Part shown: positions 1 to 64,000 of the stretch, piece by piece
Layout: the number at the start of each line of letters is the position of its first letter
Numbering within the stretch: position 1 is the first letter of the stretch
Assembly: GCA_026396285.1 (NCBI GenBank)
Contig: JAPLXB010000022.1
Location: 9,506-73,505 of the forward strand
DNA: 64,000 nt
Origin: Candidatus Micrarchaeota archaeon
GTDB taxonomy: Archaea > Micrarchaeota > Micrarchaeia > Norongarragalinales > JAPLXB01
Direction: 5' to 3'
Made by a program: the position numbers and the translations under genes
Notes under the pieces: generated by a model
The model's input: only the letters and a program-made list of their open reading frames with translations
Databases searched by the model: none
What the model was told of the DNA's origin: nothing

Positions 1-211
1 GGCGCTTTCCGAGGGGGTGGGGCTGGCCCAAAAGAAACGGAACGAGGGGGTGCATGCCGGCAGCCGTGAAAAGCACTGTCGGGTCGTTTTCCGGAATCAA
101 TGACGCCGACGGGATTATGGCGTGGCCTTTGGCCTTGAAGAACTCAAGGTATTTTTCAACGAGTTTTGAGCCGGACCATGCTTCAGCCATTCAATCCACC
201 GTGGAGGAAAA

Positions 212-877
212 CTATTGTGCGAGGACTGCCTTAAATAATTTTTTTGAACCGCCGGCGGCGCAGTCGTCCACGATTGCGTCGGCTTTTGCCTTCGCCAACG
301 CGTTCCTTGGAAAAGTGTGGGTGACTGCCACGCACTTCATTCCCGCGCGCTTTGCGGCCACGACGCCTGCGATGGAGTCCTCGATTACCACGCAGTCTCG
401 CGGCCGCACGCCGAGTTTCTTGGCTGCCAGGAAGTAAATGTCCGGCGCCGGCTTCCCGTTCCTGACTTCGCTGCCGGTGGCGATTGCAGAAAACAAGTCT
501 TTTATTCCAAGCGCCGCGATTAGGGCTAGTGCCTCGGAGCGGACGGCGCTCGTGGCCAAACCGATTTCAAAGCCTTTTGCGCGCAATTGGCGCGCCGCGG
601 CAATCGTCTGCCTGAATGGCCGTACAGAACGCTTTATCGTCTGTAAAAGCAATTGGTGCTTCCTGTCCGCCAAGACCATTACTTTAGCGCGCGGCATGCG
701 AAGGAAACGACTCAGGCCTTCCTCGTCGGTCATTCCAATGAAGTGTTTCGCGTAATCCTTGAAGGACAGTTTGACTCCTTCCTGGGCGAGCACCCTGCGG
801 ATTGCCTCATAGTGGGCTTTTTCGCTGTCTGCCAGGACGCCGTCCAAGTCAAAAATGATTGTTTTCATGGAAACCAA
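212..877 (-). CDS. HAD-superfamily hydrolase (beta-phosphoglucomutase/phosphatase-like)
   Basis: 221-aa ORF. N-terminal FDLDGVL (HAD motif I DxDG), a GLATS stretch (motif II-like) and a C-terminal EDSxAG(V) (motif III/IV-like). TAG stop. Confidence 0.7.
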   Translation of the reverse strand: MVSMKTIIFDLDGVLADSEKAHYEAIRRVLAQEGVKLSFKDYAKHFIGMTDEEGLSRFLRMPRAKVMVLADRKHQLLLQTIKRSVRPFRQTIAAARQLRAKGFEIGLATSAVRSEALALIAALGIKDLFSAIATGSEVRNGKPAPDIYFLAAKKLGVRPRDCVVIEDSIAGVVAAKRAGMKCVAVTHTFPRNALAKAKADAIVDDCAAGGSKKLFKAVLAQ

Positions 878-1290
878 TACAACTGCATTGATTAAAAAGT
901 TGGGAGCGAGGCCGTACCCCGCCTTCTGTTCCGGAGCCTGAAAGGCCTACACCGGTTGCGCGAAGCGCAACCCAGGCTTATCCGCGGCATTGGACTGAGC
1001 GGGCATTTGCCCTTGCACTTAGCCAGGCACGTTTCATCCCGCGCAGCTTCAACGGTCGGCGCCAACCCGGCGATGCGAAGCACCGCCAAGCAGGTTTTCG
1101 TCATTCCTCTGCTGTTTGGGTCTCGTTTCTGCTCCCGGCTCCTGCATGACACAGGGGGAATTGCTTCCCTTGAAGCGCTACCCCGGCAACGCGGAGCGTT
1201 GTCCTGGCAGCGCCAGTGGGCGGAAGTTCCTCAGCGCCGCGGCCTTTGAAGCCGCGGTACCGACAGCCGCGCACCTCGCTCCCGTAGACA

Positions 1291-2049
1291 TTGCGGAAAG
1301 GGGATATAAATCAGTTTCCAACAAGTAACCCCGTGGAAAACAAGGAAGTGGAATCCGCGTTTTACGACGCCCTTGCGCTAGCGGGAGTGACTGACTTCTT
1401 CGTCAAGGCGGAACTCAAGCCATTCTCGTCGCTTAGGGCGGACGCGCGGGCCGACCGCGAAAAAGGCGTTCTCTTCATCCATTTGGGCGACGGGTACTCT
1501 TGCGCGCCGCACGAGGCACTGATGGGGCTTGCGCTTGAACTCGTCTCCAAATGCTTTGGAAAAAGGCTTTCGCCCAAGACGGAAGTTTATTCGCGGGCGC
1601 TAAAGGAATTCCTTTCCCGCAAGGCGACCGCCTCGCTCAGCGAGTCACTGAAAATCATGCGCGGCAGGAAAAGGAAAGTGGTCCGCGGAAGGCACCACTA
1701 CCTTGAAAGCGTGCTTGAAAGCGTCGTACAAGAGCACGGCGCGCTGTTCGCCGGCGTGCGCGTTCCTGAAATAACGTGGTCAAAAACCGCCCAGAGGGCG
1801 CGGAGGCTGGCTTTCCACGACCCGGCGCTCGAGCAAATAGTTGTCAACAGGTTTTTTGACTCGCCGCGCGTGCCCGATTACGTCATACGCTATCTAGTAT
1901 TCCACGAGTTGCTGCACGCCAAGCACGAAGTCCTCTACGAGCGGGGAGAGAGCCTGCGGCGCACCGTGCACACGCGTGCGTTCAAGATTGATGAAAGGAA
2001 ATGCCCGCAGTACGGGGAAGCGATGGAGTGGATCAAGCGGTTTTATTGA
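1291..2049 (+). CDS. Predicted zinc-dependent hydrolase, HExxH motif (DUF45/YgjP/SprT-like)
   Basis: 252-aa ORF. C-terminal YVIRYLVFHELLHAKHE fits the YgjP/DUF45-type HELxHxxxxH metal-binding signature. Its 3' end converges on and overlaps the next gene by about 17 nt. Confidence 0.45.
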   Translation: MRKGDINQFPTSNPVENKEVESAFYDALALAGVTDFFVKAELKPFSSLRADARADREKGVLFIHLGDGYSCAPHEALMGLALELVSKCFGKRLSPKTEVYSRALKEFLSRKATASLSESLKIMRGRKRKVVRGRHHYLESVLESVVQEHGALFAGVRVPEITWSKTAQRARRLAFHDPALEQIVVNRFFDSPRVPDYVIRYLVFHELLHAKHEVLYERGESLRRTVHTRAFKIDERKCPQYGEAMEWIKRFY

Positions 2050-2347
2050 AGCGGAAAAAGAGTTTTTCGAAACCGGCGATGCGGCCGCCCTTGGCGAAAA
2101 CGTCTTCGCGCCGGAGCAGGCTGGTTTTTATTGCAACGCCGCGGGAGTAGCCGCCTATTTTTCCCCCGGATGAGACGACGCGGTGGCAGGGCACGCGCAC
2201 CGGGCGGGGATTTTTGTTGAGCGCGTTCCCGGCCGCCCTCGCCGCGCGCGGGCTGCCTGCGGCTCGCGCTATTTCAGCATAGGTTGTGACGCGGCCGCGC
2301 GGCACGCGCTTGACTAAATCCAGTACTCTGGCGGAAAATGAGTTCAC
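2033..2347 (-). CDS. ogt: O6-alkylguanine-DNA alkyltransferase-like protein (MGMT C-terminal DNA-binding domain only)
   Basis: 104-aa ORF. It has a helix-turn-helix region (TYAEIARAAG) followed by VPCHRVV, the PCHRV active-site cysteine motif of the AGT family. The N-terminal domain of full-length Ogt is absent. Confidence 0.65.
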   Translation of the reverse strand: MNSFSARVLDLVKRVPRGRVTTYAEIARAAGSPRAARAAGNALNKNPRPVRVPCHRVVSSGGKIGGYSRGVAIKTSLLRREDVFAKGGRIAGFEKLFFRFNKTA

Positions 2348-2375
2348 GGGAAAAGGAAGGCGGCACGGGTATTAA

Positions 2376-2603
2376 TTATTTTTTGAAAATGACGTGGATT
2401 ACTCCCTTTGCCGTTAACGCGTGCGTTATTCCGCGCTCTCTCTTGAATGCCTGAAGGGCGGTGGTTGTTGTGCCGTGCGCCTTGGTGAAGGCGTTAAACT
2501 CCGTTCCCCGCGGCGTGACAATCACTTTGGCTCCGACTGCCCTAACGTCCAATCCTTGCTTCTTCAGTATCTCGGCGAACCTGCGCGCATGTTCCACTGG
2601 CAC
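2376..2603 (-). CDS. Hypothetical small protein (75 aa)
   Basis: Clean ORF between ogt and the rRNA operon terminator region. No recognisable motif. Confidence 0.25.
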   Translation of the reverse strand: MPVEHARRFAEILKKQGLDVRAVGAKVIVTPRGTEFNAFTKAHGTTTTALQAFKRERGITHALTAKGVIHVIFKK

Positions 2604-3122
2604 GAAATCACCGAAAAAACAGTGGATTCGCTTGTTTAAATGATTTCCGCGGCCGGCGGCTGCACGCGCAATGCTTGCGCTAACGGGTTTTGAAAAAATG
2701 GCTGCGCCGGGTTTTTTTCACGCAGCATTGGTCGTTGGTCCCTCGGGGTAGTGTCCACAAGCCAATGGCAAGTATCGTTACTGCATCAAGAAAATTGCCA
2801 TTGGATTGTGAAGAATGGCCTTTAGTGGCGGTTGGCTCAATGCTCGCTTTCGCTCGCATCTTCCACCTCCGCTCTATCAAACCCATCTGCTATGGGCGGC
2901 CTATGCTGTCTCGTTTTGGGGCCGGCTTCGTCCTTAGTTAGACCCCGACGGGATGCAGTATCAGTAGCTACCTCGGTCCTCATTTAAGGAAATCAGACTG
3001 GGACAGTTTCTTCACGACCGCTCCCGCCGAGTATGCCTTCAGGACTTATCCGATGGCGCGTGGCTACGCGGCATGCGTTGACACAACCGCATTACTAGAG
3101 GCGCCGACTCCCCGTTCCTCTC

Positions 3123-3267
3123 TTGAGCCTGGGCACTGTCCGCGAAACTGTGCAGTCCAGGATAGACTGCGGGAATTTTCACGCAACTGTTGACGACAAT
3201 TCACGGACTTTCGTCTCGTGCCGCCATCTGTTGCGCTTACCGAAAAATATGCGGGCCTTGCCCAGTG
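3123..3267 (-). other. Putative intron/insertion (about 145 nt) splitting the 23S sarcin-ricin loop
   Basis: In rRNA sense the gene reads GAGTAC[145 nt]GAGAGGAACGG. Removing the insert restores the universal AGUACGAGAGGAAC. Confidence 0.5.
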
Positions 3268-3449
3268 TACTCAGGGAACCTTACCCTCAGACAGCAAAGC
3301 ACTTCTAGGAGATGCCACCGAACTGTCTCGCGACGTTCTGAACCCAACTAACGTGCGTTTTTAACGGATGAACAACCCGACCCTTGGCGGCTCCTGCACC
3401 ACCAGGATAACGCGAGCCGATAGCGATGTACCAAACCGCGTGGTCGATT

Positions 3450-3644
3450 AGCCCTTTTCAAGGCAATTTTCCTCACAGTCGTGGTACGAGTTGGTTTCGT
3501 GACCATCGTTCGAATCAGTCGATCGCCGACTGAACGTAGAAATTTTTTGGGACTCCTGCGCCCGAATCGGCGCGACTTGAAACGAACAGCCTCGCACCAC
3601 GAGAAAATCACCATACCCTTCCATGAAAACACGGAAGAGGAAAA
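3450..3644 (-). other. Putative intron/insertion (about 195 nt) in 23S domain V
   Basis: In rRNA sense the gene reads CGAGAGTTCAT[195 nt]AATCGACCACGCGGTTTGGTACATCG. The conserved sequence is ...GAGUUCAUAUCGACGG..GUUUGGCACCUCG. The insert has no ORF. Confidence 0.5.
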
Positions 3645-6600
3645 ATGAACTCTCGCACGCGACGAGCCTGTTACCCCCGGGGTAGCTTGTCTGACAGAAC
3701 GGGCCCCCAGTAAAAGGGACACCGTTGTTCGCTAAGCCCGACTTTCGTCTCTGCGGACCATTTTGTTAGGACCACAGTCAATCCGGCATTTGTCTTTGAC
3801 CCTCTACAGCGCATTTCTGACGCGCTTGAGCCGAATATTAGGCGCCTTTGTTTTTTTATCGAAGGCGTACCGCCCCAGCCAAAACGCCCATCAGCAGCTG
3901 TCCATTTCTGTTAGAAACACAGTCAAAGAATAGCAGTGTCACACTTTCGCCTATCGCCGCCCCGGAAGGCGGCGCATAACGGCTCCTGCTTACGCTTTGA
4001 TCCCCCAACCGTATTCCAACTGCAAACTGCGTTTAAGCTCCACGGGGTCTTCGTTTCCCCCTAGAAGTCCTCGGCATGTTCACCGAGTAGTAGGTTCACC
4101 AGGTCCAAAGCTGGGACAGTGGGACGCTCGTTACGCCATTCATGCAAGCCGCCAATTAAGCGGCGAGGTATTACGCTACCTTAAGAGAGTCAGAGTTACT
4201 CCCGCTCTTTAACGGTCCTTCGCCCCCTTGAAAGGAGGTTTAAGATCCCGCCAGTGAGCAGGCGTCGGCACCCGTGCACAACGTTTCCATCTTGCGGGTA
4301 CCTGTGTTTTTGCTAAACAGTCGACGTCCCCTTGTTTACAGCCCTTTTTCGCGCTCGGGCGCTATCAACCAAATCATAAGCTTAAAAGCGGGCGCTTTCG
4401 CGTCCGCGGGTTAGCATTTCATGGGTTGTTCATTTCTTCACCGCGTGAAAAAGAGTCACTGCGACCTACCAATCCCCTTCGATGTGATCCGCGAACCCGA
4501 TTGCGTGGAACGCAATCAAGCCGCGTATAATCTCTGGAGAGAGGTAGGCATCCCTTCTTCCGAAGGTATGGGACTAACTTGCCGAATTCCCTAGCTTTGG
4601 TTCTCCTGCCACGCCTTGGCTTTTTCTGCCAGGGGCACCTTTCAGTAAACGTTTTCTTTTGGTGAAGCTTTTCTTTTCCAAAAGAAAAGGCTCAGTACTG
4701 GTTCTTGGTACGGTCTAATGGGATCCATTCCCTCACTCTTTTCAGGGGCTCGTGGAATCGGCCCAACCCTTTCGGGCTATTCCCTGCTTGGGCGCATGCT
4801 CCTCGTTACGAGACTTCTGCGCTCTGTTCAGGTTAACCACCCTCTCGGGTGGTGGGCTTGTCCGCAAGCGTCAAATGAAGGACTTGCGTTGCCGCGCGTA
4901 CCCACTAGGCACACGAATGTTAACGTGTTTCCCTTTCGGCTTCACGGTTACGTTTAGCCTTAGGACCGGCTTACTCTTGGTCGACTAGCGTTGCCAAGAA
5001 ACCCTTGCCCTTCCGGCGTCCAGGAAACGAGTAACAGGACGACGCTCCGCGTCGTCGTGTTAGTTCTCGCCTGGAATTGATGCTACTAGCACCAGGATCT
5101 TCGTCGCGACCCGGTCCACACGACCTCACGGCCGTGCTTCTACCCGGGCCCCGCGCCCTCCTAATCGGTCACGAGATTTCCTCTCGTGCGCTGGAGTATC
5201 GGTGATGCGCTTAGTCCCGATAGTTTACAGCGCCGCAGTCCTTGACGGGTCCGCTGTTACGCGTTGTTTAAAGGATGGCTGCTTCTGAGCCTACCTCCCC
5301 GCTGTCTGAGAACCATGACGCCTTGTCTTAACACTTAGCGCATGCTTTGGGACCTTAGCTCCAGTAGGGGTCGTTCCCCTCTCGGCGTACGCGCTTATCT
5401 CGTACAGCCCAACTCCCAGCGTCTTAAACGCTGACGGCTTCGGAGTTTGACAGGAAAGTGAGGATTTTACTCCCCGTTCTTCCCAGTCGGTTGCTCTACC
5501 CGTCAGCTGTCTCGGCTGAGGCTGTCCTGAGAGACACTTCGGAGGGAACCTGCTAATGCCGGCCTCGAATGAACTTTCATCCCTAGGCACGAGTCACCCC
5601 AGCGGCTGTCCAACCTTTTTGGTGAAGCTTTTTGCGTACAAAAAGGTTCTTAGACCAGCACGGGTTGCGGGCCTCCGCCAGCCTTACGGCCGGTTTCGCC
5701 CTGCTCGAGTCTAGATCGGTCCGGCTTCAGGTCTCAAACGAGTGACTCAAGGCGCTTTCGCACCCTCCCCCTCGCGCAACAAGTGCGTTGCGGGGACTCG
5801 CTTTCGCTTTGCATTGTGTGCTCGCCACTCGCATGAACTCCCTGGCCCTTGCTTCGAGAAGTATGATGCAACACTGGTTACTCCTTTCGGAGGTCATTCC
5901 TTTTGCGCCGCATCTTCTTGTAACCACCCAGTTTCAGATTCTTTGCACTGCCCTTTCGGGCTGCTTTTCAGTTTTCCATCACTGTACTGGCTGCGCTATC
6001 GGTCTCGGATTATATTTAGCGTTTGAAGTTAATGCTCCGGCTTTCCCACGCCCAATCCGGGGCGCGGTACTCTGGATCCCACCACACCCGGCGGTCGTTC
6101 GCTTACACGGCTTTCACGTTCTATGGCAAAGCTTTCCAGCTTTCTTCAGCTCCGGCTGCCGGCGTTAAAAGGTGGTCCCTGAACCCCACATCTGAACCGC
6201 CTTGCGGCGGGTCATTCGGTTTGCGCTATTCCGCTTTCGGTCGCCCTACTTGCGGAATCCTGGTTAGTTTCTTTTCCTCTCCCTACTGAGATATTTCAAT
6301 TCGGAAGGTCTTCTCTCCTCTCGGAGTTATTCGGGAACCCGCGGTTCAAAGCCTCCGTGCGGCTACCCGCGGCTTTTCGCAGCTTGGCGCGCCCTTCGTC
6401 GCTATCCGAGCCCAACCATCCACTGAGTGGCATAAACTAGTAGCACTACTCCTCGGGAACCAACGACCTATGCTGCTTCATGAAAACGAAAACGCGTGAC
6501 CGTAGTCAGCGTTTCCTCAGCGCTTGGTTCGACGACGCCCCGGGAAGGGGACTTACTCGCGAACTGCCATTCCTTTTCCAACGATTTTTACTCGCCGAAA

Positions 6601-6673
6601 AGGCGGATGCAAACGAACGCCGCAGCGTCCGCTTGCCACACCGGTTGCGGCGAAGCCGCAACCCGGATGCTAG

Positions 6674-6776
6674 TGGACTCGGTGGGATTTTCATCCCCGC
6701 AGAAATGCACGCAGGGTTTTTGAACCCACGACCTCCTGCTTGCAAAGCAGGCGCGCTGCCACTGCGCTACGAGCCC
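6674..6776 (-). tRNA. tRNA-Ala(UGC) with a roughly 31-nt intron in the T-loop (16S-23S spacer tRNA)
   Basis: The reverse complement reads GGGCTCGTAGCGCAGTGGCAGCGCGCCTGCTTTGCAAGCAGGAGGTCGTGGGTTCAA[AAACCCTGCGTGCATTTCTGCGGGGATGA]AAATCCCACCGAGTCCA. The acceptor stem has the G3:U70 Ala identity pair. The anticodon loop CUUUGCAAG gives UGC. The T-stem GUGGG/CCCAC encloses 38 nt instead of 7. CCA is not encoded. Confidence 0.8.
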
Positions 6777-6973
6777 AAGCCGTGCTTGGTTGCGGAAGTG
6801 ACTCCGCAACAGTCGCTATCCCGGCGAACGCGAACCTGCACCGGCGATGGCTTTAGCCATCGCCAAGGTTGTCCGGCGTCCGCCAAGGCGTTTTTCCAGG
6901 CTCCAAGAATTGCATTGACCAAAGGAAATTGACTTTCCTCAGATCTCTCCAAATTAGTTCTTCCAACCAATTG

Positions 6974-8583
<1,610 letters not shown>

Positions 8584-8847
8584 AGCCACCAACCCGAAGG
8601 TCGGTGGCGTATTGGGTCGCAAGAACTAAATCTATGCTCTTGGAGCCTGAGTCGCACCCGATTGCCAACCACTCGCATGGAGTGGCCTTGGCGTTAGTCG
8701 GGTTTCCATTTTCGCCGCAGTGAAAAAAAGGCCGAACTCAGTCATAGCGTCACTTAAAACGCAGAATCAGCTCTGGTTCGCCGGGACTGCAGCATGAAAA
8801 AAGGGTGCATAATCGCGAATTACGCACCGGAAGAGAATACTCAAGTT

Positions 8848-8868
8848 CTTGATATAAAAACCTTTCTG
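8848..8868 (-). promoter_or_regulatory. Candidate BRE/TATA promoter of the rRNA operon
   Basis: The minus strand reads GAAAGGTTTTTATATC, a purine-rich BRE-like element followed by TTTTTATAT. It lies about 270 nt upstream of the 16S 5' end. No other strong TATA sits between the upstream gene and the 16S. Confidence 0.3.
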
Positions 8869-8928
8869 CACGCTTTTTGACCGCCGGAAAGGCCGTTTTT
8901 GAAGAAAAGCAAAGGTGGCGGCCTCGGT

Positions 8929-10152
8929 TCAGTACTTGACCACAATTTTTTCGCCCAAGTCCGAAATCCGGTCTATCGCCAGGTCGAATTTCTTCCCGTA
9001 ATCCGTTTGCACCGTAAAGCTCTCCTTGCGCTTGCTGACGCCCGAGACCTTGCCGAGGAACCCGCCCATTTCGCTGTACACTTCCTTTCCCTCCATCTTG
9101 AGGGACGCGATGGTGCTTTTCTTGAATTCCTTCGCCAGGTAGATTACGAGAATCATCGCCACGATGGCGAGCATGAGGATGTAGAAGAAGTCGGCGAAAC
9201 TCGTTGCGCCGAGCACCCAGTCCGCGCCGCTGCTGAAAATCACCCACAACAGCACGACTGCGGCCGCGGATATCGCGTGTTTCGGCAACTGGTGTTTTTT
9301 CTTCTCGTTCCACGCGTCAAGGGCCTGGCCCGCGACGATTATCAGGAACGCGACCGGAAGCAGCGGCAGGAGGCCCTTTATCAGGCCGGCCGCGAGCTTC
9401 GCCGCGTTGGTTATTCCCAACTGCCGCATTTCAGAGAACTGCGATATGGAGAGCCAGATTGAGACGAGGATGAAGGGGATTGACGCGAAGTAGAAGATGA
9501 AGCCGGTTTTTTCAAACGAGACTTCCAGGTTGGAGATGCGCCTGAAAAACGTTTCCTCGACTCCAGCAGCCCTGAGGACGAGGTAGGCTCCGAGGAGTCC
9601 CACGAAAGCCCGTATTCCGGGGTCTCCGAACAAAAACCACAGTATCAACGCCACGCCGGGCACGCCGAAGACGACGCGCGCGAACTGAGGCTCCTTGAGC
9701 TTGTCGAGTATCACGAAATAGGTTTTCTCCAGTTCCTTCGTCTGCTTGACCACGACGGTCTTGACGCTGTCTATCTTGATTCTCGACTGGATTACCGGGA
9801 TTATTTTCTCGTCGCTTGCGCCGTCGCTCACGAACACGCATGCGTCGGGCTTGAAGCGCGAAATCACGTGGTCCAGTTGGCGCGCCATTTTCTGGTCGGC
9901 GCAGTAGCCCAGGCGCGCGTCGCCGGTGAGGGCCGCCACTTCCACGTCGTTCGTTTTCCTCAACTCGTCAAAAGTGCGCACCGCCTCGTAAATAGTGTTC
10001 GCGTCGGTGTCTTCAGGGTCTGCGAGGGCGAGTTTTGCGGCCGCATCCAGGTTGGCTACCCTTCCCACGACCGGGCCCCTTACCCTGGCTTTTTCACCCA
10101 GGTCGTCGTCGATGTCTATGGACAGCACGAGCACGCGCTTTTTTTCAGGCAA
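8929..10152 (-). CDS. Membrane protein, DUF373-like (cytoplasmic N-domain plus multi-TM C-half)
   Basis: 407-aa ORF with a TTG start. The N-terminal 180 aa are soluble (VLVLSIDIDDDLGEKA...) and are followed by about 6 hydrophobic helices. This resembles the archaeal DUF373 architecture, assigned from memory only. Confidence 0.4.
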   Translation of the reverse strand: MPEKKRVLVLSIDIDDDLGEKARVRGPVVGRVANLDAAAKLALADPEDTDANTIYEAVRTFDELRKTNDVEVAALTGDARLGYCADQKMARQLDHVISRFKPDACVFVSDGASDEKIIPVIQSRIKIDSVKTVVVKQTKELEKTYFVILDKLKEPQFARVVFGVPGVALILWFLFGDPGIRAFVGLLGAYLVLRAAGVEETFFRRISNLEVSFEKTGFIFYFASIPFILVSIWLSISQFSEMRQLGITNAAKLAAGLIKGLLPLLPVAFLIIVAGQALDAWNEKKKHQLPKHAISAAAVVLLWVIFSSGADWVLGATSFADFFYILMLAIVAMILVIYLAKEFKKSTIASLKMEGKEVYSEMGGFLGKVSGVSKRKESFTVQTDYGKKFDLAIDRISDLGEKIVVKY

Positions 10153-10229
10153 ACGCTCACCAAAACCATTTCGGGATAGAATATTAAAAACAAGGTATTA
10201 AAACACTGCAGTGAGCGTTTGGTGGTTTT

Positions 10230-11237
10230 TTGAACAGGCAGGTCGTCGTCTTCACCGGCATCATCGCAGCCATCCTCCTGATAGCCTACTTCGGGCTGTT
10301 CACCCTCAAGAACCCGGTCCTGCTCGCCATACTAGTCCTCGCCGTCGCGGCCGGGGCAGCGCTGTTCCCGAAATACATTGAATTAAAGGAATACGAGCGG
10401 GCGGTTGTTTTCAGGTTCGGGCGGTTCAGCCGCGTCGCCGGGCCGGGAATACTTTTCATTTTCCCAAGCATCGAGTCGCACCAACTCGTTGACCTTAGGA
10501 CGCAGACCATCGACACCGCGCCCCAGAACGTCATCACCAAGGACAACATCAAGGTGAAAATCGATTCGATAGTGTACCTGAAAATAGTGGATCCGAAAAA
10601 AGTGGTCGTCGAAGTCAAGGACTACAAGACCGCAGTCGTGCAGCTCCTATTGTCAAGGATAAGGGAAATCGCGAGCAGGATGAGCCTTGACGAGCTGCTG
10701 GCGAAGACCGAGGAAATAGACGCCCAGCTCCATGCGGTAATCAGGGACGCGGCCGACGAATGGGGAATAAACGCCCTGCGCGTGGAAGTGCAGAGCATAG
10801 AACTGCCCCAGTCGCTGGTCGAGGCGATGCAGAAAAGGAAGGAGGCGCAGGAACTGCGGGCGCGCGTGGAAACCGAGGCCGAGGCGCGGAGTACATCGAT
10901 AGAAATCCTGGACCGCGCGGCTTCAAAAATGAGCGACACGACGCTGTCGTACCTTTACCTGGATGCTTTGAAGAAAATCTCCGAGGGGAGGAGCAACAAG
11001 ATAATCTTCCCGCTTGAATTGAGCCATCTCGCGTCGCTTCTTTCAGGAAGGCTGGTAGCGCCTCCGGCCGGCGGAAAACAAAAAGCCGAGCCGTCGTTCG
11101 AGGAGACTGCAAAAGCGCTGCTTGACGCTTACGTGGAGAAGAAAAAGGAATTGATTGAAAAAACCGGCGCCGCAGGGGAACACCCGGTGAAGGAAGCCGC
11201 GGAAACGCTCCAAGGCAAAAGAAAGACGATAGTCTGA
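10230..11237 (+). CDS. SPFH/band-7 family protein (stomatin/prohibitin-like)
   Basis: 335 aa. An N-terminal TM anchor is followed by EYERAVVFRFGR...GPGILFIFP...TQTIDT...NVITKDNIKVKIDSIVYLKIVDP, the characteristic SPFH core. A C-terminal coiled-coil/Ala-Glu-rich tail follows. Confidence 0.75.
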   Translation: MNRQVVVFTGIIAAILLIAYFGLFTLKNPVLLAILVLAVAAGAALFPKYIELKEYERAVVFRFGRFSRVAGPGILFIFPSIESHQLVDLRTQTIDTAPQNVITKDNIKVKIDSIVYLKIVDPKKVVVEVKDYKTAVVQLLLSRIREIASRMSLDELLAKTEEIDAQLHAVIRDAADEWGINALRVEVQSIELPQSLVEAMQKRKEAQELRARVETEAEARSTSIEILDRAASKMSDTTLSYLYLDALKKISEGRSNKIIFPLELSHLASLLSGRLVAPPAGGKQKAEPSFEETAKALLDAYVEKKKELIEKTGAAGEHPVKEAAETLQGKRKTIV

Positions 11238-11289
11238 CCGCGCCCGGCATTCACCAGCCTGTTCACTGATGCTTTTTTCCACGCCTTGT

Positions 11290-12189
11290 TTAGCCTATTG
11301 CGCCGCTTTCAAGGAGCGCGCCGATTGCCAGGAAAATTACCGCCCACGCAGTCAGTTTCGCGATGTCGTTGACGATTATCACGAAACCGGGCTTGAGGTA
11401 CGTTTTCTTTATCAGCGAGCTGCTTAGGATTCCGCCCGCGAGCGCTCCGGCCGAATAGGACAGGAGTTCAAACGTGCCGTGGGGAACCAAGCCCATTGCC
11501 CCGATGCCGATGCCGGTGAGTATGGATTCGCCGGGCGCGTGCAGCACGAACTGCTTTGCGACCCCGCCGATGAACACCGCGATGACCGACGCGTTCCACG
11601 ACAGTATGAAAACCGACCCGGCGCCGTAGAGGATGGAAAGCACTACCACGAGCACGAGGACTTGCATGTTGTGCAGGAAAATTGTTTCAAACGCAGCGAC
11701 CGCGTCCGTTGCAAGCGACGAGGCCGCGTTTATGGCGTAGCCGGAGAACTGGGCGTTTATCGCATTTATCTCGTTCAACTGGATCGCAAACAACTGGCTT
11801 GATTCCTGCGATGGGAGGGTGAAGTACCAGAACACGAATCCCGCGACCAAGCCAGCGAAATAAGCGAGCATGACCACGATCAGGGGCAGGTGGCGCGCGA
11901 GCGTGTGGCTTCCCAAAACCGTTTTCTCGCTCGTCTCGAAAACCTGGAATTCGAAGAAACGCAGCATCATCGGCAGCGACGGGAGGGCGACGAGTGCCAC
12001 GAGCAGCATGCCTGCCCCGCCCAGATTGCCCGCCGAAAGGTACAGCGTCGCAAAGACCGCGACGGTCACGAAAATGAAGCTCAGGAAAATGATGGACAAC
12101 GGGTTTCTCTGCGCCGACTCCGGGCTAACAATCGATTCCAGGACCATGGAAAAGCTTTCAAAGGTATCAATAAAAATGGTTTCTAGCAT
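11290..12189 (-). CDS. Polytopic membrane protein (hypothetical; no Cys, so not an archaeosortase)
   Basis: 299 aa with about 7-8 hydrophobic segments. It is divergent from the PEF-CTERM protein gene. No catalytic Cys/Arg pattern of exosortase/archaeosortase is present. Confidence 0.35.
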   Translation of the reverse strand: MLETIFIDTFESFSMVLESIVSPESAQRNPLSIIFLSFIFVTVAVFATLYLSAGNLGGAGMLLVALVALPSLPMMLRFFEFQVFETSEKTVLGSHTLARHLPLIVVMLAYFAGLVAGFVFWYFTLPSQESSQLFAIQLNEINAINAQFSGYAINAASSLATDAVAAFETIFLHNMQVLVLVVVLSILYGAGSVFILSWNASVIAVFIGGVAKQFVLHAPGESILTGIGIGAMGLVPHGTFELLSYSAGALAGGILSSSLIKKTYLKPGFVIIVNDIAKLTAWAVIFLAIGALLESGAIG

Positions 12190-12197
12190 ATAGTAGC

Positions 12198-14072
12198 ATG
12201 CGTTTCACCGGCTTCGCGGTCGCGTGGCTCTCCGCGATTGTTCTGATTGCTTGCGCGGCCGCCGCCGCAACTACCGTTTCGGCTTGCGGGTCGTCTCTAA
12301 ACGCCGCCGGAGAAACCTATGAGCTCAACCAGAGCATTTCCCTTGCCGGAGGCACGTGCCTCATCATCAACGCGGCAAATATCACGCTTGACTGCCAAGG
12401 CCATTCCATAACCGGCGACAGGGACGCGGCCACGCTGGCAATAGAAGTTTCCCCCTCGGCCGATAACGCGACAGTCAAAGGCTGCGAATTGGAAGACCAC
12501 GGCACCGGGATATACATCGATTCCGGGACAGTGAATCACGTCATAACTAACAACACGATTCACGACGCCCGTGATGCCGGAATCGAAAGCGACAGTTCGT
12601 GCAACAACACCGTCATTTTCAACAACACTATCTACGACGTGTACACTGATGACTTTCTGGTAGGGACAGGAATCTGGATGCGGGGCGAATACCACAACAT
12701 TTCATTCAATTCAGTGAGCAACATCGGCCAGGACGGAATAATCCTCTCTCCCTCCAACCACAGCGTCGTTTCATTTAATTCGGTGAACTGGACCCATTAC
12801 GAGGCCGGAATTTACGTGGATGGCGGCGGCTCTTACGAAAACCCTAACGCCGAGTACATAACCATTTCAGGAAACAACGTGACGTCACCGGGAGTTGACG
12901 ACGTCACGGACGGCGCGGCAGGCATATACGTGGCTGGCAGGCACTGCAACGTCTCATACAACCGGGTTTACAACAGCACGGCAGCCGGCACCGCTTCAAC
13001 CGGCATGGAATTCTACTACGGTTACAACAACACGGTTGCCGGAAATAATGTCTCATTCAACAACATGGGCATAGTAGTCTATGCAGAGGGAACGGTTTTG
13101 CGGAACAACGTAGCGGACGGCAATGCCTTCGAAGCATATGCAATCGGAGTCATAAGCGATGCGGACTTCTCCGCAACCGGCGATTATGACATCGACAGTT
13201 CAAACACAGCCAACGGCGACCCCATTCACTATTATTACGGCGCGTCCGACCTAGTAATCCAAGGCCTTTCCCTTTCCGGCGCCAACACCGCCGGCGGAAA
13301 AGTGACTTGCGTCAAGTGCACTAACATGGTCATCAAAAACAGCGTGTTCGCGAACAATGCTGGCGATGCTTCATCCGAGCTGTTCCTTGCAGGAGTCCTT
13401 TTGGTGAACTCCACCAACGTCGTAGTCATGACAAACACCATGCAGACCAACTCTTATGCGGTTTGGATCTACGGCGGTACAAACATTACGATAAAGGAAA
13501 ACAACTTCTCCACCCAGAACACCGCGGGCATACTCGTCCATTCAAACGCCACAGAAGGCTACGAAACTACAGAACTAAGCCTCGTGGACAACTATGGGTC
13601 GGACAACGCCGAATGGCTCAGCTTCGAGGGAGAACCGATTTCGTGGAGCGTTTCGAAAAACGGCTTCAGGTTATCATACTACAACGTCTCCTCCACCGAA
13701 GCGGTTGAACCCAACATATATCTTGCCAGCGGCGTCATCGCGGTGAACACCACAGCCAACCCGGCGCTGAACACGAGCGCCAACGTCACCCTCACCTTCG
13801 CCGGCAGCTGCCCGCGCATCGACCTGTACTATTACGCAAACTATTCAACGAGCCTCAGCGAAATTGTCGCCAACGGCCAGTTATGCAATTCGACTAGCAC
13901 GCCGGCGTGCAACATCATTTCCTGCTCGGGAAACACGGTCACGTTCTCGGTGTCGCACTTCGATTCCTACGGCGGCCAGGGATATGACATACCCGAATTC
14001 TCGGGCTTGGCGGCGCTGTTCGCAGCCGCCCTCGCGGGCGCGGGCTATGCGCTGGCAAGGAAAAGAAAATAG
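12198..14072 (+). CDS. Secreted right-handed parallel beta-helix repeat protein with C-terminal PEF-CTERM sorting signal
   Basis: 624 aa. It has an N-terminal signal peptide and repeated NNT[IV]xxN / GIxI motifs typical of PbH1 beta-helix repeats, plus many N-x-S/T sequons. The C-terminus ...YDIPEFSGLAALFAAALAGAGYALARKRK is a tripeptide PEF, a hydrophobic helix and a basic tail, which is the PEF-CTERM archaeosortase-type signal. Confidence 0.6.
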   Translation: MRFTGFAVAWLSAIVLIACAAAAATTVSACGSSLNAAGETYELNQSISLAGGTCLIINAANITLDCQGHSITGDRDAATLAIEVSPSADNATVKGCELEDHGTGIYIDSGTVNHVITNNTIHDARDAGIESDSSCNNTVIFNNTIYDVYTDDFLVGTGIWMRGEYHNISFNSVSNIGQDGIILSPSNHSVVSFNSVNWTHYEAGIYVDGGGSYENPNAEYITISGNNVTSPGVDDVTDGAAGIYVAGRHCNVSYNRVYNSTAAGTASTGMEFYYGYNNTVAGNNVSFNNMGIVVYAEGTVLRNNVADGNAFEAYAIGVISDADFSATGDYDIDSSNTANGDPIHYYYGASDLVIQGLSLSGANTAGGKVTCVKCTNMVIKNSVFANNAGDASSELFLAGVLLVNSTNVVVMTNTMQTNSYAVWIYGGTNITIKENNFSTQNTAGILVHSNATEGYETTELSLVDNYGSDNAEWLSFEGEPISWSVSKNGFRLSYYNVSSTEAVEPNIYLASGVIAVNTTANPALNTSANVTLTFAGSCPRIDLYYYANYSTSLSEIVANGQLCNSTSTPACNIISCSGNTVTFSVSHFDSYGGQGYDIPEFSGLAALFAAALAGAGYALARKRK

Positions 14073-14149
14073 CCTGCCGCGGCACCTCGCTTGTTTTATT
14101 CGGGCGGGGCATCCGCGCACGACGCTGCCGCGCAAAACGCCGCGGCGCA

Positions 14150-14782
14150 TCACGCCGCGCCGGCCATGCTCCTCACGACATAGCGGCCCCTTGACTCGAT
14201 GACGCCGAGGCGGCGCATGACCGCTCCCGCGCCTTTTTTCTTCGACGCATACTCCTTCCAAAAAACGCCGAAATCCCTTTCGCCCGCGGATTTTTTGAAC
14301 AACAGCACGTCCGTCGCCTGCCCCTCCACCGACGGCGTGAATTCGCTCAAGCCGAAGTCAATGAGCCACAACCGCCCCCGTGAATCAACCATGAAATTGG
14401 ATGTGGTGGAGTCGCCGTGGGCTATTCCGGCGCCGTGGAGCGCGGCCAGGCACGCGCCAGCTTCCTTCAGCAAGCGGTTGCGCCCAGGCGTCCGCAGCCT
14501 CGGCAGGGACTCCCTCAACAAACCGCCCGATATCTTGTTCAAGAAAAGTTCTTTCTTCACCAAATCAACGTGCTTTACGACAGGGCACTGGACTCCAGCC
14601 TGCTTGGCTGCCCGCAGGACGCTCGCTTCCTTCCTCGTCCTTTCCGAACGCAGCGCGACATCCAGCGCGTGCACGCGGTACCGCTTGCGGACGCGGCGCT
14701 TGCACACTGCCGGCTCGCCGAAAAACATGCATTCGATTATTTCGGCCTCCGCGCCCTTGCCAATCGTATTCATTCCAGCCAT
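14150..14782 (-). CDS. bud32: Kae1-associated serine/threonine kinase Bud32 (KEOPS subunit)
   Basis: 210 aa minimal kinase fold: GAEAEI...KRR..K.YR...LD, then the catalytic loop AHGDSTTSNFMV and LIDFGLS (DFG). Confidence 0.7.
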   Translation of the reverse strand: MAGMNTIGKGAEAEIIECMFFGEPAVCKRRVRKRYRVHALDVALRSERTRKEASVLRAAKQAGVQCPVVKHVDLVKKELFLNKISGGLLRESLPRLRTPGRNRLLKEAGACLAALHGAGIAHGDSTTSNFMVDSRGRLWLIDFGLSEFTPSVEGQATDVLLFKKSAGERDFGVFWKEYASKKKGAGAVMRRLGVIESRGRYVVRSMAGAA

Positions 14783-15466
14783 TCAATCGCCGCATTGCGC
14801 GCAAATTCCGTTCCCCGCCTCCTGCGCCTTCACGAAATCGCGGGCCGCCTTCATCGCTTTCTTTGCCAGCGCGCCGTCGCGCAAGAGTTTCGGCGGCGAA
14901 ACAGTCACGTCAACCAATGCAGACGGGGGTTTATTGGAAAGCCTGCCGCCGTCAACAACCAAGTCCGCCCTGCCCTCGAACAATTCCCGCGCCTCTTCAG
15001 GGTCATGAACCGGCGGAGCGCCCGACGGGTTCGCGCTCGTGGCCGTCACCGGCCTCCCGGCTTTTTTAACCAAATCAAGGGCAAAAGAGTGGCCGGGAAT
15101 CCTGAACGCCACGGTGCCGTTTTGGGAAATGTTTTCCGCCAGCTTCCCCTTTTTTCTCTTCACGACCAGCGTCAGCGGCCCGGGCATGAACAATTGAATC
15201 AGGTGCTGCGCCAGCGCGCTTATCTGGCAGTATTCGCGCGCCATTTCCCCGCCTGCAACGATTATCGACAACGCCTTTTCCTTTTCCCTCCCTTTTGCGC
15301 CAAAAACCTTTTCCACGGCCGCGGGATTGGTTGCGTCGGCCGCAATGCCATATGATGTTTCGGTGGGGAACACGACGATGCCGCCGCCGGCGATGACTGA
15401 CGCCGCTTTTTTCGCTCCGACCGCGCCTGCTTTGACTGACGCTGTTTTCAATTTTTTAACCATCAA
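14783..15466 (-). CDS. Threonylcarbamoyl-AMP synthase Sua5/YrdC/TsaC
   Basis: 227 aa. IVVFPTETSYGIAADA (YrdC signature), PLTLVVK, VAFRIPGH and VTATSANPSG motifs. It abuts bud32 with no gap. Confidence 0.7.
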   Translation of the reverse strand: MMVKKLKTASVKAGAVGAKKAASVIAGGGIVVFPTETSYGIAADATNPAAVEKVFGAKGREKEKALSIIVAGGEMAREYCQISALAQHLIQLFMPGPLTLVVKRKKGKLAENISQNGTVAFRIPGHSFALDLVKKAGRPVTATSANPSGAPPVHDPEEARELFEGRADLVVDGGRLSNKPPSALVDVTVSPPKLLRDGALAKKAMKAARDFVKAQEAGNGICAQCGD

Positions 15467-15470
15467 CAGT

Positions 15471-16466
15471 TCACCATTTTATTTCCGGTTCGTCCAACCG
15501 CATGCGCTGCCGCGGCTCCGCATCCCTCGGCACCGCCTTCGCCTTCAGCATCAATAGCCCGGTGAGTGCAATCATGCCCGCTTGATCCCCGGACAAGTCG
15601 TCTGGCGTGACGCAGAACCTCGCGCCCTGCTCCTCGCTCATCAGCCTCAGCATTTCCTGGAGCCTTCGGTTGCGGGCGTTGCCCCCGCACAAAAGGACTT
15701 CCGGGTTGCGCGTGTGGCACAGGCACCTTTCAGTGGCTTCTACGAGGGCGCTGAACGCGTATTCCTGGGCGGAATAGCATATGTCCGCCGCCGGCGCGGT
15801 TCCCTTCATTTTCTTTGTTTTCGTCAACAGGCCCGCGTACGCGACGCTCATTCCCTTCACCGTGTACGGCAGTGGCAAAAGCGCCTTCCCTTTCGCGGCC
15901 TCCTTCAACACGCCGACTGCGTCCGGCGGCTCCAGTTCCAGGCCGCGGCCGACTTGGTCCAGGAAGTTTCCGAGGCCTATGTCAAGGGTTTCGCCGAACA
16001 CGCGGTAGTGGCTGTGGCGGTTGTGGTCCTGTTTTTGGAGGGCGGCGATTTGGGTGTTGCCCCCGGAAACGTATACAACCAAAGGGTTTTTTGCCTTGCA
16101 CCACCATTTCCCGACTTCCACGTGCGCGACAGTATGGTTCACTGGAACAAGCGGTTTTCCGCAAAGGAGCGAAAGCGTCTTGGCGGCGACCCACCCGACG
16201 TGGAGGCAGTGGCCGATGCCCGGGCCCTGCGAGTAAGCGAACGCGTCAATGCCGTCCAGCGCCTTGCCGGCTTTCGAGAGAGCGGCTTCGGCGGCCTCGT
16301 TCCAGTGCTCTGCATGGAAATCCGCCAGTTTCCGCGGGATGTAGCCCTCTTTTGTGGACGGGTATTTGAAGCACTCGTTGGAGAGTACGGAAATTTTTCC
16401 CTTCTTTTCCGCAACCACCGCTGCGCCGAACGTGTGGGCAGTCGACTCGATTCCGAGGACGAGCAT
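15471..16466 (-). CDS. kae1: tRNA N6-adenosine threonylcarbamoyltransferase Kae1/TsaD
   Basis: 331 aa. MLVLGIESTAHTFGAAVV, HxxxH-type (HAEHWNEA) and SGG..N motifs of the Kae1/TsaD ASKHA family. Adjacent to sua5 and bud32. Confidence 0.85.
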   Translation of the reverse strand: MLVLGIESTAHTFGAAVVAEKKGKISVLSNECFKYPSTKEGYIPRKLADFHAEHWNEAAEAALSKAGKALDGIDAFAYSQGPGIGHCLHVGWVAAKTLSLLCGKPLVPVNHTVAHVEVGKWWCKAKNPLVVYVSGGNTQIAALQKQDHNRHSHYRVFGETLDIGLGNFLDQVGRGLELEPPDAVGVLKEAAKGKALLPLPYTVKGMSVAYAGLLTKTKKMKGTAPAADICYSAQEYAFSALVEATERCLCHTRNPEVLLCGGNARNRRLQEMLRLMSEEQGARFCVTPDDLSGDQAGMIALTGLLMLKAKAVPRDAEPRQRMRLDEPEIKW

Positions 16467-16532
16467 GGAGTTTTTTCGTTCCGGCGCTTTAAATCACCAT
16501 AGATTTATATTTCTCCGCGGCGAAGCGCGTTC

Positions 16533-17354
16533 ATGGCAGCGAAACGCGTGTGGGGAAAAAAGCCGGGGCCGGCGCCTGTTTTCCACCCGCGGCACAGGCC
16601 CGAGCCAGTCCCGTTGCTCGCCGCTTCCATCGCCGGTATAGTAGCGGGCGGCGTGCTGCTCGTCGCGAGCGCCGTGCTCGTCGACTCAATCCGTTTCAAG
16701 TGGCTGCAGGTCATTCTCGGCGCAGCGTGCCTCGCGGCCGCCCTGTTCCTGTTCCACGCCAAGAAAAGGGACAATTTCCTGGCAGTGCTTTCGGCGGTCC
16801 TCTTGTGGAACGGGCTGCTGCTCTTCCTTTTGGAGGCGATGGGTTTCCGCGCAGGCGCCTTGTTCGCGCTGAACCCGTGGACGCTCACGATTTACGCGGT
16901 CGCCGCAGTCTCCACGCTCCTTGCCTCGCTTTACGTCGAGGCGTACACGTCAATGTTCCTTGCGCATTCGGCGGGTTTTGCCGCCGCGTTCATGGCCCCG
17001 TTCGTCCTCGCGTGGGTCGCCCGGCTGGCATTCAAGGACGAGTGGGCGAATTACTGGGGCACCGGGCTCTTGGTTCCGGTTTACTTCATCGCCGGCATAA
17101 TAATCCTGTTCGGCGAGGCGCGGTGGCTGGGTGAAAAAAGGCGCGCGTCAGCCAGCCCGTATCTGCGCGCTGCCGCGACTTCCCTGTTCCTCGTCGCCCT
17201 TGCTGCTGTGTCAATCCGCCTCGTCGACCCGCTCAGGCCTTTTTACTTGGACGTGTCCAGGAACTTTTTGTGGGTGTTTTTCTACTCGTCCGCAATCGTC
17301 GCCCTTGCGATAGGCTTGAAGGAAGGCGCGAAAAGGCTTTTTGAAAAACAATAG
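16533..17354 (+). CDS. Polytopic membrane protein (hypothetical)
   Basis: 273 aa with about 7 hydrophobic helices. The overlapping alternate-frame ORF is Arg-rich and judged spurious. Confidence 0.4.
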   Translation: MAAKRVWGKKPGPAPVFHPRHRPEPVPLLAASIAGIVAGGVLLVASAVLVDSIRFKWLQVILGAACLAAALFLFHAKKRDNFLAVLSAVLLWNGLLLFLLEAMGFRAGALFALNPWTLTIYAVAAVSTLLASLYVEAYTSMFLAHSAGFAAAFMAPFVLAWVARLAFKDEWANYWGTGLLVPVYFIAGIIILFGEARWLGEKRRASASPYLRAAATSLFLVALAAVSIRLVDPLRPFYLDVSRNFLWVFFYSSAIVALAIGLKEGAKRLFEKQ

Positions 17355-17384
17355 ATGACCGGCAGCTGTCCGGCAGGCGCCCGT

Positions 17385-19667
17385 TCACTCGAAGGTTCCC
17401 TTGAACGGCTTTTGGAAACCGGGAAACTGGGACGCGCCCTTCGCCGACTCAAGCTCGTTCAGCTTCCTCTTGACCAGCCTGACCGCGTCCTGCTGGATGC
17501 GCTTGGAAAACAGGGACTCGATTTTTTCCTCCAACGCGTTATTCTGCGCCGCCGCCAGCGTTTCCCCCTCGGCCTGCGCGTGGCGCTTCACCTGCTCGGC
17601 CCTGAACGACAAGTCGTTGAACTTCTCTATCCCGAAACCCCTCCTCATCGTCTCTATCCTGAAGTCCTTAACGAACGAGTCGAGCTCGGCGGGCAGCAGC
17701 TGGTAATACCGCCTCATTGCCGCCTTCTCAACGGTCGGCATCATGTAATGCTTGTAGGCGAAATAGCCGCCGATTCCGAACAACCCGACCCCGATGACGA
17801 GTATGTGCCACGGGAACGGCGCTTCGGTCACCGCAAAAGCAACGCCGGCCGCGGTAATCCTGATTTTCGTCGCGAACGTCTTGCCGCGCTCGTTCATCGC
17901 GCTCAGCGAGTACTCAATCTGCCGGGCGCTTTCTATCTGGCAGTGGATCATCTGCTCGTTGGGGACATCGTAGCACATGCAGTCGTCTTCGCTGCATTCA
18001 ATCCTCGAGAGCGGCGAGGGCGAATCGTAGCGGATGGAAATGTTCGCGGGCTCGCCGAACACGATGGGCATCGGGCTGTAAAACGTCTGGTTGCCGAAAA
18101 CGGGTTCGCCGGCTGTTGCGCTGCCGCATTCGTCCAGGTAATCGTCCGCTGACTCGCCGCAGTTGCACAACCCGTCCTGGTGCGCGCCGCACGCCGGCGT
18201 CGAACAATACGGCTTCGAGCCGCTGGCGCACTCCGGTCCGCCGCAGTCAAGCGCCAGCTCGTCCGGCTTGCACGCGGAAGCGCAGGAACCGCGGTTTTCG
18301 CACTTCAGCTTGACACATTCCTGCCCCTCCGGCTTCAGTCGCGTGGCGCACTCGGTGTCCGAAAAGCACGCCGGCGGCCTGCACTGGCCGGCGCAGCACA
18401 TTGACCCGCCGCCGCAGGCCGTTCCCTCGGGCTTCGGCTTCCATTCGCCGTTGGAGCATGTGCCGTAGAAGCAGTTGCCAGTCTCGTTGAACGACGGGTG
18501 CTTGGAGCCTTCGGCGTAACAGGTTTTCTGCCACTTGCACTCGCCTGCCGGGCACGGCAAAAGCTCCGGGTTGGGCGTCGGAGTCGGCACAGGCGTCGCG
18601 TTCGCCGCCGGCAGGAACTTGGCGCTCACCAGGCTCCCGCCGCACACTGATGCCATCGTCGTCGGTTCCTTCACCTTCACGGCGAAAGTGCCTTGCTTGT
18701 CGTACGAGCATTGCGCGGAGCAGAAGAAACTCGAGTTGAGGCACGTTGCCGACGCGGTTTTCCCGTTGCCGCAGTCGAAAAGGAAGTTCCAGCTCTCCAC
18801 GCCGGTGACGATGCCGAAGCCGCTGTAGAAGGCGGTCACTGAAACGGTCTGGGGCGACTGGATGCTCGGTGGCATCACTTGGATGTTGCATTTTGACGAC
18901 TGGGTGGACAATACCGACGCAGGGGTGGTCGTCGAAGACGCAACGGTGCTAAAAGTCACCTGCGCCTCGCTGCTCGTCAGACTGCTGTTGTCAACGGCCT
19001 TTGCCTTGAAAATGCATCCATCGTATGCGTGGTAGACGCCGATCGCGTCAGCGGTCGGAACCCAGGAATAACTCCAAGTGGTGGATGAGTTCGCGGCCGC
19101 AAGCGATGCAGCAGTCCAGCTTCCGCAGATGTTGCTTGGGCAACACACTTGCGTTGAAACTGAAGTCACCTTGTAGTCGTCTGACGCGGTTCCTGAAAAT
19201 TCAATTGTCTGGCCGGCCTTGAAATAGGAATTGCTCGGGGATCCGGTTATGGTGACCACTGGAGGAAGGTCAGTGGTGGCCGGGTTTACAGTCACTTGCG
19301 CGGAACATGTTTCCGAAGTGCTACAAGAATTAGGTGCATCAAAGGTATCTGAACACGAGATGGTTACTGATAGGGTGTAAGTGCCTTGGGTTGAGTAATC
19401 GCAGGATGCGGAAAACGGGGCGCCGGCAGCCGCGAGCGTTGTCGGCCCGCAATTAGACACGTCTAATGCAGGCGTGGAACCGTAAGCTGATCTATTTCTA
19501 TAGTTTATGTCCGGGTCAGAAGTATTGTGGGAAATCGTGAATTGCGCCGTGCCGCCGGCAGTGATTGTCTGGCTCGCGGGCGTGATGGTGCAGGCTGCAC
19601 TTGCGTTGTTCGCGGCCAGGAGCAGGAAAAGGGCGCAGCACAGGGCTGCGAGTATTTTTTTCATCAA
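17385..19667 (-). CDS. Cys-rich type I membrane glycoprotein (signal peptide, extracellular Cys-rich region, single TM, cytoplasmic coiled-coil tail)
   Basis: 760 aa. N-terminal MMKKILAALCCALFLLLAANNASA signal. More than 40 Cys in CxxGxC / CxC patterns across residues 360-520. A TM helix FPWHILVIGVGLFGIGGYFAY. A roughly 130-aa charged C-terminal tail. Confidence 0.5.
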   Translation of the reverse strand: MMKKILAALCCALFLLLAANNASAACTITPASQTITAGGTAQFTISHNTSDPDINYRNRSAYGSTPALDVSNCGPTTLAAAGAPFSASCDYSTQGTYTLSVTISCSDTFDAPNSCSTSETCSAQVTVNPATTDLPPVVTITGSPSNSYFKAGQTIEFSGTASDDYKVTSVSTQVCCPSNICGSWTAASLAAANSSTTWSYSWVPTADAIGVYHAYDGCIFKAKAVDNSSLTSSEAQVTFSTVASSTTTPASVLSTQSSKCNIQVMPPSIQSPQTVSVTAFYSGFGIVTGVESWNFLFDCGNGKTASATCLNSSFFCSAQCSYDKQGTFAVKVKEPTTMASVCGGSLVSAKFLPAANATPVPTPTPNPELLPCPAGECKWQKTCYAEGSKHPSFNETGNCFYGTCSNGEWKPKPEGTACGGGSMCCAGQCRPPACFSDTECATRLKPEGQECVKLKCENRGSCASACKPDELALDCGGPECASGSKPYCSTPACGAHQDGLCNCGESADDYLDECGSATAGEPVFGNQTFYSPMPIVFGEPANISIRYDSPSPLSRIECSEDDCMCYDVPNEQMIHCQIESARQIEYSLSAMNERGKTFATKIRITAAGVAFAVTEAPFPWHILVIGVGLFGIGGYFAYKHYMMPTVEKAAMRRYYQLLPAELDSFVKDFRIETMRRGFGIEKFNDLSFRAEQVKRHAQAEGETLAAAQNNALEEKIESLFSKRIQQDAVRLVKRKLNELESAKGASQFPGFQKPFKGTFE

Positions 19668-19852
19668 CCGGCATTATCCAACGCGTTTTAAAGATTCTTT
19701 CGAAAAGCCCGAAAACCCTGTGGAAACCGGAAAAAAGCTCCTGCGGCCGAAAACCGCCTGACGCCACAGGAACCAGCCGAACTCCATAATTGTAACCACT
19801 TTTAAATAGTAGCATGTATTAAATACTGGTTTTCCCATAGTTTTGGGGTTTC

Positions 19853-22800
19853 ATGGGTGGATTGAGGGCTTCAGCGGCCTTACTCGTAGTTTTCGCGCTA
19901 TTCAACATAGCCCTGATGGCGCCCTTCGCCTCGGCGTACGGTTTCGTCCAGCCAAAAACCGTTTCAACCAAAAACTTTGTTACGGTGACGCCCACGCCGG
20001 TGCCAGAGCCAACCACGGTGCCGGATTCAGCGGTTTCAACGGCTTCAAGCCAGCCCGGCCAGGCGGTCCAGACGGCTCCGGCCGGCCAAAAGACGGTTTC
20101 AACCACTTCCATTCCGTCAGTCGCTTCCACGAAACCAAGGCAAATGACTGGCTTAATGGTTGCAAAAAGCGCCATCGTCTCAGGATGCGCCGAAGGCGGG
20201 GACTGCATCGTTTCCTCAGACACTACATTGGGCAGGACAGTGAATTACCGTTCCTTCACGATTCCCTCAGGCGTCGTCGTGACAGTCGACGGCTCGCTCG
20301 TCATCAACGCCAGGGACGTCACCATTGACGGTTCAATGATTGCCGACGGCGCAGGCGGCGGAAACGGAAAGGACGGGGAAATCTTCGGCGGAAACGGCAA
20401 CGCCGGAATAGACGGCACAAGCGGAGGAAGCGTAACAATCAACGCGAACGGGAAGGTTTCAATCGGCGGGCGCGTCACTTCAAACGGAGGAAACGGCGGG
20501 GACGGAGGGGACAACGATTGCCTGTATTCAGTGTGCCGCGCAAGCAAGGGCGGCAACGCCGGAAACGGCGGCACTATCTCAGTCAACGCAGGCGACCTTG
20601 TAGTAACCGGAACAATGCTTGCAAACGGCGGATACGGTGGCAAAGGAGGTTTCGGCGACGGGTGCGACGGCCACGGCGGAAACGGCGGCACAGGAGGCAG
20701 CGGCGGCACGATAAGCCTCAAGTACGCGACTTACTCCGTCCGCTCGGCGCCGCAAGCGAACGCGAACACCAGCGACAAGTTTGCAAACCTCGGCGCAGAA
20801 GCGTTCAACACGATGTCAAGCATTTTGTTAAGCCCGCTCCAAACCTTTGCTGGCGGGGGCGGGAAAGGCGGGGGCCACGACTACACGTTCCCGTGCAGCA
20901 TCGACGGCGGCGGTTCAAACGGCCGCGATGGCGCCAACGGCGCAACAGGCGCAGTCAACACCATCCAGAAAACCCTTGCATCAATCACAATCACTCCGTC
21001 AGCCGCTTCGGTGAAGGCAGGCGATTCAGTCACTTTTAATGCCGCTGGAACCGACGGCGAAGGAAAGCCGTTCACAATCAACCCTTCGTGGTCAACTGCA
21101 GACCAAGACAAGGGAACAATCACATCTTCAGGGACTTCTGCGACGTTCACGGGCAAAAAAACCGGTTCAACCACGCTTACCGCCACCCAGGGTTCAGTGA
21201 GCGCGAGTGCTTCAGTAACAGTTGTCCCGGGCGCGCCAGCGTCAATCACGCTGTCCGCAAGCTCCCCGACGGCAACTGCGGGCCAAGGCGTGACAATCAC
21301 CGCAGTAGTCAAGGACTTTGAAGGAAACACTGTTGCAGATGGTACAAACATTTTGTTTTCCGCAACCGACGGCTCCGCAACCCCGGCGAGTGTTTCAACA
21401 ACTGGCGGCAGCGCGGCCACAACGCTTTATTCAACAGTCCCTGGAACCGCAACGGTGACTGCCTCGGCTAATTCCGTAACTCAGTCGGTTTCAGTGACTT
21501 TCAACGCCGGCCCGGCTGACGCCGGTTCGTCAACGGTTTCAGCGAACGTGGCCACAATCCCGGCAAACGGGGTAAACGAATCCATTATAATAATCACGTT
21601 GAAGGACGCGTTCGGAAACCCGGCTGCCGGCAGAAGCGTCTCGCTTTCGTCAAGCAGGGGAGCCGCCGACGTGATAACCCCACTTGTAGCCACAACAGAC
21701 GCAAACGGCGTCGCGACGTTTTCAGTCAAATCCGGCACGCCCGGCACCTCCACCATCGCGGCCACTGACTCCTCGGACGGCGTCACGGTTTCCCAGACCG
21801 CGGCAGTCGCTTTCGTGGACCTCGTCCCGCCAGTCCTGACTTTCACTGCGCCGACGCCCAACAACCAAGCCATCACCACGAACTACACCACGATAACCAT
21901 TTCGTCTTCCAAGCCGCTTTCCACTGCAATCCTCTCATGGAATGGCGCGAACGAAAACATGGCGGGCAGCGGAACCACTTGGACAGTGCAGAAAACCAGC
22001 CTCGCGAACGCGAACTATTCCTTCCAAGCCATGGGAACAGACGCCGCAGGAAACCAGGGCTCGACTGAAAAAAGATGGGTCGTCATCAACTACGCCCAGC
22101 CCGACACTGTCCCGCCGGTTTCGAATTCACCGCCCGACGCCCAGTATGAAATCGGCAGCACCGCAACAATCCCGTGGGTCCTTTACGACGACCGCGGCCC
22201 CGGAACCTATTCGGTGACGAAAAACGGCTTGGCTTACATTCCCGCGACGCCGTGGACAAACGCCTCAAACCTCGCGGTTCCAGTAGACACTTCAACCACC
22301 GGCGCGTGGAACTACGCCATTTCATTCACTGATTCTTCAGGCAACGCCGGCGCAGGCGACACGGTAACAATCACTGTTTCGGACACAACGCCGCCAGCAT
22401 ACCGCGCCGTCACAGCGAATTCATCCGACCACAACCTGCCTGCGACGTTTAGCGCCTACTGGACAGACAACGCGGCGCTTTCGGGATTCATTTTCTCAAC
22501 CAACAACTCGGGCGCGTGGCTCAACGACTCGTGGACGCCGTTTTCAAACGCATGGAGCAACGCCACGAAAACACTTGCAAACCAGAACAACGCCGCAATA
22601 GGGTGGCGCATCTATGCAAATGATTCGTCCAACAACTGGAACGACACTGGAACCCAGGTAATCGTCACCACGAACACACCGCCCGCAGTCACGGCGCCTT
22701 CGCTTGACAACGCGAACCCCCTCCCATTTGACGTCGTGACGTGCATTGCCGGCGCGTATTCGGACGCGAACAGCGACCCGCTGGCGCAGGCGTACTGGAA

Positions 22801-25800
22801 ATGGTTCAAGAACGGCGCGGACGCAGGCGCAGCCGCGCAGGCACTCAACCTTTCATCAATTGCTGCAGTCCCCGGCGACATTGTAACTTGCGCTGAAATC
22901 GTTTCCGACGGCTTCGACAACTCAACACAAGCCAATTCAACGAACACCGCGACAGTGGCTTCGCCGGCTGACTCGCAGGCGCCGCAGTGGAGCAATAACA
23001 AAACCACTCCCGCCAGCCCCGTTGCTTACTCGCCGGCGCAAACCCTCCAACTCAACGTCACCTGGACTGATGACTCAGTGGTCACGCAGGCACTCCTCGA
23101 ATGGAATGGCGCAGTCAACTATTCAATGGGCAAGGCTGGCAGCGAATACTACCACTCGCTTCCGCCGCTTGCCGCAGGCACTTACTCGTGGCGCTCGCTT
23201 GCAAGGGACGCGGTCGGAAACTGGAACGCGACTCCGGCATGGCCATATGTTGTTAACCAGGTGACTTCATCGTGCTCGCTTTCATTCAACCCCCCCTCGC
23301 CTGCTGTTTACGGCACCGCAGTCAATGCGTCGTGTTCGTGCACCAACCCGGAGGCCACGGCGGCGCTTTACAGGAATGGCGCGGACGTCACCGCTGCCGA
23401 AAACAAGCAATTTACTGTCCTTGGCGCGGGAATCCACTCATACGAATGCAATTCCACTGCCTCCCAGAACTACACGAGCGCCTCGGCAACAGCCTCGTTC
23501 ACGGTCACCCAGATGGCCACGTCAATGCGCTTGTATTTCAACGGCTCTGAAGCGAATGCAGTCGTTGTAAAGGGCGTGAATTCAACAGTCAACGTCACAG
23601 CGGCCCTGAATGCAACGCCTCCGTTCGCGCTTTTCCTGAACGGCTCGCAAATCAATTCCGGCGCCTCGCCACTGGCCAACGTTTCCGACTGGGGCGTTGG
23701 CTACTGGAACTTCACGACCGCGTTCGCCGGCAACGCTAACTATCTGCCCGCGTCAAAAACCCTGTTCCTCACGGTAATCAACCCCCCGGACGCTGTTCCG
23801 CCAGCGGTGGCTTTGAACGCCCCCTCGGACAATTCTTGGAGCGCTGTGAAAAGCATCCAATTCAATTACACACCGGCAGACAACGTTGCGCTCTCGGCCT
23901 GCACGCTGTGGAACAACGAATCGGTTTGGGGCGCCAAGGCAGGCAATTCAACGCCGCTCGCCAACGGCTCAATAAATTCAATCCAGTTCGCGTTCGCTTC
24001 GGACGGAGTCTACAAGTGGAGCGTGCAATGCTCGGACAATTCAAGCAACTCAGCGTTCGCGCCAGCCAACTGGACGATAAAAATCGATTCCACTCCGCCC
24101 GCGTCGAATTCGCCGCCGGACGCGCAGTACGGGATTGGCAGCGTTGCCAGCATTTCATGGACACTCACCGACAACGTGGGGCCCGGGCTTTACCGCGTGC
24201 TGAAAAACGGCACCGCAGTCGGCGGCTGGAGCGCGTGGGCGAACAACACCGCCGTGACGATCCCGGTGGAGACGTCCGCGCTAGGGGCATGGAATTACAC
24301 GATATACTATAACGATTCCTTGGGCAGCTTCGGCGCGCCCGACACAGTCATCGTGACCATTGGCGATTCCCAGCCACCCATTTACTCCGCAGTTGGCTCA
24401 AATGGAACTGACGGCGCGGGCGAAGCAGTGACCGTCTGGGCATACTGGACTGACAACGTGGCGCTTAGTGCCTATGTTTTCTCCACGAACAACTCAGGCG
24501 CATGGGCCAACCAGACCGGTTGGATGTTCTATGCCAATGACTCCAGCGGCAACTTGAACGCAACGCCGATTCAGGCAATAGCCACGGTTGACAAAGTCCC
24601 GCCCACAATCACTTTTGTTTCACCCACTCCTGCGAACGGTGCAGTGCTCGACGCCGATGCCGTGATGATGAACGCGACGCTGTCAAAGAACGGCGGCGCG
24701 CTCCTGGAATGGACTTGCAGCAACGGCACTGCGGCTAACTTGTCCATGCTCGGCGGAGGCACGAACTACTACAAGAACATGACCGGCCTCAAGAACGGGA
24801 CGCACTATTACCGCGTGTGGGCCAACAACTCCAACGGCTACTGGAACACCAGCGAAACAAGGAACCTGACTGTCCCGCCGTTCGTCAGGGTCGGGAGCTT
24901 CCCGGAAGGCAGGGCCATGAAATTGAAGGTTTTCAATAACTACATGTATTTCGGAACTGGTTACAACGCCGCGGTTTACCGCACTTCAGACGGCGTGAAC
25001 TGGACGCTTGCGGCCGACTTGTCGTCCGTGCGCTTCGTTGAGGCGATGGAGGTTTTCAAAAACCAGCTTTACATAACGACCGGCGGGCCGAATGCCGGCG
25101 ACGGGAAAATTTACACCACTTCCGACGGCGTGCTGTGGTTCATGGTGCTTAATTCTACCCAGGTGCACATCACGTCCCTCGCGGTATGGAACTACACCGA
25201 GTTCTGCGGCGGCGAAACGCTTTACGCCGGCACCTACCTTAACGCCGGCTCCGGGCACGCCTATTTCACCTGCGACGGCTGGACGTGGTATGACGACGGG
25301 GACCAGTTTTCGGGCGTGTGGTCAATCCACCAGTTCGGCACAAGGATGTATTTCGGACTCGGGGACGGGTGGATCACCAACAGAAGTTTTGAAAACACCA
25401 GCGCATGGAGTGCCTTCAACTTGGGCGACACGAACGTGCTCTCGATGGAAGTCTTCAACAACCAGATTTACGCGGGAACCGCTAACAAGCACGTCTGGAA
25501 CTCCTCAACCGGCGCAGCGTATAATATGTCCCTCGACGTGTCGCCTGAAACGCAGGTGAATGCGTTGAGTAATTCCTCGATTGACTCCAGGATTTACGCC
25601 GCCTCGCTTGGCCCGAGTTCCACGACGATATGGTCTTCATCCAACGGCGCGGACTGGCAGGCAGTCTATACGCCGCCGGGAATGAAAATGACTGCTGGCT
25701 TCGCGGACTTCAACGGCACCGGCGAAAACAGGCTTTATGCCGCGATAAGCGGGCCTAACTATAGTATTGTCAACGGCGGCACAGCATACGTGTACAAGTC

Positions 25801-25813
25801 AACGTATCCATGA
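19853..25813 (+). CDS. Giant secreted surface/adhesin-like protein (1986 aa) with Gly-rich beta-helix-like region, Big_2/Ig-like domains and BNR/Asp-box-like beta-propeller repeats
   Basis: Signal peptide MGGLRASAALLVVFALFNIALMAPFASA. A GGNGxDG repeat region. ITITPSAASVKAGDSVTFNA (Big_2-like) and several Ig-like blocks. C-terminal repeats with SxDGxxW (TSDGVNWT, TSDGVLWF, SSNGADWQ). Dozens of N-glycosylation sequons. Confidence 0.6.
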   Translation: MGGLRASAALLVVFALFNIALMAPFASAYGFVQPKTVSTKNFVTVTPTPVPEPTTVPDSAVSTASSQPGQAVQTAPAGQKTVSTTSIPSVASTKPRQMTGLMVAKSAIVSGCAEGGDCIVSSDTTLGRTVNYRSFTIPSGVVVTVDGSLVINARDVTIDGSMIADGAGGGNGKDGEIFGGNGNAGIDGTSGGSVTINANGKVSIGGRVTSNGGNGGDGGDNDCLYSVCRASKGGNAGNGGTISVNAGDLVVTGTMLANGGYGGKGGFGDGCDGHGGNGGTGGSGGTISLKYATYSVRSAPQANANTSDKFANLGAEAFNTMSSILLSPLQTFAGGGGKGGGHDYTFPCSIDGGGSNGRDGANGATGAVNTIQKTLASITITPSAASVKAGDSVTFNAAGTDGEGKPFTINPSWSTADQDKGTITSSGTSATFTGKKTGSTTLTATQGSVSASASVTVVPGAPASITLSASSPTATAGQGVTITAVVKDFEGNTVADGTNILFSATDGSATPASVSTTGGSAATTLYSTVPGTATVTASANSVTQSVSVTFNAGPADAGSSTVSANVATIPANGVNESIIIITLKDAFGNPAAGRSVSLSSSRGAADVITPLVATTDANGVATFSVKSGTPGTSTIAATDSSDGVTVSQTAAVAFVDLVPPVLTFTAPTPNNQAITTNYTTITISSSKPLSTAILSWNGANENMAGSGTTWTVQKTSLANANYSFQAMGTDAAGNQGSTEKRWVVINYAQPDTVPPVSNSPPDAQYEIGSTATIPWVLYDDRGPGTYSVTKNGLAYIPATPWTNASNLAVPVDTSTTGAWNYAISFTDSSGNAGAGDTVTITVSDTTPPAYRAVTANSSDHNLPATFSAYWTDNAALSGFIFSTNNSGAWLNDSWTPFSNAWSNATKTLANQNNAAIGWRIYANDSSNNWNDTGTQVIVTTNTPPAVTAPSLDNANPLPFDVVTCIAGAYSDANSDPLAQAYWKWFKNGADAGAAAQALNLSSIAAVPGDIVTCAEIVSDGFDNSTQANSTNTATVASPADSQAPQWSNNKTTPASPVAYSPAQTLQLNVTWTDDSVVTQALLEWNGAVNYSMGKAGSEYYHSLPPLAAGTYSWRSLARDAVGNWNATPAWPYVVNQVTSSCSLSFNPPSPAVYGTAVNASCSCTNPEATAALYRNGADVTAAENKQFTVLGAGIHSYECNSTASQNYTSASATASFTVTQMATSMRLYFNGSEANAVVVKGVNSTVNVTAALNATPPFALFLNGSQINSGASPLANVSDWGVGYWNFTTAFAGNANYLPASKTLFLTVINPPDAVPPAVALNAPSDNSWSAVKSIQFNYTPADNVALSACTLWNNESVWGAKAGNSTPLANGSINSIQFAFASDGVYKWSVQCSDNSSNSAFAPANWTIKIDSTPPASNSPPDAQYGIGSVASISWTLTDNVGPGLYRVLKNGTAVGGWSAWANNTAVTIPVETSALGAWNYTIYYNDSLGSFGAPDTVIVTIGDSQPPIYSAVGSNGTDGAGEAVTVWAYWTDNVALSAYVFSTNNSGAWANQTGWMFYANDSSGNLNATPIQAIATVDKVPPTITFVSPTPANGAVLDADAVMMNATLSKNGGALLEWTCSNGTAANLSMLGGGTNYYKNMTGLKNGTHYYRVWANNSNGYWNTSETRNLTVPPFVRVGSFPEGRAMKLKVFNNYMYFGTGYNAAVYRTSDGVNWTLAADLSSVRFVEAMEVFKNQLYITTGGPNAGDGKIYTTSDGVLWFMVLNSTQVHITSLAVWNYTEFCGGETLYAGTYLNAGSGHAYFTCDGWTWYDDGDQFSGVWSIHQFGTRMYFGLGDGWITNRSFENTSAWSAFNLGDTNVLSMEVFNNQIYAGTANKHVWNSSTGAAYNMSLDVSPETQVNALSNSSIDSRIYAASLGPSSTTIWSSSNGADWQAVYTPPGMKMTAGFADFNGTGENRLYAAISGPNYSIVNGGTAYVYKSTYP

Positions 25814-25870
25814 GGCGCGGTTTACGTTTCAATCTAGTGGTTTCATTTTGTTGAAACCGACTTTTAGTGG

Positions 25871-26350
25871 TTAGACGAGCCCGTTGTCCGATGAAAGCGA
25901 GCGCACCACTGAAGGCAGTTCACGAAGGTCCCTGATGGTGTAGTCGGGTTCTTCTCCAGCATTTTCTGGAACAATTTCTGCGAATTTTCCTTTTCTGAAC
26001 CAAACAGTCGTGCATCCCAGTGCTTTGGAGTATTTCACGTCCTTCTTGATTTGGTCGCCGACCGCGAGCGTTTCTCGCGGTTCTACCCCCAGTTCACGGA
26101 CGCACTCCATGAAAATTGCTTCGTTTTTCTCTTCAACCACCTTCACCACTTTGAAAAACTTTCGTATGCCAAGTTCATTGAACAACTCTAGGCGGTTTCC
26201 CTCGCCTTTCTTGCTCAACAGTCCGAGCAGAAACTTTTTTGAAAGCTCTTCCAGGATGCCAACCGCTCCTTCTTCCAGCGCACCCTCGTCCGGGTTGAAG
26301 AGCGTGCGGTTGAAGTCAAAAACAATTGCCTTGATCATTTGCGTCCCCAT
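25871..26350 (-). CDS. HAD-like hydrolase (motif I variant DxN)
   Basis: 159 aa. IVFDFNRTLF (HAD motif I with Asn in place of the second Asp). GLLSKK. A C-terminal GDQIKKDVK motif-III/IV-like. Lower GC than its surroundings. Confidence 0.5.
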   Translation of the reverse strand: MGTQMIKAIVFDFNRTLFNPDEGALEEGAVGILEELSKKFLLGLLSKKGEGNRLELFNELGIRKFFKVVKVVEEKNEAIFMECVRELGVEPRETLAVGDQIKKDVKYSKALGCTTVWFRKGKFAEIVPENAGEEPDYTIRDLRELPSVVRSLSSDNGLV

Positions 26351-26376
26351 TAGCGGATATGCACAGTAAATAAGAG

Positions 26377-26871
26377 TCAGACGCTCGGATTCTCGTCTAG
26401 TGTCTTTATTGAATAATATTTTGTATGCGGCCCGATTTCGGGGTTATTGAGCAACTCTTGTTTCGAAAACCATCTCGCCTCCTTTGACTCAGAATCTAGT
26501 TTCAGGTTTCCTTCAGTCACTCGTGCGGTAAAAACCATGTCAAAATCCCTTTTGTTCCTGCAGGGCAGCATTCTTACGTGATGCGGCAAAGGCAGGGGAA
26601 TCGCTGTTTTTGTTCTTGATGCCTCGTCGGCTTTTTCTAATAACTCAACCCTTAATCCAGTCTCTTCCAAGACTTCCCTAATGGCGGCTTCGTGCGGCAG
26701 CTCCGAATCCTCGATGTGGCCTCCGGGCAACAGCCAGAACGGGCTCCGGTTTTGCTTTAGAAAAAGAATGCGCTGCTTGTCGATTACGAACACGCTTACC
26801 GTGTAGTGAGTTGCTCGGCTGAAATCATACGCTTCCATTAGTATCCCCGGACCAAGGATTTTGTTCAACAA
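26377..26871 (-). CDS. NUDIX hydrolase
   Basis: 164 aa. The Nudix box GGHIEDSELPHEAAIREVLEETGL matches Gx5Ex7REUxEExGU. Lower GC than its surroundings. Confidence 0.7.
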   Translation of the reverse strand: MLNKILGPGILMEAYDFSRATHYTVSVFVIDKQRILFLKQNRSPFWLLPGGHIEDSELPHEAAIREVLEETGLRVELLEKADEASRTKTAIPLPLPHHVRMLPCRNKRDFDMVFTARVTEGNLKLDSESKEARWFSKQELLNNPEIGPHTKYYSIKTLDENPSV

Positions 26872-26927
26872 AGACAGTTAATTACCAATACGGTATAAAC
26901 CGGCGGCCAGAGGAAGGCCCGGGCGCT

Positions 26928-27458
26928 TCAAGCCATTGAAACGACTAGGACTGACATCGCGTTGTACAGCGCGTGCGCGATGAACGGCGGCAGGATGGAA
27001 TTGTTTTTGCGCACGTAGTGGCCGAAAATCATTGACACCACGAATGCGGCGAGCACTTCGGCGACCGAGCCGTAGCCGCGGTGGAGGAACGCGAAAACCG
27101 CAGACGTCAAGAGTACGCCCACCCTTTTCTGCAGATATCCCCTGAAAAAAAGCTCTTCCGCGAGCGGGCCGAAAGAAACCGCGACCAGCAGCGCGAGCGG
27201 CTCCTGTTGCCTGAGCACTTCCGCGACTTTTTCGGTGTCCAAAAAGCCGAGCAGATTAACTACTAAAAGCAGGACGTAGAGGGCGGCGAAGGTTTTCGCA
27301 AACAGCTTCAGCGCGTCCAAGTACATTGCCTTGGCCGGCATCGGCTGGATTGAAAGGTGTTTGGCGAAGTCCCGTGGTTTTTTCCTTTCCAGGAGGAGAA
27401 GCGCGAACGGGAGGAGGAAAATCAGGAGGGAGAGGCCCAAATAGAGTGCTGGAAGCAA
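26928..27458 (-). CDS. CPBP family intramembrane metalloprotease (CAAX protease/Abi-like)
   Basis: 176 aa. EELFFRGYLQ (motif 1 EExxxR), FAFLH (motif 2 FxxxH) and a third His-containing helix. Confidence 0.65.
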   Translation of the reverse strand: MLPALYLGLSLLIFLLPFALLLLERKKPRDFAKHLSIQPMPAKAMYLDALKLFAKTFAALYVLLLVVNLLGFLDTEKVAEVLRQQEPLALLVAVSFGPLAEELFFRGYLQKRVGVLLTSAVFAFLHRGYGSVAEVLAAFVVSMIFGHYVRKNNSILPPFIAHALYNAMSVLVVSMA

Positions 27459-27465
27459 GGGGAGT

Positions 27466-27624
27466 CACTGCTTTGGCTTTATTTCAGTGTACTTGCACTT
27501 GCCGCACGCCCACCGGTTTCCGTGCTCTGCGAGGCGCACGCCGGGCCCGCACTTGGGGCAGTACCTGCCGGCCTTGTACGCGGGCACGGCCTTTTTCTTT
27601 GCTTTTTGTTCAGCCAACGCGATT
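27466..27624 (-). CDS. rps27ae: Ribosomal protein S27ae (zinc ribbon; no ubiquitin domain)
   Basis: Hand-translated from the minus strand: (L/M)[49 protein letters not shown]. It has a TTG start. It is not in the ORF track because it is under 60 aa. It is adjacent to S24e, as in many archaea. Confidence 0.6.
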
Positions 27625-27661
27625 CACCTTAAAATCTGCCTGATTCAGTCTAGTCAGTTTT

Positions 27662-28042
27662 TCACTTCGGGGCCGGTTCCTGTGCCGGTTTTTCCTTCGC
27701 CGCTTGGGCTGGCGCCGCTGGGGCTGATGGCGCTGCCGCTCCTTCCGCGGCTTTTTTCTTTCCCTCGGTGCGCGCGAACTTGTATTCCTTCTCGAACTTT
27801 TTAGCCGACTCCGGGGACGAGTAAACCTTTGCCTTGACTCCTGCGCTCTGGCGCCCGAACCGCTGCTCGATCTTGTCTATGACGATGCAGTCGGGCTTTA
27901 CGCCGAGCTGTTTCGCGAGTTCCTCCATTATCTGCTTGCGCGACGGCGTCGCCTTCGTGGCCGATGCAAGTGCCTGGATTTCGCGGCGGTCGTACAACGG
28001 GTTCTTGGAATCGCTTGCAACCTCGAGTTTCATCAAAACCAC
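27662..28042 (-). CDS. rps24e: Ribosomal protein S24e
   Basis: 126 aa. KLEVASDSKNPLYDRREIQALASATKATPSRKQIMEELAKQLGVKPDCIVIDKIEQRFG matches the S24e core. A Lys/Ala/Pro-rich C-terminal tail follows. The true start may be the internal Met at codon 4. Confidence 0.8.
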   Translation of the reverse strand: MVLMKLEVASDSKNPLYDRREIQALASATKATPSRKQIMEELAKQLGVKPDCIVIDKIEQRFGRQSAGVKAKVYSSPESAKKFEKEYKFARTEGKKKAAEGAAAPSAPAAPAQAAKEKPAQEPAPK

Positions 28043-28063
28043 TTCACCAAATTTTGAACGGAA

Positions 28064-28258
28064 TCATTTTAGTTTGAGGGCGTATTTGCCGGGCACTTTT
28101 GCGCCGATGGCTTTCGCGACCTCCGAGCCTTCCGGATCCTCTATGAGGATGTAACCTTCCCAGCTTTTTGTCAGGTCGGTTCCCTTGCAGTTGGCGCAAA
28201 CGTCCCCTGACACGATTATCCTGCAAGTCCTACAAGCCTTTTCAGCCATGAAAACCAC
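28064..28258 (-). CDS. spt4: Transcription elongation factor Spt4 / RNA polymerase subunit E''
   Basis: 64 aa with a CRTC...CANC zinc ribbon. It lies immediately downstream of rpo7 (rpoE'), the canonical archaeal arrangement. Confidence 0.7.
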   Translation of the reverse strand: MVFMAEKACRTCRIIVSGDVCANCKGTDLTKSWEGYILIEDPEGSEVAKAIGAKVPGKYALKLK

Positions 28259-28267
28259 TCAATTGCG

Positions 28268-28792
28268 TTACTTGCTCATTCTGCCAAGGCCCTCGGGCCT
28301 CATGGTGAGCGCGATTTTGCTGTTGGGAATCGATTCCTTCAAGCTGACTGTCGCGACTTTGGCCTTCACCCAGTCGCCTTTCTTCAAGACCTTTTTCGAC
28401 TGCCTGCCGACGAGTATGTTGCTTTTCTTGTCAAAACTCATGAAGTCGTCGGTCACCTGCGACACGTGGACCAAGCCGTCGATGGGGCCGAGGCGCACGA
28501 ACGCGCCGAATTCCACGATTTCCGTGACCTCGCCTTCCACCACCTCGTTGACGTCGGGGGTGAAGACGAGCGCGTCGAATTCCACCTCAAAATAGGCTGC
28601 GCCGTCGCCTGAAATGATTTTGCCCTTGGATTTTATCTTGGCGTTGTGGAGCGAAATGATTATCCCGTAGTCCTTATGGACGGTCCTCTCGTATTGTTCC
28701 CTGAGGATTACGAGCGCGGCGTCCGACAGCTTCAGCCCGAAGAGGCTGGGCGGGATGCGCACTGATTCCGCAAACTTCATCAAACGATACAT
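28268..28792 (-). CDS. rpo7: DNA-directed RNA polymerase subunit Rpo7 (E')
   Basis: Starting at MYRLMKFAESVRIPP (the ORF-track start 28840 is probably an N-terminal over-extension). It has an N-terminal RNP-like domain plus a C-terminal S1 domain (GEVTEIVEFGAFVRLGPIDGLVHVSQV). Confidence 0.8.
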   Translation of the reverse strand: MYRLMKFAESVRIPPSLFGLKLSDAALVILREQYERTVHKDYGIIISLHNAKIKSKGKIISGDGAAYFEVEFDALVFTPDVNEVVEGEVTEIVEFGAFVRLGPIDGLVHVSQVTDDFMSFDKKSNILVGRQSKKVLKKGDWVKAKVATVSLKESIPNSKIALTMRPEGLGRMSK

Positions 28793-28883
28793 TCGTGATT
28801 CACCCTGTAAGGAAGGAAAACGAGGAATTAATTGGCGCACCGGGGTTTAAAAAAACTCGGTTGAGTGGCCCCCGCGAAAAGGT

Positions 28884-30926
28884 TCAGATGAACAGCGGCG
28901 CGAGGACCAGCGTAATCGTGCTCAGCAACTTGATGAGGACGTGCAGGGACGGGCCTGCGGTGTCCTTGAATGGGTCGCCGACCGTGTCCCCCACTACTGC
29001 AGCCTTGTGGGCTTCCGAGCCTTTTCCGCCGTACATGCCGGATTCAATGTATTTCTTTGCATTGTCCCATGCGCCGCCGCCGTTGTTCATCAGCGTCGCC
29101 AACAATACGCCTGCGATTGTGCCAACCATGAGGAAAGCGGCCATTGCCTCTGCCTTGAGCAACACGCCGACCAGTACAGGGAACCCTACCGCAAGCAACC
29201 CCGGCAGCACCATGTTCTTCAGCGCCCCGGTGGTCGTGATGTCCACGCACTTCGCGTAATCAGGCTTGACGCGGCCTTCCATTATTCCCGGTATCTTGAA
29301 CTGGCGCCTGACTTCGGTTATCACGTACTGCGCGGTCTTGCTCACCGCCCTGATTGCGAACGCGGAGAAGACGAAAATGAGCATTGCGCCGAGCATTGCG
29401 CCGATGAAGACGTCGACTTTCGCGATGTCCACTGCGCCGAACGGCTTTCCAGTCAATTTCGCCACGTCGCCCATGTATGCCGAAAAGAGCAGGAATGCGG
29501 CGAGTGCGGCTGAACCGATTGCATATCCTTTTGTCAAGGCTTTTGTCGTGTTTCCAACCGCATCCAAGCGGTCGGTTTTCTTGCGCACAGCCGCTGGCGC
29601 GCCCGACATTTCAATTATTCCGCCGGCGTTGTCCGCAATCGGACCGAACGTGTCCATTGCAAGGATGTATGCCGCGGTGGCGAGCATTCCCATTGTCGCA
29701 ATCGCCGTCCCGTACAATCCGCCGTAGGCGACTCCGGACCATTCGCCGAACTTGTATGCGAGAATCAAGGCGATTGAAATCGCGATTATTGGCAGGCCCG
29801 TGCATTCAAGACCCACTGAAAAGCCGGACAGAATGTTGGTGGCGGGCCCGGTCTTCGATGCTTCGGCTATTTCCTTGACCGGCCTGTACCTGCTCTCGGT
29901 ATAGTATTGCGTTATGTACACGAAGGCGATTGAGAGAATTATTCCAGTGAGGCCCGCGTAAAAGAACCACACGTTGCCCAGCATCCACATCGTCGCCACG
30001 TAAAAGAATATCGCCGCGAGAATCGATGTCACAAAGTACCCGCGGTTCAAGGCGTTCATGGGATCCTCGTCCTCTTTGGCGCGGACGGCCATTATCCCGA
30101 TTATTGACGCAATCAAGCCGAATGCGCGGGCCACGAGCGGGAAAAGGATTCCGCTAATGCCAAAAACAGGGTATAACGCGACTCCGAGTATCATTGCGCC
30201 GATGTTCTCGGCAGCAGTTGATTCGAACAAGTCGGCGCCTCTTCCTGCGCAGTCGCCAACGTTGTCGCCCACCAGGTCCGCAATCACCGCCGGGTTCCTC
30301 GGATCATCCTCAGGGATGCCTGCCTCGACTTTCCCGACCAGGTCTGCGCCGACATCGGCTGCCTTGGTGTAAATCCCTCCGCCCAATTGGGCGAAGAGGG
30401 CGACGAAACTTGCTCCGAAGCCGAAGCCCACCATCATGAAAGGAGTCTCGGTCGGGTTCGCGCCGAGGGCATAGAATATTATGGACACTCCGAGGAGCGA
30501 CATCGCTACTATCGTCAGGCCTGACACGGCCCCGCCCCTCAACGCGATTTTAAGCGCGTTCGCCGCGCTTTTCGTCGAGGCAGCCGCGGTCCTGATGTTG
30601 GTCCTGACTGAAATGAACATGCCGATTATGCCTGCGAGCGCCGAGCAGAATGCGCCGAAAATGAATGAAACCGAGGTGTACCACGCCCTTTGCGGGTCGC
30701 CCAGCGCCGAGTACCCGATGAAAATCACTGCCGCAAGCACGATTGCCAGCGCCGAAATCGTCACGTACTGCCGCTTGAGGAACGCTTCCGCGCCCTCTTT
30801 TATCGCGTCGGAAATAGTGCGCATCTTCGGCGTGCCAGTCTCCTGCTTGAGGACGAACCAAGCGAGGTATCCGGCAAAGCCGAGGCTGATTATGCTTATT
30901 GCGAAAACGAGTTCGAGTGCAAACAT
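28884..30926 (-). CDS. hppA: Membrane-bound proton/sodium-translocating pyrophosphatase
   Basis: 680 aa, about 16 TM helices. GGIYTKAADVGADLVGKVE, DNVGDCAGRGADLFES and AAVVGDTVGDPFKDTAGPSL are H+-PPase signature motifs. Confidence 0.9.
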   Translation of the reverse strand: MFALELVFAISIISLGFAGYLAWFVLKQETGTPKMRTISDAIKEGAEAFLKRQYVTISALAIVLAAVIFIGYSALGDPQRAWYTSVSFIFGAFCSALAGIIGMFISVRTNIRTAAASTKSAANALKIALRGGAVSGLTIVAMSLLGVSIIFYALGANPTETPFMMVGFGFGASFVALFAQLGGGIYTKAADVGADLVGKVEAGIPEDDPRNPAVIADLVGDNVGDCAGRGADLFESTAAENIGAMILGVALYPVFGISGILFPLVARAFGLIASIIGIMAVRAKEDEDPMNALNRGYFVTSILAAIFFYVATMWMLGNVWFFYAGLTGIILSIAFVYITQYYTESRYRPVKEIAEASKTGPATNILSGFSVGLECTGLPIIAISIALILAYKFGEWSGVAYGGLYGTAIATMGMLATAAYILAMDTFGPIADNAGGIIEMSGAPAAVRKKTDRLDAVGNTTKALTKGYAIGSAALAAFLLFSAYMGDVAKLTGKPFGAVDIAKVDVFIGAMLGAMLIFVFSAFAIRAVSKTAQYVITEVRRQFKIPGIMEGRVKPDYAKCVDITTTGALKNMVLPGLLAVGFPVLVGVLLKAEAMAAFLMVGTIAGVLLATLMNNGGGAWDNAKKYIESGMYGGKGSEAHKAAVVGDTVGDPFKDTAGPSLHVLIKLLSTITLVLAPLFI

Positions 30927-31032
30927 CGGCTACCCACCAAACCCCGGGTTATAACGCACAAAGTTTTAAAAAACATTTGGCCGCCGCAGGGCAGCGGATG
31001 TGACAACGGGAAAAGCGCGGGCTGCTGGTTTT

Positions 31033-31410
31033 TCACGTGAACGCTAGGTGGCTCTTCGACCTCAAAGCGATTGCCTGCAGGCCTTTTTTCTTCAGCGCCC
31101 GCCGCAATTCAATGTCGGTCGTGCACACTACCGCCTTTTCCTTCTCGGCGTACTTGGCGATGGCGTTGTCCGCGGGCCCGGTGCCCGGAACGATTTTCAC
31201 CGGCAGCTTGCCCAGAATCGACAGCACTGCTTTTGCCGCGAGCGCGTCCCGCGAACGGCCCGCGGCCAGTGACTTCAGTTCGTCAACGCACGGCGAGACG
31301 ACCACGAGCTCGTTTTTTTCCTCCACGATGCGTTCAAGTTCCTTGAAGACGTCGACCTTGAACTGGAAGGGGACAAGCAGGAAATTGGTGTCCAAGACGA
31401 TTTTTGCCAT
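31033..31410 (-). CDS. PIN-domain nuclease
   Basis: 125 aa. It starts MAKIVLDTNFLL (first acidic residue of a PIN fold) and has later conserved acidic positions (CVDELK..., TTDIELRR). Confidence 0.55.
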   Translation of the reverse strand: MAKIVLDTNFLLVPFQFKVDVFKELERIVEEKNELVVVSPCVDELKSLAAGRSRDALAAKAVLSILGKLPVKIVPGTGPADNAIAKYAEKEKAVVCTTDIELRRALKKKGLQAIALRSKSHLAFT

Positions 31411-31471
31411 GACTGGGTTTGGGATGGGAAAGTAAATAAAATGGCGGCGGCGATAATATTCTCCTGTTTCC

Positions 31472-31594
31472 GGGCCCGTAGCTCAGCTTGGCTAGACCAA
31501 CTGCTTGGGCGATGCTTCGCATCGCCGGGGTAGGCGGGGCTACAGCAGCTGGCTTTTAACCAGAAGGTCGTGGGTTCAAATCCCGCCGGGCCCG
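31472..31594 (+). tRNA. tRNA-Lys(UUU) with a roughly 48-nt non-canonical intron in the D-arm
   Basis: Exon 1 is GGGCCCGUAGCUCAGCUUGGCUAGA (31472-31496). The intron is 31497-31544. Exon 2 is GCAGCUGGCUUUUAACCAGAAGGUCGUGGGUUCAAAUCCCGCCGGGCCCG. Spliced this gives a 75-nt cloverleaf with a 7-bp acceptor stem GGGCCCG/CGGGCCC, discriminator G, a D-stem GCUC/GAGC restored only after intron removal, and anticodon loop CUUUUAA. Confidence 0.65.
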
Positions 31595-31638
31595 CTAAAT
31601 GGATTGGGTGATGCTTGGGGCATTACCGGGTGTTTCGC

Positions 31639-32280
31639 ATGATAATCGTGTTGTTCGGCGCGCCGGGCGTGGGAAAGGGGACTGTCGCGGAAATACTGTG
31701 CAGGCGCTACGGGATTCCGCACGTGAGCACCGGCGACATCCTGCGCACGCACATTGCGAAAAAGACCGAAGCCGGGGAAAAGATAAGGGAGTTTGTGGAC
31801 GCTGGCTTCCTCGTGCCCGACGAAATCGTAACAGAAGTAGTCAGGGACCGGGTGGGCAAAACCGACTGCGCCAAGGGATTCCTCCTTGACGGCTTCCCGC
31901 GCACCGTAGAACAGGCGAGGGAACTTGACAAAATCGCTGCCGAACGTGGAGAAAAAATCCACGTGTTCAACATAGATGTGCCCGAGGACGTTATAGTCCG
32001 GCGGTTGTGCGCGCGCAGGATCTGCCCAAAATGCGGCGCAATATATAATTTGGAGTTCAGGCCTCCGAAGAAGGACATGTTGTGCGACTGCTGCGGCGCA
32101 GCCCTTGCCCACAGGCACGACGACCGCGACGAAATCATCAAGGTAAGGCTCCGCGAATACGGGAAGATGACAAAACCGGTCCTCGACTACTACGGGAAAA
32201 AAGGCATGGCCGCGCACGCGTCCGGCTTGTACAGCGAGGAAGTAATCAACAAGATTGTCGGCGTGCTGGAAAAAAAGTGA
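31639..32280 (+). CDS. adk: Adenylate kinase, bacterial/long type with Zn-binding LID
   Basis: MIIVLFGAPGVGKGT (P-loop). GFLLDGFPRT. A LID with CPKCG...CDCCG four-Cys zinc motif. It ends VLEKK, then a TGA stop. Confidence 0.85.
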   Translation: MIIVLFGAPGVGKGTVAEILCRRYGIPHVSTGDILRTHIAKKTEAGEKIREFVDAGFLVPDEIVTEVVRDRVGKTDCAKGFLLDGFPRTVEQARELDKIAAERGEKIHVFNIDVPEDVIVRRLCARRICPKCGAIYNLEFRPPKKDMLCDCCGAALAHRHDDRDEIIKVRLREYGKMTKPVLDYYGKKGMAAHASGLYSEEVINKIVGVLEKK

Positions 32281-32310
32281 GTGCGGGCCAAGCGCGGCGG
32301 AACCCGTTTT

Positions 32311-33540
32311 TCACGAGACTATTTTCGCGGTGCCGTAAAGGTGCCACCGGTTCTGGGACCGCCGCATCACCGCCAGCGGCGTGGCCTTGTCGGCGCAAAT
32401 GGGTTTCTTCAACTGCAGCGAGAGAATGAAGTTCTTTTTCTTCTTCGCCGACGCCACGAAACCGACCGTCGTGGCGGTCCCTGCGCCGAGCACGAGCGGC
32501 TCGTTCTGAATGAAGGTTTCCGGGAATTTCTGGACCTGGCGCGCAATCGGGAACACTTCGACGCTGAAATCTTTCCACACCGGCGGCAGCGTGCCTGGCC
32601 GACCGGCGACGCATCCGACAAGCGAATCCGCCTTCGTGAGCGACGGGTCAAGGAGCGTGGCTATCCCAATCAACCCGCCGGGCCCTGCTTCTGGAACGCT
32701 TTCCGCGCCGGCGTTCAGCGAAGCGATTTTCGTCTTCACCGGCTCGTAAACGTCCTGCCCCTTCTTATGCCTCAGCATCCCCGGAAGCAGTTCCAGTTCC
32801 TCGCCTGCCCGCAGTTTTCCCTGGAGCAACGAGCCGCCGACCACGCCGCCGAGGATTTTTTCAACGGCGGCGCCCGGCTTGTTCACGTCGAACGAGCGGG
32901 CGACGTACAGCCGCGGCGCGGCATCGAGGTTCCTCTTCGGGGTCGGGATGTTTTCCTGGATCGCCTGCAGCAGGGCGTCAACGTTAATGCGCGAGTTCGC
33001 CGCAACCGGGATTACGGGCGCGTTCTCGTACAGCGTGCCCTTGAGTAAAGCCCGTATTTCCTTGAGGCTCTCGAGCGCCCTTTCCTTCGTCACCAAGTCA
33101 ACCTTGTTCTGGGCGACCACGACGTTCCTTATCCCGACTGTTTCAAGCACTGCCAGGTGCTCCGCGGTCTGTGCCTGAGGGCACTTCTCGCTCGCCGCGA
33201 TGACGAACAACGCGCCGTCTACGATGGATGACGCGGCAATGACCGTCGCCATCAGCGTCTCATGCCCGGGCGCGTCCACGAACGAAATCATGCGCTGCAG
33301 CTCCGCTTGGCCGCCGCACTTGCCGCACTTCTTTGAATTGGTGAAGGCCTCGGGTTCCGGGCACTTGGGGCACTTGTAAACCGCAGTGTCCGCGTAGCCC
33401 AGTTTTATGGTGATGCCGCGCTTCACTTCCTCGGAATGGGTGTCGGTCCATTTCCCGGTCAGCGCATGCGTCAGCGTGGTCTTGCCGTGGTCCACGTGCC
33501 CGGCAGTCATTATGTTTAGTTCCGACTGAACCAATTCCAA
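32311..33540 (-). CDS. eif2g: Translation initiation factor aIF2 gamma subunit
   Basis: 409 aa. G1 GHVDHGKTT, G2, DAPGHE and NKVD GTPase motifs. The aIF2-gamma-specific zinc ribbon CPKC...CGKCG. Ends in TGA. Confidence 0.9.
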   Translation of the reverse strand: MELVQSELNIMTAGHVDHGKTTLTHALTGKWTDTHSEEVKRGITIKLGYADTAVYKCPKCPEPEAFTNSKKCGKCGGQAELQRMISFVDAPGHETLMATVIAASSIVDGALFVIAASEKCPQAQTAEHLAVLETVGIRNVVVAQNKVDLVTKERALESLKEIRALLKGTLYENAPVIPVAANSRINVDALLQAIQENIPTPKRNLDAAPRLYVARSFDVNKPGAAVEKILGGVVGGSLLQGKLRAGEELELLPGMLRHKKGQDVYEPVKTKIASLNAGAESVPEAGPGGLIGIATLLDPSLTKADSLVGCVAGRPGTLPPVWKDFSVEVFPIARQVQKFPETFIQNEPLVLGAGTATTVGFVASAKKKKNFILSLQLKKPICADKATPLAVMRRSQNRWHLYGTAKIVS

Positions 33541-33662
33541 GCACCGAAATCCAATTAAACCGCTGCGCCAAAAAACGCTTTTAACGCCTTTTTTCCGCGG
33601 TTGTGAAATAGTGGGGCGCGGGTTTATTTTAAATCCTCGCCCTAAAAGAACAGCGTGGTAAA

Positions 33663-35243
33663 ATGGCGAAAGTCCACTGGGCCGACCAGGCTGCGGAAAA
33701 ACTGCTGAAGAACGAGAGCAACATCGTCGCCAGCGGCACGTCCATCTCGGGCAAGCCCCACATCGGCAACGCCAACGACGTGATACGCGCGGGCATCATC
33801 GTCGAGGCAACCAAGCAGGCGGGCGGCCGGGCGGACCTCGTGTGGGTGTCGGACAACATGGACCCCATGCGCCGCGTGCCCGAAGGCCTGCCGAAAGAGT
33901 TCGAGGAATACATGGGGATGCCGTATTCGGACATACCCGACTTGGAAGGGTGCCACGCCAGTTTCGCGGAACACTATGAAAAAATCCTCTTGGACGAAGT
34001 GGGTGCGGCTGGCGCGTTCCCAATGGTTTTCAATGGCAGGGACATGTACCGCTCCGGAATGTACGACAACGCGATAAGGACCGCGATTGAGAAAAGAGCG
34101 GAAATAAAGGCGATCCTCGACCGTTTCAGGGAACACCCGCTGCCGGCAGACTGGTTCCCGTTCAACCCGATTTGCAGCAACTGCGGGCGCGTCGCCACGC
34201 CCAAAGTCACCGGCTACGCGGACGGCAAAATAAGCTATGCCTGCGCAGACGCGGTGGTTGGAAAGGGGGAGAACCCGGTCAAGGGCTGCGGCAACGAAGG
34301 CACCGCCGACTTCCACGAGGGGAAACTGGTGTGGCGCGTGGAGTGGCCCGCGCGGTGGAAGTTCCTTGAAGTCACGTGCGAGCCGTTCGGGAAAGAGCAC
34401 GCCGCCGCAGGCGGGTCATGGGACACCGGCAAACTGATTTCGGAACAAATTTACGGTTATCCTGCGCCGCTTCCGATAATTTACGAGCACTTCCAGGTCG
34501 GGGGGCAGAAAATGAGCAAGAGCATCGGGAACGTGGTGACGGTCGGCGACTGGCTGGAGTGCGCGCCGCCCGAAACCTTGAGGTATTACCTTTTCGCAGG
34601 GGACATCAACGTCGCCAAGGACATGGACATAACGACGGTAATGCCGCACGTGATGGAGGAATACCAGCGCGTGGAAAGGATTTACTTCGGCCGCGCCCGC
34701 GAAGGAGAGGCGCCGAAGGAAGAGGAGGCTGCCGGCAAGCTGAAGCGCATTTACGAACTCAGCCAGTTGAAGTGTGTTGCGCCGAAGGAGATGCCGGCGC
34801 AGGTTCCGTACGGGTTCGCGGCGCTCCTCGCGCAGGTGGCGCCGTCGCGGGAGAAGAAAATCGAGGTCTTAAAACGCACCGGCCACTTTGACGAAAAACT
34901 GGCGGACGCGATAATGGATTTCGTGGAAAGGGCGGGTTTCTGGGCGCGGAAATACAAGGCCGAGGGGTACGTGGTTGAATTCGCTGGCGCAGCCGAGGCT
35001 AAGAAGGCGCTGGGTGCGGAAAAAGCCGCTACGGTAAAGGCATTCGCGGCCGCCTATGAGAAAAAGGATTTGCGGGACGCGGTGAAGGCGTGCGCCGCGG
35101 CAACCGGCAAGTCGGACAAGGAGGTTTTCGCGGCGGTTTACCTCGCGCTGTTTGCAAAGGAAAAGGGGCCGCGCCTCGCTTCGCTCGAGGACGCGGTGGG
35201 GAAGGAAAAGCTGCTGAAAATACTGAAAGAGGCGGTTTCGTGA
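33663..35243 (+). CDS. lysK: Lysyl-tRNA synthetase, class I (archaeal type)
   Basis: 526 aa. HIGN (HIGH-class motif) near the N-terminus and GGQKMSKSIGN (KMSKS). The size and layout are typical of class I LysRS. Confidence 0.85.
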   Translation: MAKVHWADQAAEKLLKNESNIVASGTSISGKPHIGNANDVIRAGIIVEATKQAGGRADLVWVSDNMDPMRRVPEGLPKEFEEYMGMPYSDIPDLEGCHASFAEHYEKILLDEVGAAGAFPMVFNGRDMYRSGMYDNAIRTAIEKRAEIKAILDRFREHPLPADWFPFNPICSNCGRVATPKVTGYADGKISYACADAVVGKGENPVKGCGNEGTADFHEGKLVWRVEWPARWKFLEVTCEPFGKEHAAAGGSWDTGKLISEQIYGYPAPLPIIYEHFQVGGQKMSKSIGNVVTVGDWLECAPPETLRYYLFAGDINVAKDMDITTVMPHVMEEYQRVERIYFGRAREGEAPKEEEAAGKLKRIYELSQLKCVAPKEMPAQVPYGFAALLAQVAPSREKKIEVLKRTGHFDEKLADAIMDFVERAGFWARKYKAEGYVVEFAGAAEAKKALGAEKAATVKAFAAAYEKKDLRDAVKACAAATGKSDKEVFAAVYLALFAKEKGPRLASLEDAVGKEKLLKILKEAVS

Positions 35244-35749
35244 TTTGGATCGTTCTTGCTTTAGTTATCGGATTCATTATAGGGGTGGTGGCTGGGTTTT
35301 ATCTCAGATATCGCGAGAAGCACAAGGCTCTTTGGAAGAGGTATTCAACCATTAAAGAATCCCTCAAAAAACGCGGTATAAAATATAACGACGTCTGGGC
35401 AGAACTCATTGCTTCAGATCCCTCAAATATTCCGTCTGATAAAACCATGAAGGAAATAAATGAAGTTGCTGATGGTAGTGGCCGCGCACTAAAACAAGCG
35501 TGCAGAAACGAAGTTTTCAGAGATTTTCCCGTTATTGGCATTGTTGTTGAACTTATAGGAATGGAGTTATTGAGAAAATCCACTGACCGAGGTTTTCACG
35601 AGGCGGAGACAACGGAATCAAAAATGCAGATTGAAAAATACTTGGATAAGAAATCTGTTCAAAAAATAATTGCAAAAATCAGAAAACTAAGCGAAGAGAC
35701 AACTGATTACTGCAAAAAGGAATTCAGGATAATATACCGGTTGCACTGA
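35240..35749 (+). CDS. Small membrane-anchored protein, markedly AT-rich gene (hypothetical)
   Basis: GTG start overlapping the lysK stop (GTGA). An N-terminal TM (IWIVLALVIGFIIGVVAGFYL) then a roughly 140-aa Lys/Glu-rich soluble domain. GC is about 40% against about 62% in the flanks. Its stop is 3 nt from the convergent endA stop. Confidence 0.35.
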   Translation: MIWIVLALVIGFIIGVVAGFYLRYREKHKALWKRYSTIKESLKKRGIKYNDVWAELIASDPSNIPSDKTMKEINEVADGSGRALKQACRNEVFRDFPVIGIVVELIGMELLRKSTDRGFHEAETTESKMQIEKYLDKKSVQKIIAKIRKLSEETTDYCKKEFRIIYRLH

Positions 35750-35752
35750 TTT

Positions 35753-36904
35753 TCACGGCTGCGTCCATTCTATTTCGTAGTACTCGTACTTGCTGCCCGG
35801 AAGCTCCACTCTCTTCACCCGGTAGTGAGTGATGGAAGTTTCGCGGTCGCAGATGGAGAGTATCAGTTCAAGGCCGACTTCCTTCGCGCGGCGCAGCGCC
35901 TGTGCCAGTTCCTGCCCCCCGATTTCCTCCTCTTCGCTTAGGGCCAGCATCACGAACTTCGGCTTGTCTTCCCTCGGGTTTTCTATCGCCCCGTGCTTCC
36001 GGTGGTACAACAGGAAGTCTAGTTCGGCGGCAGTCTCCTTTTTTTCGCCGGGAATCGCGAGGATGAACGTTTTTTTCACGCCGTGCGCCACGCGGATGGC
36101 GCGTGCCCATTCGCTGATTAGCATCTTGCTGTCGCGGGGGAACACGTGGATGACGTGCTTGGAGTGCATCCACTCCTCGTTCTCGAGCGTCGGTGACGCG
36201 CCCGGGAAGTAGAGGCGGAAGTGGGTGCCGAACTTGAAACCGGTTTTGAGCACGAAGCCGCGGAGGCGCCAGTCCTCGTAAACGTCGTACAGCGCGTTGA
36301 AGTCCTGCCGCCTTTGCGTCGCTTCCTTCACGAGCCGGGCTTCCTTGATGTTCAACACGTATCCGCCGTGGCGCATGAGGAAAAGCGTCTCGTACGCGTC
36401 GAGTTTGTTGAATTTCCCGTGCTTCCGCGCCTTGTACGTCCCGTACTGGCCGAACCAGTCGCGCTCATAAAGCGCCAGGCCTTTTTCCTCGTCGTCAATG
36501 ACGCTCATCAAGTCGTCGTACAAAAACAGGCCTCTGGCTTTCACGCGCGGGCAGTCAAAGTGCTTGGAAGGGTATTTCACCACCGGGCTGCGGCCGTAGT
36601 TGCCTTCGGCCTCGTCCATGGGCCTTGCCACGAGCCCGCGGTCGCGCCAGTCGCGGTAGCAGAAATAGCGCGCCATGAACTTTTTTCCCTGGAGTTTTGA
36701 CGCTAGGCGGTTGAAGGAAACCTGCTTGCCGTTGTGCGTGCAGGAGGCGTTCCTCACGTCCATCAAGTACAATGCTTCCACCGGCATTAGCTCCAGGACG
36801 TTTTTCCCGGTTTTTTTCCCGAAAAAGCCGCGCTCAAGCGCCTGCTCGGAAGTTATTTCCTTTGCCAGCACGCGTTCTCCGTCAAATTCAATAGTGACTG
36901 CCAT
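35753..36904 (-). CDS. endA: tRNA-splicing endonuclease EndA, long single-chain multi-unit form (about 383 aa)
   Basis: The true start MAVTIEFDG is at 36904. The 647-aa ORF-track version has a low-complexity spurious N-extension. Unit 1 is degenerate (YFCYRDWRDRGLVA, no catalytic triad). Unit 2 is catalytic: ALYDVYEDWRLRGFVLKTGFKFGTHFRLY...HSKHVIHVF...AHGVKK, carrying the Tyr/His/Lys triad. A further roughly 90-aa C-terminal segment resembles the last strand-helix-strand of an EndA C-domain (FVMLAL...AQALRRAKEVGLELILSI). Confidence 0.75.
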   Translation of the reverse strand: MAVTIEFDGERVLAKEITSEQALERGFFGKKTGKNVLELMPVEALYLMDVRNASCTHNGKQVSFNRLASKLQGKKFMARYFCYRDWRDRGLVARPMDEAEGNYGRSPVVKYPSKHFDCPRVKARGLFLYDDLMSVIDDEEKGLALYERDWFGQYGTYKARKHGKFNKLDAYETLFLMRHGGYVLNIKEARLVKEATQRRQDFNALYDVYEDWRLRGFVLKTGFKFGTHFRLYFPGASPTLENEEWMHSKHVIHVFPRDSKMLISEWARAIRVAHGVKKTFILAIPGEKKETAAELDFLLYHRKHGAIENPREDKPKFVMLALSEEEEIGGQELAQALRRAKEVGLELILSICDRETSITHYRVKRVELPGSKYEYYEIEWTQP

Positions 36905-37085
36905 TGGGCGTCTCCTCCGCGGGCACCAAAACCCCTTGATTGTCTGCTGCCCGGCGATTGAGTCGGCGAGCCTCTGCGGCTCTTTTAATATTCGCGCTGC
37001 CTTGATTAAAAAAGCGACTGCTTTGCAGCGGAGCCGGCGGGCCTGCCCGTCCTCCGGTCTGCCGCGTGCGGCGGGGGTAGCGGGA

Positions 37086-38363
37086 ATGGGTTTGCTTGAC
37101 GGCCTGGCGGGTTTCTGGAAAAAGCCCGGACCCAAGCCGGCTGCCGGGCGCAGGGAAATGCGCCTCGGCGAACTCGAGTCCTTCCTGAAAACGGAAAGGG
37201 CGGGAAAGCTCGCGCCTTTTGCGGAAAAATCGCGGGACGCGTGCGGAAAAATACTGGACGAACTCGCCGACGCCGCGCGGGCCGCGGAATCCCTCAGGGA
37301 CGCGGAGCCGACCGGCAAATGGAGCCGCATCGGCGAACAAATGAGGGAAAACTTCATCACACGCATAGTCCCGACCCTTGGAATCGCGCGCCACGGCGAA
37401 GGCTTTGAAGCCGCCGCCGAGTTCCACTCCAAGGCGTTCGCGGCAATCTCGGCGTGCACGAAAATATTGTCGGACAACCGGTACCTCCTGCACTTCTTTC
37501 CCAAATCCATGGGCGGTTTCGCGAAGAGGATGAACGCGGCGTCGGCGCTCGTTGAGGAACTCGGCAAAATCGTGCAAGGGGGCCGGCAGGCGGCCGCGGG
37601 GTTTGACGCGGCGGTTGGCGCGCTGAGGGAACGCGAGAAAACGCTCTCGGAGAAGGCTGTTGCCGAGAAGGAGATGGGTGAGTTGGAGGCGTTCAAAACC
37701 GGTTTGAAAAAGAGGATTGCGGAAGAGACTGCGGCCGCGTTGCCCGGGGGAAGGGGGCTTGGCGGCGCGGTTGCCGGAGGAGGCGCTTACGGGGCTGTTG
37801 AAAAAATCGCCGGCATTGAAAAGCGCGTTGGGGCGCTGAAGGCGGAGTTGGCGGTGATGCTGAACCCCCTGGATCGGCTGTTTAGGAAGTTGGAAAAAAT
37901 TTCCCTTGAGAAGCGCGTGGCTGAAAAAGCCGCTTTTTACGCGGCCGGCCCCGCCGACGCAGTGGTTGAAGGCGGAGAGGAAGGGTTGGAGGAATTGAAG
38001 CGCCTTGCAGAAGAAGTCGGCAAGGAACTCGCCGCCGGCCGCTTGGAGACGGACGGGGAGAAGAGGAAGAAAGCAGTGGCTGCTCTGGAACGGATTGACT
38101 TTGGAAAAGTTTCCGCGGCAGTGAACGAACTGGGTTCGCTTGAGAAGGAAAAGGCCGCGGCCGCAGCAGTGCTTGAAAGGGAAAAGGCCGCAGAGCGCGA
38201 GAGGCGGGACTTGGAGGAGGAGCTTGCGGCGGTGGAAATGAAGAAGGTGGCGTTGGAGGAAAAAATACGCGGCGCGGCGAAAAAACTCGCCGAATCCGTG
38301 GCGGGCATTGAAAAAAGCGCTTCCGCGGCCGCTGGCGTTGAAATAAAAATAGCCGCTGAATAA
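37086..38363 (+). CDS. Ala/Glu/Lys-rich coiled-coil protein (cytoplasmic), first gene of the filament supercluster
   Basis: 425 aa from the ATG at 37086. The longer ORF-track version overlaps endA on the other strand. Heptad-like EELAAxxAALE repeats run throughout. No TM. It ends 25 nt before the first class III signal-peptide gene. Confidence 0.4.
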   Translation: MGLLDGLAGFWKKPGPKPAAGRREMRLGELESFLKTERAGKLAPFAEKSRDACGKILDELADAARAAESLRDAEPTGKWSRIGEQMRENFITRIVPTLGIARHGEGFEAAAEFHSKAFAAISACTKILSDNRYLLHFFPKSMGGFAKRMNAASALVEELGKIVQGGRQAAAGFDAAVGALREREKTLSEKAVAEKEMGELEAFKTGLKKRIAEETAAALPGGRGLGGAVAGGGAYGAVEKIAGIEKRVGALKAELAVMLNPLDRLFRKLEKISLEKRVAEKAAFYAAGPADAVVEGGEEGLEELKRLAEEVGKELAAGRLETDGEKRKKAVAALERIDFGKVSAAVNELGSLEKEKAAAAAVLEREKAAERERRDLEEELAAVEMKKVALEEKIRGAAKKLAESVAGIEKSASAAAGVEIKIAAE

Positions 38364-38387
38364 CGCTGAATAAGTAATTCGGGGAGA

Positions 38388-38813
38388 TTGCTTCGGGTGG
38401 ATTGCTTGAGGGGACAGGCTGGTCTTGAATACGCGGCGATGGTGGCGATTGCAATCGCCATCATGGTTCCAATCTGGCTGTATGCGAGCGGCAGCATGGC
38501 TTCCGCAAAAGCGGAACTCCAATCGTCATACGCGAGGCAGCTCGTGAACAAGGTCTCAAACGCTGCTGACACCGTTTTCGTCCAAGGCGAGCCAGCCCAG
38601 TTGACGCTTTTTGTTGAATTTCCGGAAGGGCTGACTTCCGCGACCGTTGCCGGAAACGAAATTTCGTTCAGGCTTGTTACCGCGGCAGGCCCGACTGACG
38701 TTTACGCCGTCTCTCTTGCGAACCTCAGCGGCTCACTTTCAACGCGGCCGGGAAAGCACCGCGTCATAGTGAAGGCGTCTGGCGGGGCAGTCACGGTAAG
38801 CGAGGGTGATTGA
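38388..38813 (+). CDS. Class III (prepilin-type) signal peptide protein, pilin/FlaF-G-like
   Basis: 141 aa. The N-terminus ...LRGQAGLEYAAMVAIAIAIMV has a basic residue, G|Q, and E at +5 of a 20-aa hydrophobic helix. Confidence 0.55.
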   Translation: MLRVDCLRGQAGLEYAAMVAIAIAIMVPIWLYASGSMASAKAELQSSYARQLVNKVSNAADTVFVQGEPAQLTLFVEFPEGLTSATVAGNEISFRLVTAAGPTDVYAVSLANLSGSLSTRPGKHRVIVKASGGAVTVSEGD

Positions 38814-39206
38814 ATCCGCGCCCAGTCCTCCATTGAACTCCTCGCCGTAGTCGGCTTTTTGATAGCGATGTTCGCGGCTTTCACCGCAGTGAGCGACGCA
38901 AACAAGACATCCGCCCTTGAAAGGTCTGTTACAATGGACGCGAAACGCGTGTGCGACGCCGCCGCCGGTGAAATAAACACTGCCGAAAGCGTGGGGGACG
39001 GGTATTCCCATTCATTCCTCATCCCTGACTTCATTTTCGGGAGAGTCAATTTCTCCGTTCAACTTGTTCCCGAGACGCGGACCGTGGCGTGCTCGTGGAG
39101 CGGCGGCTTTTATGAAAGCCCGGTGCTTGCGGCGAATTTCACGGGCAACGTGCGCAAGGGAACAAACACGGTAACCAATTTCGCGGGAGTGGTTTCAGTT
39201 GGCTAG
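38814..39206 (+). CDS. Class III signal peptide protein (start codon unresolved)
   Basis: In frame directly after the TGA of the previous gene the sequence reads IRAQSSIELLAVVGFLIAMFAAFTAV, a prepilin-like N-terminus. No ATG/GTG precedes it. The first conventional start is the TTG at 38859, which would cut the hydrophobic helix. Confidence 0.35.
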   Translation: MRAQSSIELLAVVGFLIAMFAAFTAVSDANKTSALERSVTMDAKRVCDAAAGEINTAESVGDGYSHSFLIPDFIFGRVNFSVQLVPETRTVACSWSGGFYESPVLAANFTGNVRKGTNTVTNFAGVVSVG

Positions 39207-40317
39207 GGCGCAGGTTTTTGCAACAGATTTTGCCGCAAGCATCGTGATATTCTTTTCAGCGGTCTTGGTGGTTTCGCTGGCATGGAACGGTTTCCTGTCC
39301 GAATCAGCGGACGCTTCAACCCGCCACGCGATGCTCGTTTCGGCCCACTACGCCGCCGACGCCCTCGTGCAAACCCAGGGGGTGCCGGCCGCATGGAACG
39401 AGTCAACCGCCGTAGCAATTGGTTTGGCGGACGGCGAGCGCGTGCTTAACCTTTCGAAAATAATTTCCCTCCGGAAAATGGATTACGACGAGGCAAAGGC
39501 CATGCTGCGGCTCGGGCCATACCACTTCCGGCTGTCCATCACGGGAAAGAACGGCACGCTGCATTCCGGAATAATGCGGCCGAAAATCGCGCTTTTCGCA
39601 GTTGAAAAAACAGACCTCCTGCCGGTCGTGAACTCGTCGGGAATGCCGTGGGACTTTTACTACGGAAAGGAAGCGCCGGTTCCGGAAGGGCTTACTGCCG
39701 GCAAGGCGATAAGCGGCCCAAAGGCGGGCGTTTTCAACATGATGCTTGGAAACGGTTCCGCGTATTCCTTCATCGTCATAGAGGAACCGCGGCTCGCCCA
39801 AGCCGATGTCGATGCCGCTTCCCTTGAATCGTTCGTGCGACGCGGCGGCACCCTTTTACTTGAAGACGGCATCGGATGGGACGGCGAACTGCTGGTGGAG
39901 AATTACGGCATGCATGCAGTGGGTTTCGGGGAAAACCATGACGGGCCAGTTGTTTCCGGCGGGTATTTCCTTTCAAACGTTTCCCCCGGCGAATTAGTCT
40001 CCTTCGGTTCGTCGCAGTGGGGTTTGTTCCAGGCAGCGGGCGACTCGCCGATTTCAATGCACGTCGCGGACTCGGGCAACGCGTCACTCGCGCTGGCGGC
40101 GTCATGGAAGCACGGCTTTGGCACGATTTACTATCTTGCAGACGCTTCTGGTTCCGTTGGCGGAACGCCCCTCATCAACTCCCTGAACTTGGTCGGGGAA
40201 CCGCTGGAATACGGGCTTGAAGGAAACCCTTATGATGCTGCAGTGGTGACGCGCGCGGTGATAGTGCGGGGCGACTGGTCGGTTCCGGCAAATCTCGGCG
40301 TGGTGGTTTGGAAATGA
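39199..40317 (+). CDS. Class III signal peptide protein (372 aa)
   Basis: TTG start. (M)ARAQVFATDFAASIVIFFSAVLVV is a prepilin-like N-terminus. It overlaps its neighbours by 8 nt and 10 nt. Confidence 0.5.
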   Translation: MARAQVFATDFAASIVIFFSAVLVVSLAWNGFLSESADASTRHAMLVSAHYAADALVQTQGVPAAWNESTAVAIGLADGERVLNLSKIISLRKMDYDEAKAMLRLGPYHFRLSITGKNGTLHSGIMRPKIALFAVEKTDLLPVVNSSGMPWDFYYGKEAPVPEGLTAGKAISGPKAGVFNMMLGNGSAYSFIVIEEPRLAQADVDAASLESFVRRGGTLLLEDGIGWDGELLVENYGMHAVGFGENHDGPVVSGGYFLSNVSPGELVSFGSSQWGLFQAAGDSPISMHVADSGNASLALAASWKHGFGTIYYLADASGSVGGTPLINSLNLVGEPLEYGLEGNPYDAAVVTRAVIVRGDWSVPANLGVVVWK

Positions 40318-43300
40318 AAAGAATGTTTTTCCTCAGCCTGGATTCGCTGGTGGCGATAACCCTGCTGCTCGCCATTGTCCCGGCAATCGCTTTTTTTGAA
40401 AGCGCGTCCACGAACCAGGTGCTGCTTCAAAAGCAGTTGTACGTCCAGTCAGCGGACCTCGCCGACGTGATGTCCAAACTCAAGTTGGCTGACGTGGCAA
40501 CCGAACCAGTGGTTTCAAACGCGGTTGCCGCCGGCCTGATTGCCGAAAGCGACTTGAACAGGACCTTCCTTGAGGAACTCGTGGAGTTGTGGGCTTCGGG
40601 CACCGCCGGGAACGCGAGTCTGGCGCGCAACCTGACTGAAGGGATATTTTCCGGTTTTGTTTCCGGCAACCTGCGGTGGGCAGTCCTGTTGGACGGGGAC
40701 GAGATATTCAACTCATCCGGCGGAACAGGCTACCTTGTTGCTGCCGGGCGGAAAATAATATCGGGCCGGACGCGCAACGTTTCGGCCACGGGCTGCATTG
40801 CCAGCGCGGGCCTGCACTCCATTAAAAGCAAGTCTGCGGCCGCGTACTCGTTTTTCGGGGGTTTCGAGGGCGAAGGCAACCTCACGAAGGTAGTCAAGGG
40901 AATTCCTGATTCGTCCACGGTCAGCCTGATTCATCTCGAATTGTCCGCGGGGAACGCCTTCGAGCTGTCCGTCAACAACCATTCATGCGGCATTTTCAAC
41001 GCGACTCCAGGCAACCTCTCAGTCGACTCCTGGGAAATAACCGATGCCAACTGCACCGGCGCCATAGCCCCCGGCGAAGACAATTACTTTTACCTCAACT
41101 TCTCCGAAGCCCCTCTTGAAAAAAGCTACATCGGCGGCGGTTTCATAAAAGTAGTGTACGACACCAGCGAACTGAACCCGCCTTCCCCCAACGTTTTCCG
41201 CCACGACTTTCCAGGGATAAACGGCCTCATCAACTATTACTCCTCGTTCTATGTCCCGGGCAACGTGACTTCAATGAACCTCCGCCTCCACCTGTACAAC
41301 AATTACACCACATATGTAACAATAGGCAACGCAACGGTAATGAACTTTTCAGGCACCAACGAGTCCAGGTGGGTCAACGCCACCGACGCAAACCTTTCGG
41401 CCCTCCTGAACTATTCCCAAACCGGCTCGGCCACGATTCCGATACGAATAGGTGTGGAAGCTAACGTGACCAGCGGTAAGGTAAACGGGACCGCCGACGT
41501 CGTCCTCATAACCGATATTTCAGGGAGCATGGACTGGCAGATGAACAACAGCAACACCGGCACGCTAGTGAACAACTGCAGCGACCCCCGGCTGTACAGC
41601 TACACGACGAAGAGGATAAGCCTCGCAAAATGCCTTGACAAGAATTTCGTGGACCAAGTGCTCAGCCTGGAAGGCAACCGCGTCGCGCTGGTGGCATTCA
41701 ACAACAGCGTCGCGGCATACGAAAACCTGACTTCAAACGCGACCTACCTCGGCGGCATGATCAACAGGTACGCCGCAGTGGGCTCCACCTGCATCGCCTG
41801 CGCAATAAACAAGGCCTACGACCTCCTCGCCCAGCAAAGCACGGCAGGAAGGAAAAAATACATCGTGGTAATGAGCGACGGCGTCGCCAACCAGCGGGCC
41901 ACCCCCACGTGCTCGAACCTGAACGGCGTGAGCTGCGTCAACTCGGCGGCATTCGCGGTCGGAAACCTGGGAAACCGGATTGCGGCGTACAACCCCGCAT
42001 CGGACGACTGGGAGGCGCTGGAAACGAACTTCACGAGCACGTTCCGCGCCACGGCGGCCCTCAACTCGTCGTTCGCTTTCGCGGTAGGCGACTCGGGCAT
42101 AATACTCAAATGGGACGGGGCGAACTGGGCGAATGTCTCAAGCGCGTTCACCAACACTCTGCGCGGCGTCGCCATTTTCAACTCGTCCCTGGCGTTCGCG
42201 GTAGGCGACTCGGGCAGGATACTGAAATGGAACGGCACGACGTGGGCCAACGTTTCCAGCGGCGTGTCGGACAACCTGCGCGGCGTTTCGTTTGCGAACG
42301 CGTCCCTCGCTCTCGCAGTGGGCGACGGCGGGAGAATACTCAAGTGGAACGGCGCGTCATGGAGCGCGGACTCAAGCCCGACGACCAAGGATTACTACGG
42401 AGTGGATGCCCTCAACAACGCGCTCGCGTTTGCCGTCACTACGCGCAGCAGTTCGACCGCGGTGGTTGCGAAATGGAACGGCACGACATGGTCGTCCAAC
42501 TATTCGGCATCCCAGTCCCTGCGGGGCGTCGATGTCTTCAATAGTTCCCTTGCGTTCGCGGTTTCAACAAGCGGCAGGGTTTACCAGTGGTCAGGCGGCT
42601 CATGGTCATATACCACGCCGGCCTCGGATGAACTTGACTCGGTCAGCGTCTGCAACGCGTCGCGCGGCTGGGCCGCCGGCCAGCTCAACGGCCAATTATT
42701 GAAATGGGCTGGCTCGGCCTGGAGCACGGCGCAATACCCGCAATTCTCGTATGCGGGCGAATCGCCAACGGGCGTGGACTGCAGCGACGACGACTCCTGC
42801 TCGCTTTCGACGAGCATTCCGGTCAAGAACGCGAATTACAGCGCGTGCAGGGCGTTCAATTCAATCCAGAACCTCACCATCGACTCTATCGGCTTCGGCC
42901 CGGTCTCGTCCTGCCAGTTGGCGAACACCAGCCTTCGCTCGGTGGCGGACTGCGGAAACGGCACTTATTATTCAAGCGACAACGCCACGGAACTCGCGGG
43001 CGTCTACCGCCAGATAGCCGACAAGATACTGGTCCAGTCGACGATAACGCAGGTGCTGAACGTGACCGGAAACATCACGACGATACTCTATCCCGACTCC
43101 TACCTCGAAGCGGATTATTCGCCGGAAACCCAGCCGCCAGGATACCAGGAAATAACCGTGAACCTCGAAGCCGGGCCGTTCCAGTCGTGCAACGCGAGCT
43201 TCCTCGTGCCCCCCAAGATAAACGTGACCGAAGCGATGGCCACATCATATTCCGGCGTTTACTGGAGCGACAACGTTTCAATCAGGAACTCGCTGACTGC

Positions 43301-43877
43301 CGGGGAGTGGAAGAACCTCTTCTGGCTCGGAAACTACGGGAATTACACGCGCCTGGGCGACCCCTTCGTCATTCAGTTCCCGCCCTCGAACATCGCGGTG
43401 AACGAAACGAACCAAATTTACATCAAGACCGGGTATTCGCCGGCAAACTCGAGCCAGTACTGTTCCCAAGGCAACAAGCTGATTTATTCCGCCAGGATAA
43501 AGGCCGCGGTGCCCTACTCCCAGGTCCTCCCCAACTGCGGGGGCGGGGTCGTTCGCGTCTTTTACGACACCAACTACGACGGAGTCGCGGATTCCAGCGT
43601 TAATGTCACGGTGGGCTCGAACTCGTCGCCAGGATTCAATCCCGTTCCAAGGGACGTGTGGGAACTCCAGCCGGGCAGCAACGCGGTCGACGACGCTTTC
43701 CTGCGCCTTCTTTCCCTCCTCCGCCTCGTTTCAGGCAATTCGACTGCGCGGCCCGGGAGCGAGGAAAACCCCGTGAACTTCGCCCTCTCAGACCAGCTCA
43801 CTCCGGAGATAACCCTGACTACCGGAATACCTTACTTATGGGGACCGGTTCAAGTGGAGGTGATAACATGGGTGTGA
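40308..43877 (+). CDS. Large pilin-like protein with vWA domain and BNR/Ycf48-like beta-propeller repeats (1189 aa); candidate tip adhesin
   Basis: N-terminal MFFLSLDSLVAITLLLAIV hydrophobic anchor in prepilin style. A vWA MIDAS DVVLITDISGSMDW...VALVAFNN...VVMSDGVAN. At least 7 repeats of SSLAFAVGDSGRILKWNGTTWANVSS (SxDxGxTW-like). Many sequons. Confidence 0.65.
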   Translation: MEMKRMFFLSLDSLVAITLLLAIVPAIAFFESASTNQVLLQKQLYVQSADLADVMSKLKLADVATEPVVSNAVAAGLIAESDLNRTFLEELVELWASGTAGNASLARNLTEGIFSGFVSGNLRWAVLLDGDEIFNSSGGTGYLVAAGRKIISGRTRNVSATGCIASAGLHSIKSKSAAAYSFFGGFEGEGNLTKVVKGIPDSSTVSLIHLELSAGNAFELSVNNHSCGIFNATPGNLSVDSWEITDANCTGAIAPGEDNYFYLNFSEAPLEKSYIGGGFIKVVYDTSELNPPSPNVFRHDFPGINGLINYYSSFYVPGNVTSMNLRLHLYNNYTTYVTIGNATVMNFSGTNESRWVNATDANLSALLNYSQTGSATIPIRIGVEANVTSGKVNGTADVVLITDISGSMDWQMNNSNTGTLVNNCSDPRLYSYTTKRISLAKCLDKNFVDQVLSLEGNRVALVAFNNSVAAYENLTSNATYLGGMINRYAAVGSTCIACAINKAYDLLAQQSTAGRKKYIVVMSDGVANQRATPTCSNLNGVSCVNSAAFAVGNLGNRIAAYNPASDDWEALETNFTSTFRATAALNSSFAFAVGDSGIILKWDGANWANVSSAFTNTLRGVAIFNSSLAFAVGDSGRILKWNGTTWANVSSGVSDNLRGVSFANASLALAVGDGGRILKWNGASWSADSSPTTKDYYGVDALNNALAFAVTTRSSSTAVVAKWNGTTWSSNYSASQSLRGVDVFNSSLAFAVSTSGRVYQWSGGSWSYTTPASDELDSVSVCNASRGWAAGQLNGQLLKWAGSAWSTAQYPQFSYAGESPTGVDCSDDDSCSLSTSIPVKNANYSACRAFNSIQNLTIDSIGFGPVSSCQLANTSLRSVADCGNGTYYSSDNATELAGVYRQIADKILVQSTITQVLNVTGNITTILYPDSYLEADYSPETQPPGYQEITVNLEAGPFQSCNASFLVPPKINVTEAMATSYSGVYWSDNVSIRNSLTAGEWKNLFWLGNYGNYTRLGDPFVIQFPPSNIAVNETNQIYIKTGYSPANSSQYCSQGNKLIYSARIKAAVPYSQVLPNCGGGVVRVFYDTNYDGVADSSVNVTVGSNSSPGFNPVPRDVWELQPGSNAVDDAFLRLLSLLRLVSGNSTARPGSEENPVNFALSDQLTPEITLTTGIPYLWGPVQVEVITWV

Positions 43878-44812
43878 GGGGATTCCTTTACTCCATCGCG
43901 CTCCTGCTATTCATCATTCCAATAGTGTTTTTCATAAGCAACTACTTCGCCATCGCGTCCGCAAACGACTACGAGGCAACAATAGGCATCCGGGGCAGCG
44001 AATTCGCGTCGTTCGTCAATTCAATCTCATCGGACTTGCCGCGCGCCCTCCTCATAAGCGGCCGCAACTCTGTTGCTTCGGCGGTGTCCAGCGTTACCGG
44101 GACCGGCGCGCCGCTTGACGACGCGGCCCTGCGGCTCGAGGAACTGGCGCTTAACGGGACGCTGTACGGCCACGCCGCCATGAACGCTTCCCTCTCGCGG
44201 TGGGCGCAGCGCGTGCAGGAAATCGGGCGCGCCCGCGGGTTTGAAACGCGGATGGTCTTCGAATCGCTGAATGCCAGGCAGCTGGATTCGTTCAGCCTCG
44301 AGTTTTCAGCAACCGTTTCAATAAACATTAGCGACCGGGTCTCGAGCATGAACGTTTTCAGGACGCGGCATGAGACTGCACTGCTGCCAATAAACGGCTT
44401 TGAAGACCCGCTCTATGCGCTTGAAACAAACGGCATAATGCACCGCGTCATAAGCGAGGCCAACGAGACAGTCTATGGCGTAGCGGGAGTCGACCGCGCA
44501 ATAGCACAAAAGTATTACCTGCCTGCCGGCGATGGGGCAAGCTTCCTTGACCGCCTCGAGGGCGCGACCCAGGTTTCTGAAAAATACGCGAACCTTTCCC
44601 AACAGCCAATAGGGCTGGAGACTTTCGTGGACGTGCAGGAACTGCTCGACAACGGCCTTGAAATAAAGCAGGACCGGACTGTGGTGGACCACCTTTACTT
44701 CAACGAAACCGCCCCTCCAGGTTATGCGGTGAACGGCTCGCAATACCCCTTGTTCAGGATAGATGCGGAGCACGCCGCCCTATATGGCGTGAACGGCTCG
44801 CTCGCAGGCTGA
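43868..44812 (+). CDS. N-terminally anchored extracytoplasmic protein (314 aa), prepilin-like N-terminus
   Basis: The ATG overlaps the upstream stop (ATGGGTGTGA). MGVRGFLYSIALLLFIIPIVFFISNYFAIAS then a soluble domain. The longer ORF-track start at 43658 is judged a spurious extension. Confidence 0.45.
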   Translation: MGVRGFLYSIALLLFIIPIVFFISNYFAIASANDYEATIGIRGSEFASFVNSISSDLPRALLISGRNSVASAVSSVTGTGAPLDDAALRLEELALNGTLYGHAAMNASLSRWAQRVQEIGRARGFETRMVFESLNARQLDSFSLEFSATVSINISDRVSSMNVFRTRHETALLPINGFEDPLYALETNGIMHRVISEANETVYGVAGVDRAIAQKYYLPAGDGASFLDRLEGATQVSEKYANLSQQPIGLETFVDVQELLDNGLEIKQDRTVVDHLYFNETAPPGYAVNGSQYPLFRIDAEHAALYGVNGSLAG

Positions 44813-44818
44813 GGCACC

Positions 44819-44834
44819 TTATTAAAACCGGTTT
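44819..44834 (+). promoter_or_regulatory. TATA-like element with palindrome (TTATTAAAACCGGTTT) upstream of the wHTH/ATPase gene pair
   Basis: AT-rich box centred about 25-30 nt before the TTG/ATG start at 44846-44855. The same ATTAAAACCGGTTT 14-mer recurs at 59781. Confidence 0.35.
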
Positions 44835-44845
44835 GAATAATTCCC

Positions 44846-45559
44846 TTGATTGAAATGGCTGCTGACGAAAACATTGAGACAGTCATTGACCGCTTGGTCG
44901 ATTTCGTGAAATTAAAAGGCAGGGTCAGCGCGGTCGAGGCCGGGCGGGCGCTTGGCATGAGTTCCGGCCAAGTCGAGGGCATTGCCCGGCTGCTTGAGGA
45001 CAACGGGCTCGTACAAGTGCATTACACCCTTATTGGCACGGAACTCGCCGCGGTTGGAAGGGATTTGAAGAAAAAAGAGGGGGAAAAAAGCCGTGCAAAC
45101 GAGCCGGGCGCCGTGGAGGCGTACAAGGACTTCGAATCCTTCGTCAAGGAAAGCGAGGACATTTTCGAGTTCCTCAAGGAAGAGGTCTTGAAAAAAATGA
45201 CTGCCGCCGAGTCCCTGCTGGACCGGCTGGAAAAAGAGAAACTGGACGAAAACGACAAGACCGCGGTCAGGAAGGAACTCCGCCGGGTGACAAGCACCCT
45301 CAACAACTTCGAACCCACTCTCCAAAAAATCGTGCACGGGGAAAAGGAACTTAGGAAGCGCATAAGGGAAATCAGCAAGAGGACGGCCGCTGCCGAGAGA
45401 AGTAAACCCGGGATTTGGGACGGCATCAGGGACTTTGTTGCAAAATTTAAGCGCCGGAAGAAGGGGAAAATTCCCGCTCCAAGCGCTTCTCCGAAGTCGG
45501 AGAAGCGCAAAAAGCTTTTGGAACGACTCAGCCTTTCCCGCAAAAGGGTGCTGAAATGA
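44846..45559 (+). CDS. Cytoplasmic wHTH-like plus coiled-coil protein, translationally coupled to the filament ATPase
   Basis: 237 aa. The N-terminal roughly 70 aa (VIDRLVDFVKLKGRVSAVEAGRALGMSSGQVEGIARLLEDNGLVQV) looks like a winged helix. A charged coiled coil follows. Its stop overlaps the ATPase start (ATGA). Confidence 0.45.
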   Translation: MIEMAADENIETVIDRLVDFVKLKGRVSAVEAGRALGMSSGQVEGIARLLEDNGLVQVHYTLIGTELAAVGRDLKKKEGEKSRANEPGAVEAYKDFESFVKESEDIFEFLKEEVLKKMTAAESLLDRLEKEKLDENDKTAVRKELRRVTSTLNNFEPTLQKIVHGEKELRKRIREISKRTAAAERSKPGIWDGIRDFVAKFKRRKKGKIPAPSASPKSEKRKKLLERLSLSRKRVLK

Positions 45560-47058
45560 AAGTGCTTGCAAAATACGTCATCCAAAGCGAGAACGTGCCG
45601 GCAGAGGTTACCATCGCCCAGCGCGAAGAAGAGTACATAAACACCTACGAACTCAAGCACGCGAAGGTTATGGAGGCAACGAACGTCGTCCTTAATTTCC
45701 TGAAGGAGAAAATCATTGAAGGCGTCGACATCAGGATTTCCGAAATAATGGATCCGCGCGAGGCCGAGCGCGTAAAGGAAAAAATAATCCCAACGGCCCA
45801 CGAACTCGTCAGGAAGGAACTGCCGGGCGTGAACAGGGACGAGGAAGACATCCTAGTAGGGCGGCTTGTCCAGGAAATGCTCGGACTAGGCGAAATGGAA
45901 CTCCTCCTCGCAGACGACGAGCTTGAGGAGATAGTCGTCAATTCTTCAAAAGAGCCAATCTACGTTTATCACAAGAAGTTCGGCTGGCTCAAGACCAACG
46001 TATCAGTCACGTCAGAGGAGCAGATTCACAACTACGCTTCCATCATCGGGAGAAAAGTCGGGAAACAAATCACTAACCTCAACCCGCTCATGGACGCGCG
46101 GCTCCTCAGCGGAAGCAGGGTCAATGCCACGCTGTTCCCCATCTCCTCAAAGGGCAACGGTTTCACGATAAGAAAATTTGCGAAAGACCCGTGGACCATA
46201 ATCAACTTCATCAACCCCAAGATAAACACCCTCAACGCAGAAACCGCCGCCGTAATCTGGCAGGCGGTGCAGTACGAAATGAACATAATCGTTGGCGGCG
46301 GCACCGCTTCTGGAAAAACCTCTTTCCTAAACGCCATACTTGCATTCTGCCCGCCCAACCAGAGGATTGTCTCAATAGAGGACACGCGCGAACTCGTGCT
46401 CCCCGACTTCCTCCACTGGACCCCGCTCGTCACCAGGGAACCGAACCCGGAGGGCAAGGGCGGGGTGGAAATGCTCGACTTGATGATAAACTCGCTCCGC
46501 ATGCGGCCCGACCGGATAGTGCTGGGCGAAATCAGGCGGCAGCGCGACGCAGAAGTGTTGTTCGAGGCAATGCACACGGGCCACGCCGTATGCGGGACCC
46601 TTCACGCGGATGACGCGATGCAGGTCAAGTCGCGGCTCACGAGCCCGCCCATAAACCTGCCGGAGGAAATGCTGGGCGCCCTTCAACTCACCGCAGTCCA
46701 GTACCGCCAGAGGAGGACCGGCATCAGGAGGACGTATGAAATCGCCGAATTCATGCCCGAGGGGAAGACGATGGGCATAAACACCGTTTACAAGTGGGAC
46801 CCGAAGAGCGACAGGCTGGAAAAGGTCGGGGAGGGCCTGCGCCTCATCAGCGAGCTGTCAATGCACACTGGCATGAGCATGAAGGAGATGCGCGAGGATC
46901 TGGATGACAAGAAGGACGTCCTCAACTACATGAGCGAACACCAGATTGCCTCGGTCAACGAGGTTGGAAAGGTCGTCGCGTCCTATTACCGCGACGGGGG
47001 ACGCGTGACAGAAGGAGTCCGCAAGAAAACGCCGCCCCAGAAACTCTTCGGCCGGTGA
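45556..47058 (+). CDS. Type IV filament/secretion ATPase, FlaI/TadA/GspE family (module 1)
   Basis: 500 aa. Walker A GGGTASGKTS. An Asp box. Walker B VLGEIR-type. A His box (MHTGHAV). The N-terminal domain resembles archaeal FlaI/PilB. Confidence 0.85.
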   Translation: MKVLAKYVIQSENVPAEVTIAQREEEYINTYELKHAKVMEATNVVLNFLKEKIIEGVDIRISEIMDPREAERVKEKIIPTAHELVRKELPGVNRDEEDILVGRLVQEMLGLGEMELLLADDELEEIVVNSSKEPIYVYHKKFGWLKTNVSVTSEEQIHNYASIIGRKVGKQITNLNPLMDARLLSGSRVNATLFPISSKGNGFTIRKFAKDPWTIINFINPKINTLNAETAAVIWQAVQYEMNIIVGGGTASGKTSFLNAILAFCPPNQRIVSIEDTRELVLPDFLHWTPLVTREPNPEGKGGVEMLDLMINSLRMRPDRIVLGEIRRQRDAEVLFEAMHTGHAVCGTLHADDAMQVKSRLTSPPINLPEEMLGALQLTAVQYRQRRTGIRRTYEIAEFMPEGKTMGINTVYKWDPKSDRLEKVGEGLRLISELSMHTGMSMKEMREDLDDKKDVLNYMSEHQIASVNEVGKVVASYYRDGGRVTEGVRKKTPPQKLFGR

Positions 47059-47061
47059 AGC

Positions 47062-47937
47062 ATGATGAAGCCAGCGGTTCCATTCAGCCTCATTCCCCCC
47101 AGGGCGTTGTTCGCCGCGGGAAAAAAATACGCGGCGCTCGGCATCCAATTGACACGCGCCTTTTCCGAACTGAAGACTAACCTCGCCCAGGCGGAAATGG
47201 AAATTGCGGCAGCGGAGTACGCCGCGGCTTCCCTTGTTTCAGCGGCGCTCAACACCGCATTCATCCTCATCCTCATACTGTTCTTCGGCTACCTCGCGTC
47301 GGCAAACGTCCTGACGGCGGCACTGGCCCTTGCACTGGTCACCGGCGCAAGCTCGTTCCTGACCGCCGTATACTACCCGAAAATAATCGCCCTCCGCCGC
47401 AAAAGAAAACTGGAGGACAACCTTGTTCCGGCGGTGCGCCAGCTCGTTATAGAACTCAAGTCGGGGGTGCCGTTGTTCGAGGCCATGACGAGCGTTTGCG
47501 ACGACTACGGCGAAGTGTCGGAAGAGTTCAAAAAAATAGTCAAGAAAATAAACGCCGGCGAGGCCGAAATAGACGTGCTCGGCGACGCGAGCCGCCGACT
47601 GCCGTCAGTGCAGTTCCAGAAAGTCATCTGGCAGATATCAAACGCCCTGAAAGTCGGGTCGGACGTGAGCAACGCGCTTGAAGCAATACTCGAGGACTTG
47701 ACCGCCGAGAAAATAAACGAAATCAAGAGATACTCCCAGGAGCTTTCGCCATGGACAATGGTTTACATGATGACTGCAGTCATACTCCCCTCGCTCGGAA
47801 TCACTCTCGGGATAGTCATACTGTCGTTCCTGAGCGTCTCGGTTCCCAGGATGATATTCGCGGTGGCGATCGTCTTCCTCGTCATCTTCCAGTTGTTTTT
47901 CATGAACTTCCTTGGAACGCGACGGCCCGCGATATGA
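47062..47937 (+). CDS. TadB/TadC(FlaJ)-like polytopic membrane platform protein, single T2SS-F domain
   Basis: 291 aa. A cytoplasmic helical domain between TM1 and TM2 (VPAVRQLVIELKSGVPLFEAM...) is typical of the GspF/TadC fold. Confidence 0.65.
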   Translation: MMKPAVPFSLIPPRALFAAGKKYAALGIQLTRAFSELKTNLAQAEMEIAAAEYAAASLVSAALNTAFILILILFFGYLASANVLTAALALALVTGASSFLTAVYYPKIIALRRKRKLEDNLVPAVRQLVIELKSGVPLFEAMTSVCDDYGEVSEEFKKIVKKINAGEAEIDVLGDASRRLPSVQFQKVIWQISNALKVGSDVSNALEAILEDLTAEKINEIKRYSQELSPWTMVYMMTAVILPSLGITLGIVILSFLSVSVPRMIFAVAIVFLVIFQLFFMNFLGTRRPAI

Positions 47938-48990
47938 GTGATTGAATTGTTTGAAAAAATATACTACCAAACTGCCGAAATATTCCCGCCTTCCGCGGTG
48001 GAGAAAACCAGGGAGCTCCTGCAGCAGGGCGGAATAGAAAAAATAAGCCCGAAGGTGTATCTTGGACTCGGCACATACCTTTCAACCGCGCTCGCCCTCA
48101 TTGCCTTCTTCCTGGCCCCCATTTTCGTTCCCGGCCAGCATCCTGCCGCATACGTCGGAATAGCCGTGGCCGTCCAACTCCTCGCCGGCATACTCTTTTA
48201 CCTGAACCTGACAATGACCGCGGAAAACAGGGCTGAAAAAATAGAGGCAATGCTTCCCGAAATGCTCCAGATAATTTCCGCAAACATACGGGCGGGAATG
48301 ACCCTGGAAAACGCGGTCTGGTCCTCAGCAAGGGAAGAATTCGGGCCGCTGAGGGACGAGATAAAGAAGGTTTCGGCAGACGCGTACCGCGGAATACCCA
48401 TACAAGATGGAATGCTGAACATGAGCAAGAGAATACGGTCAACCCTCGCCGAAAGGGCGATAAAACTCATAGTGGAAGGGATTGCAAAAGGGGGGGAAAT
48501 GACCCGCCTACTTGACCGCGTGGCATGGGACCTCAAAAGCGCCCAGACGCTGCGCAAGGAAATAACGACGGCCACCCTGACTTACTCGCTTTTCATTGTT
48601 TTCGCCGCAGTCATCGTAAGCCCCCTCCTGTTCTCCGTCTCCACCTACTATTCGGAAATGAATGAAAAAATAGCGGAAAAAACCACTGCCTCGCCAGAAC
48701 TCAACATGTCCAAATCAGTGAGGGGCGGCCCGATGACCTATTCCGCCATCCCCATCATGGGCTTCGGGCAACGGCCAAAAGACATGATAACCTCGAACGA
48801 AATAAAGCTCTTCGCGTACGCGGCAATAATAATCACAACCGCTTTCAGCGCCCTCCTGCTCGGAGTGATTCGCTACGGGAAGCCCAGCAAGGGCCTGAAA
48901 TTCCTCGTCTTGTTCGTCGTCCTCGGGCTCGCCGTGTTTTCGCTCGCCCACGATTTCCTGACAGCCGCCTTCTCAAGCATCATGCGATAA
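47938..48990 (+). CDS. TadB/TadC(FlaJ)-like membrane platform protein, second single-domain paralogue
   Basis: 350 aa. A GTG start lies immediately after the TGA of the previous gene. Same T2SS-F-like layout (LPEMLQIISANIRAGMTLENAV...). Confidence 0.65.
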   Translation: MIELFEKIYYQTAEIFPPSAVEKTRELLQQGGIEKISPKVYLGLGTYLSTALALIAFFLAPIFVPGQHPAAYVGIAVAVQLLAGILFYLNLTMTAENRAEKIEAMLPEMLQIISANIRAGMTLENAVWSSAREEFGPLRDEIKKVSADAYRGIPIQDGMLNMSKRIRSTLAERAIKLIVEGIAKGGEMTRLLDRVAWDLKSAQTLRKEITTATLTYSLFIVFAAVIVSPLLFSVSTYYSEMNEKIAEKTTASPELNMSKSVRGGPMTYSAIPIMGFGQRPKDMITSNEIKLFAYAAIIITTAFSALLLGVIRYGKPSKGLKFLVLFVVLGLAVFSLAHDFLTAAFSSIMR

Positions 48991-49063
48991 GGCACGCTTT
49001 TACCATGCCCCTCCGCCGCGCGATTAAAACGATTTTTATACCAAACGCGCTTTCCCTTTAATC

Positions 49064-49861
49064 ATGGCAAAGAAAAAGCAAACGCCACTGCACAGGGCCC
49101 GCGCAAGCCGCGCCGCGCCGGCAGAACACGAACGCCGCGAAAAGACTCCCGCCGAAGCCGCTCCTGCAGGGGAGTCGCCGAAGGTCAAGTCGGGGATTCC
49201 GGGTTTGGACAGGCTCATTGGCGGCGGCTTCGAGAGGGAAAGCGTGGTGCTCGTCACCGGCGACGCGGGAAGCGGGAAAAGCACATTGGCCATGCAGTTC
49301 CTGTGCAACGGCGCCAGCCAATACGACGAGCCGGGCATACTCATAACGTTCGAGGAACGCCGCGAGGACATAATCAAGCACATGAAGTCCTACGGCTGGG
49401 ACATCGAGGCATTGGAAAAGGAGAAGAAAATAAAGATACTTGAATACCCCCCGCACGAAGTGGAGCGCTTCATTTCAGAAGGCGAAATAATCCGCGACCT
49501 CATATCAGACCTCAAGGCGAAACGCATGGTGATAGACTCCATGACTTCCTTCGCGCTCGTTTTCGACAACGAGTACAAGATGAGGCTAGGGGTGCTGAAG
49601 GCGATTGATTCCCTGAAAAAATGGGGGTGCACTGCGCTCCTGATTTCCGAAGGAAGCGTGACCGAACAAGGCGAGGTCAGGGACCGTTTCGGCATAGAAT
49701 ACCTCGTCGACGGCACGATATACCTGTATAACAAGCGCGTGCGCGACTACCGCCAGAAACTCGTTGAAATCGTGGAACTCAAGGGCGTCAAACACGACAA
49801 CGCAATCCACCAGCTCGTCTTCGGCAGGAAGGGAATAAGCGTAGAGGAAAGATCCGCATGA
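49064..49861 (+). CDS. KaiC/FlaH-like RecA-superfamily ATPase
   Basis: 265 aa. GIPGLDRLIGGGFERESVVLVTGDAGSGKSTLAMQFL (KaiC-type Walker A) and Walker B MVIDSMT. A Lys/Arg/Ala-rich N-terminal tail. A TATA-like element sits 23 nt upstream of the ATG. Confidence 0.7.
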   Translation: MAKKKQTPLHRARASRAAPAEHERREKTPAEAAPAGESPKVKSGIPGLDRLIGGGFERESVVLVTGDAGSGKSTLAMQFLCNGASQYDEPGILITFEERREDIIKHMKSYGWDIEALEKEKKIKILEYPPHEVERFISEGEIIRDLISDLKAKRMVIDSMTSFALVFDNEYKMRLGVLKAIDSLKKWGCTALLISEGSVTEQGEVRDRFGIEYLVDGTIYLYNKRVRDYRQKLVEIVELKGVKHDNAIHQLVFGRKGISVEERSA

Positions 49862-50958
49862 AGGCGCAGACAGCGGTCGAACTCCTAGTCATCCTCGCGG
49901 CCGGCCTCATTGTGATAGGCATACTCTTCGTCTCCAGTTACGAGCGCCTCGCGGGCTCCCAGGCTTCGCTCTCGGTTTCGCAGGCCCAGGCGGCCGCAAA
50001 CGACTTGGCCAACGCGGCGGACACGGTGTGGTTCGAGGGCGCCGGCGCGAAGAAAAACGTTTACATCGAACTGCCGAACGCAATAAACTACTCGCTGGTT
50101 TCCGGAAACACCGTGCTGTTCAGGGTCGCCGTCCCATCCGGCCTCACCGACGCGGTCGCGAAATCAACTGCGCCCCTGTTTGGCTCAGTGACCGCGAAAC
50201 CGGGGGCCCAACTCGTGAGCGTCTACGCCACCGAGTCCGCCGTGGTAATCGGCATGCAGTCCCTCGCGGCAGACCCCGCACTCCTACTCACCCAGGCATT
50301 CGCGTCCAACGCCACTCAAAACGTGCAAAAAACATTCAACGCCTCCAACAACGGAAACTCTTCGCTCGACGTTACCGCCGCCCTAGCATGGAGCAGCGGC
50401 GGCGTGAATGTCTCGTTCGCCAACCCCTCCGACTCCTACTTCTCTCTCGCGCCCGGCGCCAGCCGCTCGATAACCCTGAACGAGGCCGTTGGCGCCAACG
50501 TCATGGGCTCGTTTTCGGGAAGCGTCCTGCTGAACGCAAGCAACGGCGAGGAGGCCACAGTGTACGTGGTCGTGGAAGTGTCGCCGCCTTACTGCCCATC
50601 GTGCCCCGGCTGCCCGCCCTGCGGAGGCGGCGGGAACGAGACGGTCTCCTGGTTCGAGATAACCACGTGCCCCGATGCCTCGTGCACGAGGGAACAGCTG
50701 GTCTTCGACGCCGGCAACGACTCGCAGGTCGACATATTCAGCACCGGGTCGTGGGACAGGAACTCCCTCCTCACGATAAACGTGTCCTACCCCAACGGCA
50801 CGAGCGTGCCCGGCTACCCGAAAGACGTCAGCACGACCTTCATCGGAAGCTTTTCCGACTACTGGGTCTTCGCCCCAGGCGCGCCAAACGGAACATACAC
50901 CGTGCGCGTAAACCAAAGCCCGTACTCCAATTACACGGCGTTCAACGTGACATGCTGA
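49858..50958 (+). CDS. Class III signal peptide protein (366 aa) with C-terminal Cys/Pro cluster
   Basis: MKAQTAVELLVILAAGLIVIGILFV (K-A|Q, E at +5). The ATG overlaps the kaiC-like stop. C-terminal PPYCPSCPGCPPCGGGGNE. Confidence 0.55.
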   Translation: MKAQTAVELLVILAAGLIVIGILFVSSYERLAGSQASLSVSQAQAAANDLANAADTVWFEGAGAKKNVYIELPNAINYSLVSGNTVLFRVAVPSGLTDAVAKSTAPLFGSVTAKPGAQLVSVYATESAVVIGMQSLAADPALLLTQAFASNATQNVQKTFNASNNGNSSLDVTAALAWSSGGVNVSFANPSDSYFSLAPGASRSITLNEAVGANVMGSFSGSVLLNASNGEEATVYVVVEVSPPYCPSCPGCPPCGGGGNETVSWFEITTCPDASCTREQLVFDAGNDSQVDIFSTGSWDRNSLLTINVSYPNGTSVPGYPKDVSTTFIGSFSDYWVFAPGAPNGTYTVRVNQSPYSNYTAFNVTC

Positions 50959-50968
50959 GGAATTTGAA

Positions 50969-53128
50969 ATGAAAAACCGCACCATCCTCGTCTTCGCAGC
51001 CATTCTCGCGCTCCAAGCCTCCGCGGCGATATCGGTGGCGATGGTCTCCCCACCCGCCAACCAGACCACCAACCTCACCCAGGGAAACTTCTTCAACATG
51101 ACCGTAAACGTAACCTGTTCCGGCACCCCGTGCGGAAACGTCAGCATGGTCTCGCAGCACAACTCGAGCGGCGAAATCGGCGGCGGCGAAAACGGGCCCC
51201 TCGCCATATCCGCGCCCACCATCGTCAACGACTACGCTGCAGTCACCGCCAACGCCTTTGCGGGCGCGATGACCATCCAGGTGGACTCGGCGGCCGCGTT
51301 CTCCGCTGGAAACGAGATACTCGTGACGCAGGTCCAGAACGCGAGCGCAGGGGTTGCGGGCGCGCACGAGTTCGCCACCCTCCTCGGAATATTGGGCAAC
51401 ACGCTCTACCTTACAATCCCCCTCGCCAACAGTTACTACACTTCCTCGCAAAACTCCACCTCTGCCACCGCCGCCCAAGCAGTCCGCGTTCCCCACTACA
51501 CCACCGTCAACGTCACCGCCACAGGGTCAATAATCGCCAAGCCATGGGACGGCTACACCGGAGGCGTCATCGCGTTCAAGGCCAACTCAACCGTTACCGT
51601 AACCGGCTCGATAAACGCGACCGGCACAGGATTCAGGGGCGGCAGCGGAGTCTCTGGCGCCCAGACAATCACTTTCGCATACCAAGGCGAGTCATTCACC
51701 GGCACCGGCGCCTCATCCAACCTCTCCAACAAAGGCGGCGGCGGGGGCGGCTTCAACAACTTCGAAGTATTCTCCGGAATGAGCGGCGCATCTGGCGGAG
51801 GAGGCGGCTACTCTTCAACAGGCACAAACGGTTACCAATCGCCCGAGGGCCAGCCCGGCGGCATCAACGGCTCGACATATGGCCTCCCCGCGCTTTCGCT
51901 CCTCATGCTCGGGTCTGGCGGGGGCGGCGGAGGCACTGACAACAACGGCAGCATCGGCAACGGCACCGACGGCGCCACAGGAGGAGGAATAATTTACGTT
52001 TCAGCGGACAAGGTGGTCGTGACCGGCAGCGTACTCTCCAACGGCGCCAACAGCCAAGGAAGCACCTCCACGTACGCCGGCTCAGGAGGCGCAGGCGCAG
52101 GCGGCTCAACCCGCCTGAGGGCAAACAACCTCACAATCGGAAACCGTTTGGTCAACGCGAGCGGCGGAACCGGCGGCTGCAGCGCCTCGCCCTACTGCGG
52201 AGGCAACGGCTCCACTGGAAGGATAAGGCTGGATTACGCCGCCCTCAGCGGTTCTTCGGGGCAACCGTCCGGCTACAACGGGTCCGCTCCCCTCCCGCCG
52301 GGTTACGTAAACATATCAAACGCTTCCGGGAACTACCCGTTCTACACCACCTCGCCCCAGCCGCAGTACTGCACGCTTTCCGCCGGCCAGTCATGCCTAG
52401 TGACCTGGCAAGTCAATACAACCGCCCAAGTCGCGACAATCTACCTACTCCGCGGCTACGCGCGGAGCACCACCCAATCCAACGCCTCAACCCCCTCCAC
52501 GGTAGTGGTTTACGCCAGGCCAGGGCCCAGGGGCGTCGCCACCTCCAAAAGCGCCTACACTGTCTGCGGCAAGCTCTACTTCCGCATCTCCGCCTTCGGC
52601 CCGTCCGGAAACCCGGTGAACGCGCCCATAAACTACAAGATAATCGACGCCGCAGCCGCGGTCCAACAAGACCGGAACGTGACAACGCCCGGCGGTTCCT
52701 ACTATGGAACATGTCCGCTCTCAAACCCGCTGGCGCGCGGCGAATGGACCATAAAAGCGATGAGTGCATTCACACGCGGCCTCGGCTCGTTCATAGCCGG
52801 CGCAGGCAACGCCGAGCCGTGGAGGACTGACCTCGCGCTAGACGGCAACAAAGTCAAGTACCGGCGCGGCGAAAACCTCGCCGCAACCGCCACAGTCTAT
52901 TCAATGGACGGCCTCGGACTCGAAAGCCTATTGGCCGCAAACCGGCTGAAGATGTTCATCGACTCGACGGACGTCACCGCCACCGCCTCCGACCTGGGCC
53001 AAGGCAGTTACTCGTTCACCTACAACACATCCTCGCTGGGCGGGGCAGTCCACTCGGTGCGCGCCTTCGCAAACACGACCGCGGGAGTCCAAGTCACAAC
53101 AGTGAAGTCGTTCTATCTCTTCGGGTGA
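50969..53128 (+). CDS. Secreted Gly-rich repeat protein (Sec-type signal peptide)
   Basis: 719 aa. MKNRTILVFAAILALQASAAISVA signal. Long GGxGGxG tracts and N-x-S/T sequons. No class III motif. Confidence 0.5.
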   Translation: MKNRTILVFAAILALQASAAISVAMVSPPANQTTNLTQGNFFNMTVNVTCSGTPCGNVSMVSQHNSSGEIGGGENGPLAISAPTIVNDYAAVTANAFAGAMTIQVDSAAAFSAGNEILVTQVQNASAGVAGAHEFATLLGILGNTLYLTIPLANSYYTSSQNSTSATAAQAVRVPHYTTVNVTATGSIIAKPWDGYTGGVIAFKANSTVTVTGSINATGTGFRGGSGVSGAQTITFAYQGESFTGTGASSNLSNKGGGGGGFNNFEVFSGMSGASGGGGGYSSTGTNGYQSPEGQPGGINGSTYGLPALSLLMLGSGGGGGGTDNNGSIGNGTDGATGGGIIYVSADKVVVTGSVLSNGANSQGSTSTYAGSGGAGAGGSTRLRANNLTIGNRLVNASGGTGGCSASPYCGGNGSTGRIRLDYAALSGSSGQPSGYNGSAPLPPGYVNISNASGNYPFYTTSPQPQYCTLSAGQSCLVTWQVNTTAQVATIYLLRGYARSTTQSNASTPSTVVVYARPGPRGVATSKSAYTVCGKLYFRISAFGPSGNPVNAPINYKIIDAAAAVQQDRNVTTPGGSYYGTCPLSNPLARGEWTIKAMSAFTRGLGSFIAGAGNAEPWRTDLALDGNKVKYRRGENLAATATVYSMDGLGLESLLAANRLKMFIDSTDVTATASDLGQGSYSFTYNTSSLGGAVHSVRAFANTTAGVQVTTVKSFYLFG

Positions 53129-53133
53129 ATTGA

Positions 53134-53532
53134 GTGAAGGCTCAAGTGGGAATGGACTTGCTCATCGCTTCAATAATACTATTCCTGGTGTTTCTATCCG
53201 TCTTCAGTTTCTACTCGCTGCAATTCCAGGCATCCGAAGAGACAAAACAGCGGGCCAGCGCCTCCCGCATCGCCGAACTAATCGCATGGAACGCCAACGG
53301 CATACTCCAATCAATGAACGGCACCACGACAGTAATCAGAATCCCGCCGCTCCTCGCAACCGGCGACAACTACTCCATACTGTTCGTCACGCGCCAAGTC
53401 ATCGTTTCCTGGAAAAACAAGTCTGAATCGAGGCCGCTGCTCACCCGCGCGGTATCCGGCGCCGGTGCGGCCGCGCCCGGAAAAAACGTTTCAATAACTA
53501 ATGCCGACGGGGGAATCGCCTTTGCATCCTAG
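53134..53532 (+). CDS. Class III signal peptide protein (132 aa)
   Basis: MKAQVGMDLLIASIILFLVFLSVF (K-A|Q, Asp at +5). Confidence 0.5.
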   Translation: MKAQVGMDLLIASIILFLVFLSVFSFYSLQFQASEETKQRASASRIAELIAWNANGILQSMNGTTTVIRIPPLLATGDNYSILFVTRQVIVSWKNKSESRPLLTRAVSGAGAAAPGKNVSITNADGGIAFAS

Positions 53533-54094
53533 GACGCCAAACCAAGCGGAACAACTGGCCCGCCCGACAGCCACCGGCCGGCAATCAAGGGGGCAGTTGT
53601 TCAGCATAGACATACTTGTGGCAGTCACAATCGCGCTATTCCTCTTCATAACAGCCACAACCTTGTCCACGAGAGTGATGAACGTGCTTGGAATATCGGA
53701 ACAGGAGATTGAACTCAATGCCGCGGCAGAAGCCGCCGCCGCCCAGCTTGCGGCATCACCGGGCAACCCCCTCAACTGGGACGCATTGTCATTCAGCGAC
53801 GCGTCAGTGAACTCAATCGGCCTCGCAGAGTCAAGGAACGTGCTTGCCCCCGCCAAGGTAGGCGCCTTTTTCGCCCTCGCCTCAAACCAGACCGCCCTGC
53901 CGCTCGTCAAGAAAATGCTAGGCGTCAGCCGCCCTGGCTACGGTTTTTCAGTCAGAATCTACAACCAGACCGGCTCGCTGGTAAACGGCTTCAGCACTGG
54001 CGCGGGAACAGGAAAGCCCGCGACCGTCGCCGAACGAATCGGAGTCCTCAACGGGTCCCTCGTGAGACTCAGCGTAGGTGTTTGGATTGAATGA
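53522..54094 (+). CDS. Class III signal peptide protein (start uncertain, TTG at 53522)
   Basis: ...SRGQLFSIDILVAVTIALFLFITATTL (R-G|Q, Asp at +5). It overlaps the upstream gene. The ORF-track ATG at 53501 gives an atypically long leader. Confidence 0.4.
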   Translation: MHPRTPNQAEQLARPTATGRQSRGQLFSIDILVAVTIALFLFITATTLSTRVMNVLGISEQEIELNAAAEAAAAQLAASPGNPLNWDALSFSDASVNSIGLAESRNVLAPAKVGAFFALASNQTALPLVKKMLGVSRPGYGFSVRIYNQTGSLVNGFSTGAGTGKPATVAERIGVLNGSLVRLSVGVWIE

Positions 54095-54518
54095 AAACCG
54101 GAGAAAGGGGTTTTTCTTCACGCTGGACGCGCTGCTTGCAGTAGCGTTTTCAATCGCCATATTCATCCTCGTAGTCAAAACGCTTGAAACCGCCCAAACA
54201 ACCGCCTCTGCCGACGTCGGCCTCGCGAGACTGGGCCAGGACCTGCTCGCCGGCATGGAAAAAAACGGCGCACTGGCTGAAGCCGTGCTGACCTCCTCCG
54301 GCGCCATCCTATCCGCCTCAACAGGAGTGCTTCCACCGGACATGTGCGGAAAAATAACCGTGAAAAAAAGCCCGGGCAACGCAGTCATCCTCGCGAACAG
54401 CCCCTCCTGCCGGTGCACGGAACGCAGGGTCGCGGCCTCCCGAAGCTTCGCCACCGCCGCAACCGGTTTTGACGAGTACGTTGCCTCAATAGAATTGTGC
54501 AGGAGGAAAAACACATGA
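54078..54518 (+). CDS. Class III signal peptide protein (146 aa)
   Basis: MFGLNENRRKGFFFTLDALLAVAFSIAIFILVV (K-G|F, Asp at +5). Confidence 0.5.
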   Translation: MFGLNENRRKGFFFTLDALLAVAFSIAIFILVVKTLETAQTTASADVGLARLGQDLLAGMEKNGALAEAVLTSSGAILSASTGVLPPDMCGKITVKKSPGNAVILANSPSCRCTERRVAASRSFATAATGFDEYVASIELCRRKNT

Positions 54519-55372
54519 CACAAAAAGGCTTCGTGTTCGCACTCTTCTTCCTCTCCTTCTTCACGCTCCTCCTAGGCGTCGCAGTCTACTACGACGCCTC
54601 GGTCACCGCCTGGGAAAGGACGGTGCTGGACGCGCGGCGCGTGGAAAAAGCCTCGTTCGCGGCAGACGACGTCGCATGGGACTTGAAGAAATTCTACGGC
54701 CTCGACACCGTGGCAATAGCCAAGACCCCGACAAACTCCAGCATAACAATTTCATCCGCCATCCCATCCAATTTCTCCGACCCCGCCAGCGAATTGAGCG
54801 CCTACAAGCAGTTCCTCCAAGGCGCGTACAAAAACCAGGCGCATTCAAACGCCTCGCTCGCAGCCACCGGCAACCACCTTTTTTTCACGGGCTTGAACGC
54901 GGACTACTCCTGGAATAACGAGAGCCGCAACGCAGTGAGGATGGCTGGCGGAAACGCGTTCGCCTACACCCTGCGGGGGGCGCTGAGCGGCTACTGCGAC
55001 TTCCCGGCCTGCCCGGCAAACATCACGGGCTGGTCTTGGATCGGGTGCGGGGGAAACGCCATTGCCATAACCCTTGACATCAGGGACGCGGGAAACACGC
55101 CAGCCACGGTTTCCGGCGCAACAACCGGCTGCGTCTCGCCTTCGTCCACCAACGGGTTCTTCGTCCCGGCAGGCGCGGGAACGCTTTACGTAAGCGCCGG
55201 AAGCGTTTCAGGAACCTCTCCGGCAATCGCGCTGAACGTCACGCAGTCCCTCTCGTTCTCGTTCACGCTCGAATCCAATTTCTCCTCTGCACCGGACACG
55301 CGCGCAGTCCTACCGGCCTCGCTTTCCGTCGACGGCCAGAACTACGCGTGGCTGGCGGTTGATGAAAAATGA
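54515..55372 (+). CDS. Class III signal peptide protein (about 285 aa)
   Basis: MTQKGFVFALFFLSFFTLLLGV (K-G|F). The start is taken at the second Met of the ORF-track ORF (54497). Confidence 0.5.
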   Translation: MTQKGFVFALFFLSFFTLLLGVAVYYDASVTAWERTVLDARRVEKASFAADDVAWDLKKFYGLDTVAIAKTPTNSSITISSAIPSNFSDPASELSAYKQFLQGAYKNQAHSNASLAATGNHLFFTGLNADYSWNNESRNAVRMAGGNAFAYTLRGALSGYCDFPACPANITGWSWIGCGGNAIAITLDIRDAGNTPATVSGATTGCVSPSSTNGFFVPAGAGTLYVSAGSVSGTSPAIALNVTQSLSFSFTLESNFSSAPDTRAVLPASLSVDGQNYAWLAVDEK

Positions 55373-55410
55373 ATATATTAAGGGAACGACTAATCAACGC
55401 GGGGACTTGA

Positions 55411-57723
55411 ATGAAGAAAAAAACCGCTGCAAAGAAGGGAACGGCCGGAAAACAGGCGGCCAAAGCGCGCGCGGCCAGCGGCGCCACCCGCGCAAAGAGC
55501 CACGCGCCGGCCCATCCGGCCACCCACGCGCACCACGTAAAGAAAATACGCAAGGAAATCCACCGGGCGCGCAAGGAACTCGATAAGGCGCGTAGGAAAA
55601 TCCTCGAGGCCGCGGCGACGGCAAAAGCAGCGGCGCAAGTTCCAGTACCCGCGCCGGCACCGCTTCCGGCTCCCGCACCCAAACCAGCGCAAAAAGCCGG
55701 GGGATCCCCCATCGACGCGCTCAAGAAAATATCGTTAGGAATATCCTTCGGCAAAAAGACCGCGCCAGCGCCATCGGCCGCTCCAACGCCGGCACCCGCG
55801 GCCGCTCCTGTTGCGGAAGCGAAGCCATCCGCGGAACCAAAACCGGCCGAAGCACCTGCGCCGTCCACGGCCCCAAAACCCGGGAAAAAGGCCGCAGCCG
55901 AAAAACAGCCCAAGACGGCCGCTGTCCCTGCGCCGGAAGAGGCAACTGAACCGAAAAAAGGCGTGCTGTTCGTCGAGTCCCCGGTCGACCGGATGTGCTA
56001 CGCGCTTGAAAACGCTCCGGGCAACGAGATGATGCTGGAGGCGCTTGCGGCTGAGACAGGCGTGGACGTCGCGTCGCTTGAAAGAATAGGGAAAATCCTC
56101 CAGGAAGAAGACGTATGCGAAATGATTTACCCAGTCAACGTGTTCTCGAAACCATCCATACGGCTGGTTGCAAAACAGCAGAAAAAAGCCCTCCGGCACT
56201 TCGAGGGCGACAAGCTCCTCTCCTCGTATTCGCTTGAGGAAAGCGGGGTCCCGGCCAACGTTGAAATCTGGGAGGCCAGAAGCGAAGCAAGGCCAGTGTA
56301 CTCGATAGTCGTTTCCGCCGCCGGGCCGTACACGGAAATGTTCCTCAATTACCTGCGGGACGCGATGGCGCGCGAAGTCCCCGTCCTCACCGAGGAAATC
56401 ACCGACCCAAAAAAACTGGCCAAACTCAAGGGACGCTTCTACGCCGCATCCCAAGCCAAACTCGCCGAGGAACTCGGCAGCCTCGTTGAAGACAAGAGGA
56501 ACATGCTCGCAGGCATGCTGCTCCACCGCATGTACGGCCTCGGCGAAATAGAGTTGTTGATGGCGGACAACTGGCTCGAGGAAATAGGAATCAACAGCGC
56601 AACCGAACCCATCGGCGTATACCACAAGAAGTTCGGGTGGCTCAAGACGACGATGCGCATCCCTTCCGAGGAGGAGATATACAATTACGCTTCCCAAATC
56701 GGGAGAAAAGCCGGCAGGGACATAACGCTCCTGAACCCGCTCATGGACGCGAACCTCCTGACGGGCGACCGCGTCGCGGCCACGCTCTTCCCCATTTCCT
56801 CGTCGGGGAACACGATAACCATCCGCAGGTTCGCCCGCGTCCCCTGGACGATAACAGACTTCATCAGCCCCGCGCTCAACACGATGTCCGTCGAAATGGC
56901 TGCGTTCCTGTGGCTGTGCGTCCAGTACGAGATAAACATCATGGTGGCCGGCGGCACCGCGTCAGGAAAGACGTCGGCACTCAACACTATATCGGCGCTC
57001 ACGCCCGCTTCCCAAAGGATAGTGAGCGTCGAAGACACGCGGGAACTCAACCTCCCCAAATACCTCAGATGGAACTGGATACCGCTGACCACGCGGGGCC
57101 CCAACCCCGAAGGAAAGGGCGAAGTGGAAATGCTGGACCTCACCGTCGCCGCGCTCAGGATGAGGCCGGACCGCGTCATAGTCGGCGAAGTCAGGAGAAA
57201 ACGCGAGGCAGAAGTCCTGTTCGAAGCCATGCACACCGGCCACGCAGTCTATTCCACGCTGCACGCGGACAACGCCGTCCAAGCCATCCGCAGGCTAAAC
57301 GAGGCGCCGATAGAAATCCCCAAGACCGAATTGGATGCGCTTCACTTGATGATGGTCCAGTACCGCGACCGCCGCAAAGGCATACGGAGAACATATGAGA
57401 TAACCGAACTCACCAGCGCATCAGGCGGCGAAGTCGTCCTCAACCCGTTATACAAGTGGAGGCCCCGCGACGACACGTTCGAAAAACGCAACGACAGCCT
57501 CAGGGTTTTCGGAGAACTCAACATGCACACCGGCATGACCGTCGACGAAATAAAAAGCGACATCGGCGAAAAACAAAAAGTGCTCGAATGGATGCTGGAA
57601 AACAAGGTCACGGACATAGACAAGGTCGGTGAAGTAATGAACATCTATTACAAGGAACCCGACTCAGTCGTGTCGGCGGCGAAAAAAAAGACGCCGGTAG
57701 CCGAACTTCTTGGTGAAAAATGA
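55411..57723 (+). CDS. Type IV filament ATPase, FlaI/TadA family (module 2) with roughly 170-aa Lys/Ala/Pro-rich N-terminal extension and fused wHTH-like segment
   Basis: 770 aa. Walker A GGTASGKTS and a His box MHTGHAV. Residues 1-170 are a low-complexity basic AKP-rich region. Residues about 185-260 (VDRMCYALENAPGNEMMLEALAAETGVDVASLERIGKILQEEDV) resemble the N-domain of the stand-alone protein at 44846. Confidence 0.85.
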   Translation: MKKKTAAKKGTAGKQAAKARAASGATRAKSHAPAHPATHAHHVKKIRKEIHRARKELDKARRKILEAAATAKAAAQVPVPAPAPLPAPAPKPAQKAGGSPIDALKKISLGISFGKKTAPAPSAAPTPAPAAAPVAEAKPSAEPKPAEAPAPSTAPKPGKKAAAEKQPKTAAVPAPEEATEPKKGVLFVESPVDRMCYALENAPGNEMMLEALAAETGVDVASLERIGKILQEEDVCEMIYPVNVFSKPSIRLVAKQQKKALRHFEGDKLLSSYSLEESGVPANVEIWEARSEARPVYSIVVSAAGPYTEMFLNYLRDAMAREVPVLTEEITDPKKLAKLKGRFYAASQAKLAEELGSLVEDKRNMLAGMLLHRMYGLGEIELLMADNWLEEIGINSATEPIGVYHKKFGWLKTTMRIPSEEEIYNYASQIGRKAGRDITLLNPLMDANLLTGDRVAATLFPISSSGNTITIRRFARVPWTITDFISPALNTMSVEMAAFLWLCVQYEINIMVAGGTASGKTSALNTISALTPASQRIVSVEDTRELNLPKYLRWNWIPLTTRGPNPEGKGEVEMLDLTVAALRMRPDRVIVGEVRRKREAEVLFEAMHTGHAVYSTLHADNAVQAIRRLNEAPIEIPKTELDALHLMMVQYRDRRKGIRRTYEITELTSASGGEVVLNPLYKWRPRDDTFEKRNDSLRVFGELNMHTGMTVDEIKSDIGEKQKVLEWMLENKVTDIDKVGEVMNIYYKEPDSVVSAAKKKTPVAELLGEK

Positions 57724-58661
57724 TGGAGGTAGCCATATTTCTCTTCATCATCCCGAAAACCCTTGAAGCCCCCCTGGCGAGGAGGCTCCGCGGACTCGGC
57801 GGAAAACTCGGCTCCCTCGTCCCCGGCCTTGGATACGACCTGAGGGAACTCGGAGAAGCGGACGCGGGAAAATACGTTGCCCGCGCCCTCCTGAACTCGG
57901 TCCTCTGGGGAATCCTCCTCACGCTCCTCATATCTTTCTTCCTATTCACCACAGGAAGGCTCAAGCCCGAAATATTGGCGCAAACATTCTCAAACAATGC
58001 GGCGCTGTCATACGCCGCCGCCGGAATCCTCCCGGCAGTAGGCAGCGGAATATTCGTCACCGCCCTCCTCCTCGCGTTCCTCCTATACTACCCGCACATA
58101 CTTGCCAGGAAACTCGCGGAAACAGTGGACAAGGACTTGATATTCGCGCTCAAGGACCTCCAACTCCAGATCGGCTCAGGAGTCAGCCTGTTCAACGCCA
58201 TGGTCAACGTCTCCAAAGCCGGCTACGGCAACGTGTCCAAGCAGTTTGACTCGGTCGTAAAGGACATTTCCGCAGGCGAGGCAGAGGACGCGGCGCTTGA
58301 AAAAATGGCTGCACACACCGAATCCGAGTTCATGAAAAGGACGGTGTGGCAGATGATCACCGCCCTCCGCGGCGGCGCAAGCCTGGAAGGCGCTCTCTCC
58401 AGCATAATATCAGTGCTGAAAAGGGACCAGGCGTCCAGGATAAGAACATTCATCCATGAACTCAACCTCTGGGCCCTTGTCTACATGATAGTGGCAGTGG
58501 CGGTGCCGGGCCTCGGCTCAACGGTCCTTATCGTAATATCCGCCTTCGGAGGAATAGTGGTCACCGAAATGACTTACGTCTTCGCCCTAGTCGCCTGCTT
58601 CATCGCCGAAATAGTCATAATCGGTTTCATAAAATCAAGGAGGCCAATCGTCCACCTGTAA
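57720..58661 (+). CDS. TadB/TadC(FlaJ)-like membrane platform protein (module 2, first)
   Basis: 313 aa. The start overlaps the ATPase stop. T2SS-F-like cytoplasmic domain (LIFALKDLQLQIGSGVSLFNAM...). Confidence 0.65.
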   Translation: MMEVAIFLFIIPKTLEAPLARRLRGLGGKLGSLVPGLGYDLRELGEADAGKYVARALLNSVLWGILLTLLISFFLFTTGRLKPEILAQTFSNNAALSYAAAGILPAVGSGIFVTALLLAFLLYYPHILARKLAETVDKDLIFALKDLQLQIGSGVSLFNAMVNVSKAGYGNVSKQFDSVVKDISAGEAEDAALEKMAAHTESEFMKRTVWQMITALRGGASLEGALSSIISVLKRDQASRIRTFIHELNLWALVYMIVAVAVPGLGSTVLIVISAFGGIVVTEMTYVFALVACFIAEIVIIGFIKSRRPIVHL

Positions 58662-58718
58662 AAGCCGGCTTGAAAGAAATTGCGCTGCAAAAACTTCGCA
58701 AAAAAAAGGTCTTCAACA

Positions 58719-59735
58719 ATGAAAAAATCCATCCTGCCGATAACCGGGACTTACTACGTTATTGTAGACCTCCTGCCGCACGCGTACCGCACCGGCCTGA
58801 AGAAAAGGCTCGCGCACGCGGGAATCACGATGGACCTGGAACTATGGCTGGGCCCAATCATACTCTCCTCGCTGGTAATAGGACTCCTTTGCCTCGCCGT
58901 CGCATGGGGCCTTCTGGACGTCTTCGACCCCGTCCTCCTCGCCGCATCATTCCTCGCCGGCTTACTGATAATCATCATTGCAGCATACACCCTCCTCGCC
59001 ACCCAGATAGATGAAAGGAAGGCGCGCGTGGAAAAAGTCCTCCCCGACGCGCTGCACATCATGGCCGCCAACATACGCACCGGCGCGCCGCCAATGATCG
59101 CGTTGCGCATGACCGCGCGCCCCGAATTCGGGCCCCTAGAGGAGGAAATAAAGTACGTTACCACAAAGTCGCTGGGCACCGAGTCCTTCACCGACGCCCT
59201 CAACGAAATGTCGCACCGAATCCCCTCAGACATCTTCGCCAGAACAGTGTCGCTGATCGCGGCCAGCCTCAAGGCGGGCGGGAAACTGGCGCAACTCCTT
59301 GAAAGCGTGGCGGAAGACATCAGGGAAACCCAGGAACTGAAAGCGGAATTGGTGACGAACAGCAACCTCTACATACTGTTCATCGCCTTCACAGTCGTAA
59401 TCGGCACGCCGCTCCTGCTCGCGGTCTCCGTGCACTTCACGACCATGGTTGCAGACCTCCAAAAAGCCCCAGTCGCCGCGTCGCTGTCTGAGGAAGTCGG
59501 AGTCAACAGCATCGGCCTCATCATCAGCACGCCTTTTTCAGTGACTTTCGTGGAAAACGCGGGCTACTTTGTGATACTCATGACCAACATCTTGGCCGGG
59601 GTGCTCATGGGCGCCATCCGGGAGGGCAAGGAAACGAGCGGGTTGAAGTACGTTCCGTTCATGTTGATAATCTCGTTCATAGTCTACTTCATCGTGAAGG
59701 ACGTCATACTGCAGTTCCTGAGGTCTGCGGCCTGA
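58719..59735 (+). CDS. TadB/TadC(FlaJ)-like membrane platform protein (module 2, second)
   Basis: About 339 aa from MKKSILPITG. LPDALHIMAANIRTGAPPMIAL. Same layout as 47938. Confidence 0.6.
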   Translation: MKKSILPITGTYYVIVDLLPHAYRTGLKKRLAHAGITMDLELWLGPIILSSLVIGLLCLAVAWGLLDVFDPVLLAASFLAGLLIIIIAAYTLLATQIDERKARVEKVLPDALHIMAANIRTGAPPMIALRMTARPEFGPLEEEIKYVTTKSLGTESFTDALNEMSHRIPSDIFARTVSLIAASLKAGGKLAQLLESVAEDIRETQELKAELVTNSNLYILFIAFTVVIGTPLLLAVSVHFTTMVADLQKAPVAASLSEEVGVNSIGLIISTPFSVTFVENAGYFVILMTNILAGVLMGAIREGKETSGLKYVPFMLIISFIVYFIVKDVILQFLRSAA

Positions 59736-59780
59736 AACCGCCCGGCAAACAAAGAAAGGCTTAAAAAACCCGGAATTGTA

Positions 59781-59795
59781 ATTAAAACCGGTTTT
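59781..59795 (+). promoter_or_regulatory. TATA-like element with palindrome (ATTAAAACCGGTTTT) upstream of the pilin gene 59809
   Basis: About 20 nt before the ATG. It shares the 14-mer ATTAAAACCGGTTT with 44821-44834. Confidence 0.35.
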
Positions 59796-59808
59796 GGTGA
59801 TGGAATAA

Positions 59809-60345
59809 ATGGCTTCAAGACGCGGGCAGGCGGCAGTGGAATACCTGATTATCCTTGCAGTCGTCATCATCATCGCGCTCGTCGTCGTAGGCGTGCTGGG
59901 CGGCTTCCCGTCGTTGACGAGGGGCGTGAACGAGAAGGAAAGCGCCTTGTACTGGCAGGGCTCTGAAATCGCGATACAAAAATACTTCTTCGCTTCAGCC
60001 GTTCCCCTCACCACAACCAACAGCAGCATAAGTTTAAGAAATAACAAAAATTTTGATATCCGCTTTAGTCTTCCATACGGAATTCAAATGACAAAAGGCG
60101 ACGGTACTTTTACCGCAGTGCCTCTGAATTGCAAAACCGTTTCAGACTGCAGCGGAAATACAACGGTTACAATGTCCCCAGGGGATTCCAAAAACTTAGT
60201 CATAGCCTACCCTAACTGGGTTACTGATTTCTGCAACAGCAAGGGCGACACGTTCAGCCGCAAAGTCACATTCAACTATACAGACACTGAAGGCAATTAT
60301 TACATCTTCGTGGGCACTGTTCCGCTCGTGACGACGTGCCAGTGA
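59809..60345 (+). CDS. Class III signal peptide pilin-like protein (178 aa)
   Basis: MASRRGQAAVEYLIILAVVIIIALVVVGVL (R-G|Q, E at +5, Tyr at +6). The C-terminal half of the gene is conspicuously AT-rich. Confidence 0.6.
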   Translation: MASRRGQAAVEYLIILAVVIIIALVVVGVLGGFPSLTRGVNEKESALYWQGSEIAIQKYFFASAVPLTTTNSSISLRNNKNFDIRFSLPYGIQMTKGDGTFTAVPLNCKTVSDCSGNTTVTMSPGDSKNLVIAYPNWVTDFCNSKGDTFSRKVTFNYTDTEGNYYIFVGTVPLVTTCQ

Positions 60346-60390
60346 AATTCATGAGTATTTTTTTGAATCGAGTTTTGAGGTGAAAATGAA

Positions 60391-60792
60391 ATGAAGACAA
60401 AAGGACAAACCGCTCTGGAGTACCTAGTCACCTACGGCTGGGCAATACTTGCCATAGTCATCATCGCGGCAGTGCTGTACTACTTCGGAGTGTTCAACCC
60501 GAGCAAGCTCGTCAGCGGGCAACAGTGTGGCGGATTCTCTGCATTCACGTGCATTGACTACACCAACACCGCGGTAAACGCGACGGTCGTGCTTGGCAAC
60601 AACATGGGCAGGCAGCTCAACATAACCGGCGGCGCAACCTGCACCCCGACGCTCATTGGGGCGAACCAGCAGACGATTTGCGTGTTCACCGGCGAATTCA
60701 CGCCCGGCAGCGAAGCCACGCTCAGCTTGTCATACACTGACACGCAATCAACCCTCGCGAAGACCGACAGCGGCTTCATAAGGGCGAAGTAA
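60391..60792 (+). CDS. Class III signal peptide pilin-like protein (133 aa)
   Basis: MKTKGQTALEYLVTYGWAILAIVIIAAVL (K-G|Q, E at +5). Confidence 0.6.
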   Translation: MKTKGQTALEYLVTYGWAILAIVIIAAVLYYFGVFNPSKLVSGQQCGGFSAFTCIDYTNTAVNATVVLGNNMGRQLNITGGATCTPTLIGANQQTICVFTGEFTPGSEATLSLSYTDTQSTLAKTDSGFIRAK

Positions 60793-60802
60793 AAACCGTT
60801 TC

Positions 60803-60834
60803 CAAGGGGGTTTTCCCCCTTTTTCTCTTTTTTA
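60803..60834 (+). terminator. Hairpin plus oligo-T terminator-like element at the end of the filament supercluster
   Basis: AAGGGGGTTTTCCCCCTT hairpin followed by TTTTCTCTTTTTT, 10 nt after the last pilin stop. Confidence 0.4.
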
Positions 60835-61040
60835 CAACATTCAAGCGCAAGCGGCAGCCCCGGCCGGCGCCCGGCGTTCAATCCACTGCGTGGTTTATTA
60901 ATTTCTCAACCCCCAATCCGTTTGATGATGACCGGCAAACAAACTCTGAGGCGGAAGCCATTGAAGAATGACGGACGGGCTGAACAATTAAAACTCGCAG
61001 TGCATGGCGGGGTTAAAAACCAAGGCATGAAATTAAGGGC

Positions 61041-61610
61041 ATGAGGCTGGGAAAGACTCTTTACGCAAGCGGCAGGAAAGCCTGGCGCGCGTGGCTCTCT
61101 AAGCACCACGGCAAGGAAAAGGAAATCTGGCTCATATACCCAAAAAAGCGCACTGGCAAGCCGCGCATCCCCTACAATGACGCGGTTGAGGAGGCGCTGT
61201 GCTTCGGCTGGATAGACAGCACGGTGAAAAGCGTTGACTCGGGCAATTTCGCCCAGAGGTTCTCTCCAAGAAGGCCCGGAAGCGGGCTTTCGCAAATGAA
61301 CAGGGAAAGGATAAGGAAGCTTGTTTCTGGAAAGAAGATGACTGAAGCCGGGCTTGCAGCGGTTTCGCACGCGCTTGAACCCGGTTCCGGCGGTGAAAAA
61401 TTCACGTTCCCGGAAGACATACTGGGCGCAATCAAAAAGGACGGGGCCGCGTGGAAAAACTTCCAGCAACTGCCCGAACCCTACAAGCGAATCCGCGTCG
61501 CGTACATTGACAGCCGCAGGCGCCACGGCGCAGAAATGTTCAAGAAAAGCCTCCGGCACTTCATCAAGATGACTGCAAAAAACAAGCGGTTCGGTTTTGT
61601 AAGGGAATGA
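61041..61610 (+). CDS. YdeI/OmpD-associated family protein
   Basis: 189 aa. IWLIYPKK...PYNDAVEEALCFGWIDS and C-terminal ...YKRIRVAYIDSRRRH are typical of the YdeI (bacteriocin-protection-like) family. Assigned from memory. Confidence 0.5.
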   Translation: MRLGKTLYASGRKAWRAWLSKHHGKEKEIWLIYPKKRTGKPRIPYNDAVEEALCFGWIDSTVKSVDSGNFAQRFSPRRPGSGLSQMNRERIRKLVSGKKMTEAGLAAVSHALEPGSGGEKFTFPEDILGAIKKDGAAWKNFQQLPEPYKRIRVAYIDSRRRHGAEMFKKSLRHFIKMTAKNKRFGFVRE

Positions 61611-61732
61611 CCCCGCGAGCAGAGTGCAGTGCCGCACCACAGAAACGCTCAATTTCTCGGCGGTTTCACCGGACAACGCGCGAGTGGCTCTCCTGAGAAA
61701 CGGCTTAAAGCGCTTTTGCCCTAACCGGTTCC

Positions 61733-62143
61733 ATGGCAAGGGAACTAATGGACAAAACCAAGCCCGTTTCGTTGGCGGTCGCTTTGCTTGAGGACAACAA
61801 GCGGGCGCTTTTTTTGGTGCGCAGGGGACAGGACGGGCGCGAGTCGTTGGAATTGCCTTCTTCCCGCGTTTTTCCGGGCGACGACCCCATGTCAGTGGCC
61901 GTTGACGCCATCAGGTCGCAGGCGGGGATAGACGCCCACTCGCAGGGGGCGGGTTTCGAGGCGAAACACAACGCCGGGTCGCGGAGGCACAAGCACCCGG
62001 TTCCGGTTTTGGTTTTCAGGATGCAGGCGAAAACAATGTCCGCGCGGCCATCCGGCGAGTTCACGGGATTCAAGTGGATTCCCCTCGCCGAAGCCAAAAA
62101 AATGCGCTTAGGCCGCAATGCGGAATGGCTCCATTCAGCGTGA
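61733..62143 (+). CDS. NUDIX-fold protein with degenerate Nudix box
   Basis: 136 aa. VAVALLEDNKRALFLVRRG...ELPSSRVFPGDDPMSVAVDAIRSQAGI follows Nudix spacing but lacks the REx2EE glutamates. The opposite-strand ORF 61705..62118 is judged spurious. Confidence 0.4.
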   Translation: MARELMDKTKPVSLAVALLEDNKRALFLVRRGQDGRESLELPSSRVFPGDDPMSVAVDAIRSQAGIDAHSQGAGFEAKHNAGSRRHKHPVPVLVFRMQAKTMSARPSGEFTGFKWIPLAEAKKMRLGRNAEWLHSA

Positions 62144-62367
62144 GCGGGCTGCCGGAAGCCCGGTTTACCCCAGTTCGCGGAGTTTTTTCTTGAGCTGCTC
62201 GAGCTCTGCGTGGATGGCCGGGTTCTTTTTCACCGGGTCCATTTTCACTTTCTCTTCAAGCTCCTCTACGCGTTTCCTTATGCTTTGGTTTTGCCTGCCG
62301 AGGTCCTTCTTGCTTTTTCCCATTTCCAAATCCCCTCCGGCAAGATGCGCCCGCTTTTGAAAAAAAC

Positions 62368-63702
62368 TCAGTACAGGTAGCCCCACGTGTGCAGCATGTC
62401 GCTGTCGCGCACCCAGCGCTCGCCGATGTCGGTGCGGTAAAACATGTTCGGCAACAGTATGTTTTCCACGCGCTTGTACGCCTGCTTCCGCGCGTCGTCA
62501 ACGGTTATTCCCGAGCCGGTTATCACCAGCGCGTAGCCCGACTGGCCCGCTAGGCGCCAGTCCCCGTCAACCAGTTTCACGTCGCCCGGGTGCACGCCGT
62601 CAAGCACCGGCTTCTTGAAGATTATCGTCGCGTCCTCGGAATACCTCTTGAAGGAGGCCGGGTCAGTGAACGGAAACGGCGGGACCGCGATGACGACGCA
62701 GATTTGGAAGCCTTTCTTAGTCTTCAGCGCCACGGTCTGTTTCGTGGCAAGCAGGTGAAGGAATTCCCCCCACTCGTCGGTCACGCCCTCTATGTCCAGG
62801 CTTATCGTCGGGTAGCCGAAGCGCGAAGTGAATTCCAGGGGATATATCCCGCGCGGGTTGGCGATGCAGTTCAAGTCAATGTAGCCCACGTAACCAGACG
62901 CCGCCAGCGCCGGCTTCATTTTCTCAAGCGTCTCCCTGAACAACATGTTGGAAGCCGCAAAAAAGCATAAAGTCCCCATCTCGCCAGTGTTCGGCCCCAC
63001 CTCGCCGGGAAACATCCTCTTGTGCTCGAAGTTCACGTTGATGGGCTGGACGAAGTCATTTCCGTTGAAGAAAGCGCCGACCGCCACTTCCACGCCCTGC
63101 GCGAACTTCTGCAGCTGGAAAACGTTCATTTTCTTGGACCAGCTCTTCTTGTAGTGGTCAAGCACGTTGATCACGTCGTTGCCGTCCTCCTCCTGGCCGA
63201 TGAACAGCAGTTCCTTCTCGTTCTGGGCCTTGCCGCTCGGCTTGATGACGTAGCGCATCGGGTTCTTTTTCACGAACGCGATTGCCTCGTCGAAGTCGGT
63301 GAAGTCCCACCGCGGCAACACGTTCACGCCCGCTTTTTCCAGCTCGGCCTGGCCGAACTCGCGGTCGTCCTCCAGCTTATCAGTGTACAGTGAGCCGCCT
63401 ACGACCGCCTTTCCCTCCTTCCTCAGGTCCTCTGCCGCCTGCCCGAAGCCGACATCGTCAAAGACGATTACGTCGGCCCAGTCCTTGAGCGCCTTCCAGT
63501 CGTCGCACTTGTCCACGAAGCCGTCGCACACGTCCTTTTCCTGCTTGTCGTGGATGTAGTACTTGACTTCGTTGCCTTCCTTCTTGACCTGCCACGCCAA
63601 ATCCCCGATTAGCCCTTCAAGGGAAACGAATAGGAACTTCAGCGGCTTCTTCTCCTGGCCGCCTTCGGGCTTCTGGCCGTTGCCTCCGTTGTGCGCCATC
63701 AA
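62368..63702 (-). CDS. purD: Phosphoribosylamine-glycine ligase (GAR synthetase), divergent N-terminus
   Basis: 444 aa ATP-grasp. GPNTGEMG (compare PurD GPNTGGMG), EFTSRFGYP (compare EFNCRFGDPE) and C-terminal KQAYKRVENI...RTDIGERW (compare PurD KRAY...RKDIGWRA). Confidence 0.65.
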   Translation of the reverse strand: MMAHNGGNGQKPEGGQEKKPLKFLFVSLEGLIGDLAWQVKKEGNEVKYYIHDKQEKDVCDGFVDKCDDWKALKDWADVIVFDDVGFGQAAEDLRKEGKAVVGGSLYTDKLEDDREFGQAELEKAGVNVLPRWDFTDFDEAIAFVKKNPMRYVIKPSGKAQNEKELLFIGQEEDGNDVINVLDHYKKSWSKKMNVFQLQKFAQGVEVAVGAFFNGNDFVQPINVNFEHKRMFPGEVGPNTGEMGTLCFFAASNMLFRETLEKMKPALAASGYVGYIDLNCIANPRGIYPLEFTSRFGYPTISLDIEGVTDEWGEFLHLLATKQTVALKTKKGFQICVVIAVPPFPFTDPASFKRYSEDATIIFKKPVLDGVHPGDVKLVDGDWRLAGQSGYALVITGSGITVDDARKQAYKRVENILLPNMFYRTDIGERWVRDSDMLHTWGYLY

Positions 63703-64000
63703 AATGAAAAACGATTCAACTGGTTATAATTCTTTCGCAAAAAATTATTTCCACGAAAAAGCGCGTAAAAAAATTCCCGGCAACAAATTGCCGAAATTTC
63801 TTCAGAGGTATTTTTTCAGCGTCGTCTGCGCGACCGGCCGCCGGATTGTCTGGCTGTGCTCGCGCCACTTCTCCGGCTTGATGCGCAACCGCGAGTGAGC
63901 GTATTCCAGCGCGTCCTTGAATGACTCGAACTTCTCCGGCTTGCCCGCGAGCGCGGCCCGCGCGTTCTCGCGGCAGTTCCACACGCCGAGGGGCACGTAA

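Follow-up and report, generated by a model that had tools for sequence, protein, structure and literature searches.

The fourth type of archaeal RNA-splicing endonuclease (EndA), epsilon-2, was founded on the three-unit enzyme of Candidatus Micrarchaeum acidiphilum ARMAN-2 (PDB 4FZ2 and 9W2K). Its architecture, structures with and without RNA, catalytic residues and specificity loop are published, and experiments have connected the type with the cutting of relaxed bulge-helix-bulge (BHB) motifs in ultrasmall archaea (PMC3239211, PMC3488258, PMC12397907), a link which an earlier note on the present DNA had drawn. Co-evolution of epsilon-2 with disrupted tRNA genes has also been described (papers of 2011, 2012 and 2025). 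The sequence-based picture of 2011 was a chain of a degenerate, a catalytic and an extra partial unit (PMC3239211). According to the crystal structure of 2012, unit 1 amounts to no more than an N-terminal half (alphaN), which packs with betaC into one split structural unit (PMC3488258). Because alphaN and betaC form a single split unit, the protomer amounts to two unit-equivalents.

Two further systems are relevant for comparison. The alpha'2 enzymes (Archaeoglobus fulgidus, 1R0V/2GJW; Thermoplasma, 2OHC) are homodimers of a single chain, in which a complete non-catalytic unit is followed in tandem by a complete catalytic one; this chain has no ARMAN-type specific loop (ASL) and requires a strict BHB. 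The (alpha-beta)2 enzymes of Crenarchaeota and Nanoarchaeum (Aeropyrum pernix, 3P1Z/3AJV; Pyrobaculum, 2ZYZ; N. equitans, 3IEY) are encoded by two separate genes, the alpha subunit of ~180 aa carrying the Crenarchaea-specific loop (CSL) insertion. Their specificity is conferred by the CSL with Lys44, which is not homologous to the ASL; the two are convergent (PMC3488258). With respect to rRNA, BHB introns are known from the 16S rRNA of Thermoproteales (PMC4496867), BHB and group I introns from DPANN/Micrarchaeota rRNA (PMC6125680), and 16S insertions from ARMAN-2 and ARM-1 (PMC8784108).

In the window, i.e., the whole 64 kb stretch of DNA analysed, the CDS at 35753..36904 on the minus strand encodes 383 aa plus stop and was identified by homology, Pfam domains and fold as an epsilon-type three-unit RNA-splicing endonuclease. 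The ATG at 36904 was taken as the start, from which the N-terminus (MAV.FE) and the length agree with homologues of 383-388 aa; the stop-to-stop frame extends further upstream. An identical protein is deposited in GenBank under MCX6767404.1 as ‘tRNA-intron lyase [Candidatus Micrarchaeota archaeon]’, originating from a MAG. The best 120 database matches have lengths of 341-456 aa and a query coverage of 89-100%, and all named sources among them are Micrarchaeota, Micrarchaeia or Norongarragalinales. Since database entries already assign this very protein to Micrarchaeota by name, the argument against a crenarchaeal system which had been derived from the 16S-tRNAAla-23S arrangement is unnecessary. 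A phmmer search against the PDB gave 4fz2_A/9w2k as best match (E=9e-131; EndA residues 8-383 against 10-387), with 53.5% identity to the ARMAN-2 enzyme over 374 aligned residues.

The protein is very probably the orthologue of the epsilon-2 EndA/VSEN of ARMAN-2 and would splice the introns of the window described below. This reading is based on homology and fold, on the conservation of residues, and on where the introns lie and how their BHB motifs are built; that the enzyme dimerises, is catalytic, has broad specificity and actually splices would follow by analogy with the ARMAN-2 enzyme. Both proteins belong to the same phylum and length class (383 vs 387 aa), share the unit order alphaN-linker-alpha-linker-betaC and are accompanied by tRNA genes with introns at non-canonical positions. 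The N-terminus of the window protein is shorter by 2-3 residues.

Unit boundaries were mapped from ARMAN-2. The alphaN unit (aa 1-94, 36623..36904, minus strand; ARMAN-2 residues 2-97; Pfam tRNA_int_endo_N at 6-67) comprises the N-terminal subdomain and the first helix-strand (YFCYRDWRDRG) of the catalytic-type domain, without the triad. Linker 1 (aa 95-122, 36539..36622, minus strand; ARMAN-2 residues 98-125) leads to the alpha unit (aa 123-284, 36053..36538, minus strand; ARMAN-2 residues 126-288; Pfam tRNA_int_endo, catalytic, at 203-288), which is the sole complete and catalytic unit of the chain. Linker 2 (aa 285-296, 36017..36052, minus strand; ARMAN-2 residues 289-300) is followed by betaC (aa 297-383, 35756..36016, minus strand), the C-terminal half of the structural, beta-like unit. 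By mapping to ARMAN-2, betaC carries the acidic residues D353/E355 of the L10 loop (dimerisation) and W380 (bulge-base clamp). When the units were compared with each other by hhalign, aa 76-93 matched the segment with which the catalytic subdomain begins (P=1.6e-5), in agreement with a half-unit at the N-terminus, and weak signals were obtained for alphaN against the alpha N-subdomain and for betaC against the alpha C-subdomain (P~0.003).

Alignment and structure prediction against known EndA types, proposed by the earlier note as a check, favoured the epsilon type. An AF2 model (pLDDT 89.1, pTM 0.86) was compared using Foldseek and superimposed on 4fz2_A with TM 0.94/0.93 and an rmsd of 2.3 Å over 389 columns, and on 9w2k_B with TM 0.93. 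The best non-epsilon match was 1rlv (alpha'2) with TM 0.52, and no other EndA type exceeded this value. The epsilon protomer fold, with alphaN and betaC in one sheet and the alpha unit separate, is present in the predicted structure, and the last ~87 aa are modelled as strand-strand-helix-strand-strand. Full-length homology to 4FZ2 together with this fold upholds the claim of a single three-unit chain of ~383 aa, and the C-terminal ~90 aa, said to be a partial EndA unit, correspond to betaC, of which ~87 aa align to ARMAN-2 betaC. The more specific description as a degenerate, a catalytic and a partial unit stands for the catalytic and the partial C-terminal unit; unit 1 as a whole degenerate unit does not, being the half-unit alphaN which joins betaC.

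All published functional residues are present in the window EndA and are invariant or ≥ 90% conserved in 39 homologues. The motifs FRLY, HSKHV and HGVKK map exactly onto the ARMAN-2 triad Y236/H251/K282, which was proven by mutagenesis. The corresponding residues are Tyr232 (36209..36211; ≥ 90% conserved), His247 (36164..36166; invariant) and Lys278 (36071..36073; invariant), all on the minus strand. This triad occurs once, in the alpha unit only, as had been stated for the middle unit. In the ASL (aa 155-165, GTYKARKHGKF, 36410..36442, minus strand), G155, Y157 and K158 are invariant; Y157/K158 equal ARMAN-2 Y160/K161, the determinants of broad substrate specificity there. Also invariant are the dimer-contact residues D353/E355 and K224/R230 (ARMAN-2 D357/E359 and K228/R234) and the RNA base clamp R271/W380 (ARMAN-2 R275/W384). 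Triad, ASL Tyr/Lys, Arg/Trp clamp and L10/pocket residues are identical to those of ARMAN-2, whereas the window ASL is more basic (GTYKARKH vs GTYKVSEH) and the second, non-essential loop has S237 and L240 in place of the lysines K241 and K244. Both lysines were shown to be dispensable in the ARMAN-2 structure paper.

Non-canonical introns, which the earlier note had reported for tRNA-Ala, tRNA-Lys, 16S and 23S, do indeed interrupt the two tRNA genes of the window as well as both rRNAs. The 16S rRNA gene (6972..8582, minus strand) contains two BHB mini-introns, one of 30 nt in the 530 loop (8070..8099) and one of 48 nt (7429..7476), as well as an insertion of 41-43 nt (7933..7975) at a hairpin tip with no recognisable BHB; when bulges of 2-5 nt were allowed there, none gave a consensus-restoring product. 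This insertion is absent from relatives. The 23S rRNA gene (2803..6451, minus strand) contains eight BHB introns: 44 nt (5606..5649), 38 nt (5026..5063), 54 nt (4641..4694), 65 nt (4472..4536), 121 nt (4336..4456), 196 nt in the peptidyl-transferase region (3449..3644), 144 nt in the sarcin-ricin loop (3123..3266) and 95 nt (2938..3032), all on the minus strand like those of the 16S gene. The junction of the 65-nt intron, which is located in a hairpin loop, is less certain and is not fixed by the consensus. As read from their lengths, the putative introns encode no ORF of ≥ 60 aa. Two of the 23S introns have a common core with 15/16 nt identical (AAAGCTTCACCAAAA), and one 16S intron bears a diverged version of it.

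The tRNA-Ala(UGC) gene with G3:U70 (6674..6776, minus strand) is interrupted in the T-loop at position 59/60 by a 31-nt intron (6688..6718, minus strand) with an hBH motif (h=5, H=4, 3-nt bulges). An uninterrupted 73-nt tRNA-Ala, as called by ARAGORN and Rfam, was rejected, having a mispaired acceptor/T stem and a wrong 3’ end. The tRNA-Lys(UUU) gene (31472..31594, plus strand), barely detected by standard tRNA callers, contains a 48-nt intron in the D-arm at position 22/23 (31496..31543, plus strand). Its BHB is relaxed and weak, with an H of 4 bp including two G-U pairs, a 3-nt 5’ bulge, h=1 and h'=2. Clean cloverleaves are obtained for both tRNAs after intron removal. Over ~40 nt, the D-arm intron of tRNA-Lys is similar to the P12 region of the RNase P RNA, including an exact 17-mer, and it resembles the genome-specific 41-nt insertion in the 16S hairpin loop.

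For the ten rRNA insertions with a BHB and for tRNA-Ala, all four central-helix pairs (4/4) and 3-nt bulges were found, and the junctions sit exactly where excision restores the Rfam consensus (rRNA) or a clean cloverleaf (tRNA-Ala). At a random junction P(H=4) is 0.020, giving about 5e-13 for the whole set. A de novo scan of the window for strict BHB (h+h' ≥ 8) returned 196 motifs on the plus and 369 on the minus strand. Because background motifs number in the hundreds, a BHB motif was accepted as evidence only at junctions given by the rRNA or tRNA models. A BHB intron in the RNase P RNA, suggested by a 3-4-3 motif (GACG/CGUU), was rejected, since, by alignment reading, the motif falls on the C/D-like kink-turn region which the Rfam consensus has at the base of P12.

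Covariation was examined for the 16S 530-loop intron only, which was found at the identical site in 46 archaeal genomes. These contributed 43 distinct inserts, to which the window's own was added. All of the resulting 44 sequences retain the pairing of CGGU/CGGC with the exon GCCG, and in the inner helix positions 3-5 each show at least four types of standard pair; these BHB features are all missing from five bacterial chance matches to the pattern. A regex survey of the other intron sites covered 51 loci; flanks were too variable and coverage too low for much to be concluded, and 16S h35 was found interrupted in three other DPANN loci.

It could be argued that the rRNA insertions either stay in the RNA as expansion segments or are group I introns which splice themselves, and that their co-occurrence with EndA is coincidental. 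Group I introns are known in Micrarchaeota rRNA genes (PMC6125680), and two insertions would fit this explanation, the 16S hairpin tip without BHB (7933..7975) and the 23S hairpin loop with a junction unfixed by the consensus (4472..4536). Against it, cmscan found neither Intron_gpI nor any other Rfam family within the rRNA insertions (E ≤ 1, whole operon), most insertions are with 30-144 nt too short for group I, and 10/11 (two in 16S, eight in 23S) show a strict 3-4-3 BHB in just the register which restores the consensus. Retention is implausible because several insertions interrupt universally conserved sites (530 loop, sarcin-ricin loop, peptidyl-transferase region), and the BHB-preserving covariation among the 44 distinct 530-loop sequences likewise speaks against this explanation. 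We regard this explanation as improbable. Even less credit is given to an EndA which is not self-sufficient, either because a beta or alpha subunit encoded elsewhere in the genome joins it in an (alpha-beta)2-like heteromer or because it is a decayed paralogue beside an active EndA. The (alpha-beta)2 systems have broad specificity as well and occur together with rRNA introns and with numerous tRNA introns of non-canonical, multiple or split kind; they also share the base-clamp Trp and a beta-like C-terminal half, to which the last ~87 aa of the window EndA give weak matches (NCBIfam PRK09539, E=0.009; PDB 2zyz_A, E=0.18). In the window, however, a single ORF encodes both the alpha and the beta-like part. 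An hmmsearch of 919 six-frame segments (≥ 40 aa) with a profile built from 39 homologues brought up neither another EndA nor a beta-subunit gene (best other match E=3.1), a search which covered 64 kb of the genome only. Furthermore, a beta-like half and a catalytic unit are both part of the chain already, the L10 loop of the former and the pocket of the latter being intact, the ARMAN-2 enzyme, at 53.5% identity, works alone as a homodimer (PMC3239211, PMC3488258), and strong purifying conservation across homologues speaks against decay.

The least probable explanation is an alpha'2 homodimer of the euryarchaeal type with an unrelated C-terminal extension and narrow specificity for strict BHB. 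An alpha'2 enzyme has one catalytic unit per chain, the same triad chemistry and the same L10-pocket principle of dimerisation, and the length of the window EndA is nearer to alpha'2 than to alpha4 enzymes. In addition, the A. fulgidus enzymes 1r0v and 2gjw match at E~1e-20 (phmmer), and NCBIfam alpha'2 equivalogs (PRK09300 variants) match partially. The latter scores are, however, all far under the cut-offs (44-134 bits vs 292-518, e.g. 134 vs 501), and TM to alpha'2 structures is only ~0.5. In the window EndA the structural unit is split and its halves flank the catalytic unit; the chain continues beyond the catalytic unit with the 87-aa betaC, and most of a C-terminal subdomain is missing from unit 1. 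Position by position, the last 87 aa can be aligned with ARMAN-2 betaC, D353/E355/W380 included, and the ASL insertion, which converts A. fulgidus EndA to broad specificity, is present and invariant. Alignment and fold effectively refute this explanation.

As an epsilon-2 enzyme, the window EndA would work as follows. The alphaN and betaC of one chain pack as a single non-catalytic structural unit, and two chains would dimerise by insertion of the acidic L10 loop of betaC (D353, E355) into the basic pocket of the partner alpha unit (K224, R230), giving the usual four-unit endonuclease with two active sites. By analogy with ARMAN-2, Y232 would be the general base, H247 the general acid and K278 the transition-state stabiliser. 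Each site would cut one 3-nt bulge of the BHB between nucleotides 2 and 3, the first bulged base being clamped by R271 and W380 of the other protomer. The lineage-specific ASL (Y157, K158) would grip the backbone at the bulge; it is this grip which enables the homologue to cleave relaxed BHB at non-canonical positions. Likely substrates are the pre-tRNA-Ala with its T-loop intron, the pre-tRNA-Lys with its D-arm intron and at least 10 mini-introns of the 16S and 23S precursors.

Judged by sequence and predicted fold, the window EndA is a typical representative of the epsilon-2 three-unit family of Micrarchaeota, for which descriptions and crystal structures already exist. There is nothing new in the enzyme; the family was published in 2011, 2012 and 2025, and the exact protein was already deposited. 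The annotation can be upgraded from ‘tRNA-intron lyase’ to ‘epsilon-2 three-unit EndA’. With the usual callers, tRNA and rRNA genes of this genome are annotated wrongly: tRNA-Ala is reported without its intron, tRNA-Lys is hardly detected, and rRNA lengths are inflated by ~130 and ~660 nt.

Of greater interest than the enzyme is a by-product of the analysis, the dense mini-introns, some of which are related in sequence. Like known archaeal rRNA BHB introns, they occupy conserved rRNA sites and form a 3-4-3 BHB between exon and intron; the window set differs in being numerous (at least 10 in one operon), mostly 30-65 nt long, and with common cores in several cases. On dense mini-introns in Micrarchaeota rRNA, the open-access literature yielded nothing beyond general accounts of insertions in rRNA and of BHB plus group I introns, which is not proof of novelty. 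The catalogue could matter for 16S surveys because in many Micrarchaeota and Aenigmatarchaeota an intron is located inside the 515F/530 primer site. This 16S 530-loop mini-intron is ancient, site-fixed and common to both groups, in contrast to spreading. For the remaining stable-RNA genes, the related sequences hint at a possible, though doubtful, active spread of BHB mini-introns, which might be tolerated thanks to the broad-specificity epsilon-2 enzyme. Copying of introns between genes was proposed for Thermoproteales tRNA introns. If spread were true here, introns or hairpin modules would copy between unrelated RNA genes. The catalogue could also help studies of how BHB introns spread.

The EndA reading frame consists of 383 codons plus stop (35753..36904, minus strand). 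Its stop-to-stop frame extends upstream to ~37786, and the ATG at 36904 was taken as the right start, because the resulting length and N-terminus (MAV.FE...) match homologues of 383-388 aa. The motifs FRLY, HSKHV and HGVKK, which the earlier note had read in this ORF, were all found. Pfam assigns residues 6-67 to tRNA_int_endo_N and residues 203-288 to the catalytic domain tRNA_int_endo (E=6.8e-30); no further EndA-like segment was detected within the 64-kb window. An identical 383-aa protein is deposited in GenBank (MCX6767404.1, 'MAG: tRNA-intron lyase [Candidatus Micrarchaeota archaeon]'). At E≤1e-5, 1529 database clusters match EndA; the best 120 of these are 341-456 aa long with 89-100% query coverage and 59-100% identity, and all named entries among them are Micrarchaeota, Micrarchaeia or Norongarragalinales.

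Downstream of EndA, and convergent with it, lie an ORF resembling a small membrane protein and the gene of a class I lysyl-tRNA synthetase (33663..35243, plus strand; PF01921, E=2e-112). The synthetase gene lies ~2 kb from the intron-bearing tRNA-Lys gene (31472..31594, plus strand), and the proximity of both to EndA is probably a coincidental clustering of tRNA-related genes. Upstream, on the opposite strand, a 562-aa ORF without Pfam match (36675..38363, plus strand) shares ~230 nt with the 5' end of EndA; its true start is probably further downstream and its product, judged by reading the translation, is rich in alanine and glutamate and possibly a coiled coil.

When all PDB chains were searched by sequence, the single outstanding match (E=9e-131) was 4fz2_A (also 9w2k), the EndA of Candidatus Micrarchaeum acidiphilum ARMAN-2, which founded the epsilon-2 three-unit type; 9W2K is this enzyme in complex with RNA carrying the bulge-helix-bulge (BHB) intron motif (PMC12397907). 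The alignment pairs residues 8-383 with 10-387 of that chain (395 residues), and 53.5% of the 374 aligned positions are identical; other EndA types match the central catalytic unit only (E ~1e-20 or worse). An AlphaFold2 model, computed from an alignment of 39 homologues (mean pLDDT 89.1, pTM 0.86), was superimposed by Foldseek on 4fz2_A (TM 0.94/0.93, 389 columns) and 9w2k_B (TM 0.93), against TM 0.52 for the best alpha'2 structure; alpha4 and (alpha-beta)2 subunits span one unit only. The C-terminal 90 aa are thus not an unrelated domain, nor is unit 1 absent. EndA shows every defining epsilon-2 feature that is testable in silico; the defining features of alpha'2 and (alpha-beta)2 enzymes were not found in it. 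The reading as a three-unit enzyme is correct but already known; the earlier note had essentially recognized a published family from sequence.

Unit limits were obtained by carrying the published ARMAN-2 boundaries (alphaN 2-97, linker 1 98-125, alpha 126-288, linker 2 289-300, betaC 301-387; PMC3488258) across the alignment, which places the N-terminal half-unit alphaN at residues 1-94, linker 1 at 95-122, the catalytic unit alpha at 123-284, linker 2 at 285-296 and the C-terminal half-unit betaC at 297-383. Every ARMAN-2 residue important by mutagenesis or in the RNA complex is conserved: the catalytic residues Y236/H251/K282 (Y232/H247/K278 in EndA), the serine S252 (S248), the base clamp R275/W384 (R271/W380), Y160/K161 of the ARMAN-type specific loop, ASL (Y157/K158, inside GTYKARKH), and the dimerization pairs K228/R234 and D357/E359 (K224/R230 and D353/E355). 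They are invariant in the 39 homologues (61-87% identity), with the exception of Y232 (conservation of at least 90%). In contrast to the ARMAN-2 enzyme, the ASL is more basic, and K241/K244 of the second loop, which are dispensable in ARMAN-2 (PMC3488258), are replaced by S237/L240.

The proposed layout of a degenerate, a catalytic and an extra partial unit stands as the 2011 sequence-based picture with the units alpha-p, alpha and beta (PMC3239211), but was revised by the crystal structure, in which unit 1 is an N-terminal half only and has one beta-sheet in common with betaC (PMC3488258). Because of this common sheet, alphaN and betaC make up one structural unit in two halves, between which the catalytic unit is inserted. 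In a profile-profile test, residues 76-93 (YFCYRDWRDRGLVARP) matched the helix-strand with which the catalytic subdomain opens (YDVYEDWRLRGFVLKTG; P=1.6e-5), which agrees with the split-unit picture, the remainder of the subdomain coming from betaC.

Both tRNA introns claimed in the earlier note were borne out. For tRNA-Ala, ARAGORN and Rfam propose an uninterrupted 73-nt gene (6704..6776, minus strand), which was rejected: its T stem and acceptor stem are unpaired and it reaches only 39 bits. The genuine 3' part (AUCCCAC CGAGUCC A) is displaced downstream by 31 nt, and removal of 6718..6688 yields a 72-nt tRNA-Ala(UGC) whose T-loop reads UUCAAAU and which has the identity pair G3:U70. The intron junctions lie in two 3-nt bulges on either side of a 4-bp helix, which stacks on the T stem (5 bp); this is an hBH motif at position 59/60 without inner helix. 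For tRNA-Lys(UUU), the Rfam match leaves out everything before the anticodon arm (31536..31594, plus strand; 29.1 bits vs. a threshold of 29), the 5' part being upstream; removal of 48 nt (31496..31543) gives a clean 75-nt cloverleaf. In the minimum-free-energy fold of the precursor, this relaxed D-arm motif (position 22/23) has a 4-bp helix with two G-U pairs, a 3-nt 5' bulge and short flanking helices only. ARAGORN missed tRNA-Lys altogether, and standard callers mis-annotate both tRNA genes of the window.

The 16S gene spans 1611 nt vs. 1478 model positions and the 23S gene 3649 nt vs. 2987 in Rfam, whose alignments place three insertions in the former and eight in the latter. Applying the cleavage register of the 9W2K complex (between bulge nucleotides 2 and 3), a strict 3-4-3 BHB in the exact consensus-restoring register was found for 10 of the 11, so that the suspected rRNA introns are upheld as predicted from sequence. 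Examples are the 16S 530 loop (GUGCCAGCCGCC|GCGGUAAUAC), the 23S sarcin-ricin loop (GAGUAC|GAGAGGAAC), the 23S peptidyl-transferase region (GAGUUCAU|AUCGAC) and a further site (GAAGGCAU|CUAAGG). Since BHB-like motifs are abundant as background, the evidence is the coincidence with independently defined junctions and not the motif alone: for a random junction of equal length in the same operon, the chance that all four central pairs form is 0.020, and 11/12 junctions were successful (P ~5e-13, threefold slippage allowed). Neither a group I intron nor another Rfam family was detected in the rRNA operon at E≤1.

The 530-loop pattern GTGCCAGCCGCC-N(20-50)-GCGGTAATAC was sought in a single scan across 185,579 species-representative genomes, which returned 51 loci, five bacterial and 46 archaeal. 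The archaeal ones are mostly from Micrarchaeota including Anstonellaceae; about nine are from Aenigmatarchaeota and one each from Nanoarchaeota and Woesearchaeota. The archaeal inserts comprise 44 distinct sequences of 26-45 nt, including that of the window; all start with A and end with CGGU or CGGC followed by A(A/C/U), so that the 4-bp helix with exon GCCG is kept. Each has an inner helix, in which positions 3-5 show at least four standard pair types across the set, a covariation that preserves the BHB; the five bacterial matches lack all of these features. In DPANN lineages the insertion is therefore a conserved BHB intron, and such conservation, as far as genomes can tell, speaks for real splicing. 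Other 16S genes carry short insertions ~150-200 nt downstream of the 530 loop (loci L014, L033, L045) or in helix 35 at the same site as 7429..7476 of the window (L018, L033, L040; ends CGGUA/CGGCA/CGAUA). The carriers belong to Micrarchaeia, Aenigmatarchaeota and Woesearchaeota, and mini-introns seem widespread in DPANN rRNA.

Two 23S mini-introns (5606..5649 and 4641..4694, minus strand) have the core AAAGCTTCACCAAAA(G/A) in common, and the 16S mini-intron 7429..7476 (minus strand) carries AAAGCCGTTCACTGAAAG; all three possess a long U-rich/A-rich inner helix. This suggests one intron family at non-homologous rRNA sites, possibly spread by transposition. An archaeal RNase P RNA candidate (903..1282, minus strand) was seen at the E-value threshold only (64.7 bits vs. 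an Rfam gathering score of 84), with several lineage-specific insertions: an enlarged P3 loop, a P12 region and an insertion of ~49 nt ahead of the 3' ACAGAAGG element. Its P12 region and the tRNA-Lys D-arm intron share the exact 17-mer TGCTTCGCATCGCCGGG (at 1066..1082, minus strand, and 31513..31529, plus strand, respectively), embedded in ~40 nt of similarity, CTGCTTGG(G)CG(A/G)TGCTTCGCATCGCCGGG(G)T(A/T)GGCG. In a 16S hairpin loop, a 41-nt insertion (7933..7975, minus strand) is a diverged copy, for which no BHB was found; the same loop has 25-28 nt and is uninterrupted in most of 40+ related DPANN 16S genes examined. Possible explanations of the copies are a mobile hairpin module and a common element to which a protein binds. 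The density, small size and sequence relatedness of the rRNA introns, for which the searchable literature gave no description, are a side observation of modest confidence.

By analogy to the characterized ARMAN-2 homologue (PMC3488258, PMC12397907), two EndA chains would dimerize via the L10 loop and its pocket, so that about one BHB separates the two active sites. RNase-A-like chemistry at each site would cut one bulge and leave a 2',3'-cyclic phosphate, and anchoring of the backbone at the bulge by the ASL Tyr/Lys would lessen the need for a perfect 3-4-3 motif or the canonical 37/38 position. Putative substrates in the window are both strict (23S 5063..5026, with flanking helices h=6 and h'=5 and central helix H=4) and relaxed (tRNA-Lys, and tRNA-Ala without inner helix). 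The main point of the 2011 paper (PMC3239211) was the association of the epsilon-2 type with tRNA genes that are heavily disrupted, and insertions, BHB introns and group I introns are on record for Micrarchaeota rRNA genes (PMC6125680, PMC8784108). The mini-intron at 8070..8099 (minus strand), found at the identical 530-loop position in 46 archaeal species-representative genomes, lies within the target of primer 515F and could bias amplicon surveys against the lineages which carry it.

Follow-up and report, generated by a model that had tools for sequence, protein, structure and literature searches.

Two probable paralogous type IV pilus assembly systems placed head to tail in a Candidatus Micrarchaeota genome

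A 24-kb stretch of DNA from a Candidatus Micrarchaeota (DPANN) MAG very likely encodes two complete archaeal systems for assembling type IV pili of the non-rotary, adhesion-pilus type, which are paralogous to each other and lie head to tail on the plus strand. Candidatus Micrarchaeota is a tiny symbiotic archaeon. The stretch lies within a window of 64 kb, a term used here for the whole piece of DNA that was analysed. In System A (38388-48990), five pilin-like genes are followed by genes for a winged-helix/helical protein, one ATPase and both halves of the platform. System B (49064-60792) opens with a KaiC-family ATPase and continues with five pilin-like genes, paralogous to and collinear with those of System A, together with a Sec-type Gly-rich protein; a winged-helix-fused ATPase, its own two platform halves and a pair of PilA-like pilins complete it. 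Both systems follow a common plan, in which a winged-helix domain (free and with a helical tail in System A, ATPase-fused in System B) accompanies a PilB/GspE-like ATPase and a platform split into two single-domain halves. The paralogy between them is collinear: each of the five pilin classes, each platform half, the ATPase and the winged-helix domain of one system has its counterpart in the other. What is observed here is which genes and domains are present, the paralogy of A and B, their conservation and their occurrence apart from each other.

Layout, separability and assembly of the region

The initial annotation described about 22 plus-strand genes with tight junctions, a terminator and two ATPase/platform modules, and this description was borne out. 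All 22 plus-strand ORFs are present between 37086 and 60792; at 16 of 21 junctions, neighbouring genes overlap or lie ≤18 nt apart, and gaps above 30 nt occur only five times (33, 73, 38, 73 and 45 nt). By Pfam, the region encodes two T2SSE ATPases, four single-domain T2SSF proteins, one KaiC-family ATPase and one vWA protein; 12 proteins are of the class III type. Several internal TATA-like promoters are probably present, and a single operon seems unlikely. A GC-rich hairpin (AAGGGGG-TTTT-CCCCCTT) followed by a T-run lies at 60804-60834 on the plus strand, where transcription is likely to end. Systems A and B are separated by a 73-nt gap (48991-49063) containing TTTTTATA at 49033-49040, 23 nt 5' of the KaiC start. 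This element resembles a TATA box and may serve as a promoter, and TTTTTATACC within the same gap is kept in the close relative L082 (GCA_900174565.1; ATPase 1 87% identical).

Comparison of 80 genome loci revealed that the two modules are conserved separately. System A occurs without System B alongside in two loci (L083 and L085), and the 1.3-Mb contig that contains L085 also carries the full KaiC-to-pilin System B block, about 90 kb from System A. The A-KaiC-B order is repeated in L082, the only close relative sharing the tandem arrangement. What was initially termed a supercluster is thus a pair of DPANN-wide loci, separate in other Micrarchaeota, whose juxtaposition is lineage-restricted. 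Compared with related loci, System A in the window is devoid of the pilin gene usually found after its platform genes.

As A and B are separately conserved units that stand apart in other genomes, the 24-kb arrangement might be suspected of being an assembly or binning artefact fusing two loci. However, a Logan assembly made independently from run SRR20698646 matches positions 39064-58707 with 99.985% identity (3 mismatches in 19,644 nt) and spans both junctions around KaiC. Moreover, another organism (L082) has the identical A-KaiC-B order and the GC content is uniform over the region. An assembly chimera, a concern raised in the initial annotation, is thereby discarded because the junctions are reproduced independently, and the artefact reading is effectively refuted.

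Assembly ATPases, platforms and the KaiC-family protein

The assembly ATPases of both systems are hexameric, PilB/GspE-like enzymes. ATPase 1 of System A (45556..47058; 500 aa; T2SSE E 3e-32) has A. fulgidus GspE 2OAP as its best solved relative, with 245 bits vs 192 for FlaI and 173 for CpaF, and the FlaI and TadA NCBIfam models score below cut-off. ATPase 2 of System B (55411..57723; 770 aa; T2SSE E 1e-33) is 51% identical to ATPase 1 and is composed of an Ala/Lys/Pro-rich low-complexity N-terminal tail (aa 1-185), a winged-helix domain (aa ~186-255) and the ATPase core. Its Foldseek best match is likewise 2OAP, so that both enzymes are nearest to this archaeal secretion ATPase (Archaeoglobus GspE) by sequence and fold. 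Homologues of ATPase 1 are 58-87% identical throughout Micrarchaeota, and those of both ATPases taken together occur at 50-87% identity throughout Micrarchaeota and other DPANN.

The protein encoded directly 5' of ATPase 1, and overlapping it (44846..45559; 237 aa), is cytoplasmic and combines a winged-helix domain (aa ~8-72) with a helical, basic tail. This type is kept upstream of ATP1-type ATPases, and its matches to MarR_2 and HTH_28 are weak. BLASTP found no match between this protein and the N-terminal extension of the second ATPase, whereas profile-profile comparison (hhalign) with the N-domain of ATP2-type ATPases gave 99.2% probability and E 3e-19. The AF2 model of ATPase 2 (pLDDT 86) has the winged-helix topology, a1-b1-a2-a3-b2-b3, and its orthologues match PF25212 (HVO_A0114) and, weakly, TrmB/MarR. 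The proposed fusion of the winged-helix region to the second ATPase therefore holds. The four platform proteins are single-domain, as had been claimed, each with one T2SSF domain by Pfam. In System A, half a (47062..47937) matches the N-half of ArlJ/FlaJ and half b (47938..48990) matches the C-half of ArlJ/FlaJ and UpsF. Their System B counterparts, half a (57720..58661) and half b (58680..59735), are 31% and 28.5% identical to them, respectively.

The first System B gene (49064..49861) encodes a single-domain KaiC-family ATPase (PF06745, E 3e-57) with intact motifs (Walker A GDAGSGKS, Walker B MVIDS, TFEE retained). It had been described as KaiC/FlaH-like, of which the KaiC part stands and the FlaH part does not. 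The protein scores 108-110 bits with KaiC CI and 128 bits with PH0186 vs 32 bits with FlaH 4YDS; against the ArlH/FlaH models, whose cut-offs are 194-215 bits, it reaches 54-56. FlaH identity was accordingly rejected in favour of a KaiC/PH0186-like one. KaiC heads the System B block in three further loci (L087, L040 and L045). Of 89 related loci, 25 have it ≤9 kb from the ATPase; being present in about one quarter of them, it is not a core part. By analogy with ArlH-ArlI and with the signalling role proposed for archaeal KaiC, it would most likely regulate the assembly ATPase or its expression.

The same scores bear on whether the cluster could be an archaellum-like rotary machine, either hybrid or degenerate, with the KaiC-like ATPase acting as FlaH/ArlH beside a FlaI-like ATPase. 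Such a machine could draw on the encoded RecA-type KaiC-family ATPase and on the cytoplasmic winged-helix/helical protein as a possible scaffold, and the FlaI model is the best NCBIfam match of both ATPases (291 and 275 bits). However, the cut-off of this model is 550 bits and 2OAP GspE ranks above FlaI by sequence and fold, the KaiC protein stays far below the ArlH/FlaH cut-offs, and the platform is split, with no two-domain FlaJ. In agreement with the earlier remark that no archaellin/FlaF/FlaG set is recognisable, profile searches for the archaellin, FlaF/G, FlaC/D/E and FlaX families matched no cluster protein. Additionally, the micrarchaeon Mia14 has two T4P systems and no archaellum, and most DPANN are without archaella (PMC5498576). 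A rotary machine is thus highly improbable.

It is conceivable, albeit unlikely, that the winged-helix protein (44846-45559) and KaiC are transcriptional or signalling regulators and not machine parts, with AAACCGGTTT palindromes in two promoter-like gaps as operator sites. The winged-helix topology and the weak MarR/TrmB/HTH matches would suit this role, KaiC-like ATPases have been proposed as T4P regulators (PMC4858521), and the palindrome occurs in four copies vs 0.1 expected, two of them in TATA-like gaps. However, the other two copies lie within coding sequence, and L082, the 87% relative, has no such palindrome. Furthermore, the winged-helix domain is fused to the ATPase N-terminus in the whole ATP2 family, which argues for physical association with the motor.

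Pilin-like and secreted proteins

The 12 prepilin-type N-termini proposed initially are real. Ten pass a strict class III test ([KR][GA] followed by a hydrophobic stretch), which none of the window's 138 control ORFs passes; 43868 and 53522 miss it only on technicalities of the test, and the motifs are kept family-wide in relatives. Gln+1 together with Glu/Asp at +5 or +6 characterises classes 1-3, the motif FTLDA characterises class 4, and class 5 is without an acidic residue. Class 1 of System A (38388..38813; 141 aa; RG/QAGLE, Gln+1/Glu+5; test passed) belongs to a family conserved in DPANN loci and is paralogous over 133 aa (hhalign 99.9%) to that of System B (49858..50958; 366 aa; KA/QTAVE). 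The latter carries a C-terminal extension with a Cys/Pro-rich linker and an Ig-like region, and its orthologues measure 369-1206 aa with variable extensions. The class 2 pair (hhalign 99.1%) comprises 38814..39206 (~130 aa; RA/QSSIE), which has no canonical start codon that retains the signal peptide, and 53134..53532 (132 aa; KA/QVGMD). In class 3 (hhalign 99.6%), 39199..40317 (372 aa; RA/QVFATD, Asp+6) matches DUF7287 weakly, and 53522..54094 (~190 aa; RG/QLFSID) matches it over its full length, also weakly (E 0.008).

Class 4 of System A (40308..43877; 1189 aa) bears a large adhesin-like body and is the vWA protein noted earlier (Pfam VWA_2/VWA). It consists of an N-terminal pilin-like helix, beta-sandwich domains, a vWA domain (aa 396-523 + 837-911) and C-terminal beta domains; in the AF2 model (pLDDT 86.5), a 7-bladed beta-propeller is inserted into the vWA domain at aa 537-808. 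Foldseek best matches are Ycf48 and WD40 propellers (E 1e-11). The protein has 53 N-glycosylation sequons and its family is DPANN-wide. Its N-terminus is homologous (hhalign 95.6%) to its short System B counterpart (54078..54518; 146 aa; KG/FFFTLDA). Class 5 of System A (43868..44812; 314 aa; RG/FLYSIALL, no acidic residue at +5/+6), a type adjoining the vWA gene in many DPANN loci, is N-terminally homologous (hhalign 93.4%) to 54515..55372 (285 aa; KG/FVFALFF, no acidic residue).

System B further includes two PilA-like pilins at its 3' end. The first (59809..60345; 178 aa; RRG/QAAVEYL) is preceded by a 73-nt TATA-like gap and scores 23.2 bits with PF04021 Class_IIIsignal vs a cut-off of 23.7. 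The second (60391..60792; 133 aa; KG/QTALEYLVTYGWAIL) has an N-terminus nearly invariant in 49 homologues, which mostly lie directly 3' of platform genes in up to three tandem copies; copy number and conservation make it a candidate major pilin. As initially claimed, a Gly-rich protein with a Sec-type signal peptide is also encoded (50969..53128; 28% Gly in aa 195-440; 27 sequons). It matches NCBIfam AgmC_N at E 6e-40, below cut-off, and its position is held in L082 and L087 by a gene of variable size. Upstream of System A, 37086..38363 encodes an Ala/Glu/Lys-rich cytoplasmic protein (425 aa; no TM segment, no sequons, no Pfam match). Its homologue was seen only in L082, directly 5' of the first pilin gene, and is absent at System A loci of other Micrarchaeota; it is possibly a lineage-specific System A accessory.

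From these sequences we infer a working scheme of filament formation. The pilins would be trimmed by a prepilin peptidase encoded elsewhere, none having been found within the 64-kb window, and the ATPase, via the two-part platform, would raise subunits from the membrane. The five low-abundance pilins could form a priming or tip complex; in System A it would present the vWA/β-propeller body, and in System B the extended class 1 pilin, for attachment to a host cell or a surface. The shaft, possibly of both systems, would be built from the PilA-like pilins (59809, 60391).

Alternatively, one or both systems may be type II-secretion-like or competence-like machines, in which a short pseudopilus of five pilin-like proteins expels Sec-exported cargo (e.g. 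the System B Gly-rich protein) or imports DNA or macromolecules from a host. Each system has five conserved, differentiated pilin-like proteins, one without an acidic residue, which presumably resemble the GspG-K set of the bacterial T2SS. No major pilin adjoins System A in the window, a Sec-type secreted protein occupies a conserved position inside System B, and DNA import through pili has been a matter of speculation for DPANN (PMC9563170; PMC5498576). However, most related loci have PilA-like pilins with a near-invariant N-terminus after the platform genes, often as tandem copies, which fits a long filament. The largest pilin-like protein has adhesin-typical vWA and propeller modules, and archaea have no outer membrane to require a piston. 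No archaeal T2SS is known to have been demonstrated, and the secretion or competence reading is quite improbable.

Comparison with known archaeal pili

The cluster encodes neither an archaellum nor a Tad pilus of the bacterial kind. The archaellum has a two-domain FlaJ, whereas the platform is split in both systems here, and its FlaH/ArlH differs from the KaiC/PH0186-like ATPase of the cluster. Adhesion to a host or surface is the most likely role. On these points the initial annotation stands; its proposal of a hybrid or novel filament machine is unsupported because each of the features taken as new has been published before. A platform encoded by two single-domain genes is the hallmark of Epd-like pili in archaea and is also frequent among euryarchaeal clade 2 loci (PMC4858521; PMC6668835). 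Two tadC genes, vWA proteins, ATPases of the KaiC family and loci with two ATPases have all been described for archaeal T4P (PMC4858521), as have TadA/B/C-like clusters with kaiC for DPANN (PMC9563170). What is new is modest in extent: the paralogy of whole systems in collinear order, a winged-helix domain that is free in one system and fused in the other, and the pilin-anchored vWA/β-propeller protein. With its architecture largely described before (PMC4858521, PMC6668835, PMC9563170, PMC5498576), the cluster is pilus machinery of a kind already known from these archaea and no new hybrid machine.

Two probable, collinear pilus systems in one gene cluster

The region 37086–60840 contains 22 consecutive plus-strand ORFs, located where the initial annotation had placed them; neighbouring genes overlap or lie no more than 18 nt apart at 16 of the 21 junctions, and they lie more than 30 nt apart at the other five. 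Pfam identifies two T2SSE ATPases, ATP1 at 45556–47058 (PF00437, E 3e-32) and ATP2 at 55411–57723 (E 1e-33), each directly followed on its 3' side by a pair of platform genes. The platform proteins, named like the other genes by start coordinate, are 47062 and 47938 (291 and 350 aa) and 57720 and 58680 (313 and 351 aa). Each has exactly one PF00482 T2SSF domain, matching the N- or C-half of ArlJ, and the gene order is N-half then C-half in both pairs. Additionally, Pfam places a KaiC domain (PF06745, E 3e-57) in the protein encoded at 49064–49861 and a vWA domain in the 1189-aa protein encoded at 40308–43877, and a hairpin with a T-run is present at 60804–60834. Twelve proteins carry class III-type N-termini, in which a short, basic N-region is followed by Gly/Ala (in one case Met) and then by a hydrophobic stretch; a strict class III pattern is passed by 10 of them and by none of 138 control ORFs from the window. 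The anatomy first proposed for the cluster (ORFs, Pfam domains, class III N-termini, and hairpin) is thus borne out far beyond chance; the coiled coil proposed for 37086–38363 is not supported by a crude heptad-periodicity test. Judged from sequence, the cluster has the parts of an archaeal type IV pilus (T4P), namely a T2SSE ATPase, an adjoining T2SSF platform, and pilins with predicted class III signals. Basic low-complexity tails (Ala, Pro or Lys-rich) occur on three cytoplasmic proteins of the cluster, covering the first 185 aa of ATP2 (55411–55965), the first ~40 aa of the KaiC protein (49064–49180), and the last ~40 aa of the 237-aa winged-helix protein (45430–45559).

The cluster comprises System A (38388–48990) and System B (49064–60792), which on sequence grounds are collinear paralogues with the same pilin order. 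ATP1 and ATP2 are 51% identical, and the corresponding platform halves share 31% (47062 and 57720) and 28.5% (47938 and 58680) identity. The pilins were compared by hhalign, using alignments built from homologues drawn from related loci. The pairs are 38388 with 49858 (class 1, 99.9%), 38814 with 53134 (class 2, 99.1%), 39199 with 53522 (class 3, 99.6%), 40308 with 54078 (class 4, 95.6%, N-terminal part), and 43868 with 54515 (class 5, 93.4%, N-terminal part). The class III motifs are kept in homologues, and each class has its own N-terminal signature across DPANN: Gln+1/Glu(Asp)+5 in classes 1 and 2, Gln+1/Asp+6 in class 3, F-[TS]-L-D-A in class 4, and no acidic residue in class 5. The 60391-type pilin is marked by a near-invariant GQxALEYLxTYGWAI. 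Gln+1, which is typical of EppA substrates, is present in 8 of the 12 class III-type proteins.

Searches of the small pilin-like proteins against Pfam and NCBIfam give sub-threshold matches only (DUF7287/7288/7289 and PF04021), and these proteins are therefore not assignable to named pilin families. The match of 59809–60345 to PF04021 (DUF361) lies just below the cut-off (23.2 vs 23.7 bits), and one further pilin matches weakly. The candidate major pilins are precursors of 133–178 aa, a poor fit to the short (~70 aa) Epd major-pilin trait. The gene at 38814–39206 opens directly after the TGA stop of the 38388 pilin gene (38811–38862). Its first canonical in-frame start, TTG at 38859, would cut off the class III N-terminus (IRAQSSIELL), which is retained only by a non-canonical ATC at 38814. 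The sequence 38811–38862 is identical in an independent assembly (L001), and relatives have normal separate starts.

The vWA protein is modelled (pLDDT 86.5) with an N-terminal helix, β-sandwiches, and C-terminal β domains, and a seven-bladed propeller interrupts its vWA domain. Generic β-propellers dominate the top 50 Foldseek PDB matches of this model, among which neither PilY1 nor another pilus adhesin appears. Candidate adhesins are this vWA/propeller pilin and, in System B, the extended class 1 pilin. Upstream of the cluster, three large Sec-type surface proteins are encoded, namely a β-helix/NosD-like protein of 624 aa (12198–14072), a Big_7 protein of 760 aa (17385–19667, minus strand), and a Big_1/invasin-like protein of 1986 aa (19853–25813); these too may function at the cell surface or in host contact.

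Conservation and integrity of the tandem locus

A protein of a Candidatus Micrarchaeota MAG (79-kb contig) has the same sequence as ATP1, whose homologues across Micrarchaeota, Norongarragalinales and Burarchaeum included, are 58–87% identical. Several homologues of ~680 aa (P0078, P0081–P0083, P0088, P0090–P0092), for example in a Marsarchaeota MAG, bear an intein domain (PF14890) inside the ATPase. A genome scan was performed on one genome per species with the ATP1 alignment as query, and all 22 proteins of the cluster were mapped onto the best 80 loci, which belong to DPANN only. The cluster resolves into two separately conserved modules, System A and System B. System A comprises five pilin-like genes, orthologous to 38388, 38814, 39199, 40308 (vWA), and 43868 and in some loci divergently oriented, together with genes for a protein of winged-helix and helical parts, for an ATPase of the ATP1 type, and for the two platform proteins. 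In relatives, usually one to three copies of the 60391-type pilin come after the platform genes. The module is found in Micrarchaeota, Woese-, Pace-, Aenigm-, Nano-, Iain- and Nanohaloarchaeota. In System B, the KaiC gene is joined by genes for an extended pilin of the 49858 type, a secreted protein that varies in size, and four further pilin-like proteins, and also by those for an ATPase of the ATP2 type, which bears an additional N-terminal domain, for two platform proteins, and for pilins. This block is present in Micrarchaeia (L087), Iainarchaeum AR10 (L040), and three further loci (L045, L016, and L051). A MinD/ParA gene precedes KaiC in the Micrarchaeia locus L087 only. In the close relative L082, a 75-aa gene and a PIN-domain gene (8383–8965), resembling a toxin-antitoxin pair, lie between the System B orthologues of KaiC and the class 1 pilin.

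On a 1.30-Mb Micrarchaeia contig, System B lies at 34–56 kb and System A at 135–156 kb, each with the internal order seen in the window, and in other Micrarchaeota System A is followed by unrelated genes. Since the modules are apart in other Micrarchaeota, the window is a head-to-tail juxtaposition of two loci, and the seam between them is the 73-nt gap 48991–49063. Among the loci scanned, the tandem is common only to the closest relative found. Such a juxtaposition could in principle be an assembly chimera joining separate loci, a concern already raised in the initial annotation. However, over the 19,644 nt of 39064–58707, which take in the junctions on either side of KaiC, the Logan assembly of run SRR20698646 shows 3 mismatches, and a different organism, whose ATP1 is 87% identical, has the same gene order. 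An independent assembly and a second organism thus reproduce the arrangement and rule out a chimera, leaving an assembly artefact with a next to negligible probability.

Both borders of the cluster are also shared with relatives. Divergent from the cluster, at 35753–36904 (minus strand), lies the gene of a tRNA-splicing endonuclease (383 aa) that has an N-domain and two stretches of catalytic domain. The same gene is found upstream of System A in L085, on the 1.3-Mb Micrarchaeia contig; the upstream border of System A is therefore syntenic. Purine-biosynthesis genes (GARS and others) lie beside the pilin end of System B, at 62368–63702 (minus strand) in the window and at 15636–22274 in L087, the System B locus of the 1.3-Mb relative, so that the downstream border is syntenic too. 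The window further contains an archaeal rRNA operon, 16S – tRNA-Ala – 23S, at 2803–8582 on the minus strand. The 23S match spans 3,649 nt vs a 2,987-nt model and the 16S match 1,611 nt vs a 1,478-nt model, so that both rRNAs may contain insertions or introns. At 31536–31594, Rfam gives a weak tRNA match of 59 nt (29.1 bits, just at threshold) that has no ARAGORN call and may be a tRNA fragment or an unusual tRNA.

TATA-like elements are located 23–30 nt 5' of the starts of 44846, 49064, 55411, 59809, and 60391, and the one ahead of KaiC is kept in the relative L082. These elements suggest that the cluster may be read as several transcription units. The 10-bp palindrome AAACCGGTTT occurs four times vs 0.1 expected, with copies at 36237, 37696, 44825, and 59785. 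Two of the copies are in the TATA-like gaps that precede 44846 (winged-helix protein) and 59809 (pilin), and the other two are within coding sequence. The palindrome was considered as a possible operator and set aside because it is absent from the closest relative, L082.

Cytoplasmic components and a possible mechanism

The nearest relative of solved structure for both ATPases is Archaeoglobus GspE (2OAP), by sequence (245 bits for ATP1) as well as by fold (Foldseek E 3.5e-40 for ATP2), ahead of FlaI. A pseudopilus serving secretion or DNA uptake is an improbable alternative reading of the cluster. ATP2 differs from ATP1 in its extra N-terminal domain. BLASTP gives no match between the 237-aa winged-helix protein (44846–45559) and this extension. 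The homology emerges in a profile-profile comparison by hhalign, where the N-domain of the 237-aa protein matches the domain that all ATP2-type ATPases carry ahead of their core (99.2%, E 3e-19). An AF2 model of ATP2 residues 180–770 (pLDDT 86, pTM 0.77) has the winged-helix order a1-b1-a2-a3-b2-b3. ATP2 orthologues match Pfam HVO_A0114 above threshold and TrmB/MarR/Rrf2 weakly. The winged-helix protein might accordingly be seen as purely regulatory; this option, set beside a domain joined to the ATPase in System B, is rather unlikely and would be compatible with the main reading of the cluster as a pair of pilus systems.

The KaiC protein (49064–49861) is assigned by its sequence to the KaiC family PF06745. 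It had been described as FlaH-like, a likeness that does not hold, with scores of 54 bits for NF052589 (cut-off 215) and 56 for NF004723 (cut-off 194). It scores 32 bits vs FlaH 4YDS, 128 vs PH0186, and 108–110 vs KaiC CI. Like PH0186 it has a single domain, and it retains Walker A (GDAGSGKS), Walker B (MVIDS), and TFEE; its TIGR03880 score is 138 bits vs a cut-off of 249. A prepilin peptidase (PibD/FlaK/EppA, A24) is not found in the 64-kb window, and the peptidase gene is commonly located elsewhere in archaea (PMC5498576). Two multi-TM ORFs, at 16533–17354 and 11290–12189, were rejected as peptidase candidates, having no Pfam match and no GxGD motif.

From these components, a working mechanism can be proposed. 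A prepilin peptidase encoded outside the window would trim the 12 precursors, and each ATPase hexamer, with a winged-helix domain carried or bound, would drive its own two-part platform. The five differentiated pilins might prime assembly and end up at the tip, which would present the vWA/propeller body in System A or the extended class 1 pilin in System B. By analogy with GspK-type subunits, the class 5 pilin, which has no acidic residue, could form the cap. The PilA-like pilins 59809 and 60391 may build the shaft, possibly in both systems, given that at this locus System A has presumably lost the pilin gene that was its own. For Micrarchaeota, as for other DPANN archaea, life is spent in attachment to archaeal hosts, and pili are prime suspects in recognizing and holding the host. 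The filaments would serve attachment to host cells or surfaces, a role in keeping with an episymbiotic way of life and with exposed parts that are predicted to be heavily glycosylated. Moreover, by analogy with ArlH–ArlI, the KaiC protein may modulate the ATPase or its expression (PMC8978795).

As a tentative possibility, DPANN T4P may possess a lineage-specific cytoplasmic control layer on the ATPase together with a five-class tip complex for host recognition. The winged-helix domain, whether a separate protein (System A) or part of the ATP2 chain (System B), would sit on the assembly ATPase and dock a single-domain KaiC-like hexamer, which would gate assembly by (auto)phosphorylation as the pilus counterpart of ArlH–ArlI. 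The five collinear pilin classes would form a conserved tip complex, in which the pilin-anchored vWA/β-propeller protein would be the episymbiont's host-recognition device. If this holds true, Micrarchaeota would have a first defined machine for attaching to hosts, one that would also be an independent archaeal solution to the bacterial minor-pilin/PilY1 design. The locus reveals no new machine type; its value is that of a well-resolved reference locus and a source of hypotheses. It shows the two DPANN pilus types next to each other, cleanly and free of gaps, permits a gene-by-gene correspondence (five pilin classes, winged-helix domain free or fused, ATPase, and two platform halves), and yields testable candidates for a regulator (KaiC) and for an adhesin (vWA/propeller pilin, extended class 1 pilin).

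Comparison with known type IV filament systems

The cluster resembles the archaellum in belonging to the type IV filament superfamily and in having a RecA/KaiC-family ATPase gene beside the assembly ATPase. However, the ATPases score 291 and 275 bits with the FlaI model NF058587 (cut-off 550), the KaiC protein is not a FlaH orthologue, and the platform is split, whereas FlaJ/ArlJ is a single two-domain protein. No cluster protein has a Pfam match to archaellin, FlaF/G, or FlaCDE/X, the small pilin-like proteins having been searched at a relaxed E of ≤1–5. The archaellum is rejected on these points, and an archaellum-like machine is highly unlikely.

Bacterial FimU-PilVWX-PilY1 and GspH-I-J-K complexes have four to five low-abundance differentiated pilins, one without an acidic residue, and a vWA/β-propeller adhesin. 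The differentiated pilins and vWA/propeller protein of the cluster follow the same logic, by analogy only; here the adhesin is itself pilin-like, its propeller lies inside the vWA domain, and its top 50 Foldseek matches include no sequence or fold match to PilY1.

Bacterial Tad/Flp pili are alike in the platform split into two single-domain proteins, the CpaF-related ATPase, and the vWA (TadG-like) protein. The split platform is non-discriminating, as Tad shares it with archaeal Epd-like pili, which Denise et al. define by single-domain platform pairs and regard as the source of Tad (PMC6668835). The ATPases score 191 and 155 bits with the TadA model TIGR03819 (cut-off 373), and CpaF structures rank third behind the nearer archaeal GspE, so that a bacterial Tad pilus or recent Tad transfer is rejected. 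The cluster further differs in its N-half then C-half platform order and archaeal host, and Pfam matches none of its proteins to Flp pilin, secretin (RcpA), TadZ, or the ParA/MinD family.

Among the closest described systems are the euryarchaeal and DPANN T4P of Makarova–Koonin–Albers clades 1–2, including the Epd pili of Methanococcus maripaludis and the PilB3/PilB4 loci of Haloferax volcanii. They are alike in the VirB11/PilB-family ATPase and in two tadC-like single-domain platform genes (PMC4858521, PMC6668835), which clade 1 (Epd) and many clade 2 euryarchaeal systems possess (PMC4858521; Makarova, Koonin, Albers); the contiguous pair of the Epd-like clade 1 is present here. They also share at least five minor pilins, a large adhesin-like protein, PilA-like pilins (here candidate major pilins, with Gln+1 at the predicted mature N-terminus), and frequent association with KaiC-family and MinD/FleN ATPases (PMC4858521). 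A weak PilB3_C match and the sub-threshold DUF7287/7288/7289 matches likewise point to these clades. Furthermore, two ATPases can share one archaeal T4P locus, KaiC-family ATPases are encoded in or beside T4P operons, and vWA and coiled-coil cytoplasmic proteins are associated T4P components (PMC4858521); Epd loci include a FlaH-family secondary ATPase (PMC6668835). Within the same superphylum, the T4P loci of Candidatus Mancarchaeum acidiphilum Mia14, Nanohaloarchaeota, and Undinarchaeota, several per small genome, are alike in the ATPase with two TadC genes, runs of class III pilins, no archaellum, a peptidase elsewhere, and kaiC genes in some clusters (PMC5498576, PMC9563170). Golyshina et al. 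described two distinct T4P systems and one peptidase elsewhere in Mia14, with components shared by many Micrarchaea (PMC5498576), and Zhao et al. described DPANN TadA/B/C clusters with kaiC copies (PMC9563170).

The architecture has thus largely been described already (PMC4858521, PMC6668835, PMC5498576, PMC9563170). Of the initial interpretation, the distinction from archaellum and Tad pilus stands on the scores and missing families and adhesion is plausible, whereas the label of a hybrid or novel machine does not hold. The DPANN papers give annotation-level lists, and in a comparison by description the five-pilin paralogy, winged-helix domain, and A+B tandem are absent there; likewise, no description of a collinear paralogy between two complete systems, of a winged-helix domain in either form, or of a pilin with a propeller inside its vWA domain was found in the four papers. 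Compared with clades 1–2, the cluster has a DPANN-specific winged-helix domain attached to the ATPase or encoded before it, and two full systems in tandem. Its adhesin is a pilin-anchored vWA protein with an inserted propeller, in contrast to the DUF2341 proteins of clade 1, and its pilins are 130–180 aa vs ~70 aa for Epd major pilins. The collinear paralogy, the winged-helix domain, and the propeller-in-vWA pilin are refinements within a known kind of machine.

Follow-up and report, generated by a model that had tools for sequence, protein, structure and literature searches.

How a gene is translated when its conserved N-terminus directly follows a stop codon and no canonical start codon precedes it is the question raised by pil2, a minor pilin-like gene in a 64 kb stretch of DNA from an uncultivated Candidatus Micrarchaeota (DPANN) archaeon (the window). 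Near-cognate starts are known from a small number of bacterial genes, and archaeal start selection (aIF1, aIF1A, aIF2) resembles the eukaryotic system. In pilin genes the class III signal pins the N-terminus down to a few codons, which makes them good reporters of such starts. The surface filaments of DPANN archaea are thought to mediate host contact. The features of the locus are collected in Table 1.

Table 1. Features of the pil1/pil2 junction and of pilus cluster A, in window coordinates (a slash marks the predicted cleavage site)
Feature	Coordinates	Strand	Remarks
pil1, first pilin-like gene	38406..38813	+	probable start TTG 38406 (M-R-G/Q-A-G-L-E-Y; cGGGTGGATtgc TTG); stop TGA 38811-38813
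Shine-Dalgarno site for pil2, GAGGGTGATT	38802..38811	+	inside the last pil1 codons; GGGUGAUU (38804-38811) pairs with the 16S 3' end ...GAUCACCUCCA
pil1 TGA stop	38811..38813	+	adjoins the pil2 start position in the same frame; 0-nt intergenic distance
ATC, proposed non-canonical pil2 initiation codon	38814..38816	+	M column of the orthologues aligns at ATC
pil2, minor pilin-like, full ORF	38814..39206	+	130 codons plus TAG 39204-39206
Class III (prepilin) signal of pil2	38814..38891	+	3-residue leader (M/I)-R-A, predicted cleavage before Q4, Glu +5, helix to V26
Annotated pil2 starts	38859..38870	+	TTG 38859 (GenBank MCX6767407.1, 115 aa), ATG 38868 (Logan, 112 aa); in helix, no usable Shine-Dalgarno site
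pil3	39199..40317	+	TTG 39199 start (M-A-R-A/Q); 8-nt overlap with pil2 stop (TTGGCTAG)
Rest of pilus cluster A	40314..49861	+	VWA-domain protein with pilin-like N-terminus, two unknown genes, ATPase, platform proteins, KaiC/ArlH-like ATPase
FlaI/PilB-type (T2SSE) ATPase	45556-47058	+	profile match; downstream in pilus cluster A
Two T2SSF platform proteins	47062-47937, 47938-48990	+	profile match

A prepilin-type N-terminus behind the pil1 stop

When the sequence was re-read, we found that pil1 ends in GGT GAT TGA and that the same frame continues past the stop as ATC(38814) CGC GCC CAG TCC TCC ATT GAA CTC and onwards (IRAQSSIELLAVVGFLIAMFAAFTAV). Between the TGA and the conserved pil2 N-terminus this frame contained no ATG, GTG or TTG; the first canonical start, TTG 38859, lies 15 codons downstream and is followed by ATG 38868, both within the hydrophobic helix, and ATC 38814 and ATT 38832 are the only near-cognate codons ahead of it. 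The re-reading agreed with the original prediction that a prepilin-type N-terminus stands directly 3' of the TGA without a canonical start, that this TGA ends an upstream pilin gene whose frame stays open, and that only these two near-cognates precede a helix with its first TTG in the middle. The peptide quoted there had the right motif and a trivial error of length (26 residues, not 24).

The predicted N-terminus, (M/I)-R-A/Q-S-S-I-E-L, fits the [KR]-[GAS] leader motif and aligns with those of eight orthologues, and the hydrophobic helix QSSIELLAVVGFLIAMFAAFTAV follows the cleavage site with Glu at +5, as in the class III signal class. In tblastn against syntenic orthologues the alignments started at residue 1-2 of the pil2 ORF (E down to 7e-16), and pil2 retained 7/7 invariant columns of the full-length family alignment; the N-terminus is therefore not a chance resemblance. 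Searches of pil2 against Pfam Class_IIIsignal (PF04021) and other pilin family models gave no match; PF04021 has 27 positions and scores short leaders poorly, and among the orthologues one matched Class_IIIsignal at E = 0.0027 and one DUF7287 at E = 1.7e-4. For the globular domain, no significant family was found in Pfam, NCBIfam, a PDB profile search or Foldseek of a single-sequence model. This model (pLDDT 66) placed one long helix at 6-56 followed by four strands, and its best PDB match in Foldseek, a Streptococcus minor pilin, was not significant (E = 0.48). Predicted tryptic peptides of pil2 include VCDAAAGEINTAESVGDGYSHSFLIPDFIFGR and TVACSWSGGFYESPVLAANFTGNVR. None of the ~38 scanned proteins of the window matched prepilin peptidase (peptidase A24).

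pil2 thus shares with archaeal type IV pilins (PibD/FlaK/EppA substrates) the short basic leader, the [KR]-[GAS] site before Gln, Glu at +5, a ~20-residue hydrophobic helix and linked genes for a FlaI/PilB-type ATPase and T2SSF (PilC/FlaJ-type) platform proteins. It differs from them in a globular part outside Pfam, NCBIfam and PDB families, in a leader of only three residues and in its ATC start.

Ribosome-binding site and conservation of the junction

The end of pil1 carries a Shine-Dalgarno motif, GAGGGTGAT, of which the original prediction made no mention. This motif is the strongest single argument for the putative initiation at 38814. The anti-Shine-Dalgarno sequence was the 16S 3' end GATCACCTCCA, read from the 16S in the window itself. 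The duplex before ATC 38814 reached -10.9 kcal/mol, an energy attained at 0.7% of window positions; it surpassed those of 46/48 predicted genes and was weaker than 2/48. Its spacing of 3 nt to ATC was the same as in pil1 and in the genes at 43868, 47062 and 57720. At a paralogous junction, GGGTGAATTGA-GTG at 53134, GTG stands in place of the ATC of pil2. All other cases of GGTGA followed by a near-cognate start in the window lay inside long genes and none at a gene start, giving no sign of generally relaxed start selection. Furthermore, none of the 47 other predicted genes in the window, and none of its nine other class III signal genes, needs a non-canonical start. The proposed ATC start is thus an isolated case in the window, as a recent start-codon mutation would be too.

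The junction was identical in five assemblies (the NCBI MAG, Logan SRR20698646 and SRR20698647, ENA ERZ27248201 and JGI 3300032516), which represent at least four samples and two lineages. The ENA and JGI contigs come from a second lineage, at 2.2% divergence from the window, and both ATC and the Shine-Dalgarno site are kept there. The ATC is real and conserved, it occupies the start position, and a Shine-Dalgarno site lies upstream of it. These strain variants came only from the pil1 protein search (pil1 measures 135 aa in both the Logan and the ENA gene calls); protein searches with pil2 and pil3 returned only the gene itself. A genome scan for closer relatives gave a best ATPase identity of 68-69%, and a metagenome scan gave two relatives at 86-87% (L083 and L084; metagenome sequences FWPU01007719.1 and Ga0315295_10078467), whose contigs end ~4 kb upstream of the ATPase, short of the junction.

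Between the window and the diverged lineage, pil2 codons 1-70 carried 10 substitutions, 7 of them at third positions; 6 were synonymous and 4 nonsynonymous, all of the latter conservative. For this one lineage pair, with only 10 substitutions in 70 codons, pN/pS was 0.22 (binomial P = 0.018), compared with 0.26 for pil1 and 2.9-3.0 in the two other reading frames. The pil2 frame is under constraint, and the ORF runs across 130 codons without a stop or frameshift. Since 7/10 substitutions lie downstream of TTG 38859, the selection signal alone cannot tell whether translation starts at ATC or yields a truncated product.

Eight distant orthologues (~30% identity) had an ATG 3-9 codons before Q, for example in MKGQ and MKSQ. 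Comparison with orthologues, which the original prediction had named as a way to refute it, did uncover a conventional ATG at this position, in distant orthologues only; it did not show the ATC to be an artefact, because the closest strains keep it. The distant ATG shows that the ATC took the place of an ancestral ATG.

We surveyed 227 class III signal ORFs from 160 DPANN loci and the window. A canonical start was present in 224, and in all of these 224 comparable genes it lay before the [KR][GAS]Q motif, most often exactly three residues before Q (59/224), with M-[KR]-[GAS]-Q as the commonest form. The three exceptions were pil2 of the window, pil1 of relative L002 and pil3 of relative L003, which share the operon type and come from the three most closely related genomes. 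The L002 pil1 had no canonical start across 45 open codons, and the L003 pil3 had AAA where L002 has ATG, with an in-frame ACG behind an AGGTGA motif. It is quite doubtful that start-codon loss in pilin genes characterises the whole Micrarchaeota clade of Norongarragalinales and their relatives and is not a one-off; if it did, minor pilins of these archaea would routinely be translated from near-cognates, driven by Shine-Dalgarno sites or coupled to termination, and this would set subunit stoichiometry.

Probable initiation at AUC

Of the four explanations in the original prediction, initiation or reinitiation at ATC is the best supported, by the Shine-Dalgarno site, the start position, conservation and constraint. 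We consider it probable that pil2 works as a minor pilin gene within a type IV pilus operon and is expressed at a low level by Shine-Dalgarno-directed AUC initiation that may be aided by reinitiation. The most likely reading of the sequence is a rare natural non-canonical start codon, in which the ancestral ATG has changed to the near-cognate ATC while the gene remained conserved.

The strong duplex formed by GGGUGAUU in the end of pil1 would position the small ribosomal subunit and thereby bring ATC 38814 into the P site, 3 nt downstream, at the spacing of the neighbouring genes. Initiator Met-tRNA would pair with AUC with a third-position mismatch, so that initiation would be inefficient. 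In E. coli, AUC initiates at ~1-2% of AUG (range 0.02-3%) with Met still incorporated (bioRxiv 10.1101/063800). Ribosome profiling in Haloferax placed ~30% of putative alternative initiation sites at near-cognates (PMC7261190). According to PMC6237735, which cites Sulfolobus work, archaeal aIF1 discriminates against non-canonical start codons. Ribosomes terminating at the adjoining pil1 TGA may contribute by termination-reinitiation. The product, (M)-R-A/QSSIELL..., would then be cut before Q4 by prepilin peptidase, and the first codon would thus affect only the amount of protein and not mature pil2. If AUC is used, pil2 provides an archaeal example of a near-cognate start that is natural and conserved; in the literature we found no archaeal start of this kind, AUC included, that had been established by experiment.

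The arrangement of the operon is compatible with coupling. Its junctions are tightly packed (0-nt, -4, -8 and -10), as is typical of coupled translation, with ATGA overlaps at 40314, 45556 and 49858, and the stop-start adjacency of pil1/pil2 recurs where TGA is directly followed by GTG (47935-47940). In model organisms coupling is lost by ~20 nt of intergenic distance (PMC10666635). Adjacency is no guarantee of coupling, as an in vitro study of a Sulfolobus UGAGUG pair found none (PMC6728339). pil1/pil2 resembles the termination-reinitiation pairs of Haloferax volcanii and E. coli (PMC6728339, PMC10666635) in its 0 nt distance, in a Shine-Dalgarno site in the upstream 3' end, in encoding subunits of one complex and in an operon rich in ATGA, -8 and -10 overlaps. 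The studied pairs, unlike pil1/pil2, have canonical restart codons.

The closest bacterial counterparts are infC and pcnB of E. coli, both with AUU starts, in which a conserved third-position near-cognate behind a Shine-Dalgarno site gives deliberately low translation with Met as the first residue (10.1101/063800). pil2 shares the conserved third-position near-cognate behind such a site. It differs in having AUC instead of AUU, in belonging to an archaeon with aIF1, aIF1A and aIF2 start selection, in being known here only from DNA, and in the predicted removal of its first residues by signal peptidase; there is no evidence of autoregulation at pil2.

Alternative readings of the junction

The main rival to AUC initiation is a silenced or decaying pil2, in which the ATG-to-ATC mutation abolished or nearly abolished expression and left either a pseudogene of recent origin or a minor pilin that is dispensable and heading to decay. 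This is unlikely. It would accord with the ATG of the distant orthologues and with pil2 alone lacking a canonical start among the 10 genes of the window that carry a class III signal. In E. coli, near-cognates achieve no more than a few percent of AUG activity (10.1101/063800), and the discrimination by aIF1 (PMC6237735) points the same way. The two nearest relatives also lack a canonical start in one pilin gene each (L002 pil1 and L003 pil3), which could mean frequent pilin gene loss in the clade. However, decay, which the original prediction had also listed, is disfavoured by the pN/pS of 0.22, a level like that of pil1, with 4/4 replacements conservative. ATC and the Shine-Dalgarno site have been kept across 2.2% divergence, and the intact 130 codons and the 7/7 family-invariant residues likewise argue against decay.

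A second, improbable reading takes the annotated starts, TTG 38859 or ATG 38868, as the ones in use, giving a pil2 protein of 115 or 112 residues that lacks a signal peptide. These are the sole canonical in-frame starts, they were called by GenBank and Logan, and most of the selection signal lies downstream of 38859. Against this, the duplex energy was -2.8 kcal/mol at TTG 38859 and no better than -5.4 anywhere in the first 40 pil2 codons, orthologue homology reaches upstream to residues 1-2, and all 224 comparable genes start ahead of [KR][GAS]Q. The product would begin midway along the transmembrane helix, with ~10 hydrophobic residues, and would be neither insertable nor processable. The annotation of MCX6767407.1 appears to need correction, as a start within the helix would cost the protein its signal peptide and half of the helix. 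Both calls drop the signal peptide, so pil2 would be missed in DPANN censuses of pilins or secreted proteins.

Programmed readthrough of the pil1 TGA, yielding a pil1-pil2 tandem fusion, is highly improbable. As in known readthrough systems, the ORF continues in frame directly past UGA, and the frame downstream of the TGA is constrained. An in-frame position is, however, expected by chance in one case out of three, and an in-frame TGA also directly precedes the GTG start of the paralogue at 53134. Unlike readthrough extensions, pil2 has a strong, correctly spaced Shine-Dalgarno site of its own and an N-terminal signal that would work only at a free N-terminus, and the orthologues are separate genes, set apart by spacers and each starting with an ATG. 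Orthologues of pil1 were found in L002 and L003. The topology of a fusion would also be wrong: its second helix would cross from outside to inside, placing R-A/Q away from the peptidase at the cytoplasmic face and keeping the pil2 domain cytoplasmic.

TGA acts as an ordinary stop here. It ends 36/48 predicted genes, including those of aIF2-gamma, H+-pyrophosphatase and adenylate kinase. In the first two the Pfam domain match reaches within 2-5 residues of the C-terminus, and adenylate kinase matched the complete ADK profile, ending 24 residues before its C-terminus. No suppressor tRNA was found in the window. Genome-wide or local TGA recoding was rejected on the number of TGA stops and on conserved proteins ending at or shortly after their domain matches, which bears out the earlier reading of TGA as a genuine stop in adk and aIF2-gamma.

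The chance is slighter still that initiation occurs at GTG 38806 (GTGATTGA, 8-nt stop overlap) with a -1 shift into the pil2 frame, or that one nucleotide was deleted from an ancestral GTG ATT GAA ATC.... The overlap would match the 8-nt geometry at pil2/pil3, and one added base would yield MIEIRAQSSIEL, but the junction lacks a slippery site, none of the orthologues favours the longer leader, and the reading was set aside because the sequence is unchanged in both lineages and GTG 38806 lies within the Shine-Dalgarno site itself and so has none upstream. A sequencing or assembly error at 38814-38816, where a single C/G difference would restore ATG, is effectively excluded, since the four further assemblies aligned across the junction, which differ in run and pipeline and take in a second, diverged lineage, were identical to the window and no ATG-started version of the pil2 protein occurred in a 5.8-billion-protein collection.

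Elsewhere in the window, an apparently N-terminally truncated HAD hydrolase (25871-26350) proved a false alarm: the protein has motif I (FDFNRT), and its Pfam alignment was simply a local one.

The pil2 frame and its operon

The original prediction of a prepilin-like N-terminus encoded in frame right after a TGA, with no canonical start codon, was confirmed when 38200-39600 was read and 38388-39206 was translated in one frame. The small pilin-like gene pil1 ends in ...GGT GAT TGA (TGA at 38811-38813), and the same frame continues as ATC CGC GCC CAG TCC TCC ATT GAA CTC... (IRAQSSIELLAVVGFLIAMFAAFTAV), staying open for 130 codons up to TAG 39204-39206. The remaining two frames are closed over the junction. 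The earliest in-frame canonical starts of this second gene, pil2, are TTG 38859 and ATG 38868, both within the hydrophobic helix, and the public annotation (MCX6767407.1, 115 aa; locus tags NTY90_) begins at the TTG.

The window is archaeal DNA with a G+C content of 57%, carrying genes for aIF2-gamma, class I LysRS and a tRNA-splicing endonuclease together with an archaeal rRNA operon. The operon that hosts pil2 is type IV pilus-like and tightly packed, with junction distances of 0 to -10 nt. The pil2 product has all the sequence hallmarks of an archaeal type IV pilin-like protein, along with fitting genomic neighbours. Its globular part matched no family in Pfam, NCBIfam or PDB. A single-sequence AlphaFold model (pLDDT 66) had four strands after a single long helix at the N-terminus, and a structural search with it returned nothing significant (top match, a Streptococcus minor pilin, E = 0.48).

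Genes and junctions of the pil2 operon, in window coordinates
Feature	Position	Description	Distance to next gene (nt)	Junction sequence
pil1	38406-38813	pilin-like	0	
pil2	38814-39206	pilin-like	-8	TTGGCTAG
pil3	39199-40317	pilin-like	-4	ATGA
VWA-domain protein	downstream of pil3	1189 aa, pilin-like N-terminus	-10	
Two genes	after VWA-domain protein	unknown		
Second of these two, before ATPase	44846-45559		-4	ATGA
FlaI/PilB-type ATPase	45556-47058			
T2SSF1 and T2SSF2	after ATPase	platform proteins	0 (T2SSF1 to T2SSF2)	TGA GTG
KaiC/ArlH-like ATPase	after T2SSF proteins		-4	ATGA

The operon is directly followed by a second type IV pilus-like cluster (49858-60792). It contains class III (prepilin-type) signal genes at 49858, 53134, 53501, 54078, 59809 and 60391, two T2SSF genes and a T2SSE ATPase of 770 aa (55411-57723), and the leader of gene 53501 is unusually long, with 24-31 residues before RG|QLFSIDIL.

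Position of the start codon

The organism's own 16S rRNA, encoded in the window, has a 3' end of ...GGTTAGATCACCTCCAA, and the Shine-Dalgarno (SD) consensus is therefore GGAGGTGATC; GGTGA(T) is found 3-7 nt upstream of gene starts in the window. The ATC of pil2 (38814) is preceded by GAGGGTGAT-tga-ATC, in which GGGUGAUU is predicted to pair with the anti-SD at -10.9 kcal/mol. Among the 48 predicted genes, 46 have a weaker duplex even at their best start, and just 0.7% of positions across the window attain this energy. None of the canonical pil2 candidates in the first 40 codons was better than -5.4 kcal/mol. The same spacing occurs at pil1 (GGGTGGAT-tgc-TTG), at gene 43868 (GGAGGTGAT-aac-ATG) and at genes 47062 and 57720, and that of the Pyrococcus abyssi model mRNA used in archaeal initiation studies, GGAGGUGAU-uuaa-AUG, is comparable (PMC6237735). 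A paralogous pilin junction at 53134, GGGTGAAT-tga-GTG AAG GCT CAA (MKAQ), shares the pil2 layout, including the in-frame TGA right before the start, with GTG instead of ATC.

An ATPase-based scan of the genome collection yielded 80 DPANN loci, the nearest of which (68-69% ATPase identity), L002 from Micrarchaeota and L003 from Norongarragalinales, have a syntenic pil1-pil2-pil3; tblastn found pil2 orthologues in six further loci, and the window ORF is aligned from its residue 1-2 onward. In the protein alignment pil2 retains all seven invariant residues and the orthologue Met column falls on the window ATC. For the original prediction the comparison was divided: seven of the eight orthologues have a conventional ATG near this position, 3-9 codons before the +1 Gln (ATG AAA GGA CAA (MKGQ), MKSQ, MPRGQ and MKFKRAQ, for example), the eighth (L002) having TTG 22 codons upstream, but strains diverged by 2.2% keep the ATC. 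A regular-expression survey of 160 loci and the window found canonical starts in 224 of 227 class III signal ORFs, and the most frequent geometry (59 cases) placed the start exactly three residues before the Gln, which is the layout of ATC-CGC-GCC-CAG. Two metagenome contigs (FWPU01007719.1 and Ga0315295_10078467) represent a relative closer than any genome of the species-level collection (ATPase 86-87% identical), and both stop short of the pil1-pil2 junction.

Selective constraint and alternative explanations

We consider it likely that pil2 is a functional minor pilin gene whose initiation codon is the conserved, near-cognate ATC that follows a strong SD. This would correct the public annotation, whose start drops the signal peptide, and would make pil2 a candidate further case of a known phenomenon, non-canonical start codons. 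A silenced or decaying gene is an unlikely reading in view of the substitutions. A pil1 search turned up two short contigs of other projects that carry strain variants, L163 (ENA ERZ27248201) and L164 (JGI 3300032516). They show 24 differences from the window over 1084 positions, and all that separates one from the other is a frame-preserving 9-nt deletion in pil1 (in the JGI contig, window 38703-38711, losing Tyr-Ala-Val). Over pil2 codons 1-70 there were ten substitutions, seven at third positions (P = 0.02; expectation one third); six were synonymous and four nonsynonymous (S5A, F23L, T40S and I70V), all conservative. The resulting pN/pS was 0.22 (Nei-Gojobori; binomial P = 0.018 versus neutrality, on a small sample), compared with 2.9-3.0 for identical substitutions in the other two frames and 0.26 for pil1. 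The pattern points to a frame that is translated and under selection, and the constraint test by itself does not place the start.

A truncated product from TTG 38859 or ATG 38868 is improbable: seven of the ten substitutions behind the constraint signal do lie downstream of the TTG, but its SD duplex reaches only -2.8 kcal/mol and both starts fall within the helix. Programmed TGA readthrough into a pil1-pil2 fusion, one option of the original prediction, is less probable again. TGA is a genuine stop elsewhere in the window, as had been proposed, ending 36 of 48 predicted genes; the aIF2-gamma and H+-pyrophosphatase domain matches end 2-5 residues from the C-terminus, and the adenylate kinase TGA lies 24 residues past a complete ADK match. 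No suppressor tRNA was found within the window, in-frame placement is expected by chance in one third of cases, and pil2 has its own SD and orthologues that are separate genes. The internal class III signal of a fusion would moreover insert in the opposite orientation, which would put the cleavage site on the outside of the membrane and keep the pil2 domain in the cytoplasm.

A frameshift from GTG 38806 is remoter still. Least tenable is the suggested sequencing or assembly error: separate runs gave two Logan assemblies that contain pil2, L001 (SRR20698646; one SNP in 10.5 kb, distant from the junction) and L082 (SRR20698647; no differences), both with GGTGATTGAATCCGC; L163 and L164 match the window exactly over GAGGGTGATTGAATCCGCGCCCAG; and a collection of 5.8 billion proteins held no ATG-started version. 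The Logan, ENA and JGI assemblies, and thereby both lineages, share an identical junction, which effectively excludes error; the ATC is older than the lineage split.

Proposed initiation and further observations

For initiation at the ATC, the SD would align the 30S subunit so that AUC 38814 occupies its P site, where initiator tRNA would pair despite the third-position mismatch; ribosomes ending at the adjacent TGA may reinitiate there. Prepilin peptidase would then cut off the leader (M)-R-A, and because of this cleavage a change from ATG to ATC would alter dosage only, which plausibly suits a minor pilin. AUC usage, expression level, coupling and cleavage are all inferred. In E. coli, AUC gives 1-2% (0.02-3%) of AUG activity, with N-terminal Met (10.1101/063800), and in Haloferax ribosome profiling near-cognate codons make up about 30% of putative, unvalidated alternative initiation sites (PMC7261190). 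Termination-reinitiation in archaea and bacteria requires overlaps or very short distances, and intragenic SDs are frequent (PMC6728339, PMC10666635). Against efficient AUC use, aIF1 disfavours non-canonical start codons (PMC6237735), and a Sulfolobus UGAGUG pair showed no coupling in vitro (PMC6728339).

The other two of the three survey exceptions occur in the same operon type in the two closest genomes. In L002, pil1 (CAZOKY010000002.1, about 1085-1225) has 45 open codons without ATG, GTG or TTG, just downstream of a masked N run; in L003, pil3 (JAVYMB010000015.1, about 880-985) has AAA exactly at the position of the L002 ATG, while an ACG in the same frame lies 9 nt past an AAGGTGA motif. 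The class III signal is intact in both. These two genes could add to the interest of the pil2 ATC.

Upstream of pil1, a 425-aa gene (37086-38363, +) has no family match and, on tiny counts (one synonymous and four nonsynonymous substitutions; pN/pS about 1.3 between the two lineages), is far less constrained than the pilins; read from stop to stop, its ORF (36675-38363) runs into the 5' end of the opposite-strand tRNA endonuclease gene (about 36930, by domain hits). The 23S (2803-6451, -; 3649 nt versus a 2987-position model) and 16S (6972-8582, -; 1611 nt versus 1478) rRNA matches are longer than their models, which suggests insertions or introns in both genes; tRNA-Ala lies in the spacer (6704-6776). 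A borderline 59-nt Rfam tRNA match just upstream of adenylate kinase (31536-31594, +; 29.1 bits versus a gathering score of 29), not found by ARAGORN, may be spurious or may represent a fragment or an atypical or split tRNA.
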